DNA of 64,000 bases, taken from the sequence record NC_021531.1, one strand, 5' to 3'. How positions within the stretch are numbered: the stretch's first letter is position 1; every line of letters begins with the position of its first letter. A program made the position numbers and the translations under genes. This document shows, piece after piece, positions 1 through 64,000 of this stretch. Under the pieces are notes generated by a model that ran no database searches, was not told where the DNA came from, and worked only from the letters and a program-made list of their open reading frames with translations.

Positions 1-882
1 GATACCACGCTGGAAGCACGTATCAAAATTCAGCAAGAAGCGGTTAATGAAGCATTGCAAGCGAAGTACGACGTTGAGGGAACGCTTAAGCAAGCGCAGG
101 CGCATTTGTCTAGTCTGCAGCGTACCAAAACTGCGGTTGAGAACTTCAAGGTCTTAGAGGGGCGTTTAGAGTCTGCTCTGCGTCTTTACTCGAACAACCT
201 TGCTGTAAAAGAAGTCGAATCATTGAGGGATTCTCGCTGGGACCAATTCTCGATTGCTCGTGAACGTTATCGTTTAATGCAGCAGGAGTTGGATAAACTC
301 GCGGAACTCGAAAAAGAGCTGGAGCGTTTGTTAAAGCATCAGCACACGACCAAACTGATGGTGCAGAGTTTCTCTCCGGAGAAAGGTGTTCTGCGTCGTC
401 ACTTCTTTAACTCAATTGCACGTGTAACCGAGATGATGTCCAGCTACATCGAACATATCTGGGCGTACCCAATGCAAGTCTTGCCGTGTGATATGTCTGA
501 GGGTGACTTGGACTACCGTTTTCCGTACCGTTTAAAAGACAACGCGGAACCGGTGTTCGATATCTGCAAAGGTTCAGCCGCACAACGCGATATCTTCGAC
601 TTGACTTTCCGCTTAACGGCGTATCGTTGCTTAGGGTTGAAGCAATATCCGCTACTGTTGGATGAGCCGGGCGCAACATTCGACGAAGCTCACCGTAACG
701 AACTGGTAGACTTCTTGAAAATGCTGCTGCACTCAGACGAGTTCTCACAAATCATCGTAATCTCGCATAACTCCGAGGTTCACTCGAAGTTAGTCGGTGC
801 AGATTACTGCGTGCTGGAATCCGAAGGGATTACCCCGCCGCCTGTCTATAACCAAAACGTGAAGATAACGTACAATGACTAA
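1..882 (+). CDS. sbcC: SbcC/Rad50-like ABC ATPase, C-terminal part (gene begins upstream of the window)
   Basis: Frame is open from position 1. Coiled coil, then signature-like KGSAAQRDIFDL, Walker B/D-loop LLLDEPGATFD and H-loop IIVISHNS. Confidence 0.9.
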   Translation, partial: DTTLEARIKIQQEAVNEALQAKYDVEGTLKQAQAHLSSLQRTKTAVENFKVLEGRLESALRLYSNNLAVKEVESLRDSRWDQFSIARERYRLMQQELDKLAELEKELERLLKHQHTTKLMVQSFSPEKGVLRRHFFNSIARVTEMMSSYIEHIWAYPMQVLPCDMSEGDLDYRFPYRLKDNAEPVFDICKGSAAQRDIFDLTFRLTAYRCLGLKQYPLLLDEPGATFDEAHRNELVDFLKMLLHSDEFSQIIVISHNSEVHSKLVGADYCVLESEGITPPPVYNQNVKITYND

Positions 883-891
883 GGAGGTAAA

Positions 892-1233
892 ATGGGCGGA
901 ACAGCTGTAGTAGTTGTCACAGCAGCAGCGGCTAATGCGGCCGCTAGTGCATCGTTAGCTGCGAGTAATGCGGCCCTAGCCGCCAATAGCTTGAACCATT
1001 CAGGTGGGGACATTGGTGAAGGTGGCGAGATTGCGCTTGCGATAATTCTGATTATTGCAGTGTTGCTTATTGGCGTGTCGCAGATACGAGATTATAAATG
1101 GGAGCGTGACTTTTACAGCGGATACGACTCCCGTAAGTCCGAGGTGGCTAGCCGTCGAATGACGGCAACGGCGGCGGTAATGTGTTTCGTGTTAGCGGCG
1201 ATTTTAATTCTGGTTATAATGGCGGTGGCATAA
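892..1233 (+). CDS. hypothetical membrane protein with Ala-rich N-terminus
   Basis: RBS AAGGAGG before ATG. Low-complexity AAAANAAASASLAASNAALAAN and two hydrophobic segments. Confidence 0.75.
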   Translation: MGGTAVVVVTAAAANAAASASLAASNAALAANSLNHSGGDIGEGGEIALAIILIIAVLLIGVSQIRDYKWERDFYSGYDSRKSEVASRRMTATAAVMCFVLAAILILVIMAVA

Positions 1234-1302
1234 TGAACATCATGACTTTGATTGGCCGGGTTATTAAGGCGATCATACGTGCTATGTTTTCAAGGAAGAA
1301 AA

Positions 1303-1431
1303 ATGAAGAACGCAAAGAAAATTAAAAAGCTTACCTCGTCTCTCCCTCGCTTCATTGAAGAAGTCGGGGGTAAGAAACTCAGTAAGTGGCAGCGAGATTT
1401 GATTAAACGCTTCAAACGGAAAGAAAAATAA
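1303..1431 (+). CDS. small basic hypothetical protein (42 aa, not in ORF track)
   Basis: Manual translation MKNAKKIKKLTSSLPRFIEEVGGKKLSKWQRDLIKRFKRKEK. AGGAAG upstream. Fills the gap before a promoter. Confidence 0.5.
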   Translation: MKNAKKIKKLTSSLPRFIEEVGGKKLSKWQRDLIKRFKRKEK

Positions 1432-1435
1432 CTCA

Positions 1436-1455
1436 GATATATATCATCTTAGTGA
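1436..1455 (+). promoter_or_regulatory. putative early (virion RNAP) promoter
   Basis: GATATATATCATCTTAGTGA, a copy of the repeated intergenic motif resembling the phiKZ early consensus TATATTAC. Confidence 0.6.
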
Positions 1456-1479
1456 CTATCAATCCTTTTGGAGCTAATC

Positions 1480-2175
1480 ATGTCTTATCCGTTTTTACTT
1501 GAACTAGAACAAGAACTGTTCCCTAATTTGTCTGTGAAGAAAATGTGGGAGAGTGACTACGCACAGTTCTTTTCTATTGCTGCACACGGCGGGCCTGAAC
1601 GTTCGTGGGGGTTTTCTGCGGTTGATATTAAGATTCGTCTACGTGCTTTTGATGCGCTGTCAAAGTGGTGGAAACAATTCGGTTTAAGGGAGTGCTCTGC
1701 GGACCGTTGGGTTGCTACGTGGGACGAACACCGCTTTAAAGAAGCGTATGAAGAACAGCGAATGCATCAGCCGTTCGACATGCTCAGCTTCCTCACCGCG
1801 ATGGACAGATTAACCGGCAACGATTTAATTCGCTTCCAAGGTGCGATTCTTCCGGAGTGGGTGCTGTCGCCGTCGTACAATTATGTCGATGAGCCGACTA
1901 AGCTGTACCGAGCGATGCGTGACATCTGGTATGGCCCGCGTCCGAAAAGGGAATACTTGGACTTCGGTGACGCCGCTATTCGTTACGCATGGCATCAACA
2001 CCACTATTTCCCGTATCAGCCTGAGCCTGAACTCTGGATGTACGTGGCAATGAATGGTAAACCATCCTACGTTAAAGGCCGTTTGTATGCGTACAACAAG
2101 TATCGCGACGTAACGGTTCTCGAAGAAAAGTTCCTGAAAACTTTGGTGAACCTGAACATCACTAAACGAAAGTAA
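1480..2175 (+). CDS. hypothetical protein (aromatic-rich)
   Basis: Start moved to ATG 1480 because the track start TTG-GAG is the GGAG RBS. Confidence 0.8.
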   Translation: MSYPFLLELEQELFPNLSVKKMWESDYAQFFSIAAHGGPERSWGFSAVDIKIRLRAFDALSKWWKQFGLRECSADRWVATWDEHRFKEAYEEQRMHQPFDMLSFLTAMDRLTGNDLIRFQGAILPEWVLSPSYNYVDEPTKLYRAMRDIWYGPRPKREYLDFGDAAIRYAWHQHHYFPYQPEPELWMYVAMNGKPSYVKGRLYAYNKYRDVTVLEEKFLKTLVNLNITKRK

Positions 2176-2184
2176 GGGTTTTAC

Positions 2185-2307
2185 ATGGACGGCTGGAGTG
2201 CTGAATTAATTGGGAGCGGGATATTTCTCGCTCTCTCTTTTCTCTTTCTTTACATTATACACAGACGAGATAAGAAATCTCGAAGGGGTGCGAATGACAA
2301 ACCGTAA
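2185..2307 (+). CDS. small membrane protein (40 aa, not in ORF track)
   Basis: Manual translation MDGWSAELIGSGIFLALSFLFLYIIHRRDKKSRRGANDKP: one TM segment followed by a basic tail. Overlaps the next start. Confidence 0.5.
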   Translation: MDGWSAELIGSGIFLALSFLFLYIIHRRDKKSRRGANDKP

Positions 2308-2443
2308 AGCTATTTTCGCTATCGTTATTATCGTGGCGCTGCTAATGAAACAGTGGTGGCTTGTAATGCCGATGTTGGGCTTCGCGTTGGGTTATATTGC
2401 CCGTTCAGAAGTAGAACGTCAGCGTAAAGGTAAGCGGGTATGA
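2294..2443 (+). CDS. small membrane protein (49 aa)
   Basis: ATG 2294 after AAGGGG. Hydrophobic MTNRKAIFAIVIIVALLMKQWWLVMPMLGFALGYIA. Confidence 0.65.
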   Translation: MTNRKAIFAIVIIVALLMKQWWLVMPMLGFALGYIARSEVERQRKGKRV

Positions 2444-2742
2444 ACCCGCTTTTCACACCGGTGAAAGACCCGGCACTATTACCCGTCGTCGTTGAACGTC
2501 CGCAGCTGCTTTCTGCGGACTTTGACGGCGATACACCTTCCATGTCTCTGCGAAGTCCGTACGGTACTACGGGTGTCCGTCTTGCAGAGTTATTAGCTTC
2601 TACCATCCGTAGTGTCGCAGGTGCGTGGCGGAAAATGGTAACCAGTCCTGAATTTATTCGTGCAGTAAATATTGAACGGAAGCAACGCCGTTTGAAAAAC
2701 CAAAGACGTCGTCGCAAGTCTAAAGCGAACCGTAAAAAATAA
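2440..2742 (+). CDS. hypothetical protein with Arg/Lys-rich C-terminal tail
   Basis: ATGA overlap with the upstream stop. Ends ERKQRRLKNQRRRRKSKANRKK. Confidence 0.75.
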   Translation: MNPLFTPVKDPALLPVVVERPQLLSADFDGDTPSMSLRSPYGTTGVRLAELLASTIRSVAGAWRKMVTSPEFIRAVNIERKQRRLKNQRRRRKSKANRKK

Positions 2743-2785
2743 TACCGTAAAGACATATCTATCACTATACCGTGGAGCATTCAAA

Positions 2786-3673
2786 ATGAACGAACAAAAG
2801 AAAGTCACTTTGCCGGGTAGCATCTCTAACATCCCAACCACTAACTACGCCCGTGCTTACTCTATCGTCAGTACGTGGGCACATCACTACACACCTGATG
2901 AAATGAAACGCCTACTCATCGGCCGGGGTGTTGACATTAGCGATATCGATGTTGAGGCGATGCACAAAGTCTGCAGCGCTTCTCTGGAAGGTTTAACTGC
3001 ACCTGCAGGTGGCCTTGAAATCACCTACGAAGACGGCACGAAGGAATCACGTTCCGCATCGGCCTCGTTGATGCAACCTAAGACGCCGGAAGAACAGGAG
3101 AACGCGTGGATTGAACGTAAGCGTGGTTTGATTGTTGCGGCATTGGCACGCCATCAAGGGGATGTTGATAAACTTGCCGCTATTGATAAGTTAACCCAGC
3201 GTCTGTTTAGCAAAGATCGTACGGCTTCTGAGCACATGCGGGATATGCAAGAACTTGCGGATTTGTTGGGTGTTAACACGTTGAATGAAGACTCTGCGTG
3301 GGATGCTTTTAAATCAGAAGCACTGAAGGCGGTGCCCGGAATGCATCGTAACCCAACGCCTATTCGTTTGACTGGTGAAAGCGAATTCAGCCGCATCGGG
3401 GATTATGGAAATCGTGGTCAAGGTTTCCTGAATCCTTGGAACTTGCAAGAGAGGAGTGGTCCGGGTGATGAACGCTTTTCAATTCACATGAGCAACCCGC
3501 AGCTTGGGGATATTTTCGGCATCCCTAAACCAGCGCCTGCTCATGAGAGCCCGTATGGACATGTGTTCCGTACCTACAGCGATGACTACCTGCGTGAAGC
3601 GTCCATCAAACGTAAGGCGAAACGTATTAAGAATCAGCGTCGTCGTCGCAATGCGAAAGCACGGAGAAAATAA
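2786..3673 (+). CDS. hypothetical protein with Arg/Lys-rich C-terminal tail
   Basis: GGAG RBS. Ends KRKAKRIKNQRRRRNAKARRK. Confidence 0.85.
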   Translation: MNEQKKVTLPGSISNIPTTNYARAYSIVSTWAHHYTPDEMKRLLIGRGVDISDIDVEAMHKVCSASLEGLTAPAGGLEITYEDGTKESRSASASLMQPKTPEEQENAWIERKRGLIVAALARHQGDVDKLAAIDKLTQRLFSKDRTASEHMRDMQELADLLGVNTLNEDSAWDAFKSEALKAVPGMHRNPTPIRLTGESEFSRIGDYGNRGQGFLNPWNLQERSGPGDERFSIHMSNPQLGDIFGIPKPAPAHESPYGHVFRTYSDDYLREASIKRKAKRIKNQRRRRNAKARRK

Positions 3674-3855
3674 TGGAACAGGTATTTCAGTTACAACCGG
3701 TGCCGTTTATCGTACGCCCTCCTGAAGAACCAGAGCAGACGGTATTACGATACCGTACAAAAACGACCATTGCCGGTAAAGACTATCTCTTATACACCCC
3801 GGGTCCGCAAGACGAGACTTCCGAGCTGGTGAAGGTGAATCTAAATGACTGTTGA
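3673..3855 (+). CDS. hypothetical protein (60 aa)
   Basis: TAATG stop/start overlap. Confidence 0.65.
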   Translation: MEQVFQLQPVPFIVRPPEEPEQTVLRYRTKTTIAGKDYLLYTPGPQDETSELVKVNLNDC

Positions 3856-4033
3856 CGACATTCTGCTGTTTCAGAAGTTCCTCGGTGCGTTATGCATCGG
3901 GGTTGTTTTAGTTGTTGTTGCGTTAGCCGTTGCGGTTCTCGTCGACAAATACCGTAACCCTATTGTAGAGGAGGAATCCGATGAGTCAGCTGACGTGGCA
4001 CACGAAGCACGAGCATTACCACACTCTGAATAA
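3845..4033 (+). CDS. small single-pass membrane protein
   Basis: Hydrophobic FLGALCIGVVLVVVALAVAVLV followed by an acidic tail. Confidence 0.65.
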   Translation: MTVDDILLFQKFLGALCIGVVLVVVALAVAVLVDKYRNPIVEEESDESADVAHEARALPHSE

Positions 4034-4301
4034 CGAAATCGGCGAGTGGGCGAAAGTTAACGTGGGTCCGAACTGGGACTTAGAAACCACGTACACTTTT
4101 ATTTGGTTTGACGGTGAAGAGCATCTGTTCCGTGAAGATGTTCGTGAGAAGGTGATGAAAAAGATGGAAGGGCATCCGCCTATTCCTGAGAATCATCGCC
4201 GTCTCTATAACCTCTACCAGAACTACAATCACAATCCGGTGAAGACGTACTTCACGTACATCGACGTACCGGCCGAAGACTGTTATCAGAAAGAGCGTTA
4301 A
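3981..4301 (+). CDS. hypothetical protein
   Basis: Strong GAGGAGG RBS before ATG 3981. Confidence 0.7.
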   Translation: MSQLTWHTKHEHYHTLNNEIGEWAKVNVGPNWDLETTYTFIWFDGEEHLFREDVREKVMKKMEGHPPIPENHRRLYNLYQNYNHNPVKTYFTYIDVPAEDCYQKER

Positions 4302-4303
4302 TC

Positions 4304-4801
4304 ATGCCATCATTAAAGTTTCTCCGAGAGTCTGAAATCGGCGGGGATTTGTTCAACGCGCCTGAGACGTATAAAGTCGTTACGGTGAATCAGGTCGGTG
4401 CTATGGGTCGGGGCATAGCACTGGCGTGTAAAGAACGTTATCCCATTGTCTATCGGGAGTACCGTTGGGCATGTCGTGAGAAACTTTATTTCCCCGACGA
4501 TGTCATGGTGTTTGACGAGGAGAAGGTGATTCTCCTCGCGACCAAGCACGACTGGAAGGACCCATCTACCGTTGAAATAATTACGAGAGGGTTATATGGT
4601 TTGAGTCGCCAGTTGCCCACGTTAAACGCATCCGTTGCCCTTCCGCCATTAGGAATGGTTAATGGGTGGTTGAAGAAATCTCAGCGTGCTGAGGTTTTTT
4701 CTTTGCTGGTTGAACTTTTCTACAAACAGGATTGTACAGTGAGAATGTACCTTCCAGATGTTTTGTATGAGGAGGTACATGCAATGTACCATTCCAAATA
4801 G
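4304..4801 (+). CDS. macrodomain protein, DarG/Poa1p-type ADP-ribosylhydrolase
   Basis: VVTVNQVGAMGRGIALACKERYP, ATKHDWKDPS and VALPPLGMVNG match DarG-type macrodomain motifs. Confidence 0.82.
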   Translation: MPSLKFLRESEIGGDLFNAPETYKVVTVNQVGAMGRGIALACKERYPIVYREYRWACREKLYFPDDVMVFDEEKVILLATKHDWKDPSTVEIITRGLYGLSRQLPTLNASVALPPLGMVNGWLKKSQRAEVFSLLVELFYKQDCTVRMYLPDVLYEEVHAMYHSK

Positions 4802-4806
4802 GGATG

Positions 4807-4826
4807 GATATATATTCTCATTGTGG
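4807..4826 (+). promoter_or_regulatory. putative early promoter
   Basis: GATATATATTCTCATTGTGG, a variant of the repeated motif. Confidence 0.45.
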
Positions 4827-4955
4827 CTAATAGGTTAGCCCGAGAACGTCTAATAATTAATCTCCGCAGGAGGCAGACTTAAGAACACCACGCCATTGGG
4901 GTAGTTGCATTGGCTACAAACCAGCGTTCAACAATTCGCACGAGGATAACCTTAA

Positions 4956-5810
4956 ATGAAACGTTTATTTTTAGGCTTAGCAATCCTGCTTACAAGCCTG
5001 CATGCAATGTCGTCGACGTCCACCGGCTCCCACTGGGACCGTCATAAGCAGACTGTCGTTAAAGCCGCCAAGAAAGTTGGCGTATCTCCAAAGCTCGCTA
5101 CCGCTATCGCCAGTCGCGAATCAAACGGTAAAGCGAATGCTAAAAATCAATACTCGTCAGCATCCGGGCTGATGCAAGTTACGCGTCCTACTGGTAGAAC
5201 AATGTTGCGTAAGTACGGTAAAGAGTTAGGACTCCCGTCTAACGCAGACATCATGAACCCAAAGGTGAACGCGCTGTTAGGGACTGTCTATTTAAGAGAA
5301 GTCCGTCAGGAAATGAATCAACGCTTGGGCCGCCCAGCTCGGGACCACGAAGTGTATCTTGCATATCACTTCTCACCCTCAAAAGCTGAGCGAATTATTA
5401 AAGCGCGTCCTTCTAAACGTATGGTTGATATTTACCCCGCTGCCGCCCGTGGCAATAAAGCGTGGTATTATCACAAAGGTGGAAAAGCAAAATCCGCAGC
5501 CGATGTTATCAACATGGCGCGGGCAAAAGTCGGCAAAGAGTCGAAGTATGGTCACGAAGCTGTGTCAGTTGCCAAAGCACCGAAGGCAAAACCCGCGCCA
5601 ACCGCTACCGCGAGCATGGGTACTACCACACCTGTCTGTTTTGCAGATTTGCAATCAGAGTCGTCAGAGCCTCGTGAACACCCTTTAACGGCAAAAGGTA
5701 AGTTAGGCAGTAGCGTCATATCGCGCTGCCGCGATACCGCTGCCATGGACCCGGAGTTTGATACTGCCATGGTGCAGTTTTCCTTGAAAGATAATTATTT
5801 GCGCTATTAA
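4956..5810 (+). CDS. lytic transglycosylase (SLT, phiKZ gp144-like catalytic domain) with N-terminal signal peptide
   Basis: AIASRES (catalytic Glu), SSASGLMQV, NPKVNALLG and EVYLAYHF. N-terminus MKRLFLGLAILLTSLHA looks like a Sec signal. Confidence 0.88.
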   Translation: MKRLFLGLAILLTSLHAMSSTSTGSHWDRHKQTVVKAAKKVGVSPKLATAIASRESNGKANAKNQYSSASGLMQVTRPTGRTMLRKYGKELGLPSNADIMNPKVNALLGTVYLREVRQEMNQRLGRPARDHEVYLAYHFSPSKAERIIKARPSKRMVDIYPAAARGNKAWYYHKGGKAKSAADVINMARAKVGKESKYGHEAVSVAKAPKAKPAPTATASMGTTTPVCFADLQSESSEPREHPLTAKGKLGSSVISRCRDTAAMDPEFDTAMVQFSLKDNYLRY

Positions 5811-5823
5811 CTAGGAGCAGACG

Positions 5824-6297
5824 GTGAGAACGAAACAGCCAGCCTTTGTACGGCCAACGGGCGAGGCACTACGCCTGACCGCGAACCAGGCAGTAAGTCA
5901 GACATTGAAAAGTAACTTTGGCGTGAAGAGTACCTTCTATCGTGTGCACGATTGTCAGCACACCTTAGAGCGGGCATTAGAACGCCGTAACTTTGACTTT
6001 GACACAGCGTACGGATTACTCTATTTGATGGGTCACCGTCCACAGCTATTAGAAACAGCCGATGGTTTTGCGCTGCTTCTCCTCCCGTCTGCAAGTTATA
6101 ACCGCACCATCACTCTTGACGTCGCGATTCAGGAGGCTAAAGTGTATCTGGCCAGAACGCTGAAGCTCGAAGATGAAACGAAGTCGGTGGTGAAAATGTT
6201 GAGTGTGTTCGGTAACGGTATGACGATACTGCGTGACCCGAATCTCCCTCGTGAGAAATTCCTGCTTGAGTTTAAACGCAATGAAATCGCTGCTTGA
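5824..6297 (+). CDS. hypothetical protein
   Basis: GTG start after AGGAG. Confidence 0.7.
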   Translation: MRTKQPAFVRPTGEALRLTANQAVSQTLKSNFGVKSTFYRVHDCQHTLERALERRNFDFDTAYGLLYLMGHRPQLLETADGFALLLLPSASYNRTITLDVAIQEAKVYLARTLKLEDETKSVVKMLSVFGNGMTILRDPNLPREKFLLEFKRNEIAA

Positions 6298-6793
6298 GTT
6301 ACCCCGTTTTTACAATCAACCGGATAGCATGGAAATCCTAACCGTGACCATGCCGGTGATTGTAGAGGCGTGTCGTTTAGATGTGTCAATTGAACAGACC
6401 GGTGAGATGGCTCCAACAGTTGCCACCGCGTTTGACATTGATGCCTATCTTGATTCGCCTCACTTGGTTAAGCCGTACGAGATGCGAGTAGTGGTTGCAC
6501 CTGAACACGGGGCGATTTATCAGGTTCCTCAACCTGCGCCATTGTTCGGCGATGCGTTATCGTTTGATGTCATGCGTGCAACATGGTTCCGTCCAGGTGT
6601 TGGGATGAGTTATCGCAAGTGGGCTCTTGCGACGTGGGATGACAATGCAGACACAATCACTGTGTTAGCATCACTCATTGACTCACCACTCACGCCGGTA
6701 GACGTTGTGGTCAGCGATGTCGAAGGTCGAACTAACGCATGCATTATCACCCCTGATATTTGCTACGTACGCATCGACCCAAGCAAACAATAA
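6281..6793 (+). CDS. hypothetical protein (start uncertain, 6281 or 6329)
   Basis: ORF overlaps the upstream stop and ends just before a terminator. Confidence 0.7.
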   Translation: MKSLLELPRFYNQPDSMEILTVTMPVIVEACRLDVSIEQTGEMAPTVATAFDIDAYLDSPHLVKPYEMRVVVAPEHGAIYQVPQPAPLFGDALSFDVMRATWFRPGVGMSYRKWALATWDDNADTITVLASLIDSPLTPVDVVVSDVEGRTNACIITPDICYVRIDPSKQ

Positions 6794-6801
6794 AAAAGAA
6801 A

Positions 6802-6846
6802 CACCTCCGTACCCTTTTGGGGTACGGGGTGCTCTTTTATTTCTTT
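6802..6846. terminator. bidirectional intrinsic terminator
   Basis: CCGTACCC-TTTT-GGGGTACGG hairpin, A-run before and T-run after, between convergent genes. Confidence 0.8.
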
Positions 6847-7458
6847 TTATTTTTTGTCGCCGACGATTGCCAACAACTGTTCATTCAGCGCCGTGAGTTC
6901 GTCGTTGCGTTTCTTCGCTGACGCTAACTGCTCTTCGAGCGGGACGGCATCGCGAATATTCTTCTTACGCTTACTCTCCATTTCGATATGCTGGTCATTA
7001 TTAACCTGACCTTCATAGCGCATGGTGGAGATATACGGGACAGGTTTAATCCCTAACTTCGATTGGACGAAGTTTGAGAAGTCCCCGGTGAAGGCACCGA
7101 CATCAACATAGTCCGGCAGCAACGCCAAGTCTATCACCAACACATTACGGTTATACTTTAACCCGGTTAAACCCGGATACGAAGACAGATACGTATTGGG
7201 TACGTAACGTACTTCGCCGTCATTGGCCTTGAACACCAGTATCGAAGCATTTAACGCGGCATCTGCCTTGTAGTCTGCCTGAGTGATGTTATGGGGCGCG
7301 TAGTACGTCGAATAGACCGGCTTATTGTTGCGTTCAAGTTCCGGGAAGGTGCGTATCGCATCTAAGCGATAGATAACACCCTGCGGGAGCTCGAACGGTG
7401 AAAGGCAGACAAAGCTGCCCTCACAGTTGATAGGGGGCGTAAGTGGAGTACGCGCCAT
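6847..7458 (-). CDS. putative virion structural protein (phiKZ-like conserved)
   Basis: 203 aa, co-transcribed with the upstream 445-aa gene. Position between SbcC and RNase H is typical of this phage group (synteny from memory). Confidence 0.55.
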   Translation of the reverse strand: MARTPLTPPINCEGSFVCLSPFELPQGVIYRLDAIRTFPELERNNKPVYSTYYAPHNITQADYKADAALNASILVFKANDGEVRYVPNTYLSSYPGLTGLKYNRNVLVIDLALLPDYVDVGAFTGDFSNFVQSKLGIKPVPYISTMRYEGQVNNDQHIEMESKRKKNIRDAVPLEEQLASAKKRNDELTALNEQLLAIVGDKK

Positions 7459-7467
7459 TTATCCTCC

Positions 7468-8805
7468 TTAGACGACTTCCGGCCAGACCGAAGTACGGCT
7501 GAGTACACGGTATTCCACATTTTCATGTTCGAAGATGTAGAACGCCAAGTCTTTGTTACTTTCATCAATGACCTTCACCACATCAGTGGTGCCGGCATAC
7601 GGATGGTACTCTTCAGCCGCAATCAAAGCCTGGATGTACAGACGAATCCACTCGGTGGTGGGTTTCGACACACGTGAGATTTCACTGGACGACGTAGAGA
7701 TTAACGCGTAGTCCGGAATGGTTTCATGCAGTGTCTTTTTATTGTCTGCGTTTTCAGGCCCACTGATACAGACCGCGCTAAGCGATTTGTACTGCGCAGG
7801 GATAATGCACACATCAGTGGCTGGCACTTTATGCGGAATAGTTGTGTCTGATTCAGTCGCAGACCATTCGCCGAAAGTGTCAATGGATTTCAGGATGAAA
7901 TCGTATGGAAGCATCGGGGAGTAGAGTGACGCAATATCTTCCATGTTGGGGATACCGCGAACCTGCCAACCCGGAATAAAAGTAAAGCGTGTAGTCGAGA
8001 AAAGATCGGGAAACACTTTCGCCCAATCCGCACGACTATATCCTGACTGCGACAGAACGGCGTTTTGATACGCCTCTTTGACGTATGTCGGGTTACGTCC
8101 CTGAGGGCCGTAAATGATACAGGTAAAGACGATATTCGGGATAGTGGATTCACTGTTCTCGCGGTCATGCCACGTGTAGTAATTCGTGTGGATGGCCGTA
8201 TAAGGGAATTTATTTGCCATTTCATTCACTTTATCGTGATGGTCTGGCAGATTCCATTCTTCTAATGCTTTTTCGACCACCGTCTTAACCGACTGGAATG
8301 TGTCGATAGGATTCAGCATCAAAATGACTTCGATGTCAAAGCCACGATAATCCTTGGCAAAGTCGGCATCGGAGAACCAGAGACGGATTTCGTTCTCTTC
8401 CTGCCCTTCGAGCGTGTAGGCAATCCAACGTGGGAACCAGTTCCCCTTGCCTTCAATCATCGCGCCGGTAGACACTTTAGAGATTTTGGATGAAAACTGT
8501 CCGACCAGCAGACGCTGGAATTCGACTTCGTCGTTTTTCAGCACGCCGTTAATCGCTTGTGAATAAATCCACTGCGTGACTGTTAATACGTTATCGGAGA
8601 ACGACGACGGAACAGTAATGGCTACCTTATCTCGTTTCGAGGTGAAGGCAACCAGTTCCACCTGCATGTTTGCTTTACTAAACCATTGTTTATCTTTAGC
8701 AAAGCTGGTAGCATACTCTGAGAGCTCCCCTACAGGAGCTGTAACACCGCCGGGTGTATTGTCTTTCAGCGGTCCAATATTGATGAACCCTTGTAAATCG
8801 TACAT
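7468..8805 (-). CDS. putative virion structural protein (phiKZ-like conserved)
   Basis: 445 aa. N-terminus MYDLQGFINIGPLKDNTPGGVTAPVGELS resembles a conserved phiKZ-like virion protein. GGAG RBS. Confidence 0.6.
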   Translation of the reverse strand: MYDLQGFINIGPLKDNTPGGVTAPVGELSEYATSFAKDKQWFSKANMQVELVAFTSKRDKVAITVPSSFSDNVLTVTQWIYSQAINGVLKNDEVEFQRLLVGQFSSKISKVSTGAMIEGKGNWFPRWIAYTLEGQEENEIRLWFSDADFAKDYRGFDIEVILMLNPIDTFQSVKTVVEKALEEWNLPDHHDKVNEMANKFPYTAIHTNYYTWHDRENSESTIPNIVFTCIIYGPQGRNPTYVKEAYQNAVLSQSGYSRADWAKVFPDLFSTTRFTFIPGWQVRGIPNMEDIASLYSPMLPYDFILKSIDTFGEWSATESDTTIPHKVPATDVCIIPAQYKSLSAVCISGPENADNKKTLHETIPDYALISTSSSEISRVSKPTTEWIRLYIQALIAAEEYHPYAGTTDVVKVIDESNKDLAFYIFEHENVEYRVLSRTSVWPEVV

Positions 8806-8825
8806 ATAACTACTCCGAGGTAAAT

Positions 8826-9341
8826 ATGGTAGCGGGTATAATTAAGCTCCTACCACTATTGACGTTTCTGCTGGAAGTATTCAAATCTGATGATGGCAAA
8901 TTCACGGCGAAAGCTAAAGCAGTTTTCCTCGCGTTTCTGGCAATTCTCAGCTTCTCTGCTTACGTTTCGTACGCATACGTTCAGCAGTTTCACGCTTTAG
9001 TGGAACTGAAAGCTCATCAGCAGTACCTGATAAAGTCCGAAGGCGACGCCAACGGGCGGGCACTCCGGTTAGAAAACCGGGTTACCGAGTTGGAAAACAA
9101 ACTCGATGTCTGCCGCAACCGGCCGCCATATGATGGCGTGTCGGTGCGAACTCCAAAACCAACTCAGCCAGATATTATCTCTACGCCAGCCGCCGTAATT
9201 AAAACTCCAACCCCTCCCAAACATCCAGTGCCGTATAAGCCAGATGTAATTCTGCCGACTACGGCTATTGTTTCACGGGAGGATAAGGAGAAAGGGCTTG
9301 CTGACCGTATGGATAAAATCACGCGACACATAAATAATTAA
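8826..9341 (+). CDS. membrane-anchored coiled-coil protein, candidate i-spanin
   Basis: TM segment at about aa 31-52, coiled coil with one Cys, Pro-rich linker. Confidence 0.45.
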   Translation: MVAGIIKLLPLLTFLLEVFKSDDGKFTAKAKAVFLAFLAILSFSAYVSYAYVQQFHALVELKAHQQYLIKSEGDANGRALRLENRVTELENKLDVCRNRPPYDGVSVRTPKPTQPDIISTPAAVIKTPTPPKHPVPYKPDVILPTTAIVSREDKEKGLADRMDKITRHINN

Positions 9342-9350
9342 GAGGTCGTT

Positions 9351-9797
9351 ATGCCGTGGGTAATATGGTTCTTAGTAATAATGCTAACCGGCTGTTCATC
9401 TTTCAGTGGGTATCGTGACGGTGCGGTGTCGCAACTGAAGGATGGGCCGGACGTTACTGATTACCGTAACGCCGAATCCAGCGATGCCGTATTACGCGAT
9501 TACGTGACAGAGGTCAATCTGTACGCGTTTTATGTATTTAACTACACGAAAGCACTGAACGAGTACGCAATGAAACACGGCTGGCATCCGTTACCGATAC
9601 CGCCGGTTTGCGAACAGTACACGATGCCGGGATTAATGGACATTCCCGATTTTGTGTTCCGTCGCGGAATCAAATCCGATGACGAAGTTGACATGGCCTT
9701 AGCAAGTTATATCCGCGCACTACGGGCAAGGATGAACGAAAATGCACTGCGCGTAAATAGAGCTTTTGCTAAGCACCGTGAGGCGTGTATTTACTAA
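9351..9797 (+). CDS. lipoprotein, candidate o-spanin
   Basis: Signal with lipobox LTGC (MPWVIWFLVIMLTGC-SS). Ser-Ser after the Cys suggests outer-membrane sorting. Confidence 0.55.
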   Translation: MPWVIWFLVIMLTGCSSFSGYRDGAVSQLKDGPDVTDYRNAESSDAVLRDYVTEVNLYAFYVFNYTKALNEYAMKHGWHPLPIPPVCEQYTMPGLMDIPDFVFRRGIKSDDEVDMALASYIRALRARMNENALRVNRAFAKHREACIY

Positions 9798-9803
9798 TAA
9801 GAC

Positions 9804-9838
9804 GGCTGTCCTTCGGGACAGCCCCTTCTTACTTTTTT
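9804..9838 (+). terminator. intrinsic terminator
   Basis: GGCTGTCC-TTCG-GGACAGCC followed by a T-rich run. Confidence 0.8.
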
Positions 9839-9880
9839 ACGCTATACCGTATTACTGTGTATACATTAAGGAGACCCCCA

Positions 9881-10609
9881 ATGGCACATTACATTCCAAA
9901 GCTTCCGGCTATCGTCCATGCTATCGATACCGAAACCAAGGCGTTACGACCGAATGCGTATATTCTTAGCATGGGTGGCTCGACCTTTGATATTGCTACC
10001 TTATCACTGCTGGGTTGTACTTACGTGGCAGTTGACCCTAATGACCCCGAAGCAGATAAAATCTTCGACACCGACTCGAGCACCGTGGCGTGGTGGAACG
10101 GTGAAGGTGACCCGGCCTTTGCACCAACACCAGAAGCGAAAAAGGCAGCATGGTCGGGCACCACTAAAATCGATGTGGCGCTGAAAATCGTGGTCGAATA
10201 CTTCGAACAGTTTAAAAAGTTCGACTCTGTACTGGTTAGTCGCGGCCCAGAATTCGATATGCCGATTATGTGTAATGCGTTAGTTGCATGCAACGTGTTC
10301 CAAGGTATCTTCCGTAAGTTCTCAGCCTGCGAATCAGACCGTACTGTCGAACGTCTGATGTTGGCGTTCGGGTTGGATATGAATCAGGCGGTGGAAGAGC
10401 ACAACTGGGTCGGTAAAGGTCAGTGGGTTGAACATCACCCGAGCTTTGACTCTGCACGCAGTGCTTATCGTACGGCACGTGCCTATCATCTGGCGCATAT
10501 TGCCAAGAACTACGGGTTTGAGAAGATGCTGATTGCACATAAGGCGCTGTGTGAAGGCACTTATAACCCGGCTCTGGGATACAAAGGGGAATTCAATGGA
10601 GCAGGCTGA
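9881..10609 (+). CDS. DEDDh-family 3'-5' exonuclease
   Basis: AIDTETK (ExoI), SRGPEFDMPIM (ExoII), HHPSFDS (ExoIII). Start moved to ATG 9881 after TAAGGAG. Confidence 0.82.
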   Translation: MAHYIPKLPAIVHAIDTETKALRPNAYILSMGGSTFDIATLSLLGCTYVAVDPNDPEADKIFDTDSSTVAWWNGEGDPAFAPTPEAKKAAWSGTTKIDVALKIVVEYFEQFKKFDSVLVSRGPEFDMPIMCNALVACNVFQGIFRKFSACESDRTVERLMLAFGLDMNQAVEEHNWVGKGQWVEHHPSFDSARSAYRTARAYHLAHIAKNYGFEKMLIAHKALCEGTYNPALGYKGEFNGAG

Positions 10610-12137
10610 TGTAGCGGTGTTGTATACGGACGGTAGCCATTTCCCTGACCCGCATGGGTCAGGTGCAGGCATCTTCGCGTACACCATCGACAAACTGGAT
10701 GAAGGGTTTGCTGAGGGTTACAGTTTCCCGGGCATCCCTGAGGCTATCACGTCGGAAGGCTTTAAGCCAATGACCGTCTCTGACCCGAAACCTCTGTTGC
10801 CTGAAGGTCGGGTGAAGTTTTACGAGGCGGTAATTCCGGTGCGTCCCTCTTCTGCGCAGGTGGGTGAACTCGTTGCCTTCATTGCCGCGTTCGACGTTAC
10901 CCCCTTCAAGGCGAAGAAATACATTATCTACGCCGATTCCAATTACATGATTAACACGGTCACGGATTGGATTTGGGGCTGGGAACGTAAAGGCTGGATG
11001 CGAGCGGACGGTACGCCGTGTGCAAACCTCGATTTACTCAAACGCATGATTACGATTCTGCGGGCGATTAAAGAGCAGGGTATCACGTTGATAGTGAGAA
11101 AAATCAAAGCGCACAACGGGCACTTTGGTAATGAAGCTGCGGATAAGTTGGCGAAGCAAGGTGCTGCTGCATCTGCATTAACCAACGAACACAACTTCAC
11201 TCCGTTCTGGCGTGAGATTTATAACGAAGCGCCGGAAGACGAGGAAACGCCGGAGGTCTTCCAGAAACCGGAACTCCCGGGCGGCGGTATGGATATCACG
11301 TCACTGCCATCGATAATGTCGCACAAGTGGCATTACCTGCTGTCGGATGAAGAAATCCCGAGCATGACGCTCGCTAACGGCGAACGTTGGGAGTACGTTC
11401 TGTCTGGCCACCACGCGAAAGACAAGAACGACTTGGTTCTGGTCGGTAAGTTCTTGCCGGACGCGATGTTCTCCGTGACGATGCACCGTGAAGCGCCGCG
11501 TAACTTGAAGTTCATCGTTGATGAGCATGCAAGACGTGCGTGGGAAGGTGTGCCGATGCTGAAACAGTATCGTGCCGTCACCATGATTAACGGCGATTAC
11601 CTCAAACGTAAGAAGTTCGTTGAGGCAGCTAAGGACGGATTGCCGGTTGACCAGATGACGTTTAAGTCTGACGGTAACGCGTGGATGTTTGAAGACACCT
11701 GTATCAGTTACATGTTACGACCGGCTCTGCTTTCTTATCGGGCGCTGGAGATTCGCGATGAGCTGGCACAGATGTTGAAGGATGTTGTCGAAGGACATTC
11801 GAGTGTGGTCTTTAATGACATCACCGATAAGTTCTTCGATGAGGAACACAAACCGAGAAAGGACTACTACCGTAACGTAGACCGCAGCATTAAGATTGCG
11901 GTTAACTACCCGGGTAGCGAAAAGCCTATTGACGTGATTCTTTCACGTAGCATAGACATACCTTCTCGTACCGAGCTTAATCGCATTTATGAACCGGGCG
12001 GACGATTCGGTGTTGCGACGTGGCGACGGGACACACATTTAACTGTCTATGCTCTGGTGTATTTGGGCAAAGACGCACACGGCTTATGGATGGGATACTA
12101 CAGCGCTAAACGTATCCTGACGTTAGAACAAATTTAA
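10596..12137 (+). CDS. rnh: ribonuclease HI with long C-terminal extension (phiKZ gp155-like)
   Basis: LYTDGS, AQVGEL, IYADSNY, WERKGW, KIKAHNGHFGNEAADKLA. Start moved to ATG 10596. Confidence 0.92.
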   Translation: MEQADVAVLYTDGSHFPDPHGSGAGIFAYTIDKLDEGFAEGYSFPGIPEAITSEGFKPMTVSDPKPLLPEGRVKFYEAVIPVRPSSAQVGELVAFIAAFDVTPFKAKKYIIYADSNYMINTVTDWIWGWERKGWMRADGTPCANLDLLKRMITILRAIKEQGITLIVRKIKAHNGHFGNEAADKLAKQGAAASALTNEHNFTPFWREIYNEAPEDEETPEVFQKPELPGGGMDITSLPSIMSHKWHYLLSDEEIPSMTLANGERWEYVLSGHHAKDKNDLVLVGKFLPDAMFSVTMHREAPRNLKFIVDEHARRAWEGVPMLKQYRAVTMINGDYLKRKKFVEAAKDGLPVDQMTFKSDGNAWMFEDTCISYMLRPALLSYRALEIRDELAQMLKDVVEGHSSVVFNDITDKFFDEEHKPRKDYYRNVDRSIKIAVNYPGSEKPIDVILSRSIDIPSRTELNRIYEPGGRFGVATWRRDTHLTVYALVYLGKDAHGLWMGYYSAKRILTLEQI

Positions 12138-12156
12138 AATATATGTTATCGCGTGA
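12138..12156 (+). promoter_or_regulatory. putative early promoter
   Basis: AATATATGTTATCGCGTGA directly after the RNase H stop. Confidence 0.65.
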
Positions 12157-12179
12157 TACCAAAATGAGGAGTATTTGCA

Positions 12180-12956
12180 ATGCAAGTAGTAATGAGTTAT
12201 GAATTGTCGAAACTGAATGTTGAGTTTCGCAGCCTTTTAATGAAACACCTCATCACGCGATACTTTGAGGAGAACAAAATCCCGGACGTTTGGGCCGAGG
12301 AAAGCGAAGTCATTATTGAAGAGCTGGACATTCCGGCTCAGTTGGTTATCAGTCGTCTGTTTGGCGGTTGGTTGGACGCAGTGGTCAACCACGTCAATCA
12401 GGGTACGCCGCTTAGCGCAGAAGAGCTGGTCGAGTACCCCCACCAGATGGACGACCTCTACGACTCGTACAGTTTCGAGTCTGAGAAAGAATACCACCGG
12501 GACTTCTCCGGTTACATGGACCAGACCGCGTGGGAATTCATGGCCAAAGCTGCCGAGTATCTGACCGAGGATGAGATGCTCGCGACGATTCACGAGTTGC
12601 TTTCAAGCATCGGTGCAGAAATCTACGGCACCTTCAAAGCGCTATCGTTGGGAAAAGTTGTCGGTCTGTGGCACTCAATGGAAAATTACGAGCAGCTTAT
12701 CTGGCAAGGTAAGCCGGTGCTGTTCGCCATTGAAGCCGATGACTACGAGGTTCTGTATACAGGGCCGAAATCTGAGGAGTTCGCAGGTTCAGAAGAATCT
12801 AAGGTCACCACGGGGCCGGGAGAATATTTCTATCTGTGGAACGGCAAACTCATCACGTACGGTAACCGCATCGTGAAAATCCCAGCTGGCGATACCATTC
12901 AAGTCTGCGAACTGAAAGACGATGTGGTATCCAAAATCGAAAGGGCTTCTGAATGA
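12180..12956 (+). CDS. acidic hypothetical protein (paralog of the next gene)
   Basis: GAGGAG RBS. Glu/Asp-rich. Confidence 0.85.
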   Translation: MQVVMSYELSKLNVEFRSLLMKHLITRYFEENKIPDVWAEESEVIIEELDIPAQLVISRLFGGWLDAVVNHVNQGTPLSAEELVEYPHQMDDLYDSYSFESEKEYHRDFSGYMDQTAWEFMAKAAEYLTEDEMLATIHELLSSIGAEIYGTFKALSLGKVVGLWHSMENYEQLIWQGKPVLFAIEADDYEVLYTGPKSEEFAGSEESKVTTGPGEYFYLWNGKLITYGNRIVKIPAGDTIQVCELKDDVVSKIERASE

Positions 12957-13759
12957 AGAAAGTCATCAGTGGCGTAATCACTTCCCTCAAAACTTCCATT
13001 CGTAATGAGTGGGATACGTGGTGGGAAAGTGAATTCAGCGTGGCAACACCTGAGCATTATCGACCGTACGTTGAGGGTATCAACATCTCCGGCCAGTTAA
13101 GTATCGAGCAGGTGAAGTCCCTGCCGTACTGGACGATGGCGAACGACGCGGTGCAGGAGTTCCAGAAACGTCTGTTCGAAGCGCTGTTCAAAGAGTATAA
13201 CTTGCGGGACACCTACGACCATTCGCATTTCATGCATGTGCTGTTGGATGTGTTCGGTGAAACGTGGGATAACGACCTGCAAGTGCTGCTCGACAAAGTG
13301 GATACCCACGAGTGGGAACACCGTGATGCGTGTGACGTGTTCGTTAAGAACATGATTACCACGTTCATGGACCAGCTTGTGGAAATCATGACGTCAGAGT
13401 GGTCTGAGGCGTTCTACTTCGGCTTCTTTGAAGAGATGGATGGGATTGAGGAAAGTCTGCCAGCGTTGGGTATCACACCACTGGTCGACCTGGCCGATTT
13501 CTCTGCTGACCCACAAAGTCGTATCTGCATCATTGAGAGCGACGATGTGTCTTACGAAGCCATTAAGACGTGGGACGGTTCACAAGACGTAATCGAATGG
13601 TTACGTCAGGGGCTGGAGAACGCGCATTTGCAACGCATCATCTGGCTGGTTAATGGGCAAGTCGAACTCGACATGGCTCACCGTACGCTGAACACTGGCG
13701 ACATTATTAAGAAGTGCCTGTTAAAATTAGGAGCAAACCCAAGTGCAGTTAATCATTGA
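12953..13759 (+). CDS. acidic hypothetical protein (paralog of the previous gene)
   Basis: ATGA overlap. Shares IE.DD, L.NG and GD.I..C.LK with 12180..12956. Confidence 0.85.
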   Translation: MKKVISGVITSLKTSIRNEWDTWWESEFSVATPEHYRPYVEGINISGQLSIEQVKSLPYWTMANDAVQEFQKRLFEALFKEYNLRDTYDHSHFMHVLLDVFGETWDNDLQVLLDKVDTHEWEHRDACDVFVKNMITTFMDQLVEIMTSEWSEAFYFGFFEEMDGIEESLPALGITPLVDLADFSADPQSRICIIESDDVSYEAIKTWDGSQDVIEWLRQGLENAHLQRIIWLVNGQVELDMAHRTLNTGDIIKKCLLKLGANPSAVNH

Positions 13760-14276
13760 TTTTCGTAATAGTGACGTATCCGACGCGCTCCGCAATCTGA
13801 GCAACGGCATGAAAACCAATGTTATGCTTCTTATCGAAGAGGCATTGGGCATGACGGAAATCAAGTTGTCGGTTGACACGGGTAACGATCATGTGTTTAT
13901 CAACAACGCTAATTTGGCTGATATCGTGGAAGATGTCATCACCCGCGAACTGCAACGCATCTTCGGGCAAGCGGTAACGATTAACACCGGTAATTTCAAC
14001 GACGTGTCTGAGTTCCTCGAACTATGCTCACAACGTTTCGGTGAAATCTTTAACCGACTGGTTACCGAAGCACAGGCCACCGAACTGACAGCCAAAATGT
14101 TGGTCGACGGTCAGGCGGCAGGCGACTTCAAAGATACCTTGACCAATCTGGTGCCAGCGGAAACGTGGGCGGGGATTGAGAAAGAATTCGATGAAGGCCG
14201 TCAGCAAGCTCTCCGTATAATGCGTACATCGCTGGAAAGTTTGATGGCATCACTCGAACCGGGGTCAGTCATGTAA
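13743..14276 (+). CDS. hypothetical protein
   Basis: GTG start after AGGAG. Confidence 0.8.
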   Translation: MQLIIDFRNSDVSDALRNLSNGMKTNVMLLIEEALGMTEIKLSVDTGNDHVFINNANLADIVEDVITRELQRIFGQAVTINTGNFNDVSEFLELCSQRFGEIFNRLVTEAQATELTAKMLVDGQAAGDFKDTLTNLVPAETWAGIEKEFDEGRQQALRIMRTSLESLMASLEPGSVM

Positions 14277-14286
14277 GGAGTGGCGT

Positions 14287-14741
14287 ATGCAATACGTCTT
14301 CTCGTTAGATTACAACCAGCTCTCTATTCCCAACCGTCGTCATCTTCGCAATGCAGTGGCTCGCTTACGGCGAGCTGTTGCTTCGGGGATTGTGCTCAGT
14401 CATGGGAAAGGTCAGTGGAAAGGATGCAGTAAAGCAGTTGCTTGTCAAATGGCCGGTGAGGTTAAACCTCACTTAACAAAAACTCACACCGTTGAAATTA
14501 AACGCGTGGGGACAGCGGAAGCGGTCTTTAAAATCCTGCGCGACGCTGCTAACCTTGAAGTCGTATTGCCTGACAATATCCAATTAGATGAAAAGACTGT
14601 ACACGGTCTCTCGCCCGAAGCGAAAGGTCGTATGCAGGGTGCTTGGCACTACTTTCGTGATACCGTGAAATGGATTACGGAAGATGAGCTGCATGAGCAA
14701 GCTGAACGGATATACGGTCAGTTGATTGCCAAGAAAAATAA
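14287..14741 (+). CDS. hypothetical protein (about 150 aa). Probable true stop TAA 14739-14741 is out of frame by one base.
   Basis: AAGGAG RBS. The track ORF (to 15114) runs through a terminator and antisense into the next gene. Confidence 0.6.
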
Positions 14742-14748
14742 GAAACTG

Positions 14749-14772
14749 CCTACTACCCTCACGGGTAGTAGG
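14749..14772. terminator. bidirectional terminator hairpin
   Basis: CCTACTACCC-TCAC-GGGTAGTAGG between convergent genes. Confidence 0.75.
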
Positions 14773-14778
14773 TCGGTT

Positions 14779-15540
14779 TTATGCTTTATCTTTTTTTGCC
14801 AGCGTTTTGATTTGGTCAGTAGTGGCGTTGATGCAGTTAGTCATCTCGTCAATCTGACGCATGAACAGGCCGAGCAGCTGAACCCACGCATCACACATGT
14901 CAACCAGTTTAACCAGCTCTTTCGACACGTTCGGGTTCACATCCGCTTCACTGATAATCTCGCACGAGCCAGAGATAGACTCGACCAGACCCAGAGTGTC
15001 TTTACGCATCGACTTAGAGATGGAGTCACGCAGTGCCTTAGCGCGGTGGAACGTGGATTCCAGTTCGCTGGCCGAGCGGTAAGTTTTCTCGAAGGCGCGT
15101 TGGTCAATTGCTGACGCAATATAGTTCTTCGAGAGTTTGCTAACGAGATCGTCAGGGTTAACATTAGACAGTGGGTATTTGAAACCTGACATGCGAAACG
15201 CTACGGGAACCGTTAACATAGCCGGTGCATTAGCCAGACCTGCCAGTTCGTTGTTAACGGGTTTCAACACACCGTCAACCACACCTTCCAGCACTTTCCA
15301 CACATCTTCGAGTTGTTTGATGTGGTCAAACACAAACGCGTTAAAGCCCGGCGGTACCGGAACCTGCATACCAAGGAAGTTGGCGTACTGCTCGCGTTTA
15401 ATCCATTTGCTGACTTCGTCGACATCGCTGTAAGTGGCCAGAACGACGTCGTCTTTGGTACCACTAAAAAAGCGTGGGACGATAGTGGTCACGTTACTGA
15501 CCATGGTGGCCATAGCTGGCCCGATGTCACGGATATTCAT
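14779..15540 (-). CDS. conserved hypothetical, probable virion protein
   Basis: 253 aa, divergent from uvsX as in phiKZ-like phages (synteny from memory). Confidence 0.6.
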   Translation of the reverse strand: MNIRDIGPAMATMVSNVTTIVPRFFSGTKDDVVLATYSDVDEVSKWIKREQYANFLGMQVPVPPGFNAFVFDHIKQLEDVWKVLEGVVDGVLKPVNNELAGLANAPAMLTVPVAFRMSGFKYPLSNVNPDDLVSKLSKNYIASAIDQRAFEKTYRSASELESTFHRAKALRDSISKSMRKDTLGLVESISGSCEIISEADVNPNVSKELVKLVDMCDAWVQLLGLFMRQIDEMTNCINATTDQIKTLAKKDKA

Positions 15541-15642
15541 TGGTAATCCTTCGGTTAAGGGTCGGAATCATACTAAAGACACTTTTTACAACTTGACGAT
15601 AAGATATGTATAACTAACCCCAATAATTAATGGAGCACTACG

Positions 15643-17121
15643 ATGGCTGGTCCGAAGAAGGCTACTCAAGGTGAGGCTATTCGCCCACGTTTTAACATCT
15701 GGACTATTTTTGACCATGCGCTGGGCGAGTATGTGAAAGGCGAAGACGGCCTTTGGTACCTCAACGGCGGCTTTGGACACATCATGGGTTTCGCAGGTCG
15801 TGGTAACACTTTTAAATCCTTCCTGCTCGACTACTGCATCATGACCATTCTGCTCCGCTACCGCGCAGAGTGGGCATCGAAGTACGACACCGAAGTTTCT
15901 GCACAGCTTTCTCGTATGCAAACCGTGGTACGTTGTATCTGTAATGCCAACGGCTGGGAATATGACTACGCGGAACATGCCGTAGAAGTCCTGATGGAAA
16001 AAGGCTGCTTCAACATGCAGTCTTCCGACCTCGTGCCGGGCGAGCAGTGGTGGGCCGACTACATCCGTGATGAAGTTGAAGACCGCTACAAACAGTACAT
16101 GGGTAAAAAGAACCTGCGCGAAACGCCGTTCCCTGACCCGATTCGTAAAGAAAACAAAAAGATGCTCAACCCATGGGCATACGGTTGCGACTCGCTTTCC
16201 GAATGGAAAACGTCCAAGATGGAAGATGCGCGTGACGACTCTAACGTGGGTGACTCTGAACAGAACGCCTTGGCTGCACAAGACGCTAAGCAGAAGTCAG
16301 ACATGATGGGTCGTTGGCCAAACGCACTGGCGCGTGGACACTTCTACATGGGCTTCGTGGTTCACATCACGGATAACATGCAGATGGGTCGTATTGAACC
16401 GGGCAAAAAGCTCGATGAGTTCAAAGGCAACATCAAGTTTGCTAACGTGCCGGGTCGTGCTGTAACCTTCCTCACTAACTCCCTGCTGGTTGCCACTCAC
16501 TCTGGTGACTGTAAACAGCCTAGCAGCTTCAACTCCAAAACCGGTGTTGAAGAGCCGATGTTCCCTTCTGCGAAACAGAAAGGGAAAAGCAGTTCCGTTA
16601 ACGATTTGAAAATCATCCGCTATACCCAGTTCCGTGCCAAGTCCGGCCCGACGGGTGTGAAGATGGACATGATCTACTCTCAGGAACTCGGATTCATGCC
16701 GCACCTGTCTCTGTGGTATTACTTGAAAGAAACCTTAACCGGTGATTTCGGGTTTACACGTTCGGGGCATTTCTATGAGCTTAGCCTGCTGCCGGGTGTG
16801 AAGTTTGGTCGTACGACTATCTTCGACATGGCGCTTGAGAACCGTCGTTTACAGCGTGCTTTGGAAATTACTGCGGGTCTGGCGTATATCCAGAATAACT
16901 GGTTCCGCTTAGAGCCTGAGTACCATATCACGCCGCAGGAGCTTTACGATAAGGTGAAGGAAGCCGGGTTTGACTGGGATGAAATCTTAGACAACACCGT
17001 AGAATATTGGCAGTTCAAAGACCAAGAGACCAAAACCTCAAAACGTTGCGTCACGGTAAAAACCTTGCTGGACATGGCGTTAAAAGGTCTGAAGCCAAAG
17101 TTCCTCACAGTGAAAAAATAA
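15643..17121 (+). CDS. uvsX: UvsX/RecA-like recombinase (phiKZ gp152-like)
   Basis: Walker A GFAGRGNTFKS, DSLSEW, KYDTE, and RecA-like core FRAKSGPTG. Confidence 0.8.
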   Translation: MAGPKKATQGEAIRPRFNIWTIFDHALGEYVKGEDGLWYLNGGFGHIMGFAGRGNTFKSFLLDYCIMTILLRYRAEWASKYDTEVSAQLSRMQTVVRCICNANGWEYDYAEHAVEVLMEKGCFNMQSSDLVPGEQWWADYIRDEVEDRYKQYMGKKNLRETPFPDPIRKENKKMLNPWAYGCDSLSEWKTSKMEDARDDSNVGDSEQNALAAQDAKQKSDMMGRWPNALARGHFYMGFVVHITDNMQMGRIEPGKKLDEFKGNIKFANVPGRAVTFLTNSLLVATHSGDCKQPSSFNSKTGVEEPMFPSAKQKGKSSSVNDLKIIRYTQFRAKSGPTGVKMDMIYSQELGFMPHLSLWYYLKETLTGDFGFTRSGHFYELSLLPGVKFGRTTIFDMALENRRLQRALEITAGLAYIQNNWFRLEPEYHITPQELYDKVKEAGFDWDEILDNTVEYWQFKDQETKTSKRCVTVKTLLDMALKGLKPKFLTVKK

Positions 17122-17130
17122 CTTTTGGTT

Positions 17131-17152
17131 GGGTAGGGGGAAACCCCTACCC
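17131..17152 (+). other. GC-rich GNRA hairpin without U-tract
   Basis: GGGTAGGGG-GAAA-CCCCTACCC. Confidence 0.7.
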
Positions 17153-17167
17153 TAAAGGACTTTAAAA

Positions 17168-17479
17168 ATGCGTTATCAAGATGTGGTAATTGAGCGCCTG
17201 CGTCAAGGTCTGGCTAGCGTTGACCACGGCATCGCGCAAACTTTTGTTGACGAGTGTAGCTCACCGGCGAGTTCTCTGTACGAGTTCTCCGACCGCGTTA
17301 ATCGTCACTTCGCTGGGCTGTTACAAACGTGCGGGGTTAAACCTCAGCCACGTGACTTCGAAGTACCGGAAGACAATGACGCAATCCCGTACTGGATTGA
17401 GGATTTGGAAAACCGGGTTCATCCTGTCCTGAAATCAACCCGAGGTAAGAAAGATGGCACTGAATCAACAGCTGCGTAG
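17168..17479 (+). CDS. hypothetical protein
   Basis: AAGGA RBS. Overlaps the next gene. Confidence 0.75.
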   Translation: MRYQDVVIERLRQGLASVDHGIAQTFVDECSSPASSLYEFSDRVNRHFAGLLQTCGVKPQPRDFEVPEDNDAIPYWIEDLENRVHPVLKSTRGKKDGTESTAA

Positions 17480-18125
17480 AAAGGCAGAAGCCTACATCTA
17501 TTCTATCCTCGACGCAGTAGACCCGTCAGGCATTAACACAAAAGTGGCCAAGGAATGTATCCCGGCAATGTCTGACGAGAAATTCGTCGAGATGGCGAAG
17601 ATGGGTATTCCGATTTACCAACCGGTTGGCGGGAAAACCAAAATCGACTACAAGAATAACATCAAAGTAGCCGAGAAGATGGGTATTCCTCTGTCAGAGA
17701 AACTCTGGCTGACGGAACCGAAGACCGGGTTAACTCACCTTACCCGTCACCCTCATCTGGTACTGCTGTTGCCGATTCGTCGACAAACGCAGATGCTGGA
17801 AAAGAAAATGTCTGTGGCCAAACACGATAAGATTCGTGATAAGCTTACAGGTCAGGTGACCGGCCCGTCAAAAGCGTCGGGGATTTCCTTCCCGGAAGCG
17901 TACATCATTTACTCGGATAAACTCGATGAGTCACTGCAGGAGTTCTTGCATGCTCGTGGGGGTAACGAGGCGGTGAACCGTGCCTTCTATCAGGCGCTGC
18001 GCATGACAGGTAAAGGTCGTATTCACATTCCGGGTGCAGAACGCACGTCAGCGAAGTCTACCCGTACGTGGGGTGCTTTCTATACGGCGATGCACATCGG
18101 TAACAACTTAGGACGTCCGCAATGA
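17454..18125 (+). CDS. virion RNA polymerase beta subunit, C-terminal fragment (phiKZ gp149-like)
   Basis: LTGQVTGPSKASGISFPE...LQEFLHARGGN parallels the bacterial beta C-terminus QPLGGKAQFGGQRFGEME...LQEMLTVKSDD. Confidence 0.78.
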   Translation: MALNQQLRRKAEAYIYSILDAVDPSGINTKVAKECIPAMSDEKFVEMAKMGIPIYQPVGGKTKIDYKNNIKVAEKMGIPLSEKLWLTEPKTGLTHLTRHPHLVLLLPIRRQTQMLEKKMSVAKHDKIRDKLTGQVTGPSKASGISFPEAYIIYSDKLDESLQEFLHARGGNEAVNRAFYQALRMTGKGRIHIPGAERTSAKSTRTWGAFYTAMHIGNNLGRPQ

Positions 18126-18844
18126 TTTTTACGCGTCGGTGTTTAGTTGATGTTAGTTGTTTTTTAGATGACCGCATTGCGCTGGTCGCTGTACGCCATC
18201 CTGAACTGATGGAAAAGCTCGACTACGATGCGTACCGGTTACGCATTACGGAAGTATGGGCCAAAATTATTGGTATCGATAACTTCTTAGCGGAATACAA
18301 AACGCGGGATGTGTCGGTACTGAAAGCTGCGCTACCGACGCAATTTATCAAAGCGTTCCGTGAGCGTCTCGAGGAAGACCTGTTAGCGATTAAGCTGTCA
18401 GCGCCAATCGAACGACCCACGTTAACAGTCAACCTCTATCCTTACAGCCACTTAAGCGTCCCCGAACGTAATGCGTTCAGAGAGGTGTTCAGTGAGCTGT
18501 TCCCGATGGTTCAGGTCAACGTGGTGTGTATCTCGTTAGATGACTTAACACCCGAATACCTTCGCTCGAACTGGGATAGTTGGTTCACGTACGATTTTTA
18601 TCCGTGGCTTGAGATAAACGCTAAGCGGTTATCCACACGCATTCCACGGTTTGTGATTCATCGTCCGGGTATCCTTACCGATGAGCTTACCCCAGAGACG
18701 ATTGAAGCGATTAAGCGAGATAAGGCCGATCCGTTTGCAGAGTCAAAAAAATTCCTTGCCGAGTACGTAGCTGTTGAAACGCTCAAAGCTGAGCTTTTCT
18801 GCCACGTACCCGGTTTGGACATTATGCCGAAACGTCAGATTTAA
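18122..18844 (+). CDS. conserved hypothetical protein
   Basis: ATGA overlap, 240 aa. N-terminal LVDVSCFLDDR is reminiscent of a degenerate HAD motif. Confidence 0.8.
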   Translation: MIFTRRCLVDVSCFLDDRIALVAVRHPELMEKLDYDAYRLRITEVWAKIIGIDNFLAEYKTRDVSVLKAALPTQFIKAFRERLEEDLLAIKLSAPIERPTLTVNLYPYSHLSVPERNAFREVFSELFPMVQVNVVCISLDDLTPEYLRSNWDSWFTYDFYPWLEINAKRLSTRIPRFVIHRPGILTDELTPETIEAIKRDKADPFAESKKFLAEYVAVETLKAELFCHVPGLDIMPKRQI

Positions 18845-19289
18845 TCTTACTGAATTCGTTGTTCATGATTTCTTCAACGTCAATCGTTTCACCCACGGAG
18901 GAGAGTTCCCCGTCGATGTGATTGGCGGCAGGGATATCAGGAATTTCTGGGTGGTAATCAGCGTTGTTTTCTGGCGGTTCATCATGCCGTGCAATCTTCG
19001 CGCCCAGTCGTTCAGTGAGTACCTGATTAATTGCGTTAGCCAAGTCGCCCATTTTCTCGGACGATTTTTCTTGAGCAGCAATACGGCGGCGGTTTGTCAC
19101 CTGTGTGTCAATACCAGACAGCATTTTGTTCAGGCTATTGATTTCGTCTTTGTCCAGATTTGCAGCTGGCTTAGACATAATGGCATCAGCCACGGTGACA
19201 CGTATCCGCTGGGTATGGCGCTCTAGCGCAACATCGTCGGCAATATCACCATCAAAGCTCTGATGCGACAGCTTTACATCCTCGCTCAT
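18822..19289 (-). CDS. hypothetical protein
   Basis: Start moved to ATG 19289 (GAGAGG RBS on the minus strand). Convergent 23-nt overlap with the upstream gene. Confidence 0.75.
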   Translation of the reverse strand: MSEDVKLSHQSFDGDIADDVALERHTQRIRVTVADAIMSKPAANLDKDEINSLNKMLSGIDTQVTNRRRIAAQEKSSEKMGDLANAINQVLTERLGAKIARHDEPPENNADYHPEIPDIPAANHIDGELSSVGETIDVEEIMNNEFSKIKSDVSA

Positions 19290-19312
19290 ACAGTACCTCT
19301 CTAAAAGGAAAC

Positions 19313-19333
19313 GGATATATGTTATCAATGTGC
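19313..19333 (+). promoter_or_regulatory. putative early-type promoter
   Basis: GGATATATGTTATCAATGTG. Confidence 0.45.
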
Positions 19334-19840
19334 ATGGGGTGGTTTAAAAAGCGTCTCTATAAACGTCGTAGAGAGCAGCTGTTAGCCACGTTTCATAAGA
19401 ACAGTAACAATCTATACCTGCACGTGATTACTGGCTTAGAACTGCTTACAGAGCCGTTAGAATTTGAATCGGAAAACTACATTCCCTTGTCGCTATTCGG
19501 CAACGTCGATAGTAGCGTTCCGCAATTCGACATTCTGCGTCAACGGCTCGAATGGCATTTAGAAAACTTTGAAAGGGTTATACGAGGAGGCGAATACCGG
19601 AACCTGCCTGAAGCGCTGTCGCGCAAAAACGATATGCCCCTGCCACGGTGGAAGGACCAGTTCTTCCTGACCACCAATTCCGATAATGTCCGTCGGCAAC
19701 TGGCAGTTATTAGAGAACTTCTCGTCACGTACGAAGCTGTCTATGTACAGCGTCAGACGCGTCAGGAAGAAGATGTGTTGTGGCGACAAACCCAACCCGT
19801 CTTACGCGAGTTAGAGATCATAGTGGAGCACTTTCTCTAA
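19319..19840 (+). CDS. hypothetical protein (start uncertain, 19319 or 19334)
   Basis: 173-aa ORF at the head of a tightly packed operon. Confidence 0.75.
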   Translation: MLSMCMGWFKKRLYKRRREQLLATFHKNSNNLYLHVITGLELLTEPLEFESENYIPLSLFGNVDSSVPQFDILRQRLEWHLENFERVIRGGEYRNLPEALSRKNDMPLPRWKDQFFLTTNSDNVRRQLAVIRELLVTYEAVYVQRQTRQEEDVLWRQTQPVLRELEIIVEHFL

Positions 19841-19872
19841 CATCACCGCCAACCTTGGAGCAAGGATGGAAA

Positions 19873-20694
19873 ATGGACGATATTCAAGACTCGATAGTTA
19901 CCGGGACGCCGCAAGACCCGCCTACTGGTAAGTATCTACAGAAGTGTTTCTGGGAATTGTACGACCAATTAAATCCCGACCCGCGAATGTGGAAGCGATT
20001 GGTACGCGAGTATGTAGAAGACGAACGCTTTATCGGCAAGTCGACTGCTTCACCCGAAGAACGTATCTCTCGACTGACCACCGCCCTGAGTCGTGGTAAC
20101 ATTAAGCATCTGCAACCCGATTTAACGTGGAAGCGTTTTATCGAGGGCTTGGTGTTCCTCAAGATTCAATCTCTACGCGTCACGGCAACTGCCTTTCGTG
20201 GCAACTGGAAAACGAAGAGGACGGTATCCGCTGTCACTCGTCCTGAGACTGACCATCTCCGGGCTGTGAATAAAGAGGATGAAGAAGTGTTTGCTGAATC
20301 AGTCGGCCGAACACTCAACCGTTACTTCGATAACCCAGAGAAAACCGCGACACGGGTTATGGAACACATCTTACTGAAATTATTTTGGCAGGCCATCGCC
20401 CAGTACAAGATTGATAGCCGCATGTGGAAGGAACTGTTAATCGTTTACGTTAACAATCCGAAGAACTGTCCGCAAATCAAATCGCGTCGTAACGATGCCC
20501 GTCATAATCTCCAACAATCTATTCGTCGAACCAAAAAGTTAACATGGCGCTTCTTCCTTAAAGCAATGCAGGCGATTGACGTCCGCGAGCTTCGGATGGC
20601 GTTTCTCTTTACAACCGAGAGCGGTAAAGAGGTGGAGTGTTACTTTGTTGTTGATTTGACGAAGCATACGTTTAAGAGCGGTAAAGATGAGTAA
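19873..20694 (+). CDS. hypothetical protein made of two tandem homologous domains
   Basis: L.K.FW...D.RMWK.L...YV and LTW..F each occur twice. Start moved to ATG 19873. Confidence 0.8.
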   Translation: MDDIQDSIVTGTPQDPPTGKYLQKCFWELYDQLNPDPRMWKRLVREYVEDERFIGKSTASPEERISRLTTALSRGNIKHLQPDLTWKRFIEGLVFLKIQSLRVTATAFRGNWKTKRTVSAVTRPETDHLRAVNKEDEEVFAESVGRTLNRYFDNPEKTATRVMEHILLKLFWQAIAQYKIDSRMWKELLIVYVNNPKNCPQIKSRRNDARHNLQQSIRRTKKLTWRFFLKAMQAIDVRELRMAFLFTTESGKEVECYFVVDLTKHTFKSGKDE

Positions 20695-21937
20695 CCTACT
20701 TGATAGCGCATTGGCAGGCGCAAAAGCAGGCTGGGGTGCCGTATCCGGTAGCGGAACATCGGCAGACCAGCTTACTAAAGCCGTGGGTGGTCTTTATGAC
20801 CAAATCGCAAAGAAAGATGCAGTACAGCAGGCTGCGTCTGTAAGGGGGAGTGGTAGCGGGACAGGCCCGACTACTCGCCCGACTATCTTTGAAACCGACC
20901 CGACCGGGATGCTTCCGGAACTCGACCCGATTCTTCGTAAGGTAGCAGTGCCTTTCGAAGGGCTCGACAAGATGGGCAAACAGGTATTGGATTACCTTGA
21001 CCCGTCGGGTAAGTTAACTAACCTCGCGAAGAAAGCCGCTGACGCTTTACCGGGGGAATTAAAAGAAGCGGGTACTAAACTCGCTCGAGGCGACATCGTC
21101 GACGCCGCAAAAGGAATTACGGGGCTAAACAGCTTCAAGGATGTGAACCAGTTAATCACCACAAAGGATGGGAAGTTCGGTTTGGACTTTGCGTCGGTGA
21201 AAGGTCGCATCGAAAAATCGTTCGGTATTAACGGCGGGTTGAACGGGCTATCACCGCAAATCCAAAACCTCATCGGTAAAGCCTCAACAGAAATGTACGG
21301 CGATGAGATGGGTGGGATATTCAACAGCGTTGTTGGTGCTGTTGTCAATGCGGACTTCGATTCGGTTTCTGGCGTTACTGATGTCATCAACCGTATCACG
21401 GGTCAGTCTAAACTCTGGGATGTGTTCGATTTAGGTGCTGCGTCTGCGCTTATCTACGGGTTGACGGACAAGCTCATTGAGTGGGACACGCCAAGCCTCA
21501 TTGATGGGGTGCTCGATAAAATCACTGATGTTAAAGCGCAGAAGGCCATGCTCGATGAGCTGGCAATTCGTGCCAGTGCATCAGGTTCACTGAAGTCCAC
21601 CGAGTATTACGTGGCGAAACTCAGTGAGGAGCGCAAGAACGCGATTGCGGATTTGGTCATCAGTAACATGATGCGCAGTCTGAGCTTCTGGGCCTCAAGC
21701 GGTGACGAGGTTTCTTACGGTGATTACGGTCGTCGTCTGATAAGTCTGTTTGGCAGCCTGAATCCGAAGTGGGACCGTGACCCCTACGACCCCACTACCC
21801 CGAGCTGCTATTATTTCACCCTCATGAACGAAACTGCTTACAAGTCATTATTGACCACGGATAAGCGTCCGTTCTGCGCCGTCTTCGGCATCGTTACGCG
21901 AGATGATGTGGATACGATCATCTCCGATAGCTTTTAG
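20687..21937 (+). CDS. putative virion structural protein
   Basis: 416 aa with a Gly/Ala/Ser-rich N-terminus. Function is weak inference. Confidence 0.5.
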   Translation: MSNLLDSALAGAKAGWGAVSGSGTSADQLTKAVGGLYDQIAKKDAVQQAASVRGSGSGTGPTTRPTIFETDPTGMLPELDPILRKVAVPFEGLDKMGKQVLDYLDPSGKLTNLAKKAADALPGELKEAGTKLARGDIVDAAKGITGLNSFKDVNQLITTKDGKFGLDFASVKGRIEKSFGINGGLNGLSPQIQNLIGKASTEMYGDEMGGIFNSVVGAVVNADFDSVSGVTDVINRITGQSKLWDVFDLGAASALIYGLTDKLIEWDTPSLIDGVLDKITDVKAQKAMLDELAIRASASGSLKSTEYYVAKLSEERKNAIADLVISNMMRSLSFWASSGDEVSYGDYGRRLISLFGSLNPKWDRDPYDPTTPSCYYFTLMNETAYKSLLTTDKRPFCAVFGIVTRDDVDTIISDSF

Positions 21938-21948
21938 TGGGAGAAGTT

Positions 21949-22965
21949 ATGATTACCATTAACCCGAAAGTAGTACCGTTAACACGTCTGGCAGGGTTGC
22001 TGAGGGTGTTAACGCTGGGTACGCGCTACGACCATTCTTGCCAAGGAGAAGGTAAAGAGAAAGTCATTGCCCGTATCAGACACGACATGTTGTTAGAGCA
22101 GGTGTTTCCATCGAAGTTCGAAGAGGGGATGTCTGAGCTGGCGCTGCTCGAGATTTATAAAACGGGGAAATACGATGCGAAGTACGGCATAGCCATGGCA
22201 CAGCGGAACGGCTTAAACCTGCCGAAAGCGAATGCCCACGACTACGATGTGACCAAATGCAGTTTGAGGTCGCTGAGCGTACATCCCGGACCGCTGCGTC
22301 ATGACCGCGATACCGAACTGTTCGTGCATATGCGTCGTATTGGTGCGGTGTCGATTGTGGGTGAGCAGGAAGATGGTACTGACGGGGTTAACCATGTCAA
22401 TATCTATTCGGATGGGCGCACCATGGTAGGTCGTCTCGCCAGTAATTTTAGCGAAGGTCCATTCGAGACAATAGACGGTACGTTCTTCACGCTTGAAGGC
22501 TACTATCACTGGTTGCGCATTCGTGACTGGACACAGGCTACCAAATACGCTTTTAACATGGCGGCGATGGAAGACATGTATCCGGGCCTACGGAAACTGC
22601 GGACTGTGACCGGTACGGAAGCCATTCGCTTAGGGCGCACACTCAAGTCCAACATCTACGGCGGTACGAAATACCGTACAGGGCCTTTCTCGAAAGAGTC
22701 GTTGGAGCGTTTTCGTTGGGCGTTAGCCGGGAAGTTACACAAGCTGCGTTACAATAATGTGACACTGGGTAACTATTTGTCGATGATGGTGTATTGCGGT
22801 TTTCCGTTAACGCATTACTACGTGTATAACGGTAAAGTGAAATACCCGGACTTCCGCGAGTGGTTGCCTAACTTATTGTCTGGCTTGTTGGAACATATAG
22901 ACCCCAACGATTCGGACTTCGATTTAGCTGCGCTACAAGCGAAAATAACAGAGGGTTCGATATGA
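21949..22965 (+). CDS. NADAR-like (T4 gp30.3/YbiA-like) domain protein with N-terminal extension
   Basis: DGVNHVNIYSDGRTMVGRLASNF, TLEGYYHWL and GTEAIRLGR match the phage NADAR pattern. Start ATG 21949 after GGGAG. Confidence 0.62.
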   Translation: MITINPKVVPLTRLAGLLRVLTLGTRYDHSCQGEGKEKVIARIRHDMLLEQVFPSKFEEGMSELALLEIYKTGKYDAKYGIAMAQRNGLNLPKANAHDYDVTKCSLRSLSVHPGPLRHDRDTELFVHMRRIGAVSIVGEQEDGTDGVNHVNIYSDGRTMVGRLASNFSEGPFETIDGTFFTLEGYYHWLRIRDWTQATKYAFNMAAMEDMYPGLRKLRTVTGTEAIRLGRTLKSNIYGGTKYRTGPFSKESLERFRWALAGKLHKLRYNNVTLGNYLSMMVYCGFPLTHYYVYNGKVKYPDFREWLPNLLSGLLEHIDPNDSDFDLAALQAKITEGSI

Positions 22966-23627
22966 CTTTTAGTCTGACTGCCATGCTCGAAGGGCTGGAC
23001 AAAGACAAGGAGTGGGGTCATCAACAGGCTGCTCAGGAATCTATCTCGGTTGAGAAAGAGAAAGAGTATTGCCTGTGGGTGAAGCCAACGTCTGCAGGGT
23101 GGCAGTGGCTGGGTGAGCAACAGAGTACGCCGACACTGGATATTCTGATGCCTATCGAAGGGGCACGTCGTCGCTGCCGCATTCGTCCGGATGGGGCGAA
23201 GTTAACGTTGAAGCAACGTATCAACAATGAGACGGTGGAAGAGAACAGCGATATCGGTTTCGGTATGGCGTTGTCGTTCTACGCAGATGGGTTTAATGCT
23301 CACCTGTTCCGCCGTATTCATCTGGAAGCCGCTCCGGAATTAATGGAGCAGGGCGCGAAACACTGGGACATCGATATTTTCCATATCGTGCCACAGCATC
23401 CGCAACTGCCGGACATTCAGGCGCTGAACGATTTATCAGACACGCTTCGCCAGACCACCGCTTACGGTGATTTGGTAAAAGTGGAACTGGAGGTGGGGAC
23501 GTTCTTCACTGACAGCATCCGTGACCTACTGCCGTTTGAAGTCGAGGAGATTTATCCTTCTCGTCCGAAAGACGAAGAAACGCAGGTTATGTTGGCTGAT
23601 TACTGGGATAACATTACCAGTATTTGA
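22962..23627 (+). CDS. CYTH / triphosphate tunnel metalloenzyme family protein
   Basis: EKEKE (ExExK-like), RCRIR, LTLK, EEN, FRRI, WDIDIF and KVELE appear in canonical CYTH order. Confidence 0.72.
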   Translation: MTFSLTAMLEGLDKDKEWGHQQAAQESISVEKEKEYCLWVKPTSAGWQWLGEQQSTPTLDILMPIEGARRRCRIRPDGAKLTLKQRINNETVEENSDIGFGMALSFYADGFNAHLFRRIHLEAAPELMEQGAKHWDIDIFHIVPQHPQLPDIQALNDLSDTLRQTTAYGDLVKVELEVGTFFTDSIRDLLPFEVEEIYPSRPKDEETQVMLADYWDNITSI

Positions 23628-23633
23628 TATACA

Positions 23634-23668
23634 CCCAGCCCCGGTGGGCTGGGTTTCTTTCTTTTCTT
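23634..23668 (+). terminator. intrinsic terminator
   Basis: CCCAGCCC-CGGT-GGGCTGGG followed by TTTCTTTCTTTT. Confidence 0.8.
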
Positions 23669-23683
23669 CCTCAGGAGTATTCC

Positions 23684-24067
23684 ATGTTTCAGGTTAAAAT
23701 CAGCAAAGAAAATGTCTTGACCGTTAACGGTATTGAGGTTCCCGGTGGTTCCCAGCCGCGTTTCCTGTCTTTGTTCTCGCACATCACCCCGAATGCCAAA
23801 GTGGTTATTGGGACACCAAAAGGCCACAGTGTTGAACATCCGGATGCGGGTACGCACTACATCGCGTTTATCCGCGCTGACCAAGCAGCATTCGATATGC
23901 TGAAGCAGTTTGTCTCAACCGAGCCGGTTGACATGGAAAACGAAGAGACGGTTATCATTCGCGACGATGGTGATTTCCATGGCAAGCGCTATGCGGAAAT
24001 CTATCACGTTATCCGCCGCCCGAAAGCAGAAGTGGTTACCGACACCGCTGATTACGACGACGAGTAA
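23684..24067 (+). CDS. hypothetical protein (tandem family member 1)
   Basis: Start moved to ATG 23684 after AGGAG. Confidence 0.8.
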   Translation: MFQVKISKENVLTVNGIEVPGGSQPRFLSLFSHITPNAKVVIGTPKGHSVEHPDAGTHYIAFIRADQAAFDMLKQFVSTEPVDMENEETVIIRDDGDFHGKRYAEIYHVIRRPKAEVVTDTADYDDE

Positions 24068-24125
24068 TTTTTAACATCACGGCAGTTAGTTATGTAAATA
24101 CTGCTTTGTCGAGGCATAAGCTTAA

Positions 24126-24272
24126 ATGCGCAAAAAGTTCTGGCGTTCGATTCTAACCATTTTAGTCATACTGTCCATCGCAGGTTACGTAAGCGCAACC
24201 CTGCAAGCACTAATCTGGTCCGGTGTATTACGAACGTCGACGTATCACACATCTCGAGGTTACAATGAATAA
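24126..24272 (+). CDS. small membrane protein (48 aa, not in ORF track)
   Basis: Manual translation MRKKFWRSILTILVILSIAGYVSATLQALIWSGVLRTSTYHTSRGYNE. GAGG RBS. Overlaps the next start. Confidence 0.6.
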   Translation: MRKKFWRSILTILVILSIAGYVSATLQALIWSGVLRTSTYHTSRGYNE

Positions 24273-24720
24273 ATTCGACTTGACAGACGACTGGCGTATG
24301 ACCCTAAACGGGATGACGTCAGAGCCTATCACGGAAGAGCACCGTGAGCTGTTCGCTCGCCTGAGAAAGGTGGTGAAGGGGCATGAGTTTAAAATCATCC
24401 TGACCACCAATCCGTTAGCGCCGAACCCGAAAGCGATCGATGGCATTATCTATATGCCGGTTATCGCTGAAATCGCACCGAAAGAAGCTGACTTCATCCT
24501 GACCATGGGTAAGCTCACCAACGACGTGGACGGCGACTACGGTATGCACTGTCTGAAAGCCCGCACACCCGTCGTCAAAGACTGGGAAGTGCGTGGGGAC
24601 GGTCGTGAAGTGCTGACCGGTCGTGACGTGGTACTGGCGTTCATTCCGGGTGAAGACGTTCAGGGTCGTACTTTCATTAACTTCTGGGACGACTTCGATG
24701 CCGAACAAACTGAGAATTGA
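24265..24720 (+). CDS. hypothetical protein (tandem family member 2)
   Basis: Start moved to ATG 24265 after GAGG. Confidence 0.8.
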   Translation: MNKFDLTDDWRMTLNGMTSEPITEEHRELFARLRKVVKGHEFKIILTTNPLAPNPKAIDGIIYMPVIAEIAPKEADFILTMGKLTNDVDGDYGMHCLKARTPVVKDWEVRGDGREVLTGRDVVLAFIPGEDVQGRTFINFWDDFDAEQTEN

Positions 24721-25099
24721 AAACGACGAGATTGTCATCAATGACAAACCAATCGGCAATCTCAATCTGGCACGCTGGGTACTTGACGAGCTGGAAAACA
24801 AGTTCGGGCAAGATGAGTTCTACCTGACGGTCATCGGCGTGCCGCCGAACAATGACGCATGGAAAAACCGCATGCCGGTCATGCGCGAACTCAGTGAAGA
24901 AGGGTTCGTTACGCTTTACAAAGCGGCAACCATCCGCGGGTGGATTAGCGACCCTGAAGTGGCGGCCCACCTTGCTATGGTAGCAAACAAAGCTGTCCCG
25001 TTTGCGAACGGTCACGTCCCTGCGGATGCGAACGACCTGCTGTTGTGGGCGAACCACGACATTGAAAATAAAACCACAACCTATCATCTCGTTTATTAA
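24698..25099 (+). CDS. hypothetical protein (tandem family member 3)
   Basis: Start moved to ATG 24698 (MPNKLRIEN). Confidence 0.75.
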   Translation: MPNKLRIENDEIVINDKPIGNLNLARWVLDELENKFGQDEFYLTVIGVPPNNDAWKNRMPVMRELSEEGFVTLYKAATIRGWISDPEVAAHLAMVANKAVPFANGHVPADANDLLLWANHDIENKTTTYHLVY

Positions 25100-25108
25100 G
25101 GAAACCTC

Positions 25109-25540
25109 ATGGAGCAGTCAATGCTAAACACACTGGAGTACAGTGACGAAGACCTGTACGTTAATAACCTGACCATTGTGTTGGACAAGCTCGACCCTGA
25201 GTATCTCACTGGTCTGGTAAAGCGTTTCCCAGAGCCGGTTGCTATCGTACACCTGTCGCGCTTGGCGCAGATTCCTGAAAACTATGAGCTGGCCAATCTC
25301 ATGGTGAAAGAAATCGCGTCTTACGAAGCGTCCGGCATTGTGAACTCATCCAGTGCTTATTCTTTGGTTGATGACCCGTCAATCAAGAAGGCCGTCTGCA
25401 AAGAGCTTATCGGTTCGCCGCATGATATGGTGATGGCCGCGCCACAGCCGTCTGCAGACTTCGATTACAAGAATGCGTTGTACATTGTCTTTACGGCAAC
25501 CGACGCCGGTATCGAATACGCATTAGCGTATTTTAAATAA
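25109..25540 (+). CDS. hypothetical protein (possible tandem family member 4)
   Basis: AAGGA RBS. Confidence 0.8.
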   Translation: MEQSMLNTLEYSDEDLYVNNLTIVLDKLDPEYLTGLVKRFPEPVAIVHLSRLAQIPENYELANLMVKEIASYEASGIVNSSSAYSLVDDPSIKKAVCKELIGSPHDMVMAAPQPSADFDYKNALYIVFTATDAGIEYALAYFK

Positions 25541-25546
25541 CACAGG

Positions 25547-25566
25547 GGTGTCTCTTCGGGGACACC
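25547..25566 (+). terminator. UUCG hairpin, probable terminator
   Basis: GGTGTCTC-TTCG-GGGACACC followed by AT-rich sequence. Confidence 0.55.
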
Positions 25567-25598
25567 TAAATTTAATTATTTTTCGTGAGGTATTCATC

Positions 25599-25982
25599 AT
25601 GTTAAAGAAATGGTTAATTGCAATCTGCTGGTCAATGCTGTATTTCTCAAGCCACGCGTATGCGCTCTCTTTCAAAGAGGTCGCGAAATGGCCTGAACCG
25701 ATACGACCATCGTTTAGTACGGTCGTTGGGATGAACGATAACAAAGTGGCAATACAGGCAGGCGCGTATATCCTGATTCGTGCGTATGCAGGCGACGCTT
25801 GTCCTGCCGGCCAGTATTTCTTGGCTAACACTGAACTGCGCACCGTTACGTCTGTTGAAATCGGGACCTGCGACGAAGATGAACTGAGCTTCGGGGTCAA
25901 CAAAGCAAAAGGCACAGGCAATAACAAATCGATAGACGTATACAGTCACGGCGATTTAGCCGCCCGTATACCGGTCTATTGA
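25599..25982 (+). CDS. secreted/periplasmic protein
   Basis: Signal peptide MLKKWLIAICWSMLYFSSHAYA with an AYA cleavage site. Two Cys in the mature region. Start ATG 25599 after GAGG. Confidence 0.75.
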   Translation: MLKKWLIAICWSMLYFSSHAYALSFKEVAKWPEPIRPSFSTVVGMNDNKVAIQAGAYILIRAYAGDACPAGQYFLANTELRTVTSVEIGTCDEDELSFGVNKAKGTGNNKSIDVYSHGDLAARIPVY

Positions 25983-26030
25983 TAAAAAAATAAAAGGTAC
26001 ACCCCCGGTTGGGGGTGTATTCTTTTTTTG
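25983..26030. terminator. bidirectional intrinsic terminator
   Basis: A-run, TACACCCCC-GGTT-GGGGGTGTA, T-run, between convergent genes. Confidence 0.85.
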
Positions 26031-26034
26031 TTTC

Positions 26035-28239
26035 TTACAGACGAGATGGGCCACCCATGAAGGCTGCCACCACACGAGCAGGCGGAGTATCCATTACCGA
26101 GTTGACAATGTTACTCACAGAAGCAGCAGACTTCCAACTCATCAGCCACTTGTTCCAGTTCATGTTAAACATCTCAATACCTTTAGTGCGCTGATGCAGA
26201 GAAGCCCCGCCCAGTACAGCCATAAAGTCTGAGAATTTGTTATCGTCATCGAACACACCCGGGTCAGTAACGAGCGGCATATGCATCACACGGGACAAAT
26301 CTTTGATGGTGACACTGATGTCAACACTCAATGGAATCCCGTCTTTACGCCAGCCTAAGTTACCCACACCGAACGTCATGCTCACGTTGGTTACCATTGC
26401 ATTACGGAACGCAAAGCGACCGCGGGAGTAACATTCGAGATAGAACGGGTGGATATACGTTTGCTTACCGGTCGACAGTGGGCACACCGCCGCAATCCAG
26501 AACGCAATAGGCACGATGATTTCTTGGAACACGTCCAAGTCATTACCAGACCACGCGCGAAGTGGAATGTTCAGTGTGAAGTCGTCACCTGAGGTGTCAG
26601 ATGAATCCCACACTTCCGGGAAGTCAACCACCGACTGACTGTACAGTGCAGCCAGCCCCGTTAAGTGGAGCGTATCCAGTGCACCACCCAACGCAGACTT
26701 AACGCCTTCGATAGCACCATCCACAAAGTCCGCACCCGTTTTCCCGCCTGATGTGTTTACATCAAGACTACGGGCAGCAGAGGTCATACTGTTCACCTTG
26801 CCAGAAATCTCCGGCTCTTTGGTGGAGTTTGACCAGCTACGTTGTGTGGTATCACGTCCGTCTATACGCCATGTAACCCACTGTGCGCCGTCTTGTAACT
26901 CAGACAATGCCTGAGTAGAGATTTTAGTGGCGAGCGTCTTCACGGCCTTCTCAGCCCCGTCTACGAACTCACCCATCAAATCCCCGAATGACTTACCGCC
27001 GGTTTCGTCGTTAAACTTCTGAATCTCTTCATCCGTTAACCCACCGGTTGCCAGCTTCTCGACGCCAGACGTCGTCATAGTCGGTTCAGGGGCGGTACCG
27101 TTCTCAACGTTCTGAGCGGTCTGGTCCTGGTTGTAGTTCGAACGCAGCTGGTTAAGGGTAGCCGTCGCCTCCTCTTCCTTCGCGTCCTCAATCCCGATAT
27201 ACCCGGCGTTCTCTTTGTGATACAGCTCGAGGTCAGCCAGAGAGATTTCATACTTCTGTGCCGCTTCACGGACCTGCTGGGTATAACGGGCGTTACGATA
27301 GAAACGCTCAAGCTTCGCCTGCACGTCTTCGATACTGCTACCGTCATTGTAAATCTGCTCCAGCATAGTCGCCTGATAGTTGGCGAGAGTCTGGTAACGG
27401 TTAATCATCTTGTAGACGTCAAACTCACCGTTAGACTTCCAGATGCCCGGCAGCATGTTATACAGGTCTTTGCGGTCACCGTAGTATTTGTTCTCCGGCT
27501 GGTCAATCCCTTTCATCTGCGCTTGCTGACGTTTGTCGTCGTAGATGTTCCACTGGCCGAGTGACTGAATAGGAACCAGTTTACGGTACAGCAGCTGGGT
27601 GTTGATGATGTTCTGCACAGCACGTAGATACAGGTGCATCGTCGGCTTGACGTAGTAATACTTCGACGTCTGTTTGTTCAGCACCATTTTGATGATGCGC
27701 GGGATAATAAGAATCGAAGCAAAGGCCACGGTTCCCACTGCAGCCCAGATTGCGGCTCCCGTTACCCACGATGCCACGGTACGAATGATACGGGTGTAAT
27801 CACCGGTACGGGCCAGATACGCAAGGTTCGAGTCGTACATGTTCGCAAAGAAGGCGACCACGCCCAAGTATTTCGGTTTCCCGTAACGACAGTGGACATA
27901 GAAGGCGTTCTCTTCGATAGACTCTTGGTAGTACGTCCCTAAGGTGTACGAGCCGGCTTCTGCTTGTGCTTGTATCTTCTCCTGTTGGTCCCCGCGGCTG
28001 TAGTTAAGCGGGTTAGCAAAAAGGCCACCTACAGAAGGGTCAGCAAAACGGGTAAACTGCGGTGGCGCATTTAATGCCTGGTTACCACCCATGGTCGTAT
28101 CCGAGGATGAAAAATACGCACTGCTATACAAGCGCAGATTGCGTAGACGGGTATCCCCCATCTGTGGTGCCAACCCGAACACGGAACGCACCCATGATTG
28201 GTCCGATAATCTTTCTGTGGTTGCCATTTTAAACTCCAT
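26035..28239 (-). CDS. virion tail/baseplate-associated protein (phiKZ gp182-like)
   Basis: 734 aa, directly downstream of the giant tail lysozyme gene as in phiKZ gp181-gp182 (synteny). Confidence 0.65.
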   Translation of the reverse strand: MEFKMATTERLSDQSWVRSVFGLAPQMGDTRLRNLRLYSSAYFSSSDTTMGGNQALNAPPQFTRFADPSVGGLFANPLNYSRGDQQEKIQAQAEAGSYTLGTYYQESIEENAFYVHCRYGKPKYLGVVAFFANMYDSNLAYLARTGDYTRIIRTVASWVTGAAIWAAVGTVAFASILIIPRIIKMVLNKQTSKYYYVKPTMHLYLRAVQNIINTQLLYRKLVPIQSLGQWNIYDDKRQQAQMKGIDQPENKYYGDRKDLYNMLPGIWKSNGEFDVYKMINRYQTLANYQATMLEQIYNDGSSIEDVQAKLERFYRNARYTQQVREAAQKYEISLADLELYHKENAGYIGIEDAKEEEATATLNQLRSNYNQDQTAQNVENGTAPEPTMTTSGVEKLATGGLTDEEIQKFNDETGGKSFGDLMGEFVDGAEKAVKTLATKISTQALSELQDGAQWVTWRIDGRDTTQRSWSNSTKEPEISGKVNSMTSAARSLDVNTSGGKTGADFVDGAIEGVKSALGGALDTLHLTGLAALYSQSVVDFPEVWDSSDTSGDDFTLNIPLRAWSGNDLDVFQEIIVPIAFWIAAVCPLSTGKQTYIHPFYLECYSRGRFAFRNAMVTNVSMTFGVGNLGWRKDGIPLSVDISVTIKDLSRVMHMPLVTDPGVFDDDNKFSDFMAVLGGASLHQRTKGIEMFNMNWNKWLMSWKSAASVSNIVNSVMDTPPARVVAAFMGGPSRL

Positions 28240-28245
28240 GTGAAA

Positions 28246-28267
28246 AGGGGGTAGTTGCCTACCCCCT
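28246..28267 (-). terminator. GNRA hairpin with short U-tract (weak terminator or attenuator)
   Basis: Minus strand AGGGGGTAG-GCAA-CTACCCCCT followed by TTT. Confidence 0.5.
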
Positions 28268-28276
28268 CATGATTTA

Positions 28277-31200
28277 CTACTGTGTCGTGATACGTGAGGT
28301 GTTAATGGTTGGGTCACCATGTACCACCTTCGGACCCGACGGGGTTGCTGTGGACGCTGCCGCTGAACGGTCACCGACCATCGACGCACCACTGCTGACT
28401 GCTGTTGCAATCGTGATAAGCTGCGCCAACATCTGACGCTGGACATTCAAGGACTGCTGTGGAATAGACAGCGAAGCATCGTCGACAGATTTCGGTGTTT
28501 CAGTTGGCGCTGAAACGACCGGGTCACTGCCCACGGCTGCAGAAGTGGCCGCCTCTGCATACTTCTGTTTCTGTTCCGGCGAGATAGTTGGGTAACTTTG
28601 CGATACCCCCTCTGCCGCGGTCGACATCGGCTGACTCATATCTGGCGGTGCGGAGGTCGCTTTAACCCCGGCAGGGTTAGGTACACTGTTCGCTCCAGCA
28701 CTGTCAGCAATTGCCTGACCGTCACGCGCCCCTTTCTGTTCAATTACTTCGTCACGACGCTCAGCGTTTTCAGCTGGCACGTTGTTCATCTCCGGACCAC
28801 TCAAACTGCTACTTCCCGGAGCGAACTGACGCACGTTCGATTCTGCTGCGGATACTTTCTGACGCATCAGATTGTAAATCTGCGCAAACGAACGCGGGTT
28901 ACCCGACTTGTCGTAGAAGATGGTTGGGTTGGCAGATGCAGCTTTTGGCATAGCTGCCGCTGCGTTACCCGCAGGGTTTTGACGCATCGCATTGATAAAC
29001 TGCGAGACACCGCCACCGCCTAAGAAGTGGTGCATGTAGATAGCCGTTGCAGACGGATCTGTCCCGGTTTTCTTTTTCACCACACTGTGACCTTCTTTCA
29101 GGTACAACGCACCCAGAATGGCGTTCGCGACCGGGTCTTTTGGCGACGTCCCGGCTGGAATACCGTACTGGTTAGCGTAGCGGTTCATCATGCCATCCCA
29201 TGTGCGGGATGTGAACTGGAACAGACCTGTCGCACTCGAGCCTTTCGCTTTAATGCTTGGGTTCATCCCCGATTCAATCATGGCAATGGTCAGACCGAGC
29301 AGCGGAGGAATCCCCACCAGTCGACACGCAGCCGTGATGATGTCCTGAATAGAACGCCCTGCTGAGCGGATAGACATGTAATCGCCTTGTCCGCCTTCCC
29401 CCATGGTGAGTCCTTGGTCGCGCATGAACGCGCCATCACCGATAGTTGGCATTGAGCCACCGGTAACCCCACCGTTTCCACTGATGCCCGTATTGGCCGC
29501 GCTGATGGTGCTGCTGACGTTATTACGTAGCGCATCCGCACTGCCCCCAGTCATGTCGGAGTTGTACAATGACGAGTCAAGACGCTCACGTTGCTGAGGC
29601 CCGCCTCCGTTCTCGTAAACCTTCCCGTGCTTCGTCCCCATGCGTTTCGCCAGAGACTTGGCATCAAGAATGTTACGTACCGCCATATCCGCTTTCTTCG
29701 ACAGCTCTTTCAAGGTGGCGAGTTCGTCGTTAATGGTGCCAGCATCGTCGTTTGCTTCGCCTCCGAATGGGTTGATCTTAATCGTCCACACAGACTCTTT
29801 AAAGCCGTTACGGTCGGCCTGTGCACGTGAGGTCATTAACGCAACCTCGTACAGATAGCCACCGCTCAGCACGAGCCGGTTCGGGTTAGCTGCAGGCGCA
29901 TAACGCGCAACAGCGAGCACATACGTCACATATGCTGGTAAGAAACGGTATTGGAACCACGTAAGCATATCGCTCTTACGGTTGGTTGACATTACGCCCG
30001 GTACAAGGGAGTTAAGCAGGTTCTCAATGTCACCTTTAAAATTCCCACTGCGTTTATCAATACACGGCAGAACCGCATCTTCGAACAACAGCAGGGATTT
30101 GACTTGAGCAGCCTCAAGTGTTTTCAGGCCGTACGTTTTAAGACGTACCGACTGAAGCGCATCCAAGTCTTTCTTCTGCGCTTTAACTTGCTCAACTTGC
30201 ATTTCGATGATATCCGTGGACTTGATGTCCCCACCCTTCACCTCGTTATCCTTGCGTTTCTTATCCTCTTCCCGCAGCGAAGCAAACTGCTCGGATACCG
30301 CAGTCGATTCTTTAACAAAGTTCTCTTTGTTCTGCATCAGTTTGATACGGTCTTTACGGCGCAGGCGACGACGTTTAATGTCGTGCTCGACCTCTTTCTG
30401 TACCGCGACAACTTCGTCACCGTTCAACAGGTCAGGCTCTGTAAAGGTTACCGCATCCCACAACTTCGACGCCCAACCGCGGTCCACTTTACGTGGGTCG
30501 GTCAGAGTCTTCAGGAACGGGGAGTCTTTGTCTAAGGCCAGTTTACCGAAGAGGGCTTGCATGTCCTCCTTGGTTACTTTCTTCTCATCACCCAAATCTT
30601 CCAGACGAGGAGCAGATTGTAACTGACGAATCGCGGTCAACCAACGCAGGTAGATTGGAATGAAACGCTGCTGAGCAAATGCGTGGAACGCAATCAACTC
30701 ACCTTTGTTCTCCTTATCCACCCCAAATCCAACTGCCACCTTCTCAGCCTCCACAGCACTGAGGCCCCGTAACGAGGCTTCGCCGTTAGCAGAGAAGGCA
30801 ACATATTTCCGCAGCTGGTCTTCCATGTACTTCGCTTTCGCCCCATCGTCAGAAGACCACAGGTCGTAATCACGGAAGCCGTACTGTGCCAAACGCATCC
30901 TATCGAGGTAACGGGTTGGTTCACGGGTAGCAAGCTTATAGGTACCCCAGATAGCGGCCCCTGCCGCGGCAACGCCGAGAATAACCGGCCAGCCTACCGC
31001 AGTCACTACCGCGCTACCAGCGGCTAACGCGCCGCGAGCCAACCACGATACCGGAGACAGCGCCCCACCCAGAACTTTACCGGCCAATTTCAGTCCACCA
31101 CCGATACCAAACTTGGTAACGAACTTCGTCAGCCCCCATACCCCTTTACTGAGTCCGGAGATAGCCGACCACAATCCGCCCATGACGGTCATGAACATGC

Positions 31201-34200
31201 TGGACTTATCACCTTCCTCTTTCTTACCGAATAATCCAGAGAAGAACCCTTTCTTCTTCTCGCCTTCAGGCTTCGGTTCACTCCGACGCTTGAACCAGCG
31301 GAAGTAATCGCGTTTCTCCCCATCCTTGTTGAACTTCACGCGTTGTCCGAACTTAGCGAACATCCCGCGCAACATCCCTTCCGGCATACCGGCATCTTCT
31401 GAAGATTGGCGCATGGTGTTGAACCATGATGCTTCAGAGATGTCAACCAGACGAGTAAGCTTGTCCATCAAGGTTTCTTTTTTCTTCGGCCCCATGAAGT
31501 CGTCAGAGCGTTGATAACGATATGCATCCAAACGACCTTTGGCGTTGTCGAGGAAACTACCCACTCGACTTTTCGCCCCACCCACACGTTGACCCATGCG
31601 TTTCAGGATGCTGTGCGTTTGACGACGTGGACCCATAAACTCATCGGAGTTCTCGTAGCGCATGGCACCCCAGCGACCACGGAAGCGGTCGGCCAGATTA
31701 GCAAGGTCTTCATCCAAATCCTCACGAATGAGTTTCGGGTTGATTTTCCCCTTGGCCATTAAGCGTTCACGATAATAGTTGGCGACATCATCGTCACGCC
31801 CTTCGAGGTGCTCCAGAATGCGTTGCTTGGTCTCATCATCAAAGCGGTCTGGACGGTAGCTATCAATCGTTCCTTTCAGACGCGATGCAAAGCCCTGACC
31901 TTTCGCCTTCGCCCGGTTATACCACGACGAACTTGTGACACGGTCGCGATAAGCCAGCCCTTCACGCTTCGCCCGTCGGCGTGCAATCTTGGCCAGTCGT
32001 CTCGCGCGTTGAACCACCTCTTTGGCACGTTTGCCGGTGTGTCCCGCGTCTTCACCCATTTCATTAATCCAGCTCTCGTCTTCCGCTTCACCGGCCATAC
32101 GAGCGTTCAGGAGTTTATAGATACGGATGAGTATGTGGTTCGTCTTACGTGTTGCCCCGCCACCGAAGATGGTGTTATTACGGAACCACCCGTTGTTGTC
32201 CCCGGTACCTGACTCTTTGTTCAGCCAGCGAGTGATAAAGTTATCCCCGAGCCTGTTCTTAATCCCGGTAACCCATTTATTACTACGGATGCGGTTGTTC
32301 ATGCCGCGCACGAAGCTAGGTATCTTACTTAGCTTATCCATAGCGAAACGACCTACCCCAGCTATACGTCCCACCATGCGTCCCAGCGGTGTACGTACGG
32401 TACGGCCCCAACGGTCAACCAGTTTAAAGTTCGGATTCGCTACCTCATCGGCGCTGATAATCACATCACCTTTCCGGTTAACCACAGCACCCGTAATGTC
32501 TTCAGGTCTGTAGATAACTTTCCCGCCGTTTTGCAGCAGGTACTCACCCTCGCGCATCATGTTCGCACGGATACGTGGGTTTTGTTCATTCCCAACGTAC
32601 ATGTCCGGGTAATTGGTAAACCAGTTTTTGGCGCGTTTAGCCATTTCGCCGACGCTGCCGAAACCTTTACTCAAACCGGTAGTCACTTTATTCAGCAACC
32701 CACCCGCTTTACCCCCGATCATTTCCGTGACCTTCCACCAACGCCCACCTTTGTAGTAGGAGAGTTCACCTCCTGCCTTCAAAGCTTGTTTGGTGACGAC
32801 CACGTTGCCGTCTTTGTCGTAGATGTTGCCGTTGAGGTTGATATCGTCGATGGTGTAAACGGCTTTGGTGACATTGTTAATCTTCTGGAAATACTGCCCA
32901 TTTTTGAGCTTATTCCCTTCGAGAACCACATCACCATTAGAGTTATAAATGTCTCGCGCACCGATAGCGGCCTTGGCGAAAGCCCCCACCCCGCGGAAAC
33001 CAGATAGCACCCCGTCCTTGCCGAATTTAAATGCCCGCGACATAAAGCCCGGACCTTCACCACCGAACATCTTCGCACCGAGGGAACGCAGGCCACGATA
33101 ACCCCCGCGAATCCCTTTACCGATACCCTCAATCCCTTTCCCGGCAGTTTCCCCCATCAAGCCAAACCACTGGCTAATTAGACCACCCGTACGATGCAGT
33201 TGAATACGACGACGTTTCGCACGGCGCTTGGCGCGGCGACGACGCGAGTTACGTTCATCGTTGGATTCACCCGGTTCGTCCTCAGGTCCATCCACATAGT
33301 CCGGCTCACCGCTGTTCAGGAGAATACCCTGCTCGTCCATCGACTGCACGTGTTCCAAAATGCGCTGTACAATGTCTTTGCAGGAGTTCATGCGGATAGC
33401 TTCGACGATAGCGTCGCTGCTCGCACCACCACCCTGTTGGCTCAGGGTGTTCTCACGGAACAGGGTTGGGAAGTCAGTACGTTCACTGCCGTACAGGACA
33501 CCTGACAACTCACGAACCGTCAGACCAATACCACCACCTTTCGGCGGTCGTCCTTTCTGACGTTTACCTTTCGGGGCAGGACCCGGTCCCGGAGCCGGAT
33601 TAAGTTCCTCGCCGGAATCGCCGAAGCGACGACGGAGTAAATCACCCAATGCGGAACCGTTACCCATCTTGCGAGCAATCTCTTGCTCACGCGTCAGACT
33701 ACGGCCGGATTTGGTCTTGCCTTGTTGCAAGGTACCGAACGTGGTGTAGATGTCGGTCAGGTCACCGTCAGGTACCAGCTCATCACGAGCGGCATCATAA
33801 CGGAATAATCCTGAGTCGATAAGCGCACGGTCGCCGTAAATGGCACGGGCTTCTTCCACACGTTTTTGGTAAGAGGTCGCCTGTCCACGTAATCCACGCA
33901 TCTCTGCGTTGATTTTGTTCGAGAACTCAGCTGCCCCACCGGTACCGGATGAATGTTTCTCGATGAGTCCTTTGACTTTGGATGTCCCTTCTGCGCCCAA
34001 GAAACGGTTCAGCAAGTGGTCATCTTTCAGTAACGCCTCAGCGTTGAACTCACGCGCAGTCGAGATACGGTCTTCTAAGAACGCACCCAACCGTTGGCGC
34101 TGGTCGTTAGTCATCGACTTGTCCGTATCGAACATGTCAATCACTTCGTTCATGCGACCGCGCATCCTTTCACGAAGTTGGTCTGCCGCCACATGCTTAC

Positions 34201-35701
34201 GCACACGGTTACCCACTACCTTCTTATCCACGAAACCGCGGGTCGTCAAGTCGTAGGTCTGGTTAACGTTCTCACCGTAACCCCAACGAATGGAGCGGTT
34301 GATTTCGGCTAACCATGCAGGAATCACTTCGTTAATAGACAGCCACGTCCGCTTATCGAACTTGGCCACACCCGCCAGCATTTCACCGTCGCGCGCACCG
34401 ATACTAATCTTCTCGCGTTTGTACGACGGCGCAATGCCCAACTCGTTTAAGGTTCTGAAGACATTACCCAGCGTTGAGTCACGCTCGCCTGAGATTGCAG
34501 AGTTCGCAATCATCGGCAGGTTCATCAAGTTATAGGCCGCACGGTTAGCGAAAGTATTCGCACCCCGGTGGTCTTCTAAACGACCACGAATCTTGCCGAG
34601 TGCTTTGTCTCGCAGTGGGTTGATGAAGCGCTTGGCTAAGTAGCCAACTCCCAACCCGACCCCTTTCTGAGTCAGGTTGCTACGCTGTTTGTCAGGCGAC
34701 AACTCGGACTGGTCGTCCAAGTCCATGTCGTCTTCCACCATCGACCCCATGAGCATATCTGACAGACCGCGACCTTCCGTGAGCACATTCGAAATCTTCT
34801 TCTTCATGTTGTCACGGATTTGCTCAATGAACGTCTCAGCATAACGCGCTGGAGAAATCCATTCCGCCAATTTACGTTTCATCAACGCACCGGTAATCTC
34901 ACCAAACTCTTCTTTGGCGTAATCCGGCAAGGCGGTGTTCTTCACGATAGCTTCAAGAGCCGGCGTGTTGCGGTCAAATTCAGACTGCTTGAGTTTGGCA
35001 ATGTCTTGTAACGCGAACAGCTGACGGTATGACAGTTCAAGCTGTTTACGTTGGACATTAATCATGACCCCCTTCTGGAGGTTGGTGGTCATGCGGACAT
35101 CTTTGGCGATTTGAATCAGGGTAGCCTGTTGCTGGTCACCCTTCATCGTCTCGATAGTGCTACGCAGTTTTTCTTCGACTGCGTCTTCTTGCATCTCGCG
35201 CTGTTCTTCTTGTGTCTGAGGGGTACCGCCACCACCAAACACATCAGACATCGCGCGGTCAATCATCGCCTGCTGCGGGTCGTAATCATTACCACCCTGA
35301 CCGAGGTCTACCGACTTCGCCCATTTCTCCACCGGATTGACGAGCATCTTCGGCAGATATTTGCGCATCGTCGGAACCATTTGACGCGTCTGAATTTTCA
35401 GCGCGCGCTCGGTCTTGACGAGCTCCTCTTTTGTATGAGAGAAGACGTCCGAAGCAGCATCTGCGACATCTTTATAGCCGTCATATGCTTCGGAGGCAGC
35501 TTTTGGCATCCCCTTAAGAATGATACGGGCACGTTCACCGTCAGGGAAAACCGAATCGAGGGCAGACTTTCTCGCCGTGCGAGCTGTGTCTAAAATTGGG
35601 TTACGACTTTTTCCACCCGTCGAACGGGGCGGTTCGTCGAAATCATCGAAATCATCGAGATTGTCTAAGTCGAAATCATCGATATCATTTTTCTTTGCCA
35701 T
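28277..35701 (-). CDS. giant tape-measure-like tail protein with C-terminal lytic transglycosylase (phiKZ gp181-like)
   Basis: 2474 aa, largely helical. C-terminal IAMIESG, SSATGLFQF, DPVANAILGA, IYMHHFLG and ANPTIFY form a gp144/gp181-type SLT domain. Confidence 0.88.
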   Translation of the reverse strand: MAKKNDIDDFDLDNLDDFDDFDEPPRSTGGKSRNPILDTARTARKSALDSVFPDGERARIILKGMPKAASEAYDGYKDVADAASDVFSHTKEELVKTERALKIQTRQMVPTMRKYLPKMLVNPVEKWAKSVDLGQGGNDYDPQQAMIDRAMSDVFGGGGTPQTQEEQREMQEDAVEEKLRSTIETMKGDQQQATLIQIAKDVRMTTNLQKGVMINVQRKQLELSYRQLFALQDIAKLKQSEFDRNTPALEAIVKNTALPDYAKEEFGEITGALMKRKLAEWISPARYAETFIEQIRDNMKKKISNVLTEGRGLSDMLMGSMVEDDMDLDDQSELSPDKQRSNLTQKGVGLGVGYLAKRFINPLRDKALGKIRGRLEDHRGANTFANRAAYNLMNLPMIANSAISGERDSTLGNVFRTLNELGIAPSYKREKISIGARDGEMLAGVAKFDKRTWLSINEVIPAWLAEINRSIRWGYGENVNQTYDLTTRGFVDKKVVGNRVRKHVAADQLRERMRGRMNEVIDMFDTDKSMTNDQRQRLGAFLEDRISTAREFNAEALLKDDHLLNRFLGAEGTSKVKGLIEKHSSGTGGAAEFSNKINAEMRGLRGQATSYQKRVEEARAIYGDRALIDSGLFRYDAARDELVPDGDLTDIYTTFGTLQQGKTKSGRSLTREQEIARKMGNGSALGDLLRRRFGDSGEELNPAPGPGPAPKGKRQKGRPPKGGGIGLTVRELSGVLYGSERTDFPTLFRENTLSQQGGGASSDAIVEAIRMNSCKDIVQRILEHVQSMDEQGILLNSGEPDYVDGPEDEPGESNDERNSRRRRAKRRAKRRRIQLHRTGGLISQWFGLMGETAGKGIEGIGKGIRGGYRGLRSLGAKMFGGEGPGFMSRAFKFGKDGVLSGFRGVGAFAKAAIGARDIYNSNGDVVLEGNKLKNGQYFQKINNVTKAVYTIDDINLNGNIYDKDGNVVVTKQALKAGGELSYYKGGRWWKVTEMIGGKAGGLLNKVTTGLSKGFGSVGEMAKRAKNWFTNYPDMYVGNEQNPRIRANMMREGEYLLQNGGKVIYRPEDITGAVVNRKGDVIISADEVANPNFKLVDRWGRTVRTPLGRMVGRIAGVGRFAMDKLSKIPSFVRGMNNRIRSNKWVTGIKNRLGDNFITRWLNKESGTGDNNGWFRNNTIFGGGATRKTNHILIRIYKLLNARMAGEAEDESWINEMGEDAGHTGKRAKEVVQRARRLAKIARRRAKREGLAYRDRVTSSSWYNRAKAKGQGFASRLKGTIDSYRPDRFDDETKQRILEHLEGRDDDVANYYRERLMAKGKINPKLIREDLDEDLANLADRFRGRWGAMRYENSDEFMGPRRQTHSILKRMGQRVGGAKSRVGSFLDNAKGRLDAYRYQRSDDFMGPKKKETLMDKLTRLVDISEASWFNTMRQSSEDAGMPEGMLRGMFAKFGQRVKFNKDGEKRDYFRWFKRRSEPKPEGEKKKGFFSGLFGKKEEGDKSSMFMTVMGGLWSAISGLSKGVWGLTKFVTKFGIGGGLKLAGKVLGGALSPVSWLARGALAAGSAVVTAVGWPVILGVAAAGAAIWGTYKLATREPTRYLDRMRLAQYGFRDYDLWSSDDGAKAKYMEDQLRKYVAFSANGEASLRGLSAVEAEKVAVGFGVDKENKGELIAFHAFAQQRFIPIYLRWLTAIRQLQSAPRLEDLGDEKKVTKEDMQALFGKLALDKDSPFLKTLTDPRKVDRGWASKLWDAVTFTEPDLLNGDEVVAVQKEVEHDIKRRRLRRKDRIKLMQNKENFVKESTAVSEQFASLREEDKKRKDNEVKGGDIKSTDIIEMQVEQVKAQKKDLDALQSVRLKTYGLKTLEAAQVKSLLLFEDAVLPCIDKRSGNFKGDIENLLNSLVPGVMSTNRKSDMLTWFQYRFLPAYVTYVLAVARYAPAANPNRLVLSGGYLYEVALMTSRAQADRNGFKESVWTIKINPFGGEANDDAGTINDELATLKELSKKADMAVRNILDAKSLAKRMGTKHGKVYENGGGPQQRERLDSSLYNSDMTGGSADALRNNVSSTISAANTGISGNGGVTGGSMPTIGDGAFMRDQGLTMGEGGQGDYMSIRSAGRSIQDIITAACRLVGIPPLLGLTIAMIESGMNPSIKAKGSSATGLFQFTSRTWDGMMNRYANQYGIPAGTSPKDPVANAILGALYLKEGHSVVKKKTGTDPSATAIYMHHFLGGGGVSQFINAMRQNPAGNAAAAMPKAASANPTIFYDKSGNPRSFAQIYNLMRQKVSAAESNVRQFAPGSSSLSGPEMNNVPAENAERRDEVIEQKGARDGQAIADSAGANSVPNPAGVKATSAPPDMSQPMSTAAEGVSQSYPTISPEQKQKYAEAATSAAVGSDPVVSAPTETPKSVDDASLSIPQQSLNVQRQMLAQLITIATAVSSGASMVGDRSAAASTATPSGPKVVHGDPTINTSRITTQ

Positions 35702-35724
35702 AACGATTTTCCGTGGAGTAAACA

Positions 35725-37356
35725 GTGAGAAAGCTGAACTGGGTAGACTTCTATTTGTTGAACGTCAACAAAAGTCTGGTATCGACCCTAAAACCGATAA
35801 CCACCACCGACACCTTCGCGGGGATGACCAAGAACTTTCACCCTGAGGGATTGTATTCGACCGAAATATTCGGGCCTGTGGGAAAAGAAGAGCGCGATGC
35901 GACTTTCGCCTACATCGACGTAAAACTGGAGATTATCTCTCCCACTGTTGCGTTGGCACTCTTCGGTCTCAAACAACTTTATGAAGAAATTTGTTCCGGT
36001 CGCCGTTATGCTACGTGGAACGAAAAAGAAAAGGACTTTGAGCCTGCCCTGCCGACGGATGCGGGCGCGGATACAGGCTACACGTTTTTCATGAAGCACT
36101 ATCAAGAATTGACTCCGGCACGCAATACGTCATTACGGCGTGATGACACGCTGGACTTCTTTTTTAAATTTCGCCAATACTCACTGAGTCGCTACGTGCT
36201 GGTGCTTCCAGCTGGACTGCGTGACCTGATGATTCGTCAGGATGGGCGAGATCAAGAAGAAGAGATTAACCCCATTTACCGTCGTCTGATTACGTTGTCG
36301 CGGGCAGTGCCTGAAAAGGCACAAGCGTCGACTATCACCGACCCGGTACGCTGGAGAATCCAGTCAACCTTTAATGAAATCTGGGATTACTTCTTTACCC
36401 TGATGGATGGCAAACGCGGGTACGCTCGCTCAAAAGTTACCAGCCGTAAAATCATGAACGGCACACGTAACGTTTTGTCATCCGCACAGGTCGGCTCCAT
36501 TGAGATGGGCCGTGAAGACCAGATTCGTGCAACGGATACCCGTCAAGGGTTACTGCAAACGTTAAAGGCACTGCTCCCGGTCGCACAGCATTACATTCGT
36601 GAACGCTATCTGGCGAACATCCGGGCAGGTGACGGTAACCTTTACGGGGTTAATGTCAAAACGCTCAAACGTGAGTTTCTGGAAGTAAGTGGTAAGGTCT
36701 ATGACCAATATGCCACCGACGAAGGCGTTGAGAAACTTATCAACCGCCTCGAAGACCGTGCTGCCAGACACCAACCTCTTTATATCGATAAGAACCACTA
36801 CGTTGCCCTGATTTATCAGGACGATAAACGTTTTAAAGTGTTCTACGATATCGACGAATTACCGTCGGACTTCAAGCGCGAGAACGTCAGCGGGATAACC
36901 CTCGTTGAGTTGCTCTATCTGTCCGGGTATGACATCTGGAACGATTACTTCGCTTTCGTTACACGTTATCCAGTTGCAGGTCGTGGTTCGACCTACAGCT
37001 CGACCATAAGATTGGAAACCACCACGCCGTCTACCATGAAAACCGAGTTAGATGAGAACTGGGAACCGAAATCAGGTAAGCCTGCTATTTCTTTTCCTCT
37101 GCGACACATCAACGACTTCGTGGAATCGATGGCGGTGCACCCGTCACGATTGGGCGGCTTAGGTGGGGACTACGATGGTGACATGACGTCAAGTAACGCC
37201 ATTATGAGTGAAGAAGCTTTGGAAGAGAACCGTAAGTGGCTTGATAGCCGCGAATACTGGTTTGACACTTCCGGTCGTTTCAAGATGAACCCGACCAACG
37301 ACGTAATTGACCGTACGCTCGCTGCACTATTGAAGCCCCCGGTCAAAAGGACCTAA
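35725..37356 (+). CDS. virion RNA polymerase beta' subunit, N-terminal/catalytic fragment (phiKZ gp180-like)
   Basis: EGLYSTEIFGP, LPAGLRD, TRYPV and the catalytic LGGDYDGD. GTG start after GGAG. Confidence 0.93.
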   Translation: MRKLNWVDFYLLNVNKSLVSTLKPITTTDTFAGMTKNFHPEGLYSTEIFGPVGKEERDATFAYIDVKLEIISPTVALALFGLKQLYEEICSGRRYATWNEKEKDFEPALPTDAGADTGYTFFMKHYQELTPARNTSLRRDDTLDFFFKFRQYSLSRYVLVLPAGLRDLMIRQDGRDQEEEINPIYRRLITLSRAVPEKAQASTITDPVRWRIQSTFNEIWDYFFTLMDGKRGYARSKVTSRKIMNGTRNVLSSAQVGSIEMGREDQIRATDTRQGLLQTLKALLPVAQHYIRERYLANIRAGDGNLYGVNVKTLKREFLEVSGKVYDQYATDEGVEKLINRLEDRAARHQPLYIDKNHYVALIYQDDKRFKVFYDIDELPSDFKRENVSGITLVELLYLSGYDIWNDYFAFVTRYPVAGRGSTYSSTIRLETTTPSTMKTELDENWEPKSGKPAISFPLRHINDFVESMAVHPSRLGGLGGDYDGDMTSSNAIMSEEALEENRKWLDSREYWFDTSGRFKMNPTNDVIDRTLAALLKPPVKRT

Positions 37357-37358
37357 TC

Positions 37359-40300
37359 ATGTTGCTGATTAAACAGTTCAACCGTTTGTTCTCGGTACGT
37401 ATGTTGCAAGAATACGGTGCCCCGAGAATAATTCCGCTGGATAAGTTAAAAATCCCGCGCGGTTCCGTGTACCATAGTTTTGACATGTCGGGGGAGATTG
37501 CTCCTCCGCAAACCCTGCCGATTTTCGAACTGGAAAAGCCGGCACAGATTCGTCACCACTCTAAACTCGCAGCCGAAGGCTTGGTGGGTCGCCCTATCCC
37601 AGTTCCGGTGCAGGGGCAAGAGCGTGCGATTCTGCAGTACCACCGTAACAACCGTCAAATGCGTCGTATGAAATCCGAAGAGGTTATTGAAAAAGACCTC
37701 CGTACGATGCTGGTTGAGAACTACGCACCGATTCTGCCACGTTACCGTTATGCGGACACCATCTTTGCATGGTACGACCGTCTGCGTAACCTGATGATCA
37801 CTTTCCGTGACCAGCTGGCGTACGATGCGGAAAAATTCCCGCGTCAGAACTACTTCATTCTGGAAGTGGGCGACACCATGCCTGCGTTCAACCGTTTCCG
37901 TAATACCTACGGCGACCGTTCGAACAAAAGTAAAATGGAGCACTTCCAGTCATGGTCTTTGCTGTGGCTGTTAGAGCTGTTTGCATGGGCGGACGGTGAC
38001 CGTGACAACTCCCTGTTCGGAAATCTGGACATTACCCAGCTGTCACGTATCAATATCATTCTCACCCACAACCAAGCGTTTACCACCATTAACCTTGGCA
38101 TGCTGGAACGTCTGCGTGCCGGTGAGAAAGGTAAGCTGTCTGATGACCAGATGGCTCGTCGTTTCTACCGCACCGTTGTGGCTGTAATGACCCAGCCGCC
38201 TGTCCAGAACATGGACACCGACTTCGTGACCCCGCACGGGGACGAGATGCACATTGAGCGTCACGACCCTGTCGAAGACGTAACCCCGATTCAGGATTTG
38301 GATGACTCTGAACTCGAAGCGGAGATTGCGCGTTTTGATGAGCAGATGTTCGATGCGGAAGAAGAAGTTAAAGCTGCTGCGCCGAAAGAAGACGTTAAGC
38401 CGACCACGATTGTCGTGGAGAAAGCCATTAACCATGAAGCTATCATTCAAAGCGAACTGGATAAGCTGGCCGAAGCGGGACGTCTGTCTGCCAAAGCGTA
38501 TCAGGTATTGAAAGAAGCCCCGGCGAAATTCAAACAGCTGCCTAACCCGTACAACCCGAAAGAGAGTTACGGTGAAGCACTGGAGATTAAACCGGAAGAG
38601 CTGGAAGTATCGCCAACGGTTGTCTTTAAAGACGCAACGTTGGTTGAACCGTCTTGGACAGAGAACACCACTGACGAGATGATTCGCCGCTACAACAAAA
38701 CCATGCTGCCTAAAGACATCTTAGGCGCAGTAGCCTCCGCACAACGTCTCGGCTTGGTGATTCATGACCACCGTGTTGAGAAGTCGTATGCGGTCACGGG
38801 TAACGTTGAGCATCACACGCTGCGCATTCAGCCTGTGGGTGGCGAGCCGACCACGGTTCACTTCTCGATGCCTATTCTCGACCGTGATGGTAACTGGCGT
38901 GCTAACGGCGTGGATTACACCATGCGTCGTCAGCGTGTTGACATCCCGATTCGTAAAGTGGCCCACGATACGGTTGCATTGACCACTGCGTACGGTAAGA
39001 ACTTCGTTACCCGCAGTGAGAAAGTCGTGAACGATTATGGCCGTTGGTTAACCAACGAGGTCGTGATTCGTGCAATCGACATCAAAGACACGCACATTAG
39101 TGATGCGCGTCTGGCGAACGTATTCGACCCGTCTTACGTCCTGCCGAAACAATACACCATGATGGCGCGTCGTGTGGCATCGTTCAACTCCATGGGGTAC
39201 ATGTGGAACTTCGATGTCAAGAAAATGGAATCGATGTTCGGCAAAGACGTTCTCGACTCAATGGAGAAGAAAAAGCTTACGCCTGTGGCGAAAGGCAAAG
39301 CGGGTCTGGTCGCAATGGATGCCCAGTCTCAGCTGTATACTGTCAAAGGCGACAAAGTCGAAGCACAGGGCAGTCTCACCGATATGCTCGGCATCGACAG
39401 TGCCAAAGCACCGAAAGAAGTCAGCGAACTGTCCGTCATGGGCAAAGCCATTCCGCTGGGCTTCGTGTTCTCTTACTACCTTGGCCTAACCGGAATGCTC
39501 AAGCACTTCGGGGTTCGCTACGAGGTGCTCCCGCCGGGTCAACGACTTGACAAGTCGGAATACGACATGGTTATCCGTCTGGCGGATGCCAAGATTGTCG
39601 TGATGTGCGATAACGACCAACAGCGCATGGTCGTGAACGGTATGGATAAATACCTCAAACACATGACCGTCTACACCGAGTCGGAGATGGAACGCGAGGA
39701 CGTGTACCTGAACTTGCTGCAGGAAGGAGATAAACTTACTGCCCGTTACATTAACGAACTGAAGCTGATGCGTAACGGCTTCGTTGACGATATGCATGCC
39801 CGTATCTTGCGTCGCATGGGCGAACCAGAGACCTTTATCGGTCTGTTGGAACGTGCGAACGAGATGTTGACCAACGACCACACCAAGCCGGAAATCAACG
39901 GCGAGGAAATGATGTTCGTGGGTAACGCACGTCTGGCGTACCACCTGTACGCAGCGCTGGCGAAGGCTAACCGTAACTATCTGAATGCACCGGCCTCAAC
40001 ACGGCGCTTTGAACTGCCGAATGAACTGGTGTGGGGGGCAATCAACTCTGACCCATCTGTGTTGGTAACGCAGGGGGCGAACCCGATACAATCGATTAAA
40101 GAGAAAGACGTAGTGACCATGGGCGGTACTGGTGGTCGCGACCGTAAGACGATGGTGAAGCACACACGTGAATTTACCAAGTCTGATTTGGGAGTGGTAT
40201 CTGGCGACACCGTGGATAACGGTGACGTAGGTATTACCGCATTCCTGTCGGCTAACCCGCAGTTTGCAACTGTGGACGGGTTGACGAAACCACGCGATTT

Positions 40301-41516
40301 GGATAATCAGCCCATCGGGAGTTTGATGTCGTTTTGTGTAGGATTGGCACCCGATTCACTTATCGACGATGACAAACGTTGGAACTTCGTAAACATCCAG
40401 ATGGGTTCTGCACAAGCTGCAGAGGGGCACGTAGTTACTCCTTATCAAACCGGTCAGGGGAAACTTGTAGCACATCGTACCTCATCCAAACATGCACGCA
40501 TTCTCGAGCAAGACGCCACGGTGTTAGACGTAACCCCTGACGCGATTCGTGTTCGCTATGCAGACAAGACTGAAGAGTCGTTCCCACTAGGACGCTGGTT
40601 CGGAGCACACGAAGGTCAACTCTATCCGCATGACATGGTTACCGAATGGAAGAAAGGCGATAAGCTGAAAGCCAAAACCGTAGTCACGTACAACAGCAAA
40701 CACTTTGCCCCGGACTACTATAACCCGACGCAAGTCAACTGGAAGAATGGCGCTTTGGCGACCGTCGTTCTGATAGAGGGTGAAGAGACGTTCGAAGACT
40801 CCAACGCAATCGATAACACGATTGCCAAACAGTTAGAGGCAGAGACCACCAAGCCGAAAGAAGTGGTAATTGGTTTTAACCAGAACATCCTCGAGGTTAT
40901 CAAAGAGGGCAGTGAGGTGGACATCGATACCATCCTATGCACCTTTAGCGACAACCTTTCTGGCGATATGGAGAACTTCTCGCAGGAAGCGGCGGCAACG
41001 CTGCATGACCTGAGTGCATTCGCACCACGCGCTGGCGTGCGTGGACGGGTGGACAAAATCGAGATTGTGTATCACGGTGATATCGAAGAGATGTCCCCGT
41101 CAGTGGCAGAGCAGGTGAAGAAATACGACCGCATTCGCAAACGCGAAGCAGCCGCCTCTAACGAGGAGCTGGCACCAACAGGTGAGGTAGATGGCGACTA
41201 CCGCGTTGATGGTGTTCCGTTGGCGTATCAGTCTATCTGCATTAAGTTCTACATCTCTCATTTAACAGAGATGGCTGCAGGTGACAAAGCGGTCGTGGCA
41301 AACCAGCTGAAAACCACTGTCCAGTATCGCATGGTCGGCACCAACGAAACCTATTCAGGTCGTCCTATCAACGTGTACTTCGGCCGTAACTCGGTAGAAG
41401 CACGTATCGTGGGCTCGCTCTACAACATCGGCACGTCGAACTTTATCGCCGTCGAAGGTGGGAAGAACGTGCTGAGAATTCTCGATGGGGAAAATATCCC
41501 ACTGCTGAGAATGTAA
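37359..41516 (+). CDS. virion RNA polymerase beta subunit, large fragment (phiKZ gp178-like)
   Basis: 1385 aa. MGGTGGR, TVDNGDVG, GEETFEDS and AGDKAVVANQLK match beta motifs (GYNFEDS, GDKxxGRHGNKG). Confidence 0.9.
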   Translation: MLLIKQFNRLFSVRMLQEYGAPRIIPLDKLKIPRGSVYHSFDMSGEIAPPQTLPIFELEKPAQIRHHSKLAAEGLVGRPIPVPVQGQERAILQYHRNNRQMRRMKSEEVIEKDLRTMLVENYAPILPRYRYADTIFAWYDRLRNLMITFRDQLAYDAEKFPRQNYFILEVGDTMPAFNRFRNTYGDRSNKSKMEHFQSWSLLWLLELFAWADGDRDNSLFGNLDITQLSRINIILTHNQAFTTINLGMLERLRAGEKGKLSDDQMARRFYRTVVAVMTQPPVQNMDTDFVTPHGDEMHIERHDPVEDVTPIQDLDDSELEAEIARFDEQMFDAEEEVKAAAPKEDVKPTTIVVEKAINHEAIIQSELDKLAEAGRLSAKAYQVLKEAPAKFKQLPNPYNPKESYGEALEIKPEELEVSPTVVFKDATLVEPSWTENTTDEMIRRYNKTMLPKDILGAVASAQRLGLVIHDHRVEKSYAVTGNVEHHTLRIQPVGGEPTTVHFSMPILDRDGNWRANGVDYTMRRQRVDIPIRKVAHDTVALTTAYGKNFVTRSEKVVNDYGRWLTNEVVIRAIDIKDTHISDARLANVFDPSYVLPKQYTMMARRVASFNSMGYMWNFDVKKMESMFGKDVLDSMEKKKLTPVAKGKAGLVAMDAQSQLYTVKGDKVEAQGSLTDMLGIDSAKAPKEVSELSVMGKAIPLGFVFSYYLGLTGMLKHFGVRYEVLPPGQRLDKSEYDMVIRLADAKIVVMCDNDQQRMVVNGMDKYLKHMTVYTESEMEREDVYLNLLQEGDKLTARYINELKLMRNGFVDDMHARILRRMGEPETFIGLLERANEMLTNDHTKPEINGEEMMFVGNARLAYHLYAALAKANRNYLNAPASTRRFELPNELVWGAINSDPSVLVTQGANPIQSIKEKDVVTMGGTGGRDRKTMVKHTREFTKSDLGVVSGDTVDNGDVGITAFLSANPQFATVDGLTKPRDLDNQPIGSLMSFCVGLAPDSLIDDDKRWNFVNIQMGSAQAAEGHVVTPYQTGQGKLVAHRTSSKHARILEQDATVLDVTPDAIRVRYADKTEESFPLGRWFGAHEGQLYPHDMVTEWKKGDKLKAKTVVTYNSKHFAPDYYNPTQVNWKNGALATVVLIEGEETFEDSNAIDNTIAKQLEAETTKPKEVVIGFNQNILEVIKEGSEVDIDTILCTFSDNLSGDMENFSQEAAATLHDLSAFAPRAGVRGRVDKIEIVYHGDIEEMSPSVAEQVKKYDRIRKREAAASNEELAPTGEVDGDYRVDGVPLAYQSICIKFYISHLTEMAAGDKAVVANQLKTTVQYRMVGTNETYSGRPINVYFGRNSVEARIVGSLYNIGTSNFIAVEGGKNVLRILDGENIPLLRM

Positions 41517-41521
41517 TCCAC

Positions 41522-41544
41522 CCTGCCGGGTCGCTCCCGGCAGG
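41522..41544 (+). other. GC-rich hairpin without U-tract
   Basis: CCTGCCGGG-TCGCT-CCCGGCAGG. Confidence 0.65.
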
Positions 41545-41567
41545 TTATCTAACTTCCGGAGTTAACC

Positions 41568-41858
41568 ATGGATATTATTCAACAGATTAAACTGCGCTCG
41601 GGTCAGGCAGCGGCCAACCCACAGCAGACCACGGAAACAGCGAGCTACAGCCCGGTAATGCGTATGAACTACCTTACCATGGCCAACGCCGTTGAGCTGT
41701 CTACTGAAATTGTGGCCTCCGTTATCAAAGGTAACGAAGGGATTAGTGGTGAAGTTGACGGAGCGCGTTTACTGAAACGCGATATCGCCGACATGGTAGC
41801 TGCACGTATGGCTGCCCGTTTGTCTGAAGCTGCGGCATCCAAAGGGGATAACCAATAA
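41568..41858 (+). CDS. small conserved hypothetical, probable virion protein
   Basis: GGAG RBS. TAATG overlap with the next gene. Confidence 0.75.
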   Translation: MDIIQQIKLRSGQAAANPQQTTETASYSPVMRMNYLTMANAVELSTEIVASVIKGNEGISGEVDGARLLKRDIADMVAARMAARLSEAAASKGDNQ

Positions 41859-43300
41859 TGATTAACGTCTACTCTTTTAATGCCATTACGCAGGCTATGG
41901 ATCTCGCTAAGGCAAACAACCTGAAAATTGTAACGTGTCAGGACAGCCCGGTCGATCTGCTGAACCGCGCTGCCAGTGGCCCGTCCCTGCTCAATGCGGC
42001 GATTACGGATGAAGAGTTTATTCATCGTCTGCCGGATGAGCTGAAAATTGGTGCGGTGCTGGGTGAAGCAAAAGAAGTGGCGTACGTCAAAGACGGCGGC
42101 CATGCTTCGCTGGTCCCAATTAGTGAGCACGAGATGACTTTGCGCGAACTGGTGAAAATGGCCACGGCGCGTCTCTCGGGCCTGCTGGACTTTTCCCGTA
42201 ACGTGGCTCAGCCGTTTATTCGCTCTGTTATCGAGCAGATTAATGAGCCTGCTGTGGCTGAAGTACAGGAAGAGTGGTCGCTCGTTCCTGTCGCGCTGGA
42301 TTCCATCTTCGACGCTCCTGTTGTGCAGGGCCTGTTGAAGTCTGTCCCGAATCTGTCCGTGGCAAGCTACGAATACGACGCTCTGGAAGGTTTGAAAGTA
42401 CCTGACAATCTGCCGGTGCCGGTGACGGGTTCGAAAGCGTACGATGACCTGATCGTCATTCTGCTGCACGACCTGAAGACCACCCCGACCGAGCTCATGA
42501 CGAAAGCCATTGTCGGTGGCGGGGTGAACCCGTACCGTCCGGAATCTTGGCGTTACGTGAAAGAGCACGTGGCAACCATGCTGTTGGCAGCGTTCTATGT
42601 CGAGAATCCGTGGGAAGGTTCTGGCGTGACGTCAACGAAGTGGGATGTGTATCTGCCGCGTGTATCCGTTGCCAACATTGCGTGGCTGATGGCGTACCTG
42701 AACCAGCTTAACGAGAAAGTGAAAGCCGGTCAGACTGTACTGTCCATCGATGGCGACGCCATGAACGTATACGTTTGTCAGGAAGTCTTCTCTGCTTACA
42801 TCGAGCAAGGCGGTTGCGCTGAAGCCCTGTTGGGCGCAGTCTACACGCAAGAGTCGGAAGACGCTGGTCCGGTATCGACCAACATCGCCTACCTGCTTGA
42901 GCAGCAGAACGAACTCGTGGCAGCTTGGTCACGTCGCAGTGCGGTTACTAAAGCTGCAATGGACACTGACTGGGTCAACACGCATCGCACCAACCTCAAA
43001 AACTCGTTCTACCAGCAAATCGGTGCTGCAGAAGCAGGTCACCTCGGCTTTGCGCCGGATGTGGCTCGCAAGCAATGCTCTGAGTCTATTGACAAGTGCT
43101 TCGGCCGTCAGACTGCAGACATTACCGAATTCGCAATTGAAGTCGCGGCCCGTGACGTCTTTGGCGATGAGTCGGTAGGGCGTATTCTGAAAGCTATCCA
43201 CCGTGGGATGAAAGACGGCGTTGAGCCGGACGTTGCTGCGCGTGATGAACTGGTTGAGTACGTACTCGACTGGGTTCTGGGTAGCCTGTACGTAGAATAA
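41858..43300 (+). CDS. putative virion (head) protein
   Basis: 480 aa with strong codon bias. Lies between vRNAP and the protease (synteny). Confidence 0.6.
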   Translation: MINVYSFNAITQAMDLAKANNLKIVTCQDSPVDLLNRAASGPSLLNAAITDEEFIHRLPDELKIGAVLGEAKEVAYVKDGGHASLVPISEHEMTLRELVKMATARLSGLLDFSRNVAQPFIRSVIEQINEPAVAEVQEEWSLVPVALDSIFDAPVVQGLLKSVPNLSVASYEYDALEGLKVPDNLPVPVTGSKAYDDLIVILLHDLKTTPTELMTKAIVGGGVNPYRPESWRYVKEHVATMLLAAFYVENPWEGSGVTSTKWDVYLPRVSVANIAWLMAYLNQLNEKVKAGQTVLSIDGDAMNVYVCQEVFSAYIEQGGCAEALLGAVYTQESEDAGPVSTNIAYLLEQQNELVAAWSRRSAVTKAAMDTDWVNTHRTNLKNSFYQQIGAAEAGHLGFAPDVARKQCSESIDKCFGRQTADITEFAIEVAARDVFGDESVGRILKAIHRGMKDGVEPDVAARDELVEYVLDWVLGSLYVE

Positions 43301-43310
43301 GGAATCGAGA

Positions 43311-44033
43311 ATGAACGCCATTGAAACAGCAACGCGTGACCCTAAAAAAGTGCATGCGGATTTAGTAGACCAGGACACGATGACCATCACCAAAGGTGGT
43401 TGTTACATTTACGTCCCGGTAGGTTATGCGTCGAAAGAGATGGCGTTCATCTCTTCTGAAGTTCTGATTATGGGGATGTTTGCCATCTCCACTGACCGTA
43501 AAACGTACGGCGTTTCCAACGTAACTACGTTGATTGAAATTACCCCCACCACGTTTGAGCAGGTGGATATATTTGGGGAGCCGTATTACGAGTTTCGATT
43601 TGACCCGGGCACGGTGGTGTTCCCGAACCGGATGCTTCAATGCTTACCCGGTCACGTGTACAACATTGTCTCGTACGTCTATGACTACGGGAATGTGCCT
43701 TTTTGGATGAATGCAGTCGACCACGCCGAATTACTTGCAGATGTGCCGTTGTGGAATACGTTTAAAGTGTTCAACGACCAAATAGACCGCGACGTTTATG
43801 CCGCCCACATCCAACGTAATCCTAAAAACGTCCGTGAGTTTTTCCGCGCCAGTCTGAAAAAGGATAGCGATATTTATAACCCGGTGCAATTCATTCCTCT
43901 ACGTGACGGTTCTTTGAACAAAACGTCTCGGCTGGCGAAACTGTCCGACACGGAACTGCGCCGTGGTATCCGGTCAGCCTTAACCAACGACCCGGTTCGT
44001 GCCGAGCCGCTCGAAGACATCTTTATGCGATAA
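43311..44033 (+). CDS. conserved virion protein, possibly vRNAP-associated (phiKZ gp176-like)
   Basis: 240 aa, directly upstream of the protease. Assignment from remembered synteny only. Confidence 0.45.
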   Translation: MNAIETATRDPKKVHADLVDQDTMTITKGGCYIYVPVGYASKEMAFISSEVLIMGMFAISTDRKTYGVSNVTTLIEITPTTFEQVDIFGEPYYEFRFDPGTVVFPNRMLQCLPGHVYNIVSYVYDYGNVPFWMNAVDHAELLADVPLWNTFKVFNDQIDRDVYAAHIQRNPKNVREFFRASLKKDSDIYNPVQFIPLRDGSLNKTSRLAKLSDTELRRGIRSALTNDPVRAEPLEDIFMR

Positions 44034-44049
44034 TATCTGGAGGATTGCA

Positions 44050-44856
44050 ATGGAAAATATGTCGTTGCGCTATAACTGCGTAGCGCTCGCGGGGGTGAAC
44101 AACCCGCAAGGTTTACAACAGGACGACAGCGGTTACTACCGTGTCCTGTTGGGTGCACTGAACGTGTTCAACTCTGAGAACATCTTCTACACCTACAACG
44201 AATCGAAGCATGTGTTCGAACGTTCGAACATCTTCATGCGTAAGATTGCCGCCGGTAACCTGTACGGTGAATGCGACCACCCTGAATGGGGTCCGGGCAT
44301 GACCGAAGCGGAATTCATGGACCGTAACGAGTGGATTGAAATCACCAACACAGCGTTCCATATCCGCGAAGTCGAGCCTATCGTTACCAACGAAATGTGT
44401 AACGGTCAGCCTGTCGTTGAAATCTGGGGATGGATTAAACCGGAAGACAACGATCTGGGTCGTCGCCTGAAAGCCGGTTTGGATAACCCGCATCAGAACG
44501 TGTGCTTCTCTCTGCGTGCCATCGTGCGTCAAGGTGTCATCGGTGGTGTGCGTACCCGTCGTATCGATAAGCTGGTTACCTTTGACTGGGTTATTGAAGA
44601 CGGCCTGCGTATCTGTAACAAATACTCCAGCATGGTTCGTGGCTCCACGGTAGCTCAGGAATCAACGCGTACCTTTATCGACCGTCCGGTCAGTCGTGAA
44701 GCCTGCCAGCAGATTCTGGCAACCGGCGCACGTCACCTGAAGGTTGCTACCGAGTCTCGCCGCCGTAACGTGGTTGACTCTGCGCGTGAATACCTGTCTA
44801 CCATCGACAGCCGTCCTCAGGTGAAACATGTTGGTTTGGGAGCGAGGGTTTGGTAA
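44050..44856 (+). CDS. prohead maturation protease (phiKZ gp175-like)
   Basis: LYGECDHP (catalytic His), NVCFSLRA (catalytic Ser) and LVTFDWV. Start moved to ATG 44050. Confidence 0.88.
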   Translation: MENMSLRYNCVALAGVNNPQGLQQDDSGYYRVLLGALNVFNSENIFYTYNESKHVFERSNIFMRKIAAGNLYGECDHPEWGPGMTEAEFMDRNEWIEITNTAFHIREVEPIVTNEMCNGQPVVEIWGWIKPEDNDLGRRLKAGLDNPHQNVCFSLRAIVRQGVIGGVRTRRIDKLVTFDWVIEDGLRICNKYSSMVRGSTVAQESTRTFIDRPVSREACQQILATGARHLKVATESRRRNVVDSAREYLSTIDSRPQVKHVGLGARVW

Positions 44857-45474
44857 ATGGCGATTTCGCTGGCGACGTTAGAAACATGGCGTAACGGCCA
44901 GAATCCCAAACTATTCTCGCGTTTGCGGCCTCGTGGGATTGAGACCGCACCTTTGCACATCAGTGCAAGTCCTGTTCGTAAGTTTATTCCCCGTATTCCG
45001 TTGTCCTGCGCACCGGGCGAAGACCAAACGGTCGCTCGTGTCTGTTGCGCACTTTCGTTGGAGAACTGTTTTAAGGGTGCAGCCTGGAACTTTAAAGAGA
45101 CCCCTCCGAAAAGGTTCCACGTGTACGGCTTTAATGAGAACGCGGTGATTGACCCCACCCCGACTCTCACACAAGAGCCGTCTCGGAACGGTGAGGTTTG
45201 GATTGTGCCTCATCGTTTATCGAACTGGGATTTAACACCAGAGTCCGTAGGGCAAATGCGTTTGCACTCCCACACGGAAAATTTGACTCGCTTTACTTAC
45301 ATCTTGCAGACCTACACGGACGTTATCCTCAATGATGAACAGACCCTCGGCAAAGGATGGTGGCGTATCGGTGTCCATTTCAATGGCAATAACGGTATAA
45401 CCCTATCTTACGACGGGGAATCAAACAGTAATGAATTTGGTAACGCGGCAAATGTTTATTCGGTCATTAGCTAG
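44857..45474 (+). CDS. hypothetical protein with possible ADP-ribosyltransferase-like fold
   Basis: PLHISAS...KFIPRIP...EDQTVARVCCALSL...NGEVWIV. The CDS is solid but the fold is inference. Confidence 0.4.
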   Translation: MAISLATLETWRNGQNPKLFSRLRPRGIETAPLHISASPVRKFIPRIPLSCAPGEDQTVARVCCALSLENCFKGAAWNFKETPPKRFHVYGFNENAVIDPTPTLTQEPSRNGEVWIVPHRLSNWDLTPESVGQMRLHSHTENLTRFTYILQTYTDVILNDEQTLGKGWWRIGVHFNGNNGITLSYDGESNSNEFGNAANVYSVIS

Positions 45475-45527
45475 CTTCATTCGGAGCGGTATTCGCGGTC
45501 TGCACCCCTTGAATACAGGAGTCCTCC

Positions 45528-45824
45528 ATGAAATCAGTGAACATCGAGATCCCTCCAACGTTGCGCACGCTTACGACCACTGAGCTGGAGAAGCTGGTAA
45601 TCTACACGGTCAATGGTCGCGCCGGGAAGCCGGTTTTAAGTGAAATCCTGAGTGAACGTTACGACACAAAACGTAAAGTAAATTCAGCAGTTAACAGTCT
45701 GTCGCAAGATGAGCTGGTCAAGTTCTATTGTGATGTGAATGCAGCCAAAGCCAAGATTGATTTCGATCGTGGTTATCTGCTGTTGACTGAGCCGCACCGG
45801 AGTTTTTTCGCTATCAAGCAGTAA
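45528..45824 (+). CDS. hypothetical protein
   Basis: AGGAG RBS. Confidence 0.75.
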   Translation: MKSVNIEIPPTLRTLTTTELEKLVIYTVNGRAGKPVLSEILSERYDTKRKVNSAVNSLSQDELVKFYCDVNAAKAKIDFDRGYLLLTEPHRSFFAIKQ

Positions 45825-45828
45825 TCGG

Positions 45829-45864
45829 CACCCTCCTTCGGGAGGGTGTACTCCTTTCTTTTTT
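45829..45864 (+). terminator. intrinsic terminator
   Basis: CACCCTCC-TTCG-GGAGGGTG followed by a T-run. Confidence 0.8.
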
Positions 45865-45905
45865 CACATGGTTACCTAGGTATGTAGACTACACCTGTAA
45901 GGAAT

Positions 45906-46463
45906 ATGAGTAAAATGATACATTTGGATTGTGATGGCGTAATTGCAGATTGGCGTTTGTACATGGAAACGCATCACTTTAAAGAGTTCACTGTGGCGCA
46001 GTTTAACGCGATGGACCCGTGCCGTCGAAGCACAATTTTGCAAGAGGTCTATCGTAAAGACAAAGACCTATTTGCCAAATTACCGACCATCCCAAAAATC
46101 GGTCGACTGATTTACCACCTTAACCGTACGGGTGAACCGTGGGGTATTCTCACCTCGGCCGGCGAAGACCATCCGGATTATAACCATGCGGCTGAGTGTA
46201 AGAAGCAGTGGTTGTTTAACCGCTTCTCTATTCCTCGTCAGAACATCATCGTCACGGAGAGCTCCAGTCAGAAAGCACAATACGCCGATCCGGACTCATT
46301 GCTGATTGATGACTTTGGCCGCAACTGCCGTGAATGGCAAGCAGCAGGTGGGAAAGCGATTTGGGTGCACACTGGCGCACCAAATGTGGACGCTATCATT
46401 GATGCGGTGGATGACTTTATTCATGACCGTGCCATGTTTACCGAATCGTTAATTAGCGTTTGA
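45906..46463 (+). CDS. HAD-superfamily 5'(3')-deoxyribonucleotidase-like phosphatase
   Basis: IHLDCDGVIAD (DxD), ILTS, KKQWL and LLIDDFGRNCREWQAAGG. Confidence 0.85.
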   Translation: MSKMIHLDCDGVIADWRLYMETHHFKEFTVAQFNAMDPCRRSTILQEVYRKDKDLFAKLPTIPKIGRLIYHLNRTGEPWGILTSAGEDHPDYNHAAECKKQWLFNRFSIPRQNIIVTESSSQKAQYADPDSLLIDDFGRNCREWQAAGGKAIWVHTGAPNVDAIIDAVDDFIHDRAMFTESLISV

Positions 46464-46469
46464 TGCTTT

Positions 46470-46502
46470 CGCCTATGCTTCGGCATAGGCGCTATTATTT
46501 TT
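46470..46502 (+). terminator. intrinsic terminator
   Basis: CGCCTATGC-TTCG-GCATAGGCG followed by a T-rich run. Confidence 0.8.
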
Positions 46503-46506
46503 CACA

Positions 46507-46525
46507 AATATATTATCTTTTATGA
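46507..46525 (+). promoter_or_regulatory. putative early promoter
   Basis: AATATATTATCTTTTATGA. Confidence 0.6.
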
Positions 46526-46551
46526 TTACACCCATTAAAACAGGAAAAAGA

Positions 46552-47211
46552 ATGGAGAGTTTACGCAAGCGAATTCTCGAGGACGTGGCTGAATATTATC
46601 TGCACACCGACCCTGCTCATCGCATTGACCATATCGAGAAGACTATGGATAACGCGATGGTCATTCTCGAACGACTTGAGATGTCGCACCAGAAAGCGCT
46701 TATCAAGCGTGTGCTTATCGCCATCGGTTATCACGACGTCTGGTCACAGCGACGTAAATACCACCATGTGGATGCGTATTTAGAGGTGTGTAAATTAACA
46801 CGCCATATCCAGCAACGTTACGACGTCACGCAGGAAGACGTCTGGAGAATCGCCCATGCCTGTCTGGAACATCGCGCGTCGTTCAAAGGCAACTACGACT
46901 CGCTTATCTCGGAAATCACAGCGGCGGCTGACCGCGGCGTTCCGAGCACTGAGGTCGCCCCGCTGTTCTACCGCTCGTATGTCTATGCCCGTGGGATAGG
47001 CAAAGACCGCGAGTTAGCGAAGCTTCACTGTGTCGAGCACATCAAAGAGAAGTTTGGTGATGGTGGGTACGGTGCTGTGCCCGTGTGGTACAATACGTTG
47101 TTTGCTACAGAGTTAGACCAACGCAAAACTCTGATAGCGAATTTTAGTACGCACGATTTAGATGATGCTAAGCTGGATGAATTGGATAAAGCCTACGGAC
47201 TGACATCCTAA
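46552..47211 (+). CDS. HD-domain metal-dependent phosphohydrolase
   Basis: AHRIDHI, GYHDV (HD), LEHRAS and AAADR. Start moved to ATG 46552. Confidence 0.85.
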   Translation: MESLRKRILEDVAEYYLHTDPAHRIDHIEKTMDNAMVILERLEMSHQKALIKRVLIAIGYHDVWSQRRKYHHVDAYLEVCKLTRHIQQRYDVTQEDVWRIAHACLEHRASFKGNYDSLISEITAAADRGVPSTEVAPLFYRSYVYARGIGKDRELAKLHCVEHIKEKFGDGGYGAVPVWYNTLFATELDQRKTLIANFSTHDLDDAKLDELDKAYGLTS

Positions 47212-47222
47212 ATATTTTCAGC

Positions 47223-47240
47223 AATATATTATCTTTGTGA
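47223..47240 (+). promoter_or_regulatory. putative early promoter
   Basis: AATATATTATCTTTGTGA. Confidence 0.65.
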
Positions 47241-47288
47241 ACATTAACGTTAATGTTGTAAACCTAAACTATTATTGTGGAGAAAGAC

Positions 47289-47753
47289 ATGTCTACTAAA
47301 TCTCGTGAAGACCTGATGATTGAGCGCCTGTTCGGTAAACTGGAACTGGACGAAAACAAACAGCTCAAGCAGGAACCTCTGCAGCAGGTCTATGTCGAAG
47401 CGATCGCTGAAGACGACCGTGTCAAACACCTGACGCTGGAAGACATCCAGAACGTCGGTGAGTTCAACCGCGACTTCCTGAGCGCGTTCGGTCAGGTCGG
47501 TTCTGACTTTATTATTGAGCAGGCGAAAGCTGACGACGATCTCGGCGCGATGGACCTGACTGCGGATATCGCAGGCAATCTGTTCAGCGTAACCTTCTCC
47601 CGTCCGACTGGCGACAACCCGACTGAAAACGACTGGGCTGCATCCTTCGGCCTGGGTCTGGGCGTTCCGAAACCGACTGGCTTCGAAGCGTCACTGCGTG
47701 AGAAAACTCGCGCTGCCTTCTTCTCATCCGACGAGGATGAAGACGAAGAGTAA
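47289..47753 (+). CDS. acidic hypothetical protein, probably highly expressed
   Basis: GGAG RBS, strong codon bias, acidic tail SSDEDEDEE. Confidence 0.85.
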   Translation: MSTKSREDLMIERLFGKLELDENKQLKQEPLQQVYVEAIAEDDRVKHLTLEDIQNVGEFNRDFLSAFGQVGSDFIIEQAKADDDLGAMDLTADIAGNLFSVTFSRPTGDNPTENDWAASFGLGLGVPKPTGFEASLREKTRAAFFSSDEDEDEE

Positions 47754-47764
47754 TCCATTCTCAC

Positions 47765-47792
47765 AAGGGGCCTCGTGCCCCTTATTTTTTTG
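47765..47792 (+). terminator. intrinsic terminator
   Basis: AAGGGGC-CTCGT-GCCCCTT followed by ATTTTTTT. Confidence 0.7.
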
Positions 47793-47804
47793 TTAGAGGC
47801 TATC

Positions 47805-48325
47805 ATGTTCAACAATGAAACTAAGCTTACTCTGGAGCAGCGTGATTTCGTCATGCAACGTCTGGAGGCGATACTGACGCCGTTGTATACGCAGATGCGT
47901 ACTGCGATGATTGACGAGTCGTCGTTTGAAGCGCTGGCCCGTGAACCGCAGGATGCCATCTTAACCACCCCGAACGGTTACGAGCGTTTCCTGACCAACC
48001 TGCACAACAACGACCATAAAGGCGGGGTTATCATCTCGGTTATCTCCAACTTTAAATCAATTGCGGTGCTACAGTTTGGCCGTGACGTGCTGGAACAACT
48101 GGAGAAGGATTTGTTCCGCTTTGCGGTCACGGTAGAAGACCTACAGGCCCAACCGGGACTGGCAGCCTTCCCGGGTGCGACTGCTGGGAACGTAGCGCGT
48201 AACAGTTATCAACAGTTTGATGCGCTGGCAACCTACCTGTTCCTCATGTTCCTGAAGTTCTACATCTACGGTCTTCGTATCGACCCGCGGAAAGCGGCAG
48301 AAGTAGAAGACAAAGAGAAAAATAA
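47805..48325 (+). CDS. hypothetical protein (about 173 aa). Probable true stop TAA 48323-48325 is out of frame by one base.
   Basis: GAGG RBS. The track ORF (to 48842) runs through a terminator and antisense into the tail tube gene. Confidence 0.6.
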
Positions 48326-48337
48326 AAGAAAAACCAA

Positions 48338-48372
48338 CCGACCCCCAACGGGGTCGGAAGGCTTCTTTTTTT
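48338..48372. terminator. bidirectional intrinsic terminator
   Basis: CCGACCCC-CAAC-GGGGTCGG, A-rich upstream and T-run downstream. Confidence 0.75.
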
Positions 48373-48380
48373 GTCGCAGA

Positions 48381-49259
48381 TTACATCTGATTGGACATGA
48401 AGTCGTCTGCAACGCTGCGGTAACCACCCAGAGTACCGTCGACATCCGGGTTCGGACCGCCTTCGTACTGTTGGCCTGGAGTAGCCCACATTTTGCGCGT
48501 CATTGGACGCAGGCCGTTGAGCTTCATGCGCTGCAGCTCTTGCTGAGCCGCCTGCATGACACCCCAACCGGTTTGCTGCTGACTAGTGAAGCTGATGGAC
48601 AGCTCGTTCGTCTGCGGACCGGTGTTAGGGTCACGCTCACCGATATCCGGGCCGTTAGATTCCGGAGCCATGTTGGTACACCACCAGGCGTTAACAACTT
48701 TACGTTGGTAAGCATCCGGTTCGAAGTACAACACGGTCATGGAATACATGTCCGGCAGGAAGTCGGGTACGTTAGGGTTGATGGCCGCAATACCCGGGTG
48801 ACCGGTCTGCGGGTCCATGACCCCGTAAATCAGCCATGCTGAGAACATGTTCTGGAAGACCTTGCCGTCTTTATCCACACCGTTGTGGGTGATGGAAGAC
48901 TGCGCTTCGGTAACCAGACCAGCTTCAGATTGCTGACGGTTGTTACGGCCCTGTTGGGTCTGCACGTATTCAGCGGTCAGACCTTTATCAAGACCCGTAA
49001 AGGTGGAGTGCACCTCGATGAAAGCCTTGATAGCCTGACGCCAAACCGCCGGGTTCGGCATGTAGTCGACCCAGCGCGGGTACTCCATCACTCGCGCGAT
49101 GAGGTTACGACGCAGACGGCTGGCGTTCGTTACGAACTTACCAGTCTGGTTCGCCGGGCCCTGCATGCCCGAATCGAACGGACGCACCATCTGGTAGTCG
49201 CCGCCGTCAATGTGCAGCCCGTCAGCAGGGAGAATTAAGCGTTCAGTAAGTCCAGCCAT
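48381..49259 (-). CDS. tail tube protein (phiKZ gp30-like)
   Basis: 292 aa directly downstream of the sheath gene. The beta-rich MTVLYFEPD...AWWCTNMAP...ELSISF pattern is typical of tube proteins. Confidence 0.75.
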   Translation of the reverse strand: MAGLTERLILPADGLHIDGGDYQMVRPFDSGMQGPANQTGKFVTNASRLRRNLIARVMEYPRWVDYMPNPAVWRQAIKAFIEVHSTFTGLDKGLTAEYVQTQQGRNNRQQSEAGLVTEAQSSITHNGVDKDGKVFQNMFSAWLIYGVMDPQTGHPGIAAINPNVPDFLPDMYSMTVLYFEPDAYQRKVVNAWWCTNMAPESNGPDIGERDPNTGPQTNELSISFTSQQQTGWGVMQAAQQELQRMKLNGLRPMTRKMWATPGQQYEGGPNPDVDGTLGGYRSVADDFMSNQM

Positions 49260-49265
49260 ATCTCA

Positions 49266-51305
49266 TTACTCCTGACGATAAACACGGATGGTGGTGTTGA
49301 ACTGAGTCAACAGTGTGCCGCCTTCACAGCGCAGGTCAACAGTCACGGAATTACCGTTGCTGATGTCTTCGTCAGTGAAGCGCGCCGTTGGGATAACGTT
49401 GGCGTTACCATCCAGACGGTTGGCGAGGCGGGCGATGATATTGTTTTCAATATCCTTCGCTGCTTCAGCACGAGTCATCCCGCTCAGACCGGTGGTATCA
49501 GCCCATACGCGGTCCGTTACACGGTACACGTAGGTCATCAGGAAGTTGAACAGCGCGTTGTTCAGCACTGAACGTTCTTCCGGATAGATAGACTGAATCG
49601 CCGGGATGAACACGCGATAGTAGTCGTAGCTGCGGGCAGAGATAAGCGATACATCCCAGTCGGACGCATACACTTCGTTCCCTTTCCACGGCATAGACAC
49701 ATCGGTCACATCTTCGATGATAGTCTTGCTACCACGGTTGAAGCGGTATTCCGGTTTGCAGTAACCGTCTTTCGCACCCATGTACTTCGAGAAGAAGTTC
49801 GCGATTGAGTAAATCAGCGGCACCGCTTCTTTATAGGAGCTGTTACGGATTTTACCGGTTTGACCCATGATGAGACCACGTGCAGCCGGGGTACCGAACT
49901 TGTCGGATTCCGGCACAGCAGACACCATTTCCATCAGCGCAACTTTTGCGGACTCTTCAGCCTGCAGGTCATTACGCCCTTCGTTGTATACATGAGTACA
50001 CAGACCGAGGAAGGTGTTGCGGCTACGACCGATGAAGTTGCAAAGCACTTCTTTGGTTTCGAAGCTGAACCCGGAATCCCAGAAACAGCCCAGCGAATAT
50101 TTCAATTCGTTGTCGTAGCGAACTTTACCGTCTTCCGGGAACAGGGACATTTCACGACGAACGAGTTCGTCGAAGACGTCATTGTTCAGCGTACCGTCGC
50201 TACCGCCGCTCAGATAATGAACGTGCTGGGAGCTGAAAGTCGCTTTACCGGTTACGGTGCCTGGGTTAACGATCAGACCATCATATGGGTTCCCGTTGAG
50301 ATCCAGACCGTTGAAAATGTCAATCAGGTATGGGTCAGCAGGAGCATTGTCGATCAGACCGGCCACTTGCTCAAGCAGTGCTTTCAAGTTGGCATGGTAA
50401 ACGTGGAACTCTTCGAACGGGCCGTAGTCCGGCAGCGCGCCGATTTCCGGAATGGTGTTACGCCATGCCGGGGTCACGACGTTCTCAAAGTCCAGCTCGG
50501 TGGCCATCGGCTCGTAGTAAGCGTTCGGCTTGAAGCTGAAGTTCAGAGTGGACATACCCTTCAAGGTTTTCCAGATAACTGGAGACGATACGCCAGCCAG
50601 CGTTTCGAACCATTGCAGAGTATAAACACGACCACCTACCTTCTGCTGATAAGCTGCAGACAAGGCAGGTGAAGATTTCGCGGTAGGGACGGTCAGCTTG
50701 TAGCCGAAACCGTTCACATCGCTGGATGCATACGGGCCTTTGATATCCCACAGCGGGATAATCATCGACTTCTCACCGCCGGTACCGGTCAGTGTTCCCT
50801 GCATCTGCTTGCCGTTTTTGAACAGGCCGTTGGCGTCATTGATTTCCATGACGCGGAACACGATCTGCATGCCCGGGCGAGTTTCTTTCACCAGCGCCTG
50901 GCCAGTCGAATCGTACTTAATGCTGCCGTCGGTGTTACGCTCGTAAATCTCCACGTCAGTCAGTAAGACTTCCGCGGCCATACGTTGCATAGCGACTTTG
51001 GCATCATCAGGACGGACCACCTGAACCATCATTTCGTTGCCATTGGCATTGAACATGTTCAGAAACGGGGTGTTGAACGTAGCGTACTTACTACGGTAGT
51101 CGACGACATCGCGACCAATCAACGAAAGCAGGTTATCGCCCGAAAGCGGGAATGCTTCGTTATCGACACAACGTCCGCCGAACGTGAAGATCAGCGGCTT
51201 GTGAATCGGGTCGCCGATCGCTTGCCGCACAAGCTCAGGAACGGAGTTATCCTGCCATCCCTGCTTGTTATTCAGCGGCGAGCTGTTTCGTGGGATATAA
51301 GTCAT
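49266..51305 (-). CDS. contractile tail sheath protein (phiKZ gp29-like)
   Basis: 679 aa with HYLSGGSDGT and FWDSGF. Size and position fit. Confidence 0.8.
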   Translation of the reverse strand: MTYIPRNSSPLNNKQGWQDNSVPELVRQAIGDPIHKPLIFTFGGRCVDNEAFPLSGDNLLSLIGRDVVDYRSKYATFNTPFLNMFNANGNEMMVQVVRPDDAKVAMQRMAAEVLLTDVEIYERNTDGSIKYDSTGQALVKETRPGMQIVFRVMEINDANGLFKNGKQMQGTLTGTGGEKSMIIPLWDIKGPYASSDVNGFGYKLTVPTAKSSPALSAAYQQKVGGRVYTLQWFETLAGVSSPVIWKTLKGMSTLNFSFKPNAYYEPMATELDFENVVTPAWRNTIPEIGALPDYGPFEEFHVYHANLKALLEQVAGLIDNAPADPYLIDIFNGLDLNGNPYDGLIVNPGTVTGKATFSSQHVHYLSGGSDGTLNNDVFDELVRREMSLFPEDGKVRYDNELKYSLGCFWDSGFSFETKEVLCNFIGRSRNTFLGLCTHVYNEGRNDLQAEESAKVALMEMVSAVPESDKFGTPAARGLIMGQTGKIRNSSYKEAVPLIYSIANFFSKYMGAKDGYCKPEYRFNRGSKTIIEDVTDVSMPWKGNEVYASDWDVSLISARSYDYYRVFIPAIQSIYPEERSVLNNALFNFLMTYVYRVTDRVWADTTGLSGMTRAEAAKDIENNIIARLANRLDGNANVIPTARFTDEDISNGNSVTVDLRCEGGTLLTQFNTTIRVYRQE

Positions 51306-51364
51306 GGATCAGAGTCTCCATACATTGTTTTGAAAGACCAGATGGTCATACTAAGGATTTTCTC

Positions 51365-52279
51365 ATGGCACTTGAAAACGCATATAAGGGCTTTCATTTC
51401 ACCAGCTTCAATCTTGAAAAGATTAAGGCCGATCTCGATTTAGCCCGTGTTCAGAACCAAACGATCGCAATGTCGGAGCAGATACACTACGTCATTGAGA
51501 CAGCGACGGTCGCCGGATTCCCGTTACCGATTATTCACGATGGAATTGTGTACGTCGATGCACGCCCGTTCACTAAACTGGACCGTGAAGGTAAACTGCA
51601 GATTCGTGACGTGCTTGAGCACGACCTTCGTCTGGATGAAGCGCGGTGGGAGCTGGTCTGGACAAACCCGGCTGTAAACCGCCAATCGCTCATGTCGCAG
51701 TTCCCTTACTACCATGAGATTTTTAGCACGTGGGTGGCAGATGCTATCTCCCATACCTACGGACTAACCCCATATCAAAGTAGCCAGATAAAAGCACTCG
51801 CTGCTTTATTCAGTATTGGCCACTTTTATAATGGTGCGCCGGACGAGTTAACTGCCTACCGCTTGCAAGAGATGGTAGGGAAAGAGCTTTATTTACCGAT
51901 GCAAATTTTTGAGTCGGTAACCGGGCGTACTGAGTTCTTCATCCCGCGTGACGTGGAGGAGTTTGTACAGATGGTGGTTGCGGCTGACGTAACACCGCGT
52001 CTGAAAGACTTCAACGTCTCTGCGTTGTTGCAGAATCTCTCCGGTGCTTTCTTCGGCATTTCGTTTGCCAAACAGCTCACCAGTTCTGCGGTGGAATACC
52101 CACCGAGTCTGTTAGTGATTATGAAAGCATGTCTGGAAAATTCCACTTACAACCGTACCCGTCTGGGGCAGGTCGTGAAACGTTCGAAGGTTACGAAGCA
52201 GCATGACAAATTCGTGCGCTCGTACGAAATCACTTTGAACGAACACACCAAACCTCCGGTGGACTTTAAGGAGTTCTAA
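51365..52279 (+). CDS. virion structural protein (phiKZ gp28-like)
   Basis: Start moved to ATG 51365. Divergent from the sheath, first gene of the gp28-27-26-25-like block. Confidence 0.6.
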   Translation: MALENAYKGFHFTSFNLEKIKADLDLARVQNQTIAMSEQIHYVIETATVAGFPLPIIHDGIVYVDARPFTKLDREGKLQIRDVLEHDLRLDEARWELVWTNPAVNRQSLMSQFPYYHEIFSTWVADAISHTYGLTPYQSSQIKALAALFSIGHFYNGAPDELTAYRLQEMVGKELYLPMQIFESVTGRTEFFIPRDVEEFVQMVVAADVTPRLKDFNVSALLQNLSGAFFGISFAKQLTSSAVEYPPSLLVIMKACLENSTYNRTRLGQVVKRSKVTKQHDKFVRSYEITLNEHTKPPVDFKEF

Positions 52280-54789
52280 TGGATAACTGGCTTGTAGCCC
52301 ATGCGCAGCAATACGCATGGCAACGTCCGGGTGCGGATGGCACGCTGATTATCGCCCCACACAAAATCACGCAGAAGACCGGGGCTATAGGCCATGTCCG
52401 TGACGGACTCTCCGACATCCCCTTACCGGGTTCTGGTTGGTGGCATGCCTACCACCTCGGTAAACTGCACGTGCGGGAAGGTAACCTGAATATCCCTGCG
52501 GGGATTTGGTATAAAGTCTCAACCGTTATCAACGAACTCAACGCCTTTATTCTGGTGTACAATGAGAAAGGGCTGGGGATACCGACCGAAAGCATGTATT
52601 TCTATCGTGACCAGAATGGCGCGGTTCTGCTGGCAATGCCGCAGGGCGGGAAGTACAAGTGGCCGGATACCGAGACCCTGTTCATTAAGTTCTATCCGGG
52701 TTGGGCAGGTGGTGACTTAGCCGCCACTATTCCACCAACCACCACCGAATACATGACCGTGCCGAATTTGCTGGCACGTCAAGCCGTAATCGACCGTATT
52801 GCCAAACTAAAGGCGGAGCGGAAAGGTCACGTCTCGGTGTGGGTGAACGGGGAACTGCGTGATAACCTCAAAGTGGACGACCTTGTTACGTGGGACGATG
52901 TTGAACTGCGTGTTGACGGTCGTGCACGTCGTGTGGTTGATTACAACCTGGGCGATGTGAAGTCGTTTACCTCGACACTCGACAACAAACGTAAATATCT
53001 GCTGCATCTGCCGAAAGGTGATGATAAGTGGACCTTTAACGATGATGTTGAGATTCACGTGTTCTATCAGAACCGGGGACGGTACTACCACCACCATCGC
53101 AGCGAAGCGATTCGTAACCTGACATACAACGACATCAGCATCCCAACCGAACGCGTAAAAGACTTGCGCGTAACGTGGGGTCAGTTGACCAACATCGACG
53201 ACGTCATTGTGCGGGTTATCATTCGCGACGACTACATGGAGCAAAGTGCGCTCTTTAACACCGACCGGCTGTTTGATTTGTATCGCCTTAGCGACGAAGA
53301 CATTGTGGCGGCGATGGTTGGGGCGAACTCCAACGTGGTTGAGTGGCAGGCTGCCAATTTGGAACAGTCCGCCGCTAACCGACTGGCTGCAGCAAAGCCG
53401 CGTAACATTACGCGCCAGCTTTGTACTGACGCCTATGGCTATAACGCAGTCTCCTACTATGCCGCAAATACGCCGCAGAAGTTGGAGCTAAATGAACGGG
53501 GCTGGTTCTGCCGTTTACCGGATTTGTTAGCTCGCCGCTCAACCGTATACGAATATGACGCGTACGGTAAGCTGCTGGGTTCTTATCCGCATAACGACGA
53601 CGCTTACTACTACGCACGTAACCCGACCGCACGGTTGGTTGAAGCGTTAGTGAGCCGACAGAACACAGCGATGGACATCATTGACGATGCGCCGGACTTC
53701 CAAATGGAAGAGGGTCTGAACTACACGTTCTACCTTCAGAAGTTAAAGTCAGGTGCAGTAACGGGCGAATACCTGCCGGCTGAAAAGGGTGTGGACTATA
53801 CCGAAGAGGACGGTCTTGTTAAATGGACTGTAGACCGCACTCGTCGTCGACCGACAGTAATTACCGACCGCTACCATCTCTTTAGTTCGACCACCTTTAA
53901 AGTGGAAGACGGGGAGATTCGTATTGGTGTGACGTCTCGTGGCGCGGACGGCGTTGACCGTCCATTGTTCGTGCCGATGGAAACTGTCGAGGCATGGTTA
54001 AACGGTTACCCGCTGGTACACGGCGTGGACTTTACCGTTCAATGGCCGACAGTCACCGTGGTGAACAAAGTGTTCATCAATGACGGTGAAGTCAATAAGC
54101 TCGAACTACGCGCGCGGGGCGTCACTGGGACCTTGCGAGTTCCAGAACATGGCTTTGTAACAAGTGGCGTGTTGTCTAACAACGACCGCTACGATGTCCG
54201 TGAGGACAAAGTGGTTCGCATTGTTGCCGGTGGGCGGCTGATGCACCGTGACGACGTTGTCTTTCGCGAAGACAGCGCATTGGGCGTGGCGACGATTCCT
54301 GATGGGGTTCCTTACTCCATTGACGACCCGACCGTCCCGTTACGGACATTGGTAGAAGGGGACACGTACTCCTTGAGAGATAAAGCGCGAGACATGGATA
54401 ATCGTATTGAAGATTACCTGTCCACGTGGTTCCCAACTCCGCCCCCGGCTGCGATTGTGCCACTCCCTACGTGGTATCACTTGTACAGCCCTGTCCTTAA
54501 TAAGGTCATGTGGGATATCCAGATGGGTCGTTTGACTGTCGTGGAAGATGACGAAACTAACCGCATCTCTACCACGCAGTTGGACGAAATCATGGTAGCC
54601 TACGACGACCTGTTAGCGTTCGACCCCGCATTCATCGGGTTTGACCGGCGCTTCGTTCGTGTGCATCCACACCTGCAGTACAAAACTGTAGAGGTTGCCG
54701 AGTTGACGTACGCCCTACTCGACCGCATTAATGCGCGTTATCTCAATAACGCGGTAACGCTCAATCAGTATCTGAAAATTAAGGGTTGA
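52279..54789 (+). CDS. virion baseplate/tail protein (phiKZ gp27-like)
   Basis: 836 aa, TAATG overlap, synteny. Confidence 0.65.
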   Translation: MDNWLVAHAQQYAWQRPGADGTLIIAPHKITQKTGAIGHVRDGLSDIPLPGSGWWHAYHLGKLHVREGNLNIPAGIWYKVSTVINELNAFILVYNEKGLGIPTESMYFYRDQNGAVLLAMPQGGKYKWPDTETLFIKFYPGWAGGDLAATIPPTTTEYMTVPNLLARQAVIDRIAKLKAERKGHVSVWVNGELRDNLKVDDLVTWDDVELRVDGRARRVVDYNLGDVKSFTSTLDNKRKYLLHLPKGDDKWTFNDDVEIHVFYQNRGRYYHHHRSEAIRNLTYNDISIPTERVKDLRVTWGQLTNIDDVIVRVIIRDDYMEQSALFNTDRLFDLYRLSDEDIVAAMVGANSNVVEWQAANLEQSAANRLAAAKPRNITRQLCTDAYGYNAVSYYAANTPQKLELNERGWFCRLPDLLARRSTVYEYDAYGKLLGSYPHNDDAYYYARNPTARLVEALVSRQNTAMDIIDDAPDFQMEEGLNYTFYLQKLKSGAVTGEYLPAEKGVDYTEEDGLVKWTVDRTRRRPTVITDRYHLFSSTTFKVEDGEIRIGVTSRGADGVDRPLFVPMETVEAWLNGYPLVHGVDFTVQWPTVTVVNKVFINDGEVNKLELRARGVTGTLRVPEHGFVTSGVLSNNDRYDVREDKVVRIVAGGRLMHRDDVVFREDSALGVATIPDGVPYSIDDPTVPLRTLVEGDTYSLRDKARDMDNRIEDYLSTWFPTPPPAAIVPLPTWYHLYSPVLNKVMWDIQMGRLTVVEDDETNRISTTQLDEIMVAYDDLLAFDPAFIGFDRRFVRVHPHLQYKTVEVAELTYALLDRINARYLNNAVTLNQYLKIKG

Positions 54790-54791
54790 CA

Positions 54792-56438
54792 ATGGCGACG
54801 ACTATTACAACCGGCATCGTGGATAAAGACCGCGGGTTACGACTCTGGGACCCGTCGGAGCTTTACAACAAAGAAACGGGGACAGGCTTTGTCCCCAACG
54901 GCGGTGACCTGGTCAAAAACAACACGTATCGCATGTTGTTCGAAATCTACGACGTTGATTACACCAACTTTACGTGGAAGACGAAACCGTACGGTAACGT
55001 GCAGGTGTACAACGACAGTGAACGCTTAGGCGGCCACTACCCGTTGAAATCGGATAAGTACCGCATCTACGTGGATAGCTCTAAACACCCAGCGACCATG
55101 GACTTCCATGACCATCTGACCTTTAACGGTCCAGATGTGTTGGGTGTGCGTGTATTCCGCGGTATCGATATCGATGATAATGCGGAAGTGCTGTCGGGCT
55201 TCTACAAAAACGGGAAGTTGGACGAAACGTTGCTGCCGGTACGTCCGGTGCGTAACGAAGGGGAAGACACGCAGGTTAACACGGCGCTACCGGGTTACTG
55301 TGTGGCGGAAGTCGAAGATGGGGAACTGGTGACGTTTGTGGCTTACGCCGATAACAACCGTGTCATTTTGACCGGTGTGGCGAAAATCATCAAAACGAAT
55401 CTGGTGATGGCGGCAGAAACGCCGGCCCGTACAATCGTGGATGTGAAACTCGAATCGCCGTTCATTCTGGATACGGACTCTCGAGTGCTGACCCTCCCGA
55501 TTAACCTGCCTATCGAAGACATTCCGATGAATGCCCTGATTATCTACACAGATGGTCAGAAGCGTTTACCGATTGACGGTAGCCGTGTTACGTTAAACGG
55601 TCTGCGTAATGCAGGCAGTCACGACACCTACTACATCGCGTCGAACGCAGGGCAGGAACTTCCTCTGGTGTTCAGTTACCGTATGGCGAAGGGAGAGACG
55701 TATGCGGGAGAAGGCTACATCAATGGCGCGATTGTCCGCGATTATAAAGCGGCGACGGAAGCAGTCGACGGCGGTTACTCGCTGAAGCTGTACGCTGTAC
55801 CGATGTGGTTGGATGAGAACCGCGGTTACCGTATCGCGTTCTTCCTGTACAACTTGACACGCGGACAGGTGTATGACGCCTCTGCGTTTGTTGAGTATAC
55901 GGCCAACACCGTCTTTGACCCGTTACTTTACGGGGTTAAGCAACGCCTGAATGTGCAGGTCGACGTCAGTAAGGTCAACCCGACTTACCGCGCGTTTGTC
56001 CATGCGCAGTCATTCCACATCACGCTCATTAATCCGGGCAGTGAACTCAACACGAACTTCTATCTGGAGTACGTGCAGGATGGTAACCGTTACGGCGAAG
56101 GCGTATTTGCGAAATTCAAATACTCCAACGTCTCGTACTCGGATATCGACCTGAAGTGTGGGGCGACCTCGCAGGCTGAATGGATTGCCAAGCTGTATGG
56201 GAACAGCTATCCGCTTTATGACCGCCGTACCGAAGGTGCTGCGCCTGAACCGACTCACTTCGAATTGCATGTGGGCGGTCAGGTACAGACTTACGCGGTG
56301 GGTGAATGGCTCAACAAGTTGACCGTTCCGTACAAAGTGCCTGAAGGTGGCACTGTTGTCATTCGTTGGTTGGCACGTACGCCGACTGACACCTTGCAGT
56401 TAGGTCTGTCTCCAATGCTTGCTCATTTAACAACGTAA
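54792..56438 (+). CDS. virion structural protein (phiKZ gp26-like)
   Basis: 548 aa, beta-rich, precedes the terminase. Confidence 0.6.
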   Translation: MATTITTGIVDKDRGLRLWDPSELYNKETGTGFVPNGGDLVKNNTYRMLFEIYDVDYTNFTWKTKPYGNVQVYNDSERLGGHYPLKSDKYRIYVDSSKHPATMDFHDHLTFNGPDVLGVRVFRGIDIDDNAEVLSGFYKNGKLDETLLPVRPVRNEGEDTQVNTALPGYCVAEVEDGELVTFVAYADNNRVILTGVAKIIKTNLVMAAETPARTIVDVKLESPFILDTDSRVLTLPINLPIEDIPMNALIIYTDGQKRLPIDGSRVTLNGLRNAGSHDTYYIASNAGQELPLVFSYRMAKGETYAGEGYINGAIVRDYKAATEAVDGGYSLKLYAVPMWLDENRGYRIAFFLYNLTRGQVYDASAFVEYTANTVFDPLLYGVKQRLNVQVDVSKVNPTYRAFVHAQSFHITLINPGSELNTNFYLEYVQDGNRYGEGVFAKFKYSNVSYSDIDLKCGATSQAEWIAKLYGNSYPLYDRRTEGAAPEPTHFELHVGGQVQTYAVGEWLNKLTVPYKVPEGGTVVIRWLARTPTDTLQLGLSPMLAHLTT

Positions 56439-56447
56439 TCTCGCTAA

Positions 56448-56471
56448 GGTCTAGGGGGCAACCCCTAGACC
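56448..56471 (+). other. GC-rich GNRA hairpin without U-tract upstream of terminase
   Basis: GGTCTAGGGG-GCAA-CCCCTAGACC. Confidence 0.7.
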
Positions 56472-56492
56472 TATACCGGGAGGTATGGCAAC

Positions 56493-58598
56493 ATGATTCT
56501 ACGTAAAGGTGACTGGGCCCGTTACCCGGGTGCCATCATTCACAACACCACAAAGAACAAACACTTTCTCAAATTTGCAGACACCCTGAAGAAACTCGGT
56601 GTAGAACACTGGTACGTTCACCTTGCGTTGCACAACCCACTCTTACAAGACGTTGACCCCTTTGACCCGATGCTGACCGTTAAACAGCAGATTATGGTCA
56701 CCGAAGAGTGTGCAGTAAACCCATGGTATTATTTCCGCGAATGTGTACGTATCCCGGCGGATGGTTCAAACGGTGTTCCGTTCCGTATCGACCGTGGTAA
56801 CTTCGCGATGTACTGGATTTTCTTTAACAACATTGACTCCGGTGTCGAGTTCCTGCGTCAGCACGGTAAGACCATCGGTATCTGTGGGTTAGAGAGCTGG
56901 CTGATTCGTTTCTTGGAGAACTCCCGTACCATTCACGTTACCCGTGGGCCGGTACTGCGCGAGGAAACCATCGTTACACTGAAACGTATCCGCGATAACC
57001 TGCCGGCGTATCTGTGGCCGCACCATCCAGACGACCCAGATAACAAAGAAGCGTTTGCATGTCTGGCGCAGGGTAACAAACTGATTACGGCTATCGGACA
57101 GAACGATATCCCATCAGCAAACGGTGTGGGCCGTGGACTGACTGCCGGTCGTCTCATCTCGGATGAAGGCCCCTTCACCAACAACATCCACCACATTTTG
57201 CCTGCTGCATTCGGTTCAGGTACAGCGGCACGTCGCATCAACGAAGAGCACGGTGTTCCCTACGGCAACGTCATCGCAACGACGCCGGGGGACCTTGCGA
57301 CAGAAGAAGGGGTGTATATTCACAACCTGATGACATCGGGTATTGTATGGGACGAACGATACATTGATATCCCATCCAGGAAGATGTTGATTGACCTAAT
57401 CATCCGCAACGCAACGTGCGAGCAACCCCGTTTGATATTCTACGTTAAGTTGAACCATCGACAGCTGGGTACCTCGGACGCTGAACTCGCGGCAATGATA
57501 TCGAACGCCACAGGTACACGTGATCAGATTCTCCGTGACTACGGGGGTACGTGGACTACAGGCGGGCTCAACAAGCCGTACAGCGAAGAGGACGCGCGTC
57601 GTATGACGCAGTCACGGATGTCTCCACTGTTTAAGGAAATCTCTTCGTCCGGTTATGTGTTAGATTGGTTCTACAAAGAATCTGAGCATGCGTCTAAGAT
57701 GCGTACAAGGCACATCATCGGTCTCGATACATCAGAAGCAGTAGGTCGCGATGCGATTGGCTTTACGATGATCAACTCCGAGACCGCTGAAACTGCCGCG
57801 AAGCTGAACGTGAAGGAAACGAACGTCATCGGCTTTGCTAACTGGCTGGCTGGGTTTATGGAGAAGTATACCAGCACGGTGTTAATCCTTGAGCGACGGT
57901 CCACCGGGTCGTCTGTGGCAGACGCGTTATTGCTTGTGCTACAGAACAAAGTGCGCGACCTGCACCGCCGCATATTTGTGCGAGTCACCCAGGATGCTTC
58001 TCGTTACGATGACCTCTTTAATGAGTTCCGTCGTGGCCCCGGGCCAGTGCCTGAGAAGTTCTGGGACAAGTTCCGCAAATACATTGGATTCTCCACAGAC
58101 CAGGATAAACGTCGGAAGCTTTACGGTGAAGTGTTCACCATGGCTCTACGCATCTCGGCCCACCTTATCCGGTCTGGTGAACTTATTGACCAGATTCTCG
58201 GGTTGGTGGAAAGGGGTGGCCGCATCGACCACGTACGTTCGGGGCACGATGACTTGGTAATTTCTTGGCTGTTAGCGATGTGGCTTTTAATCTTCGGCAA
58301 GAATCTTGGTCATTACGAAATTTCTAACCACCGTGTGATGATACGTCATCAGAACATGGTCAGTGGGAGAAAAGAGGATGACGAAGAGAAGCAGGTGCGC
58401 GAAGAGCAAGAGCAGCGGGAGTTGATGGTTAAGATTGAAGCTCTGTCACGTGAAATTCAGGCAACACGGTGCCCAGTTAGAACGATGCAACTGCGGTCGA
58501 AACTGCAGTCGTTGGTTGGGGACCTTAACACTGACCTTCAGAATGTCGCAACGATGGAGTCTTTAAAAGAGCTCCTCGCACGGCAGAGGATGAAATAA
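56493..58598 (+). CDS. terL: terminase large subunit (phiKZ gp25-like)
   Basis: Walker A LRQHGKT, Walker B LISDE, coupling motif ATT, nuclease IIGLDTS and HDDLVIS. Confidence 0.92.
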   Translation: MILRKGDWARYPGAIIHNTTKNKHFLKFADTLKKLGVEHWYVHLALHNPLLQDVDPFDPMLTVKQQIMVTEECAVNPWYYFRECVRIPADGSNGVPFRIDRGNFAMYWIFFNNIDSGVEFLRQHGKTIGICGLESWLIRFLENSRTIHVTRGPVLREETIVTLKRIRDNLPAYLWPHHPDDPDNKEAFACLAQGNKLITAIGQNDIPSANGVGRGLTAGRLISDEGPFTNNIHHILPAAFGSGTAARRINEEHGVPYGNVIATTPGDLATEEGVYIHNLMTSGIVWDERYIDIPSRKMLIDLIIRNATCEQPRLIFYVKLNHRQLGTSDAELAAMISNATGTRDQILRDYGGTWTTGGLNKPYSEEDARRMTQSRMSPLFKEISSSGYVLDWFYKESEHASKMRTRHIIGLDTSEAVGRDAIGFTMINSETAETAAKLNVKETNVIGFANWLAGFMEKYTSTVLILERRSTGSSVADALLLVLQNKVRDLHRRIFVRVTQDASRYDDLFNEFRRGPGPVPEKFWDKFRKYIGFSTDQDKRRKLYGEVFTMALRISAHLIRSGELIDQILGLVERGGRIDHVRSGHDDLVISWLLAMWLLIFGKNLGHYEISNHRVMIRHQNMVSGRKEDDEEKQVREEQEQRELMVKIEALSREIQATRCPVRTMQLRSKLQSLVGDLNTDLQNVATMESLKELLARQRMK

Positions 58599-58840
58599 TG
58601 ACTACAGCTTATGTAACTGCGATCTTAGCGATTTGGCTCTGTGTCGCTCTCGGTCTGCGCCACTCGGTGGCGTTGCTCAATTCGGGTAACGAGCTGACCG
58701 GTGACTCAAAAGTACAGCTTAATCGCAAAGCAATGATGTTAGTCGTTTTTACCATTAGTACCAGCGCGGGCATGACATACGTGATGACCCAGATATACTT
58801 CTTGCACCAAACCACTTTGCAGCTTGCGGGAAACTTATAA
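58598..58840 (+). CDS. small two-TM membrane protein
   Basis: TAATG overlap with terL. Two hydrophobic helices. Confidence 0.7.
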   Translation: MTTAYVTAILAIWLCVALGLRHSVALLNSGNELTGDSKVQLNRKAMMLVVFTISTSAGMTYVMTQIYFLHQTTLQLAGNL

Positions 58841-58886
58841 TTTCCCTTTAAAAACAACTGGTTCCTCTATTATGGAGGAATAACAG

Positions 58887-59075
58887 ATGTTAATGTACTT
58901 GTGCGTCTGGTCTTGGTTATTCTGCACTTCGGTGTTGGTATGGCTAGGACTGAACCCAGCTGCAGACATGGTGAAGCCCACACCGCCTCCTGATGACTAT
59001 TCTCGCACTGAGCGCAATCACCCGGAGAACGAGTACCGCGTGCTTAAGGTGTACGTATGGACTTGTGGGCACTAA
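58887..59075 (+). CDS. small membrane-anchored protein
   Basis: GGAGG RBS, hydrophobic N-terminus, Pro-rich linker. Confidence 0.6.
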   Translation: MLMYLCVWSWLFCTSVLVWLGLNPAADMVKPTPPPDDYSRTERNHPENEYRVLKVYVWTCGH

Positions 59076-59077
59076 GG

Positions 59078-59115
59078 GAGAGGGCTTCGGCCCTCTCTTC
59101 TTATTTTATTTTTTT
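59078..59115 (+). terminator. intrinsic terminator
   Basis: GAGAGGGC-TTCG-GCCCTCTC followed by a T-run. Confidence 0.85.
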
Positions 59116-59117
59116 AC

Positions 59118-59138
59118 GGATATATGTTACCGGTATGA
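59118..59138 (+). promoter_or_regulatory. putative early promoter
   Basis: GGATATATGTTACCGGTATGA. Confidence 0.65.
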
Positions 59139-59166
59139 GAAATAGTTATGTATTTTGGAGCTAATC

Positions 59167-59760
59167 ATGCTGGTAAAAATTTATAATAGCGTTGAAAAAC
59201 TAGAACGTTGTGAATTTGCACGGACTGCAGGTAACTTTGCAGAAGAGTTAAAATTTGGTATTGAGAAGGCGAAGCGCCACACGCCAGACGGTGCTCATTG
59301 GTTATGGTGCGCGTTCATTCGACCGAATAAGGTTGAGCTTAGCCATTTCATGATGAATATGAGTCGGCAATTTATCGTGCGTCGTACCATACGCAATAAC
59401 TTACAGATTAGGCCATTTTGTTTGGCGTTGGAAGAACTGTACCCCGGTTATCCTGTCAAGATTATTAGGCGCGTCGATTTTTTCGACCGCAGTCGCGACA
59501 CGCTACTGTTTCGTTTCAGTAATCGCTATACCACGAAAGAATACGAACAGAAAAAACCAATGCCGAGAGAACCGTTTCACTACGTCACTGAAGACAACTT
59601 CGGCGACAAGTGGAATGAACTGATGGAAATTGAAGGCACCCACACCGTTGAAATGCCGGCATCGATAGCTGCCCGAGAAGACGTTATGGAATACCTAGAC
59701 AGAAATGGCTTTATTGCTTTTGAAGAAACGTTACCTTTAACATTGGGGAAAAGACGATGA
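59167..59760 (+). CDS. hypothetical protein (paralog of the next gene)
   Basis: Start moved to ATG 59167 after GGAG. Confidence 0.8.
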   Translation: MLVKIYNSVEKLERCEFARTAGNFAEELKFGIEKAKRHTPDGAHWLWCAFIRPNKVELSHFMMNMSRQFIVRRTIRNNLQIRPFCLALEELYPGYPVKIIRRVDFFDRSRDTLLFRFSNRYTTKEYEQKKPMPREPFHYVTEDNFGDKWNELMEIEGTHTVEMPASIAAREDVMEYLDRNGFIAFEETLPLTLGKRR

Positions 59761-60329
59761 GTTACGTATATTTTCGCGATGTTGATGCCATGATAAACAG
59801 TGAGTTCGACCACCGTAAGGCCATCAACTGGGAAGCCATTAACAAACACAACCCACTGACCCGTAGCCCCGGGGTTAATCATCATTATCTCTTAGGCTTG
59901 CGTAAAGACCAGAAGTGGGAAATTGTTCCAATCCTGTACAGTACCGGGCGAGCATACATCAACGTTGATTTACGCCAGCACGACCTGAAGGCCATGTTCG
60001 ATACACTGCAATACGTCTGCCCACACTGCATCTTACAGGTCTTGCACAAAATCGACACCACGCCCGAAGGGTTCGTAGTTGAGCAGCAAGAGTTCACCAA
60101 CGGACATTGTGCGCAAATTAACCAGAACACACCGCCGACGTATATGTTCATCAGTGGCGAGTCGTGGATGTCTGACCTGATGAGCGTGATGGCCGAACAC
60201 CAACGCGGTAAGCATATCTCAGTAACCGTTCACAAATACCACCTCGACCCGGGCGGTGCGGTAATGATGAACCTTGAATCTAACGGATTCATTGGTTATC
60301 GTTCCTGCATCTTCAAGAACTTTCTCTAA
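59757..60329 (+). CDS. hypothetical protein (paralog of the previous gene)
   Basis: ATGA overlap. Shares the L..NGFI C-terminal motif. Confidence 0.8.
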   Translation: MSYVYFRDVDAMINSEFDHRKAINWEAINKHNPLTRSPGVNHHYLLGLRKDQKWEIVPILYSTGRAYINVDLRQHDLKAMFDTLQYVCPHCILQVLHKIDTTPEGFVVEQQEFTNGHCAQINQNTPPTYMFISGESWMSDLMSVMAEHQRGKHISVTVHKYHLDPGGAVMMNLESNGFIGYRSCIFKNFL

Positions 60330-60354
60330 GGGGCTTCGGCCCCTTTATTTTTTT
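60328..60354 (+). terminator. intrinsic terminator (plus strand)
   Basis: AAGGGGC-TTCG-GCCCCTT followed by TATTTTTTT. Confidence 0.8.
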
Positions 60355-60357
60355 GGC

Positions 60358-60397
60358 AAAAAAAGAAAAAAAGCCCTACTCCAAAAGTGGAGTAGGG
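60358..60397 (-). terminator. intrinsic terminator (minus strand)
   Basis: CCCTACTCC...GGAGTAGGG hairpin preceded by an A-run on the plus strand. Confidence 0.8.
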
Positions 60398-60403
60398 TCG
60401 GAA

Positions 60404-61726
60404 TCAATTATTAACTGATGCCAAGGCGCGTATCATGAAATACAACAACAGTGCATTTCGTAAAGCAGCTAAGTCAGCGTCACGGCGTAAATGGGTATGT
60501 TTCTTCGCTAACTTTTCAATCCGGGTTCTGAGGGTCAGAATATAGGGATCTGTTGTTTTCGAAGCCATGTACAGCGCACGCAACTTATTCAGCAAGAATG
60601 CCACATCAGTGAAGTTGACGCGATTGGTGGTGACGTAATCAAATGCATGAGTCAGCGTGTCCACCATTATCTGTTCAACCTCACCACGCTCTTTCCCGTA
60701 AGGTAGACTGGTGATATAAACGATGATGGTCTTCAGAGCGTTTGGGGACGCCTTAGGGACGATTTCTAACACAACCCGGGCTAACTCCTCCTTGTACATG
60801 CTTGAAAGCGACATAGAGGCTTCCAGGAGGTTTTGCTTGGCAGTGTTAAAAGCTGAGACACGGTCACGCAGGATAGTCTCCCCGTTGACGTCAACCATCG
60901 CCGACTGTACCAGCATACGCGAGTTATCACGACGCACCACATCGAGGATAGCGTAGTAATCTTTCACGGTTTGTTTGGTACGCGTATTCAGGTCGGAGAT
61001 GAAGTAGATAATCTTCGGGGTATCCTGAAAACGTTTGATGTTGTCGTAATGCGGGGATTCTTTCGACACGAAATACTCAGCACGCGCACGGATATGTTTG
61101 CCCCAAGAGCCGACTTGTTTAATGTCGAACTTCATGGACAGTGCAGCATACGTGGCTTCCGCTGCCGGTAAGTCAACCGGACGCTTAAAGAAGTGCGAAT
61201 AAATCGAGGTGTAGAACTTAAACTGCAGTAACTCGACTAACGACACAATTGCATCATATGCTAATTTATCTTTATCGATTAGCGAAAGGTAACGATGCAC
61301 GAGGTAAACAACCGTTAAGTTGAATACGTCGCCTGTGACGTTCCATTCCATCACCATGTCTGAAAGCTTTTTATCGTTCAGCAATTCGGTCAGATAATCT
61401 TCATCCACCTGAATCACTTCGTCGAAGAAACGGTCACGGTCTGTGTCGTAAAAGCGGATGGTGTGCACGCCGAGAAGAGCAGAGCCGAACCATTCGACGT
61501 TGGTATCCCGGCTGAAGATAGTTGACACGTAATGCAGAATACGTTTATGCATTCGAACATCAATGGTTACTTTACTGAACAACTGGTCGTAAATCTTCCG
61601 CACCGAACTTGGCATCGCTGATTCCGTACCCAGTACACGGTTGGTCAACTCATACACGCCGGTACTGAAGTTATAGCGTAAAGGTTCATCTTGGTTATCC
61701 CAAGAAGGCGGGTCGTAGGTACGCAT
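60404..61726 (-). CDS. conserved virion protein (phiKZ gp32-like)
   Basis: 440 aa, helical. Assignment from remembered synteny. Confidence 0.55.
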   Translation of the reverse strand: MRTYDPPSWDNQDEPLRYNFSTGVYELTNRVLGTESAMPSSVRKIYDQLFSKVTIDVRMHKRILHYVSTIFSRDTNVEWFGSALLGVHTIRFYDTDRDRFFDEVIQVDEDYLTELLNDKKLSDMVMEWNVTGDVFNLTVVYLVHRYLSLIDKDKLAYDAIVSLVELLQFKFYTSIYSHFFKRPVDLPAAEATYAALSMKFDIKQVGSWGKHIRARAEYFVSKESPHYDNIKRFQDTPKIIYFISDLNTRTKQTVKDYYAILDVVRRDNSRMLVQSAMVDVNGETILRDRVSAFNTAKQNLLEASMSLSSMYKEELARVVLEIVPKASPNALKTIIVYITSLPYGKERGEVEQIMVDTLTHAFDYVTTNRVNFTDVAFLLNKLRALYMASKTTDPYILTLRTRIEKLAKKHTHLRRDADLAALRNALLLYFMIRALASVNN

Positions 61727-61755
61727 AGCTTGCCCTTAATTGTGAAAAGTTTTTC

Positions 61756-61775
61756 GGATATATGTAATTACGTGA
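61756..61775 (+). promoter_or_regulatory. putative early promoter
   Basis: GGATATATGTAATTACGTGA. Confidence 0.6.
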
Positions 61776-61797
61776 CATTCAATTGGAGCTATTAAAA

Positions 61798-62976
61798 ATG
61801 ATTAGAGATTACCTGAAGAAAACTGACTGGTCCAACCGCATCGGTAGCATCATCCCTGAGAACGAACCGGTTGAACTCTGGGTTTATCCCCACGGCTGTG
61901 TCTGCTCCGTCATGCGAGTAGACGGCGTATCCGTTATCAAGAACGGCCATTATACCGCGGTTAACACGACCCTCGGTAACATGCTGCTCGAAGCAGGCAT
62001 CGAAGGTGAGTTCATCCTGTACTCGACCGAAGCCATTCCACAGAACACCTCTCGTTGGTTGACTTGGTGGTTAAGTAACCAGCCGGGTCCGGACGATGAA
62101 AAGATTTCCACCATTCAGGTCACCACCTTCGGCATCGTGCCGAAGAAGACCTTACCATTCCAGGTCACTGTAATCCGTCCGCAGTTGATGCGGGCTATTG
62201 ACGTCACTCCGACGGTGATGACTAAATCACGCGACCGTCGGGTCAGTATTTTCATCGTCAAGCGTAGCAACGGTGAAGCATACGAGCTGGAACCTTCCCG
62301 TCGTGTGGAAGCGACCATCCTCTCTTACACCGACTACGGCTATATCGTTCGGACATCCCCGGACAACGCCATCTTCCGTGTTCCACGCATCGCTCGTCGC
62401 GTACTCGACGCATTGAACCGTGCGCGAGTTACAGCGAAGGACTTGTGTGGTCAACGGGTCACCATCCAGTACACGATGAAGACTGACGGTCTGAGACTGT
62501 CCAGTTATAAATCACCGCTTCTTCTTCGGGCACACAACCTCGAGGAGATTAACGATGGGGAGCAAAGTGATGTTCCCTCATACGAAAACCAATATCCGTT
62601 TAACTACGCGCCGAGTGTAAAATCGGGCAGCTTAACACCGACACGTTGCTCACGTGCTTCTATCCGTCTTACGGAGAACGGCATTGAGGGTTACGAAGAC
62701 GGTACCAACACCGTGCTGTTCACATTGAAGCCGACAACTGAAGAAGGGTTGTACGTTGCAGCATTGTCGAAAGGCGAGGGGTTGGAGCTGTGGGGCTTTG
62801 AAAGCGACTTCGCAATCGATAGCCTGAACCCGAAAGCGTTCGTGCGTTGTGTTAGCGATAACCTGTTCCAACAAACTGGCTATACGCTGGATACGTTGGG
62901 GCTGTATTACTCGACTCCAGAAGGTGCCTGGGTAGGCGACCGTTCTCTGGCAAGTGCAGCAACCGCTGCGGCTTAA
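61798..62976 (+). CDS. hypothetical protein with possible degenerate ATP-dependent DNA ligase fold
   Basis: Start moved to ATG 61798 after GGAG. The order of ligase-like motifs is described in the findings. Confidence 0.45.
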   Translation: MIRDYLKKTDWSNRIGSIIPENEPVELWVYPHGCVCSVMRVDGVSVIKNGHYTAVNTTLGNMLLEAGIEGEFILYSTEAIPQNTSRWLTWWLSNQPGPDDEKISTIQVTTFGIVPKKTLPFQVTVIRPQLMRAIDVTPTVMTKSRDRRVSIFIVKRSNGEAYELEPSRRVEATILSYTDYGYIVRTSPDNAIFRVPRIARRVLDALNRARVTAKDLCGQRVTIQYTMKTDGLRLSSYKSPLLLRAHNLEEINDGEQSDVPSYENQYPFNYAPSVKSGSLTPTRCSRASIRLTENGIEGYEDGTNTVLFTLKPTTEEGLYVAALSKGEGLELWGFESDFAIDSLNPKAFVRCVSDNLFQQTGYTLDTLGLYYSTPEGAWVGDRSLASAATAAA

Positions 62977-63000
62977 CTCCATTAGATATCGAGGTATAAA

Positions 63001-63453
63001 ATGACTATTGCCCTGAGTGTTGGCGAAGAACACTTTAAATGTGACGCAGAATTAACGTTTGACTTCAACCCTAACTGGTTACTGTTCAACAACCGTGCTA
63101 CCCGCAATGCGGTGGTGCACAAATTTGTAGATGCCATCAAAAACCCGGACTTCGTTATCATCGAACGGACGTTGGTTGTCGATGGGAAGTGTCAGAGCAC
63201 CTGTTATATCTTCAACGGTGCCAAGATTGATAACCAGAAGGTTACGTTCTGGGATGAGTCTAAACAGCAGTATTGGGTTAACGGCATCTGGCTCAGTGCT
63301 GCCAAAGAACTGAGCTATCGTCTGCGTTACATTGCCAGTAACAAGGAGCAGAAGACCATGACCATTCAACCGTTCGCGGGCGCTACCTTTATCGATAGCG
63401 CGGTGATGGAAATCGTAAAGGAATACCTTGTCGGTCGTAAAGACTACTGGTAA
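63001..63453 (+). CDS. hypothetical protein
   Basis: GAGG RBS. Followed by a terminator. Confidence 0.8.
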   Translation: MTIALSVGEEHFKCDAELTFDFNPNWLLFNNRATRNAVVHKFVDAIKNPDFVIIERTLVVDGKCQSTCYIFNGAKIDNQKVTFWDESKQQYWVNGIWLSAAKELSYRLRYIASNKEQKTMTIQPFAGATFIDSAVMEIVKEYLVGRKDYW

Positions 63454-63462
63454 GGGCAATAC

Positions 63463-63498
63463 GGCAGGTACCCTTCGGGGTACCGCCTTTCTTTTTTT
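63463..63498 (+). terminator. intrinsic terminator (plus strand)
   Basis: GGTACCC-TTCG-GGGTACC followed by a T-run. Confidence 0.85.
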
Positions 63499-63506
63499 GA
63501 TCGGAG

Positions 63507-63538
63507 AAAAAAGAAAGCCCTCCCCAAACGGAGAGGGC
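63507..63538 (-). terminator. intrinsic terminator (minus strand) with no obvious upstream gene
   Basis: Minus strand GCCCTCTCC-GTTT-GGGGAGGGC followed by TTTCTTTTTT. Confidence 0.7.
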
Positions 63539-63935
63539 AGTTCCCGGTAAGCGAGGGAACATGAAAAAGACATATCTCGAAGTTCACCTGCTGCTACAGG
63601 TTCACTCCTATACCGGCTAGAAGCAACGCAAAACTTCCAGCATATTAAGCAGTACAGTTGTAAAAAAGTTTTTGGGAAGACCCCTTCGGTTGACTTCCAG
63701 AGACTGAAAATTACTTTTTTTACAACACATTCTTATCCTTTGGAAGGGGGGATCAAGGGGGGATGGATAAATTAGTTATTAGTTAAAATGGATAATGAGA
63801 TTGAAATGAATGGATTAATTGATGGTAATCAATTAGGAATGAATGTAAATCGAATTAGACAGTTAACTAATACCCTATAGTCAGGTAGGGTAAGATAGGT
63901 ATCCTTACAGGGATACCGTTATTGCTTATTTTTTC

Positions 63936-63956
63936 GGATATATATTACTTCAGTGA
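63936..63956 (+). promoter_or_regulatory. putative early promoter containing exact TATATTAC
   Basis: GGATATATATTACTTCAGTGA, followed at the window end by the TTGGAGCTAACC RBS of a gene beyond the window. Confidence 0.75.
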
Positions 63957-64000
63957 GAGTTAAGCCAATTCTCAACCTATCCCTTTACTTGGAGCTAACC

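Follow-up and report, generated by a model that had tools for sequence, protein, structure and literature searches.

Two probable stand-alone erasers of ADP-ribosylation, and no cognate writer, in the nucleus-forming Cronobacter phage CR5

Cronobacter phage CR5, a jumbo phage that appears in the list of chimallin-encoding, i.e., nucleus-forming phages, probably carries two independent, stand-alone erasers of ADP-ribosylation, that is, 'orphan antitoxins' without a cognate writer. The two are a macrodomain protein (CR5_177) and a divergent NADAR protein (CR5_199), which most likely would remove ADP-ribose from DNA and, in so doing, defeat bacterial DarTG-type defences. Family and fold membership, the keeping of catalytic residues, and synteny are observed for this pair of proteins. 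The DNA analysed, here called 'the window', is a stretch of 64,000 nucleotides, corresponding to bases 159,990-223,989 of NC_021531.1. Among large phages generally, macrodomains are found in 56% and NADAR domains in ~48%, with co-occurrence that is above chance (PMC9503650).

Three open reading frames were singled out in the original prediction, and their starts and extents agree exactly with RefSeq coding sequences, all on the + strand of the window: CR5_177 (4304-4801; 165 aa), CR5_199 (21949-22965; 338 aa), and CR5_214 (44857-45474; 205 aa). The three were described there as unlinked as well, and indeed they belong to three separate transcription units, with strong terminator-like hairpins, likewise on the + strand, as bounds. 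The CR5_176-180 unit thus has one such hairpin upstream (3880..3902; 10-bp stem, 6 GC pairs, T-rich tail) and a bidirectional one at its end (6805..6829; 11-bp stem, 7 GC pairs). The CR5_196-200 unit ends with a hairpin at 23633..23654 (9-bp stem, 7 GC pairs, T-rich tail), which begins 6 nt past the CR5_200 stop, and the long virion RNA polymerase (vRNAP)/head unit, CR5_208-215, ends with one at 45828..45849 (9-bp stem, 6 GC pairs). Each eraser would appear, that is, to be expressed from a transcription unit of its own, and jointly the two may widen the range of DNA-ADP-ribosylating defences that this phage can tolerate.

The protein encoded from position 4304 was predicted to be a 'DarG-type' macrodomain, and its PDB, NCBIfam and PADLOC matches are all to DarG. 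These consist of the DarG macrodomain structures 5m3i (MtbDarG; E=5.5e-17) and 5m31 (TaqDarG; E=5e-14), both of the DarG2 type and the nearest solved structures to CR5_177, along with NCBIfam antitoxin_DarG (E=1.5e-28, a match that spans positions 5-155 of the 338 in the model) and PADLOC DarG (E=6.9e-29). The generic Pfam Macro model is matched at E=0.11 only. Judged by these scores, CR5_177 is closest to the DarG macrodomains, with other macro clades being less near.

Active-site residues are conserved as well. In alignment, CR5_177 Asn29, Lys81, Trp84, Gly117, Asn120 and Gly121 correspond to TaqDarG N22, K80, W83, G117, N120 and G121, respectively. The catalytic Lys (K80) and the substrate-positioning Asn (N22) are essential in TaqDarG (PMC5179494), and their equivalents, Lys81 and Asn29, are invariant across aligned CR5_177, Asesino gp217, the phiKZ-species protein, and three plasmid DarGs. 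Where CR5_177 differs from DarG is in the ADPr-grasping loop (TaqDarG G117-G121), within which Gly117, Asn120 and Gly121 are retained but Val and Trp are found in place of Gly, Val at the G119 position and Trp at the Gly which follows. A G119E change in TaqDarG lowers activity (PMC5179494), and this same position is aligned to Ala in the phiKZ-species protein, which is active.

Unlike DarG2, CR5_177 is a phage-encoded orphan. At 165 aa, versus ~350 aa for DarG, it is without the C-terminal DarT-binding domain, and there is no DarT gene alongside. This is the arrangement also of AdfM (PhiKZ gp104, with Asesino and PhiPA3 homologues; PMC13309987), which is a stand-alone, chimallivirus-encoded, DarG2-like macrodomain of ~160 aa. 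CR5_177 shares with AdfM as well the catalytic Asn and Lys, the lack of a DarT-binding domain, and, for Asesino, a gene neighbourhood. That is, an SLT transglycosylase gene is found downstream both of CR5_177 (CR5_178; 4956..5810, + strand; RefSeq annotation, PHROG 4067) and of Asesino gp217, with this gene order present also in record NZ_CP134650.1. In sequence, the identity of CR5_177 with the phiKZ-species protein is 30%, versus 45% (45.5%) with that of Asesino. By family and by position, CR5_177 can be described as a stand-alone DarG2-type macrodomain and a positional orthologue of Asesino gp217, i.e., as a putative member of the AdfM family.

Like DarG2 and PhiKZ AdfM, CR5_177 most likely acts on single-stranded phage DNA and takes ADP-ribose off its thymidines, the marks in question presumably being those which host DarT2-type toxins set on that DNA. 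AdfM is present in approximately half of chimalliviruses and removes DarT2 marks (Morgan et al. 2026, PMC13309987), and AdfM, Asesino's included, localises to the phage nucleus (Morgan et al., PMC13309987). For CR5, we infer the substrates of the two erasers, their anti-DarTG role, and their place of action.

The second prediction, of a 'NADAR-like' protein encoded from position 21949, is upheld by sensitive methods only, i.e., family profile and fold. As a single sequence CR5_199 has no match in Pfam or NCBIfam. Neither it nor its close relatives are matched by Pfam PF08719 or PF08010, the sole matches in that test, both under the threshold (E=0.0054 and 0.23), being those of a stand-alone relative in phage 7t3. 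CR5_199 differs from known phage NADARs, that is, in not reaching the thresholds which Pfam sets for NADAR and for Phage_30_3. A profile built from 93 family sequences does, however, find NADAR structures in the PDB (8bau, E=1.8e-5; YbiA, 2b3w, E=0.008). The AF2 model of CR5_199 (pLDDT 91.6), upon searching with Foldseek, has YbiA 2b3w as its sole meaningful match (prob 1.00, TM 0.57 on target, E=0.13). On profile and model, CR5_199 is a divergent, His-type NADAR domain (~aa 141-338; 22369..22965, + strand) preceded by a lineage-specific, N-terminal extension (~aa 1-140; 21949..22368, + strand) which is all-helical in the AF2 model and which, searched against PDB sequences, has no match.

Within the 93-member family, Glu183 and Lys262 are each present in 93/93 sequences, and His289 and Gly229 each in 92/93. 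Glu183 aligns to the catalytic Glu of 8bau, and with its YbiA fold and its phosphate loop of Gly plus a basic residue CR5_199 resembles the NADAR superfamily (8bau, YbiA 2b3w) as a whole. Glu183 and His289 correspond to the catalytic Glu and to the last-strand Glu/Asp/His position, at which His is the hallmark of phage NADARs (PMC11543638; PMC11125620). As both the catalytic Glu and this phage-type His are conserved, CR5_199 may be considered AdfN-like, resembling AdfN and other phage NADARs (T4 gp30.3, AdfN-Bas32, AdfN-Bas60; PMC11825919) both in being an orphan phage gene and in its last-strand, gp30.3-type His. Like DarG1 and AdfN, CR5_199 most likely would remove ADP-ribose from guanine bases. 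Phage NADARs assayed to date all remove guanine-ADPr, with three of them countering DarTG1 (PMC11825919), while in one study the T4 His-type NADAR alone did not rescue DarT1 toxicity (PMC11125620).

An alternative is that both erasers are real but act mainly on something other than DarT marks on DNA, namely on small, ADP-ribose-derived immune signals or on RNA or protein that has been ADP-ribosylated by other host ARTs. To speak of DarTG alone would in that case be too narrow, above all where the NADAR protein is concerned. We consider this to be possible though rather unlikely. The CR5_199 family departs from the norm at two phosphate-contact positions. Seven residues past the catalytic Glu, where a phosphate-binding Lys is expected, CR5_199 has Arg190, with K, R, L and S being about equally frequent family-wide, and the CR5 clade has Ile at the position equivalent to K75; for the E. 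coli C7 NADAR, a K-to-R change at the phosphate-binding Lys leaves in vitro activity intact (PMC11543638). The family also has an N-terminal motif block of its own (Asp145, Gly146, His149, Asn151), which, as with the helical extension of the CR5/SPN3US clade, distinguishes it from other phage NADARs, and the stand-alone relative in phage 7t3 is encoded near an ADP-ribosylglycohydrolase gene. More generally, Iyer et al. (PMC9503650) argue that many, or most, of the Macro and NADAR domains in phages have low-molecular-weight ADPr substrates rather than DNA adducts, and Johannesman et al. point to defences that ADP-ribosylate RNA, which phages may counter as well. Weighing against this are the NADAR assays, which to date have all found hydrolysis of guanine-ADPr on DNA, and for CR5_177 the nearness to DarG macrodomains along with chimallivirus relatives that act on DarT2-modified DNA. 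Removal of DarT-type marks from DNA is retained as the preferred reading for the pair.

The original prediction went further, positing a 'complete toolkit' in which CR5_214 (44857-45474) would be the writer, i.e., an ADP-ribosyltransferase (ART). For this 'candidate ART' there is no sequence, profile or fold evidence. CR5_214 and its relatives (71 family members) have no match to ART-clan Pfam models, nor has CR5_214 an ART match in NCBIfam, PADLOC or PHROG, and the family profile run against PDB sequences retrieves 0 chains even at E<=10. A Foldseek search of the PDB using the CR5_214 model (pLDDT 91.8) recovers no ART fold, the best probability being 0.18, with TM <=0.25; one row is cholera-toxin A1, at TM 0.21 and an rmsd of 13 A, which is noise. 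Against BFVD, Foldseek returns uncharacterised phage proteins only. With hhalign, the CR5_214 family aligned to DarT2 (81 sequences, two of them plasmid DarTs and the other 79 from genome loci) yields a probability of 0.2%, equal to that of unrelated controls. Nine longer relatives, scanned for fusion partners, contain an HNH domain and noise only. As an ART, CR5_214 was rejected on all of these grounds, Pfam, NCBIfam, PADLOC, PHROG, PDB profile, Foldseek (PDB as well as BFVD) and hhalign alike. The Streptomyces phage JustBecause gp266 is annotated as an 'ADP-ribosyltransferase', but it is of no use as an ART comparator because it is a macrodomain only.

CR5_214 resembles the ART superfamily (DarT, Alt/Mod-type, toxin-type) only in that a His, a Tyr and a Glu are conserved, on beta-strands that follow one another. 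His34 and Glu113 are invariant within the family, Tyr90 is present in 63/71 members and Ser36 in 56/71; His34/Ser36, Tyr90 and Glu113 all sit on predicted beta-strands, recalling superficially an H-Y-E triad, although there is no ART fold into which they can be fitted. Other residues, the invariant Arg61, Glu55/Asp56 and Trp115, together with a C-terminal beta-sheet domain, set the family apart from ARTs, as does the absence of any detectable sequence, profile or fold relationship. It is very improbable that the family (phrog_5043) consists of cryptic NAD+-using enzymes built around a minimal, ART-like core of His34, Tyr90 and Glu113.

In gene context, CR5_214 lies among virion genes. Its transcription unit, CR5_208-215, also includes the virion RNA polymerase, head genes and the prohead protease, and the stop of this protease gene, CR5_213 (Peptidase S80; 44050..44856, + strand; Pfam PF20034 E=8e-72, PHROG 3014), directly abuts the CR5_214 start. 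Adjacency to the S80 protease is seen in 24/36 IMG/VR loci plus 5 GenBank phages, and the family is conserved within the virion-RNA-polymerase/prohead-protease block of many chimalliviruses. Sharing a transcription unit with virion genes is something that packaged phage ARTs can do, but the SPN3US orthologue, gp246, goes without mention in three SPN3US virion/head proteomics papers. CR5_214 is a conserved jumbo-phage family protein which, on profiles and model, is not supported as an ART, and it is probably unconnected with the two erasers.

A self-run, reversible ADP-ribosylation cycle, the second of two alternatives put forward originally, requires a writer, yet CR5_214 failed every ART test run. 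As CR5_214 displays no ART sign, nothing points to a write/erase cycle run by the phage, and such a cycle, in which CR5_214 would have to be an ART both cryptic and very divergent, strikes us as scarcely credible; neither the 'complete toolkit' nor the regulatory system proposed for this phage is supported. The first alternative, neutralisation of both DarTG classes, does fit the evidence, and it matches the published roles of AdfM, by which chimalliviruses counter DarT2 with a macrodomain (PMC13309987), and of AdfN, a NADAR directed against DarT1 (PMC11825919). As the original prediction had itself allowed, the want of ART support for CR5_214 reduces the finding to known anti-defence.

A writer might instead be encoded elsewhere in the CR5 genome, with its marks then regulated or limited by both erasers. 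More than 40% of jumbo phages do encode an ART (PMC9503650), and the majority of CR5 genes are annotated as 'hypothetical'. A Pfam scan of 47 further window proteins, however, found no ART. The genome outside of the window was covered by a search for DarT-like ORFs and by annotated product names: a DarT HMM run against 1,705 CR5 ORFs, from ~214 of 224 kb, found no DarT-like ORF, and no RefSeq product name in bases 1-150,000 plus the window is that of an ART. Phage T4, furthermore, has both ARTs and a NADAR, yet that NADAR acts against a host toxin rather than against T4's own ARTs. Given this coverage, a genuine CR5 ART encoded outside the window as such a writer is improbable, and two erasers directed against host marks remain the preferred interpretation.

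If that interpretation is correct, then CR5 and its SPN3US- and Asesino-type relatives would be guarding their DNA against both of the known DNA ADP-ribosylation chemistries, thymine and guanine, despite possessing a protein nucleus. This would extend what was found recently for DarT2, which the phage nucleus does not exclude by itself. The CR5_199-type proteins would represent also a large NADAR lineage, occurring in chimalliviruses, Ackermannviridae, GAP32-like giant phages and Vibrio phages, that standard domain models overlook, and phage NADAR counts for that reason are underestimates. In the chimalliviruses, the N-terminal extension of CR5_199 is a candidate targeting or DNA-binding add-on. 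Its length within the CR5/SPN3US clade is ~140 aa in CR5 and ~85 aa in the SPN3US type, and it is missing from the stand-alone relatives of 138-214 aa.

Over window positions 4,000-24,000 the sequence is 100% identical, full length, to Cronobacter phage CR5 (NC_021531.1/JX094500.1), with the window representing record positions 159,990-223,989, i.e., the right end of that record. CR5 is included in a list of chimallin-encoding phages (Prichard et al. 2023, supplement) and is the nearest genome match of Enterobacter phage Sa, for which a phage nucleus has been observed (bioRxiv 10.1101/2024.10.29.620934). The premise of a nucleus-forming phage therefore is reasonable. Three plus-strand genes, each annotated by RefSeq as encoding a hypothetical protein, had been predicted to supply a complete ADP-ribosylation toolkit, that is, two ‘erasers’, a DarG-type macrodomain (CR5_177, 4304-4801) and a NADAR-like protein (CR5_199, 21949-22965), along with a ‘writer’, a candidate ADP-ribosyltransferase (ART; CR5_214, 44857-45474). 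Both eraser identities hold up and the writer identity does not. Supported is dual, anti-DarTG-type counter-defence, as would be effected by CR5_177 and CR5_199 together; the other interpretation that had been offered, of a reversible ADP-ribosylation cycle which the phage itself runs, is unsupported, no writer having been found in the portions of CR5 searched.

CR5_177 matches the generic Pfam Macro model marginally only (E=0.11). Among PDB sequences it matches the DarGs of M. tuberculosis (5m3i, E=5.5e-17) and T. aquaticus (TaqDarG; 5m31, E=5e-14), and it matches as well PADLOC DarG (E=6.9e-29) and NCBIfam antitoxin_DarG (E=1.5e-28, model positions 5-155 of 338), all of which bears out the predicted macrodomain type. 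In an alignment with Asesino gp217, phiKZ-species KTN4_132, and three plasmid DarGs, the invariant residues are Asn29 (TaqDarG N22), Lys81 (K80), Gly117 (G117), and Gly121 (G121), with Trp84 (W83) and Asn120 (N120) also lining up with their TaqDarG counterparts. The TaqDarG K80A mutant is inactive and N22A is the second most damaging (PMC5179494). At the position of TaqDarG G119 there is Val in CR5_177 and Ala in the phiKZ-species protein, an active enzyme; the Val counts as a caveat rather than as a disqualification. While sharing active-site residues with DarG, CR5_177 differs from DarG in stopping at the end of the macrodomain, that is, in lacking the ~190-residue DarT-binding part. In being stand-alone it is like Asesino gp217, to which it is 45.5% identical, with an SLT transglycosylase gene next downstream in both phages. 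The chimallivirus macro family has been named AdfM (anti-DarT factor macro) and is present in about half of chimalliviruses, with the AdfM proteins of PhiKZ, PhiPA3, and Asesino localising to the nucleus and that of PhiKZ both stripping DarT2-made ADP-ribose off DNA and protecting against DarTG2 (Morgan et al. 2026, PMC13309987). Together with this published family, the DarG match, the kept residues, and the synteny with Asesino gp217 place CR5_177, as judged from its sequence, within AdfM, i.e., within an already described family.

A CR5_177-like macro gene (47.5% identity) is found also on Enterobacter ludwigii ‘plasmid unnamed1’ (circular, 222,441 bp), at 3998-4495 of the locus NZ_CP134650.1 17143-25616 (L105), and is followed there by an SLT transglycosylase gene, the order seen in CR5 and Asesino; this ‘plasmid’ appears to be the genome of a jumbo phage akin to CR5 that has been filed under plasmid. 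In addition, gene 266 of Streptomyces phage JustBecause (MH744418.1, locus L013, 1480-1935), labelled ‘ADP-ribosyltransferase’, encodes a 151-aa protein matching CR5_177 as a macrodomain, likely a misannotation, i.e., a writer label on an eraser.

Single-sequence scans using CR5_199 return no match in Pfam, NCBIfam, PADLOC, or PDB. By tblastn its C-terminal half (~residues 144-318) is akin to stand-alone proteins of 140-190 aa from hundreds of phages, including Ackermannviridae, Vibrio phages, GAP32/CBB-like giants, and Otagovirus. One such relative carries a NADAR annotation in its record, and another displays a sub-threshold Pfam match to NADAR (E=0.0054) along with one to Phage_30_3, the T4 gp30.3/AdfN family (E=0.23). 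Profile searching collected 175 relatives, and from these, plus 12 found earlier, came a 93-sequence alignment, the profile of which matches in PDB a NADAR:ADP-ribose structure (8bau, E=1.8e-5) as well as the YbiA of E. coli (2b3w, E=0.008). The AlphaFold2 model, itself confident (pLDDT 91.6, pTM 0.88), has YbiA as its sole meaningful Foldseek match in PDB (probability 1.00; TM 0.57, normalised on YbiA). The NADAR-like designation thus stands on family profile and fold, with the single-sequence scans blank.

Conserved across this family are Glu183 and Lys262 (both 93/93) as well as Gly229 and His289 (both 92/93). Glu183 lines up with the catalytic Glu of 8bau, and His289, which in the model is just ahead of a C-terminal beta-strand, is taken to be the last-strand residue of NADARs, which is Glu in YbiA-type, Asp in DarT1-linked, and His in phage gp30.3-type enzymes (PMC11543638; PMC11125620). 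The conserved Glu and presumptive last-strand His would be features shared with AdfN. Two phosphate-contact positions are less kept, with Arg190 replacing Lys and Ile226 found where most relatives have Lys. Every phage NADAR tested to date takes guanine-linked ADP-ribose off DNA, and the AdfN proteins of T4, Bas32, and Bas60 counter DarTG1 but not DarTG2 (PMC11825919). Given these tested NADARs, along with the profile, modelled fold, and residues, CR5_199 is best described as a putative AdfN-like eraser, of a divergent NADAR lineage which curated models miss. Its first ~140 residues are modelled as an all-helical extension, one confined to the CR5/Phobos clade, with a shorter version in SPN3US-type phages; no relatives of this extension were detected among PDB sequences.

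The true start of CR5_199 is ambiguous as its frame is open also from a GTG at 21937, overlapping the CR5_198 stop and 4 codons 5' of the annotated ATG at 21949. Salmonella phage SPFM1_00056 (P0015, 262 aa) aligns in permuted order, C-terminal motifs first, to the SPN3US gp224/CR5_199 family, probably an assembly or record-start artefact. In Salmonella phage 7t3 (MK773491.1, locus L006) a stand-alone NADAR-like gene (1159-1653) is ~600 bp 5' of an annotated ADP-ribosylglycohydrolase gene (from 2269), and a metagenomic relative, P0128, has a precomputed DprA/SLOG-type Pfam match; these are hints that the family acts on ADP-ribose.

Across 71 CR5_214-family sequences, His34, Arg61, Glu113, and Trp115 are invariant, Tyr90 is shared by 63/71, and Ser36 by 56/71. 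All sit on successive predicted strands, giving a His-x-Ser, Tyr, Glu pattern which, I think, is the likely source of the ‘candidate ART’ label. All tests of that label failed. Neither CR5_214 nor any of the 71 relatives matches the Pfam ART clan, all instead belonging to the unannotated phrog_5043, and CR5_214 has no match in NCBIfam or PADLOC, both of which include DarT. Searched against PDB, the family profile retrieves zero chains even at E<=10, and the confident model (pLDDT 91.8) yields by Foldseek noise only (best probability 0.18, TM-scores <=0.25), cholera-toxin A1 included (rmsd 13 A, probability 0.07). Against BFVD, Foldseek returns only uncharacterised jumbo-phage proteins, e.g., of Stratton, Noxifer, Eowyn, Ea35-70, and SL2. 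As the order of His, Arg, Tyr, and Glu recalls DarT, the family was compared also with 81 aligned DarT2 sequences (79 taken from genome loci, the other two being plasmid DarTs), for which hhalign gives a probability of 0.2% across 25 irrelevant columns, the level of unrelated control pairs; resemblance to ARTs is in residue order only. The conserved His, Glu-Asp, Arg, and Glu suggest what may be an enzyme or metal site, of no recognisable ART, and that CR5_214 is a cryptic NAD+-using writer is highly improbable.

The three genes are found in three separate plus-strand units bounded by terminator-like hairpins, i.e., CR5_176-180 for CR5_177 (hairpins 3880-3902 and 6805-6829), CR5_196-200 for CR5_199 (closing hairpin 23633-23654), and CR5_208-215 for CR5_214 (closing hairpin 45828-45849), and thus indeed are unlinked, as originally predicted. 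Phages of this kind transcribe using their own RNA polymerases and promoters. CR5_214 is co-transcribed with structural genes and is the sole one of the three with a hint of temporal class. Its unit opens with virion RNA polymerase (vRNAP) subunits and closes at a strong hairpin following CR5_215, and within it the CR5_214 start codon abuts the stop of an S80 prohead protease gene. This block, consisting in order of vRNAP beta-prime, a small ORF, a phiKZ gp177-like head protein, a gp176-like vRNAP subunit, and the protease, with the CR5_214 relative to either side of the latter, is seen also in SPN3US (gp243-gp246), pVa-21, Moabite, Eowyn, and one 233-kb metagenomic contig, the block still being present in the contig with a relative only ~21% identical. 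Among 36 IMG/VR loci with CR5_214 relatives, the protease is directly adjacent and on the same strand in 24; the 12 most distant relatives have other contexts, with no S80 protease within 4 kb, and the linkage therefore holds for CR5/SPN3US/Moabite-type lineages rather than for the whole family. This context points away from ADP-ribosylation and toward head and vRNAP genes. CR5_214, I conclude, is a conserved jumbo-phage protein of uncharacterised biochemistry that is expressed with those genes. Its SPN3US orthologue, gp246, receives no mention in three proteomics studies of SPN3US heads and virions, and perhaps is not packaged in the virion.

Nor is another writer seen. Pfam scanning of 47 further window proteins gave no ART, matches being only to DUF7193, DUF7194, tail tube protein, PhiKZ vertex protein, NT5C, and AAA lid. 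Outside of the window the search was by DarT-type HMM and product names: across 214 of 224 kb of CR5 (all but bases 150,001-159,989) there is no annotated ART and no DarT-like ORF as detectable with alignment-built HMMs, with the macro, NADAR-like, and CR5_214 families each present in one copy. Of jumbo phages, 56% have macro domains and over 40% have ARTs; for NADARs the figure is about 48%, counted over medium as well as jumbo phages, and macro and NADAR co-occur in DNA viruses beyond chance (PMC9503650). Macro plus NADAR in one jumbo genome thus is expected and unremarkable. Modestly new are a chimallivirus clade with AdfM plus an AdfN-like enzyme bearing an added N-terminal domain, and a NADAR lineage, that of CR5_199, which is invisible to curated models.

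Some further observations concern the CR5_214 neighbourhood. CR5_212 (43311-44033) is annotated merely ‘virion structural protein’, an annotation which could be sharpened as its SPN3US counterpart, gp244, is the fifth vRNAP subunit, the C-terminal beta-prime part (PMC5694885). One of the 12 protease-less loci (IMG/VR contigs L129, L131, L133-L139, L141, L143, and L144) adjoins DnaB-like helicase and major-head-protein homologues. Just 3' of the CR5_214 unit, at 45915-47211, is a small nucleotide-metabolism cluster consisting of CR5_216, an NT5C-type 5'-deoxyribonucleotidase (Pfam E=1.4e-5, PHROG 2643), and CR5_217, an HD-domain protein; the distant CR5_214 relative of L131 likewise adjoins an NT5C-like gene.

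Follow-up and report, generated by a model that had tools for sequence, protein, structure and literature searches.

The heads of giant phages of the phiKZ/SPN3US type contain dozens of proteins whose function is unknown, and T4-like phages package protease-processed internal head proteins such as the Alt ADP-ribosyltransferase. In the Salmonella phage SPN3US, mass spectrometry identified gp225 as a low-abundance head protein listed as 'function unknown', for which ~114 PSM were counted in virions and 88 PSM in heads, and showed that its 24-aa propeptide is cut off by the prohead protease gp245 at A-R-E24 (PMC10052503). The motif of gp245 is A-x-E with V or A at P4 and S at P1', and gp225 is among only nine gp245 substrates, all nine of which have counterparts in Cronobacter phage CR5 (PMC10052503). 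The gp225 family is absent from phiKZ and 201phi2-1 (PMC10052503), suggesting that the core of the ejected machinery does not include it. The SPN3US paper assigned no fold or function to gp225, and the family is not mentioned in the Goslar structure paper. In the literature searched, the supplementary tables of PMC7824862 excepted, no paper was found linking gp225 or its relatives to CYTH or triphosphate-tunnel (TTM) proteins. Packaging is therefore already published for this orthologue, and the assignment of a TTM fold, which is added here, appears to be new.

The window analysed, 64,000 nucleotides in length, was identical to the last 64 kb of the CR5 genome (NC_021531; genus Derbicusvirus, family Chimalliviridae), and all the features described below lie on its + strand. 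CR5_200 (YP_008125940.1) occupies 22962..23627, stop codon included, and encodes a 221-aa precursor, which we propose to be a head-packaged TTM-fold protein. BLASTP showed 49% identity between CR5_200 and SPN3US gp225 over the full length (E 2e-72), gene order was conserved, and CR5_200 also matched PHROG 7768 (E 3e-108). The two proteins are orthologues with equal gene order and length class, and their mature masses are 22.4 kDa for CR5_200 and 22.3 kDa for gp225. The sequence-only reading had described the gene as translationally coupled to its upstream neighbour and as the last of its operon, and both features were found. The ATG of CR5_200 overlaps the upstream TGA in an ATGA at 22962-22965, and a strong intrinsic-terminator-like hairpin (23633..23654), with a GC-rich 9-bp stem containing 7 G-C pairs and then a T-rich run, begins six bases past the stop codon, so that CR5_200 ends its transcription unit. 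Sigma-70 promoter scans of the region were uninformative, since such phages use their own polymerases.

The predicted N-terminal propeptide of CR5_200 comprised 26 aa (aa 1-26; 22962..23039; 3.0 kDa) and aligned to the 24-aa propeptide of gp225. It is likely a capsid-targeting leader. In the AF2 model this segment appeared as a low-confidence helix, with pLDDT of 55-58 across aa 1-30, and the core began at aa 28. The predicted prohead-protease site was A23-A24-Q25-E26 / S27 (P4 to P1'; 23028..23042), in which A-Q-E26/S27 aligned gap-free to the mapped A-R-E24/S25 of SPN3US, so that the mature N-terminus predicted earlier, S27, is the exact position aligned to the mapped gp225 cut. Compared with gp225, the leader of CR5_200 is two residues longer and carries Q at P2 and A at P4. 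When the site columns were inspected across 41 homologues, P4 was V in 35 of them and A in another 5, P3 was A in 38, P1 was E in all 41, and P1' was S in 40. The CR5_200 residues in these columns agree with the published gp245 preference (A-x-E, V/A at P4, S at P1').

We then compared the site with the phage's own protease. The ORF at 43999..44856 matched phrog_3014 'head maturation protease' (E 4e-100), and the prohead protease itself (44050..44856), the predicted processing enzyme of CR5_200, is the orthologue of gp245, with 63% identity (E 1e-127). It had been noticed that the string A-Q-E-S in the leader also occurs in the C-terminal tail of this protease, and the observation held: one copy is present at aa 24-27 of CR5_200 (nt 23031-23042) and the second lies in the ORF at 43999..44856, and these were the only two copies in window ORFs of at least 80 aa, where ~0.2 would be expected. 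Long ORFs totalling ~20,000 aa contained three copies of the extended motif [V/A]-A-x-E-S against 0.87 expected, one in CR5_200 and two in the protease tail. The predicted self-cleavage site of the CR5 protease, A202-Q203-E204 / S205 (44653..44664), aligned gap-free at A-Q-E204 to the mapped gp245 self-cleavage site A-Q-E203 (Table 2, PMC10052503), and self-cleavage at E204 is predicted to release a 64-aa C-terminal propeptide.

These comparisons with gp225, a head protein cut at the aligned A-R-E24, strongly supported the proposal of capsid packaging and maturation at A-Q-E/S. On sequence grounds, the leader of CR5_200 is almost certainly removed by the phage's own head protease during capsid packing, and homology gives strong support to the view that cleavage and packaging would also take place in CR5 itself. 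The second motif named earlier, S-V-E, was not supported as a protease site. S29-V30-E31 comes after A-Q-E-S, E-K-E-K-E spans aa 31-35, and E31 lies inside the first strand, while the SPN3US cut was mapped at A-x-E only. S-V-E (aa 29-31) was accordingly rejected as a second cleavage site, as cleavage there would cost the barrel the beginning of its first strand. The tripeptide A-P-E also occurs at aa 124-126 of CR5_200.

The mature protein (aa 27-221; 23040..23624; 195 aa, 22.4 kDa, pI 4.7) is predicted to form a single TTM/CYTH-like beta-barrel domain. The AF2 model had nine strands, a mean pLDDT of 88 and a pTM of 0.80, and pLDDT was 85-98 per ten-residue block from aa 31 onward. The result of the Foldseek search against PDB showed that every entry at ranks 1-24 was either a TTM/CYTH enzyme or the TTM domain belonging to a viral capping enzyme, with probabilities of 0.97-1.0, and no other fold appeared above ~0.9 probability. 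The best match was NeuTTM (E 2.7e-5), and eight chains from two proteins, NeuTTM and GBAA_1210, had E <=1e-3; AtTTM3, YgiF, and SaTTM were further matches. The tunnel fold expected from the sequence was thereby supported, as the top PDB matches were all TTM/CYTH proteins at probability 1.0. TM-scores of the model to solved TTMs were moderate, at 0.4-0.6. Furthermore, the top viral matches, in BFVD, were CYTH proteins, the best being a 'CYTH domain-containing protein' of the Ralstonia jumbo phage RP12 (E 6e-9, TM 0.63/0.65). Longer, fused forms also occur, among them fold matches of 307-857 aa from this search and a further protein of 400 aa. The model thus supported an antiparallel beta-barrel tunnel in CR5_200 that would place it in the TTM/CYTH superfamily at the level of fold.

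The conserved residues were examined in 20 relatives of 18-50% identity. E33, E35, R71, R73, K84, E93, W135, K173, and E175 were invariant, and T82, N95, R118, D138, and E177 were at least 90% conserved. The result was a fingerprint of i, i+2 pairs, invariant or nearly so, consisting of E33/E35, R71/R73, T82/K84, E93/N95, R118, D136/D138, and K173/E175/E177, in which each strand carries one charged pair, invariant down to 18% identity. Since the conserved residues alternate along the strands, their side chains would be expected to face the tunnel, and acidic pairs on the first and last strands with basic residues between them are what the TTM/CYTH fold would be expected to display. In this respect CR5_200 resembles the solved TTMs, namely NeuTTM (NE1496; 2fbl, 3typ), GBAA_1210 (3sy3), AtTTM3 (5a67), YgiF (5a60), and SaTTM (7nsf), which share with it the predicted tunnel barrel, whose first and last strands carry Glu pairs and whose intervening strands carry Arg/Lys, and a single domain of ~150-200 aa.

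The differences from the solved TTMs were as clear. Identity to them was only 9-16%, and CR5_200 has an additional C-terminal strand and helix, a removable leader and, judging from gp225, probable residence in the capsid. The strict CYTH family (Pfam PF01928) is reportedly marked by an ExExK signature described by Iyer and Aravind in 2002. The first strand of CR5_200 reads E31-K-E33-K-E35-Y-C37 and the family motif is E-x-E-[K/R/V]-E-Y, so E35 or C37 stands two positions past the second Glu, where a conserved Lys is never found; the ExExK signature is absent, and an invariant Lys stands instead ahead of the last E-x-E. No relevant Pfam match (E <=1) or NCBIfam match, including the Pfam CYTH HMM, was obtained with CR5_200, the 41-member alignment, or the 20 diverse relatives, and phmmer/hmmsearch profile searches of PDB sequences returned no CYTH protein. 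A 5'-nucleotidase match at E 0.63 was rejected as noise. When 1.84 billion representatives were searched with a profile, only 27 relatives emerged and no known domain was present in any of them, and a wider search in a 5.8-billion set added no CYTH-annotated protein. The 'full set of CYTH motifs' described earlier therefore stood in part, as a conserved fingerprint that goes together with a fold match, and failed for the canonical Lys and for recognition by CYTH sequence models. The missing Lys and the lack of any sequence-model match indicate a divergent TTM-fold family rather than a Pfam CYTH member, that is, a sequence-orphan branch of the TTM superfamily missed by current Pfam/NCBIfam models.

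A distant relative in Ralstonia phages bears on both the fold and the packaging. RP31 ORF78 was 100% identical to RP12 ORF82 (UniProt A0A1L7N0R6) over aa 11-214, and hhalign related it to the CR5_200 family with 98.5% probability (E 3e-15). These proteins have the conserved-residue fingerprint in common with CR5_200 and differ from it in sequence (~19% identity) and in genomic neighbourhood. The RP12 protein, like CR5_200, gave no Pfam or NCBIfam match. RP31 ORF78 is listed among the phiRP31 virion proteins in the published LC-MS/MS proteome, and it carries V-A-x-E just before the first barrel strand. Its gel mass was 23 kDa and its unprocessed mass is 22.9 kDa, suggesting that leader processing may not be universal in the family.

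Taken together, we consider it probable that CR5_200 is a head-packaged, protease-trimmed TTM protein of low copy number, predicted to be a triphosphate hydrolase. The 221-aa precursor would be made from a late structural-gene cluster, and its 26-residue leader would tag it for the capsid, as short leaders do for other internal head proteins. During head maturation, the prohead protease (44050-44856) would cut the leader at A-A-Q-E26 / S27 and leave a 195-aa acidic protein inside the capsid at low copy number. From the complete and strictly conserved acidic/basic set at alternating strand positions, we predict that the mature barrel holds a divalent metal together with a triphosphate group, whose terminal phosphoanhydride bond it would hydrolyse. 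The protein may then enter the cell along with the DNA and the co-packaged RNA polymerase. Candidate substrates are inorganic triphosphate or polyphosphate, NTPs, and the 5'-triphosphate end of RNA. This scheme resembles that of the T4-like internal proteins and Alt in the short N-terminal leader, its removal by a prohead protease, the low copy number, and delivery with the DNA. The T4-like proteins differ in fold, chemistry, and protease specificity, and ejection with the DNA is theirs, whereas for gp225 and CR5_200 it is presumed.

Some TTM-fold proteins bind ligands without turnover. CR5_200 might accordingly act inside the head as a structural component or a ligand binder, holding for instance polyanions such as polyphosphate or DNA ends, and this would fit with the missing ExExK Lys, with the failure of any CYTH sequence model to recognise the family, and with the status of the orthologue gp225 as a head component. 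We regard this reading as unlikely, because nine positions, charged or aromatic and distributed at one or two to a strand, remain invariant at 18-50% identity, a pattern typical of a maintained active site. Moreover, a bulk structural role fits poorly with the low copy number, and the missing Lys could be replaced by K173, which is invariant and lies on the last barrel strand.

If the packaged hydrolase is active, it could be an RNA 5'-triphosphatase that works beside the virion RNA polymerase and acts either on the earliest phage transcripts or on the ends of host RNA. The TTM domains of capping enzymes were indeed among the fold matches, including vaccinia D1 (E 4e-3) and those of African swine fever virus and Pithovirus; gp225 shares the SPN3US heads with gp240 and gp241, subunits of the virion RNA polymerase, and the gene lies a few genes away from virion RNAP subunit genes in both CR5 and SPN3US. 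Poxviruses also package their capping enzyme, and the pox and giant-virus enzymes (4ckc, P0C994, A0A481YMX3) would offer the same combination as proposed here, a TTM fold in a virion with a virion RNA polymerase. They differ in that their fold match to CR5_200 was weaker (E 4e-3 or worse) and in that they are domains of large multi-domain enzymes. Matches of the inorganic-triphosphatase CYTH type outranked those of capping enzymes, CR5_200 was not closer in fold to the Cet1-like branch than to the CYTH branch, and no guanylyltransferase/methyltransferase partner is known in these phages. In addition, phiKZ and 201phi2-1 have an equal virion polymerase and lack the gp225 family (PMC10052503). 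With this evidence the RNA 5'-triphosphatase seems to us rather unlikely, and the more specific version, in which nucleus-forming jumbo phages inject a dedicated TTM triphosphatase with the virion RNAP, and this enzyme processes 5'-triphosphate ends of RNA within minutes of the onset of infection, seems somewhat less likely again. If true, bacterial viruses would have a counterpart of the triphosphatase that pox and giant viruses package with their capping machinery, and 5'-end processing of early phage or host transcripts would be implied.

The genes upstream of CR5_200 concern a further proposal, that CR5_200 and its neighbour form a two-gene NADAR-CYTH module. CR5_198 (20687..21937; PHROG 5028) is the first of a tightly packed run of genes and is by position (synteny) the orthologue of SPN3US gp223, which is given as 'Tail' in the SPN3US supplement table. 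It is followed by CR5_199 (21949..22965), the orthologue of gp224, whose stop overlaps the start of CR5_200. CR5_199 was modelled with a pLDDT of 85, had no Pfam match at E <=1, and was only weakly NADAR/YbiA-like: its two Foldseek matches of note in PDB were YbiA 2b3w (probability 1.0, E 0.11, TM 0.55 target-normalised) and the Phytophthora NADAR protein 8bau (E 0.47), both below significance. CR5_199 and CR5_200 could together act in counter-defence, as a module that clears alarmones or immune signals derived from nucleotides when infection begins, and such a role would accord with the overlap of the two genes (ATGA in CR5, 14 nt in SPN3US) and with the fact that the only structural neighbours of note of CR5_199 are NADAR proteins. 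NADAR and CYTH domains are also discussed as possible players in nucleotide-centred conflict of jumbo phages in PMC7824862. We find this explanation improbable. Unlike gp225, gp224 does not appear in the virion tables of SPN3US, so the pair would not be co-delivered. The pairing is also not conserved in distant relatives, where the ORF upstream of the TTM gene is an unrelated one of 151 aa (L005) or 112 aa (L007), neither with similarity to the CR5_199 family. Besides the subthreshold NADAR match and the empty Pfam result for CR5_199, PADLOC returned no match for either protein. The cluster also contains a tail protein gene, suggesting that the adjacency of CR5_199 and CR5_200 may only reflect late co-expression. 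The proposed module was thus weakened by the faint NADAR likeness, by the virion tables, and by the other upstream ORFs.

It is highly improbable that the A-x-E match is coincidental and that CR5_200 is an unprocessed cytoplasmic enzyme, for example one cleaning the NTP pool, as jumbo-phage MazG-like and CYTH triphosphatases are proposed to do by degrading unwanted NTPs (PMC7824862), and as the lack of a CR5 virion proteome in the literature searched would allow, since gp225 is experimentally a cleaved head protein, the RP31 relative is found in virions, the site is kept in 38-41 of 41 homologues, and the gene lies among late structural genes.

The preferred reading, a packaged and trimmed TTM protein, does not by itself represent a new kind of system, as both head enzymes that are packaged and protease-trimmed and CYTH proteins of phages are known already. 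For gp225, a TTM barrel that in the model retains an intact, conserved constellation of catalytic type would provide the first concrete biochemical hypothesis. Furthermore, relatives are present in the virions of two distant jumbo phages, one of Salmonella and one of Ralstonia, which points to a recurrent delivered activity rather than a passenger.

By megablast the region matched Cronobacter phage CR5 at 100%, and positions in the window were obtained by subtracting 159,989 from those of its sequence record (NC_021531/JX094500, 223,989 bp). CR5 is a Derbicusvirus of the Chimalliviridae, the nucleus-forming jumbo phages. CR5_200 (YP_008125940.1), the gene under study, lies at 22962..23627 on the + strand and encodes a 221-aa protein annotated in the record as hypothetical. 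It is the last gene of a tightly packed run; its ATG shares bases with the TGA of the upstream gene (ATGA), and a GC-rich 9-bp hairpin followed by a T-run was found at 23633-23654. The protein carries A-Q-E-S at aa 24-27, S-V-E at aa 29-31, and E-K-E-K-E from aa 31. A six-frame script found A-Q-E-S twice in window ORFs of at least 80 aa, whereas about 0.2 such tetrapeptides were expected in the approximately 20,000 aa of long ORFs; one copy is in CR5_200 and the other, at 44653-44664, is in the head maturation protease (phrog_3014, E 4e-100). The longer form [V/A]-A-x-E-S was observed three times against 0.87 expected in long ORFs, once in CR5_200 and twice in the protease tail. Since the ORF, motif, script and hairpin checks agreed, all statements of the sequence-only reading about these features were correct.

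The CR5_200 homologue in Salmonella phage SPN3US is SPN3US_0225 (gp225), for which Scheuch et al. 2023 newly reported processing by the prohead protease gp245; in their account it is a head protein of low abundance whose function is unknown (PMC10052503). As shown there, gp225 (25.1 kDa predicted, 22.3 kDa mature) loses a 24-residue N-terminal propeptide at A-R-E24; the cleavage peptides were present in all replicates of virions and purified heads, and spectral counts were alike in both. The same study defined the gp245 motif as A-x-E, with P4 preferring V and less often A and P1' preferring S, mapped gp245 self-cleavage at A-Q-E203, and found counterparts to all nine cleaved SPN3US proteins in CR5 (PMC10052503). 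BLASTP aligned CR5_200 with gp225 without gaps in this region, and A22-R23-E24/S25 of gp225 matched A24-Q25-E26/S27 of CR5_200 (the slash marks the cleavage point), placing the CR5_200 site at the same position as the measured one. Across 41 homologues, P1 was E in all 41 and P1' was S in 40, while P3 was A in 38 and P4 was V in 35 and A in 5. CR5 also encodes the cognate protease (44050-44856, 63% identity to gp245), in which V-A-Q-E204/S205 aligns with A-Q-E203 of gp245, so that the C-terminal propeptide is 64 residues long in both. Mature CR5_200 is thus predicted to have 195 aa, 22.4 kDa and a pI of 4.7, and the N-terminus at S27 proposed earlier is exactly what homology to the measured gp225 site predicts.

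Several further observations were made on these sites. A second motif, [V]-A-T-E-S, lies at window 44740-44760 (protease residues ~231-235, numbering from the Met at 44050) within the predicted 64-aa propeptide, and gp245 of SPN3US shares it; the released tail may be cut again at this point. In the Results and Table 2 of PMC10052503 the propeptides of gp225 and gp45 have 24 and 20 residues, respectively, and the Discussion swaps the numbers; translated SPN3US_0225 confirmed Glu at residue 24. One metagenomic contig encodes a 400-aa fusion (P0057, L009:6001-7203) of a ~175-aa N-terminal domain, then V-A-Q-E/A, then a full triphosphate tunnel metalloenzyme (TTM) domain. The N-terminal domain matched phrog_10766 and phrog_5043, to the latter of which SPN3US head protein gp246 and CR5 window 44857-45474 belong, so two head proteins may here be made as a single precursor and then separated by the protease.

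CR5_200 had no Pfam match at E <= 1 and no match among PDB sequences, and its sole family match was PHROG 7768, a family listed as function unknown. An AlphaFold2 model built on a 41-sequence alignment (mean pLDDT 88, pTM 0.80) showed a low-confidence helix at residues 1-26 and, from residue 28, a confidently modelled domain with nine strands plus a few helices, the leader being outside the fold. In Foldseek searches of the PDB, ranks 1-24 were all TTMs or the tunnel domain of a viral capping enzyme (probability 0.97-1.0; target-normalised TM ~0.45-0.6 for single-domain enzymes), including NeuTTM (best, E 2.7e-5), GBAA_1210, AtTTM3, YgiF, PF0863, SaTTM, BH2851 and the vaccinia D1 triphosphatase domain. 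Among predicted viral structures, the best match was a protein of Ralstonia jumbo phage RP12 (E 6e-9, TM 0.63/0.65) named CYTH domain protein in UniProt, followed by longer RSF1 and RSL2 phage proteins and several other phage CYTH proteins. These matches of the predicted structure support the triphosphate-tunnel fold of the sequence-only reading.

In 20 relatives (18-50% identity), E33, E35, R71, R73, K84, E93, W135, K173 and E175 were invariant, and Y36, T82, N95, R118, D138 and E177 were at least 90% conserved. The conserved residues form i/i+2 pairs on consecutive predicted strands, the hallmark layout of tunnel-lining residues, and this pattern fits an active tunnel. However, the family lacks the Lys of the ExExK signature, and no CYTH sequence model detected any member tested, including the RP12 relative. 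The earlier CYTH assignment thus stood for the modelled fold and the conserved charged pairs but not in the strict sense: the models indicate a divergent TTM-fold family outside Pfam CYTH, which most likely works like a CYTH enzyme.

The family is small and confined to phages, with 43 clusters in a set of 5.8 billion proteins and 27 representatives at E <= 1e-3 among 1.84 billion. Named members all belong to jumbo phages, with hosts Erwinia, Salmonella, Escherichia, Proteus and Cronobacter; Vibrio phages pVa-21 and pVp-JHP1101 carry additional members. A profile of diverse members found RP12 ORF82, the best structural match, by local hmmsearch (E 3e-17) and hhalign (98.5% probability, E 3e-15), which by profile similarity makes it a true distant relative. 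RP31 ORF78, identical to RP12 ORF82 from residue 11 onward and likewise related by profile comparison, is in the phiRP31 virion LC-MS/MS list with six peptides (23 kDa observed, 22.9 kDa theoretical; Table S3, PMC5468394). It has V-A-x-E with Glu at residue 26, a few residues before the first barrel strand, and its gel mass gave no sign of processing. Adjoining the RP12 gene, ORF81 (L011:40051-40695, 215 aa), of similar length, matched the family profile very weakly (E 0.18 within the genome) and could be a diverged paralogue or a chance match. P0062 and P0043 (Salmonella phages SPFM9 and SPFM1) showed nine separate profile-matching stretches in scrambled order, as with shuffled gene blocks, and appear to be errors of assembly or annotation in those records, not real variants.

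The sequence-only reading had also suggested that CR5_200 and the upstream CR5_199 form a NADAR-CYTH module. The CR5_199 model (pLDDT 85) had only two structural neighbours of note, the NADAR entries YbiA (E 0.11) and 8bau (E 0.47), and CR5_199 had no Pfam match, so its likeness to NADAR is plausible but unproven. In SPN3US particles, gp223 (counterpart of CR5_198, the gene before CR5_199) is a tail protein and gp225 a head protein (PMC10052503), and gp224, the CR5_199 counterpart, is absent from the list of detected proteins. Where more distant phages share this gene order, their TTM gene is preceded by an ORF of 151 aa or 112 aa whose product is unrelated to CR5_199. The pair is therefore co-transcribed in the CR5/SPN3US group but neither co-packaged nor ancient, which weakens the module reading. 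The mechanical CR5_199 ORF starts with GTG at 21937, its first base being the last of the upstream stop, and the record annotates ATG at 21949; the first ~130 residues are variable or absent in 263-290-aa homologues, and the conserved NADAR-like core begins near residue 130. Downstream, large virion genes lie on the opposite strand (window 26035-28239, - strand, and beyond), CR5_206 and CR5_207 (annotated tail fiber), and then comes a gene for a virion RNA polymerase beta subunit. These neighbours place the TTM gene within a late structural region.

CR5_200 is accordingly a late-expressed precursor, and its mature form is modelled as a single TTM barrel lined by conserved charged residues; head residence holds for gp225 and a distant relative. 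The leader would target the protein into the prohead. In the mature protein, Glu pairs on the first and last strands would hold a metal and the Arg/Lys residues a triphosphate; the protein would hydrolyse the terminal phosphoanhydride and exit the capsid with the DNA. The SPN3US authors expect many internal head proteins to leave the capsid in this way (PMC10052503). The strongest fold matches of CR5_200 are inorganic triphosphatases. Characterised CYTH enzymes mostly favour tripolyphosphate. An RNA 5' end is an attractive substrate given the capsid context alongside the virion RNA polymerase, but it is less supported in view of those fold matches. No result in this analysis singled out alarmones or nucleotides of immune signalling.

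For gp225, packaging and cleavage have been published before, with CR5 named explicitly (PMC10052503), CYTH triphosphatases in jumbo phages have been noted in general terms (PMC7824862), and the RP12 relative is already tagged CYTH in UniProt. We found no link in the searchable literature between the protease-processed head protein gp225 or its relatives and the TTM fold. What appears new is that gp225 and its relatives constitute a predicted TTM-fold family whose members occur in the virions of two or more distantly related lineages of jumbo phages. The CR5_200 family would represent a sequence-orphan branch of a known kind of enzyme, using a known kind of delivery route.
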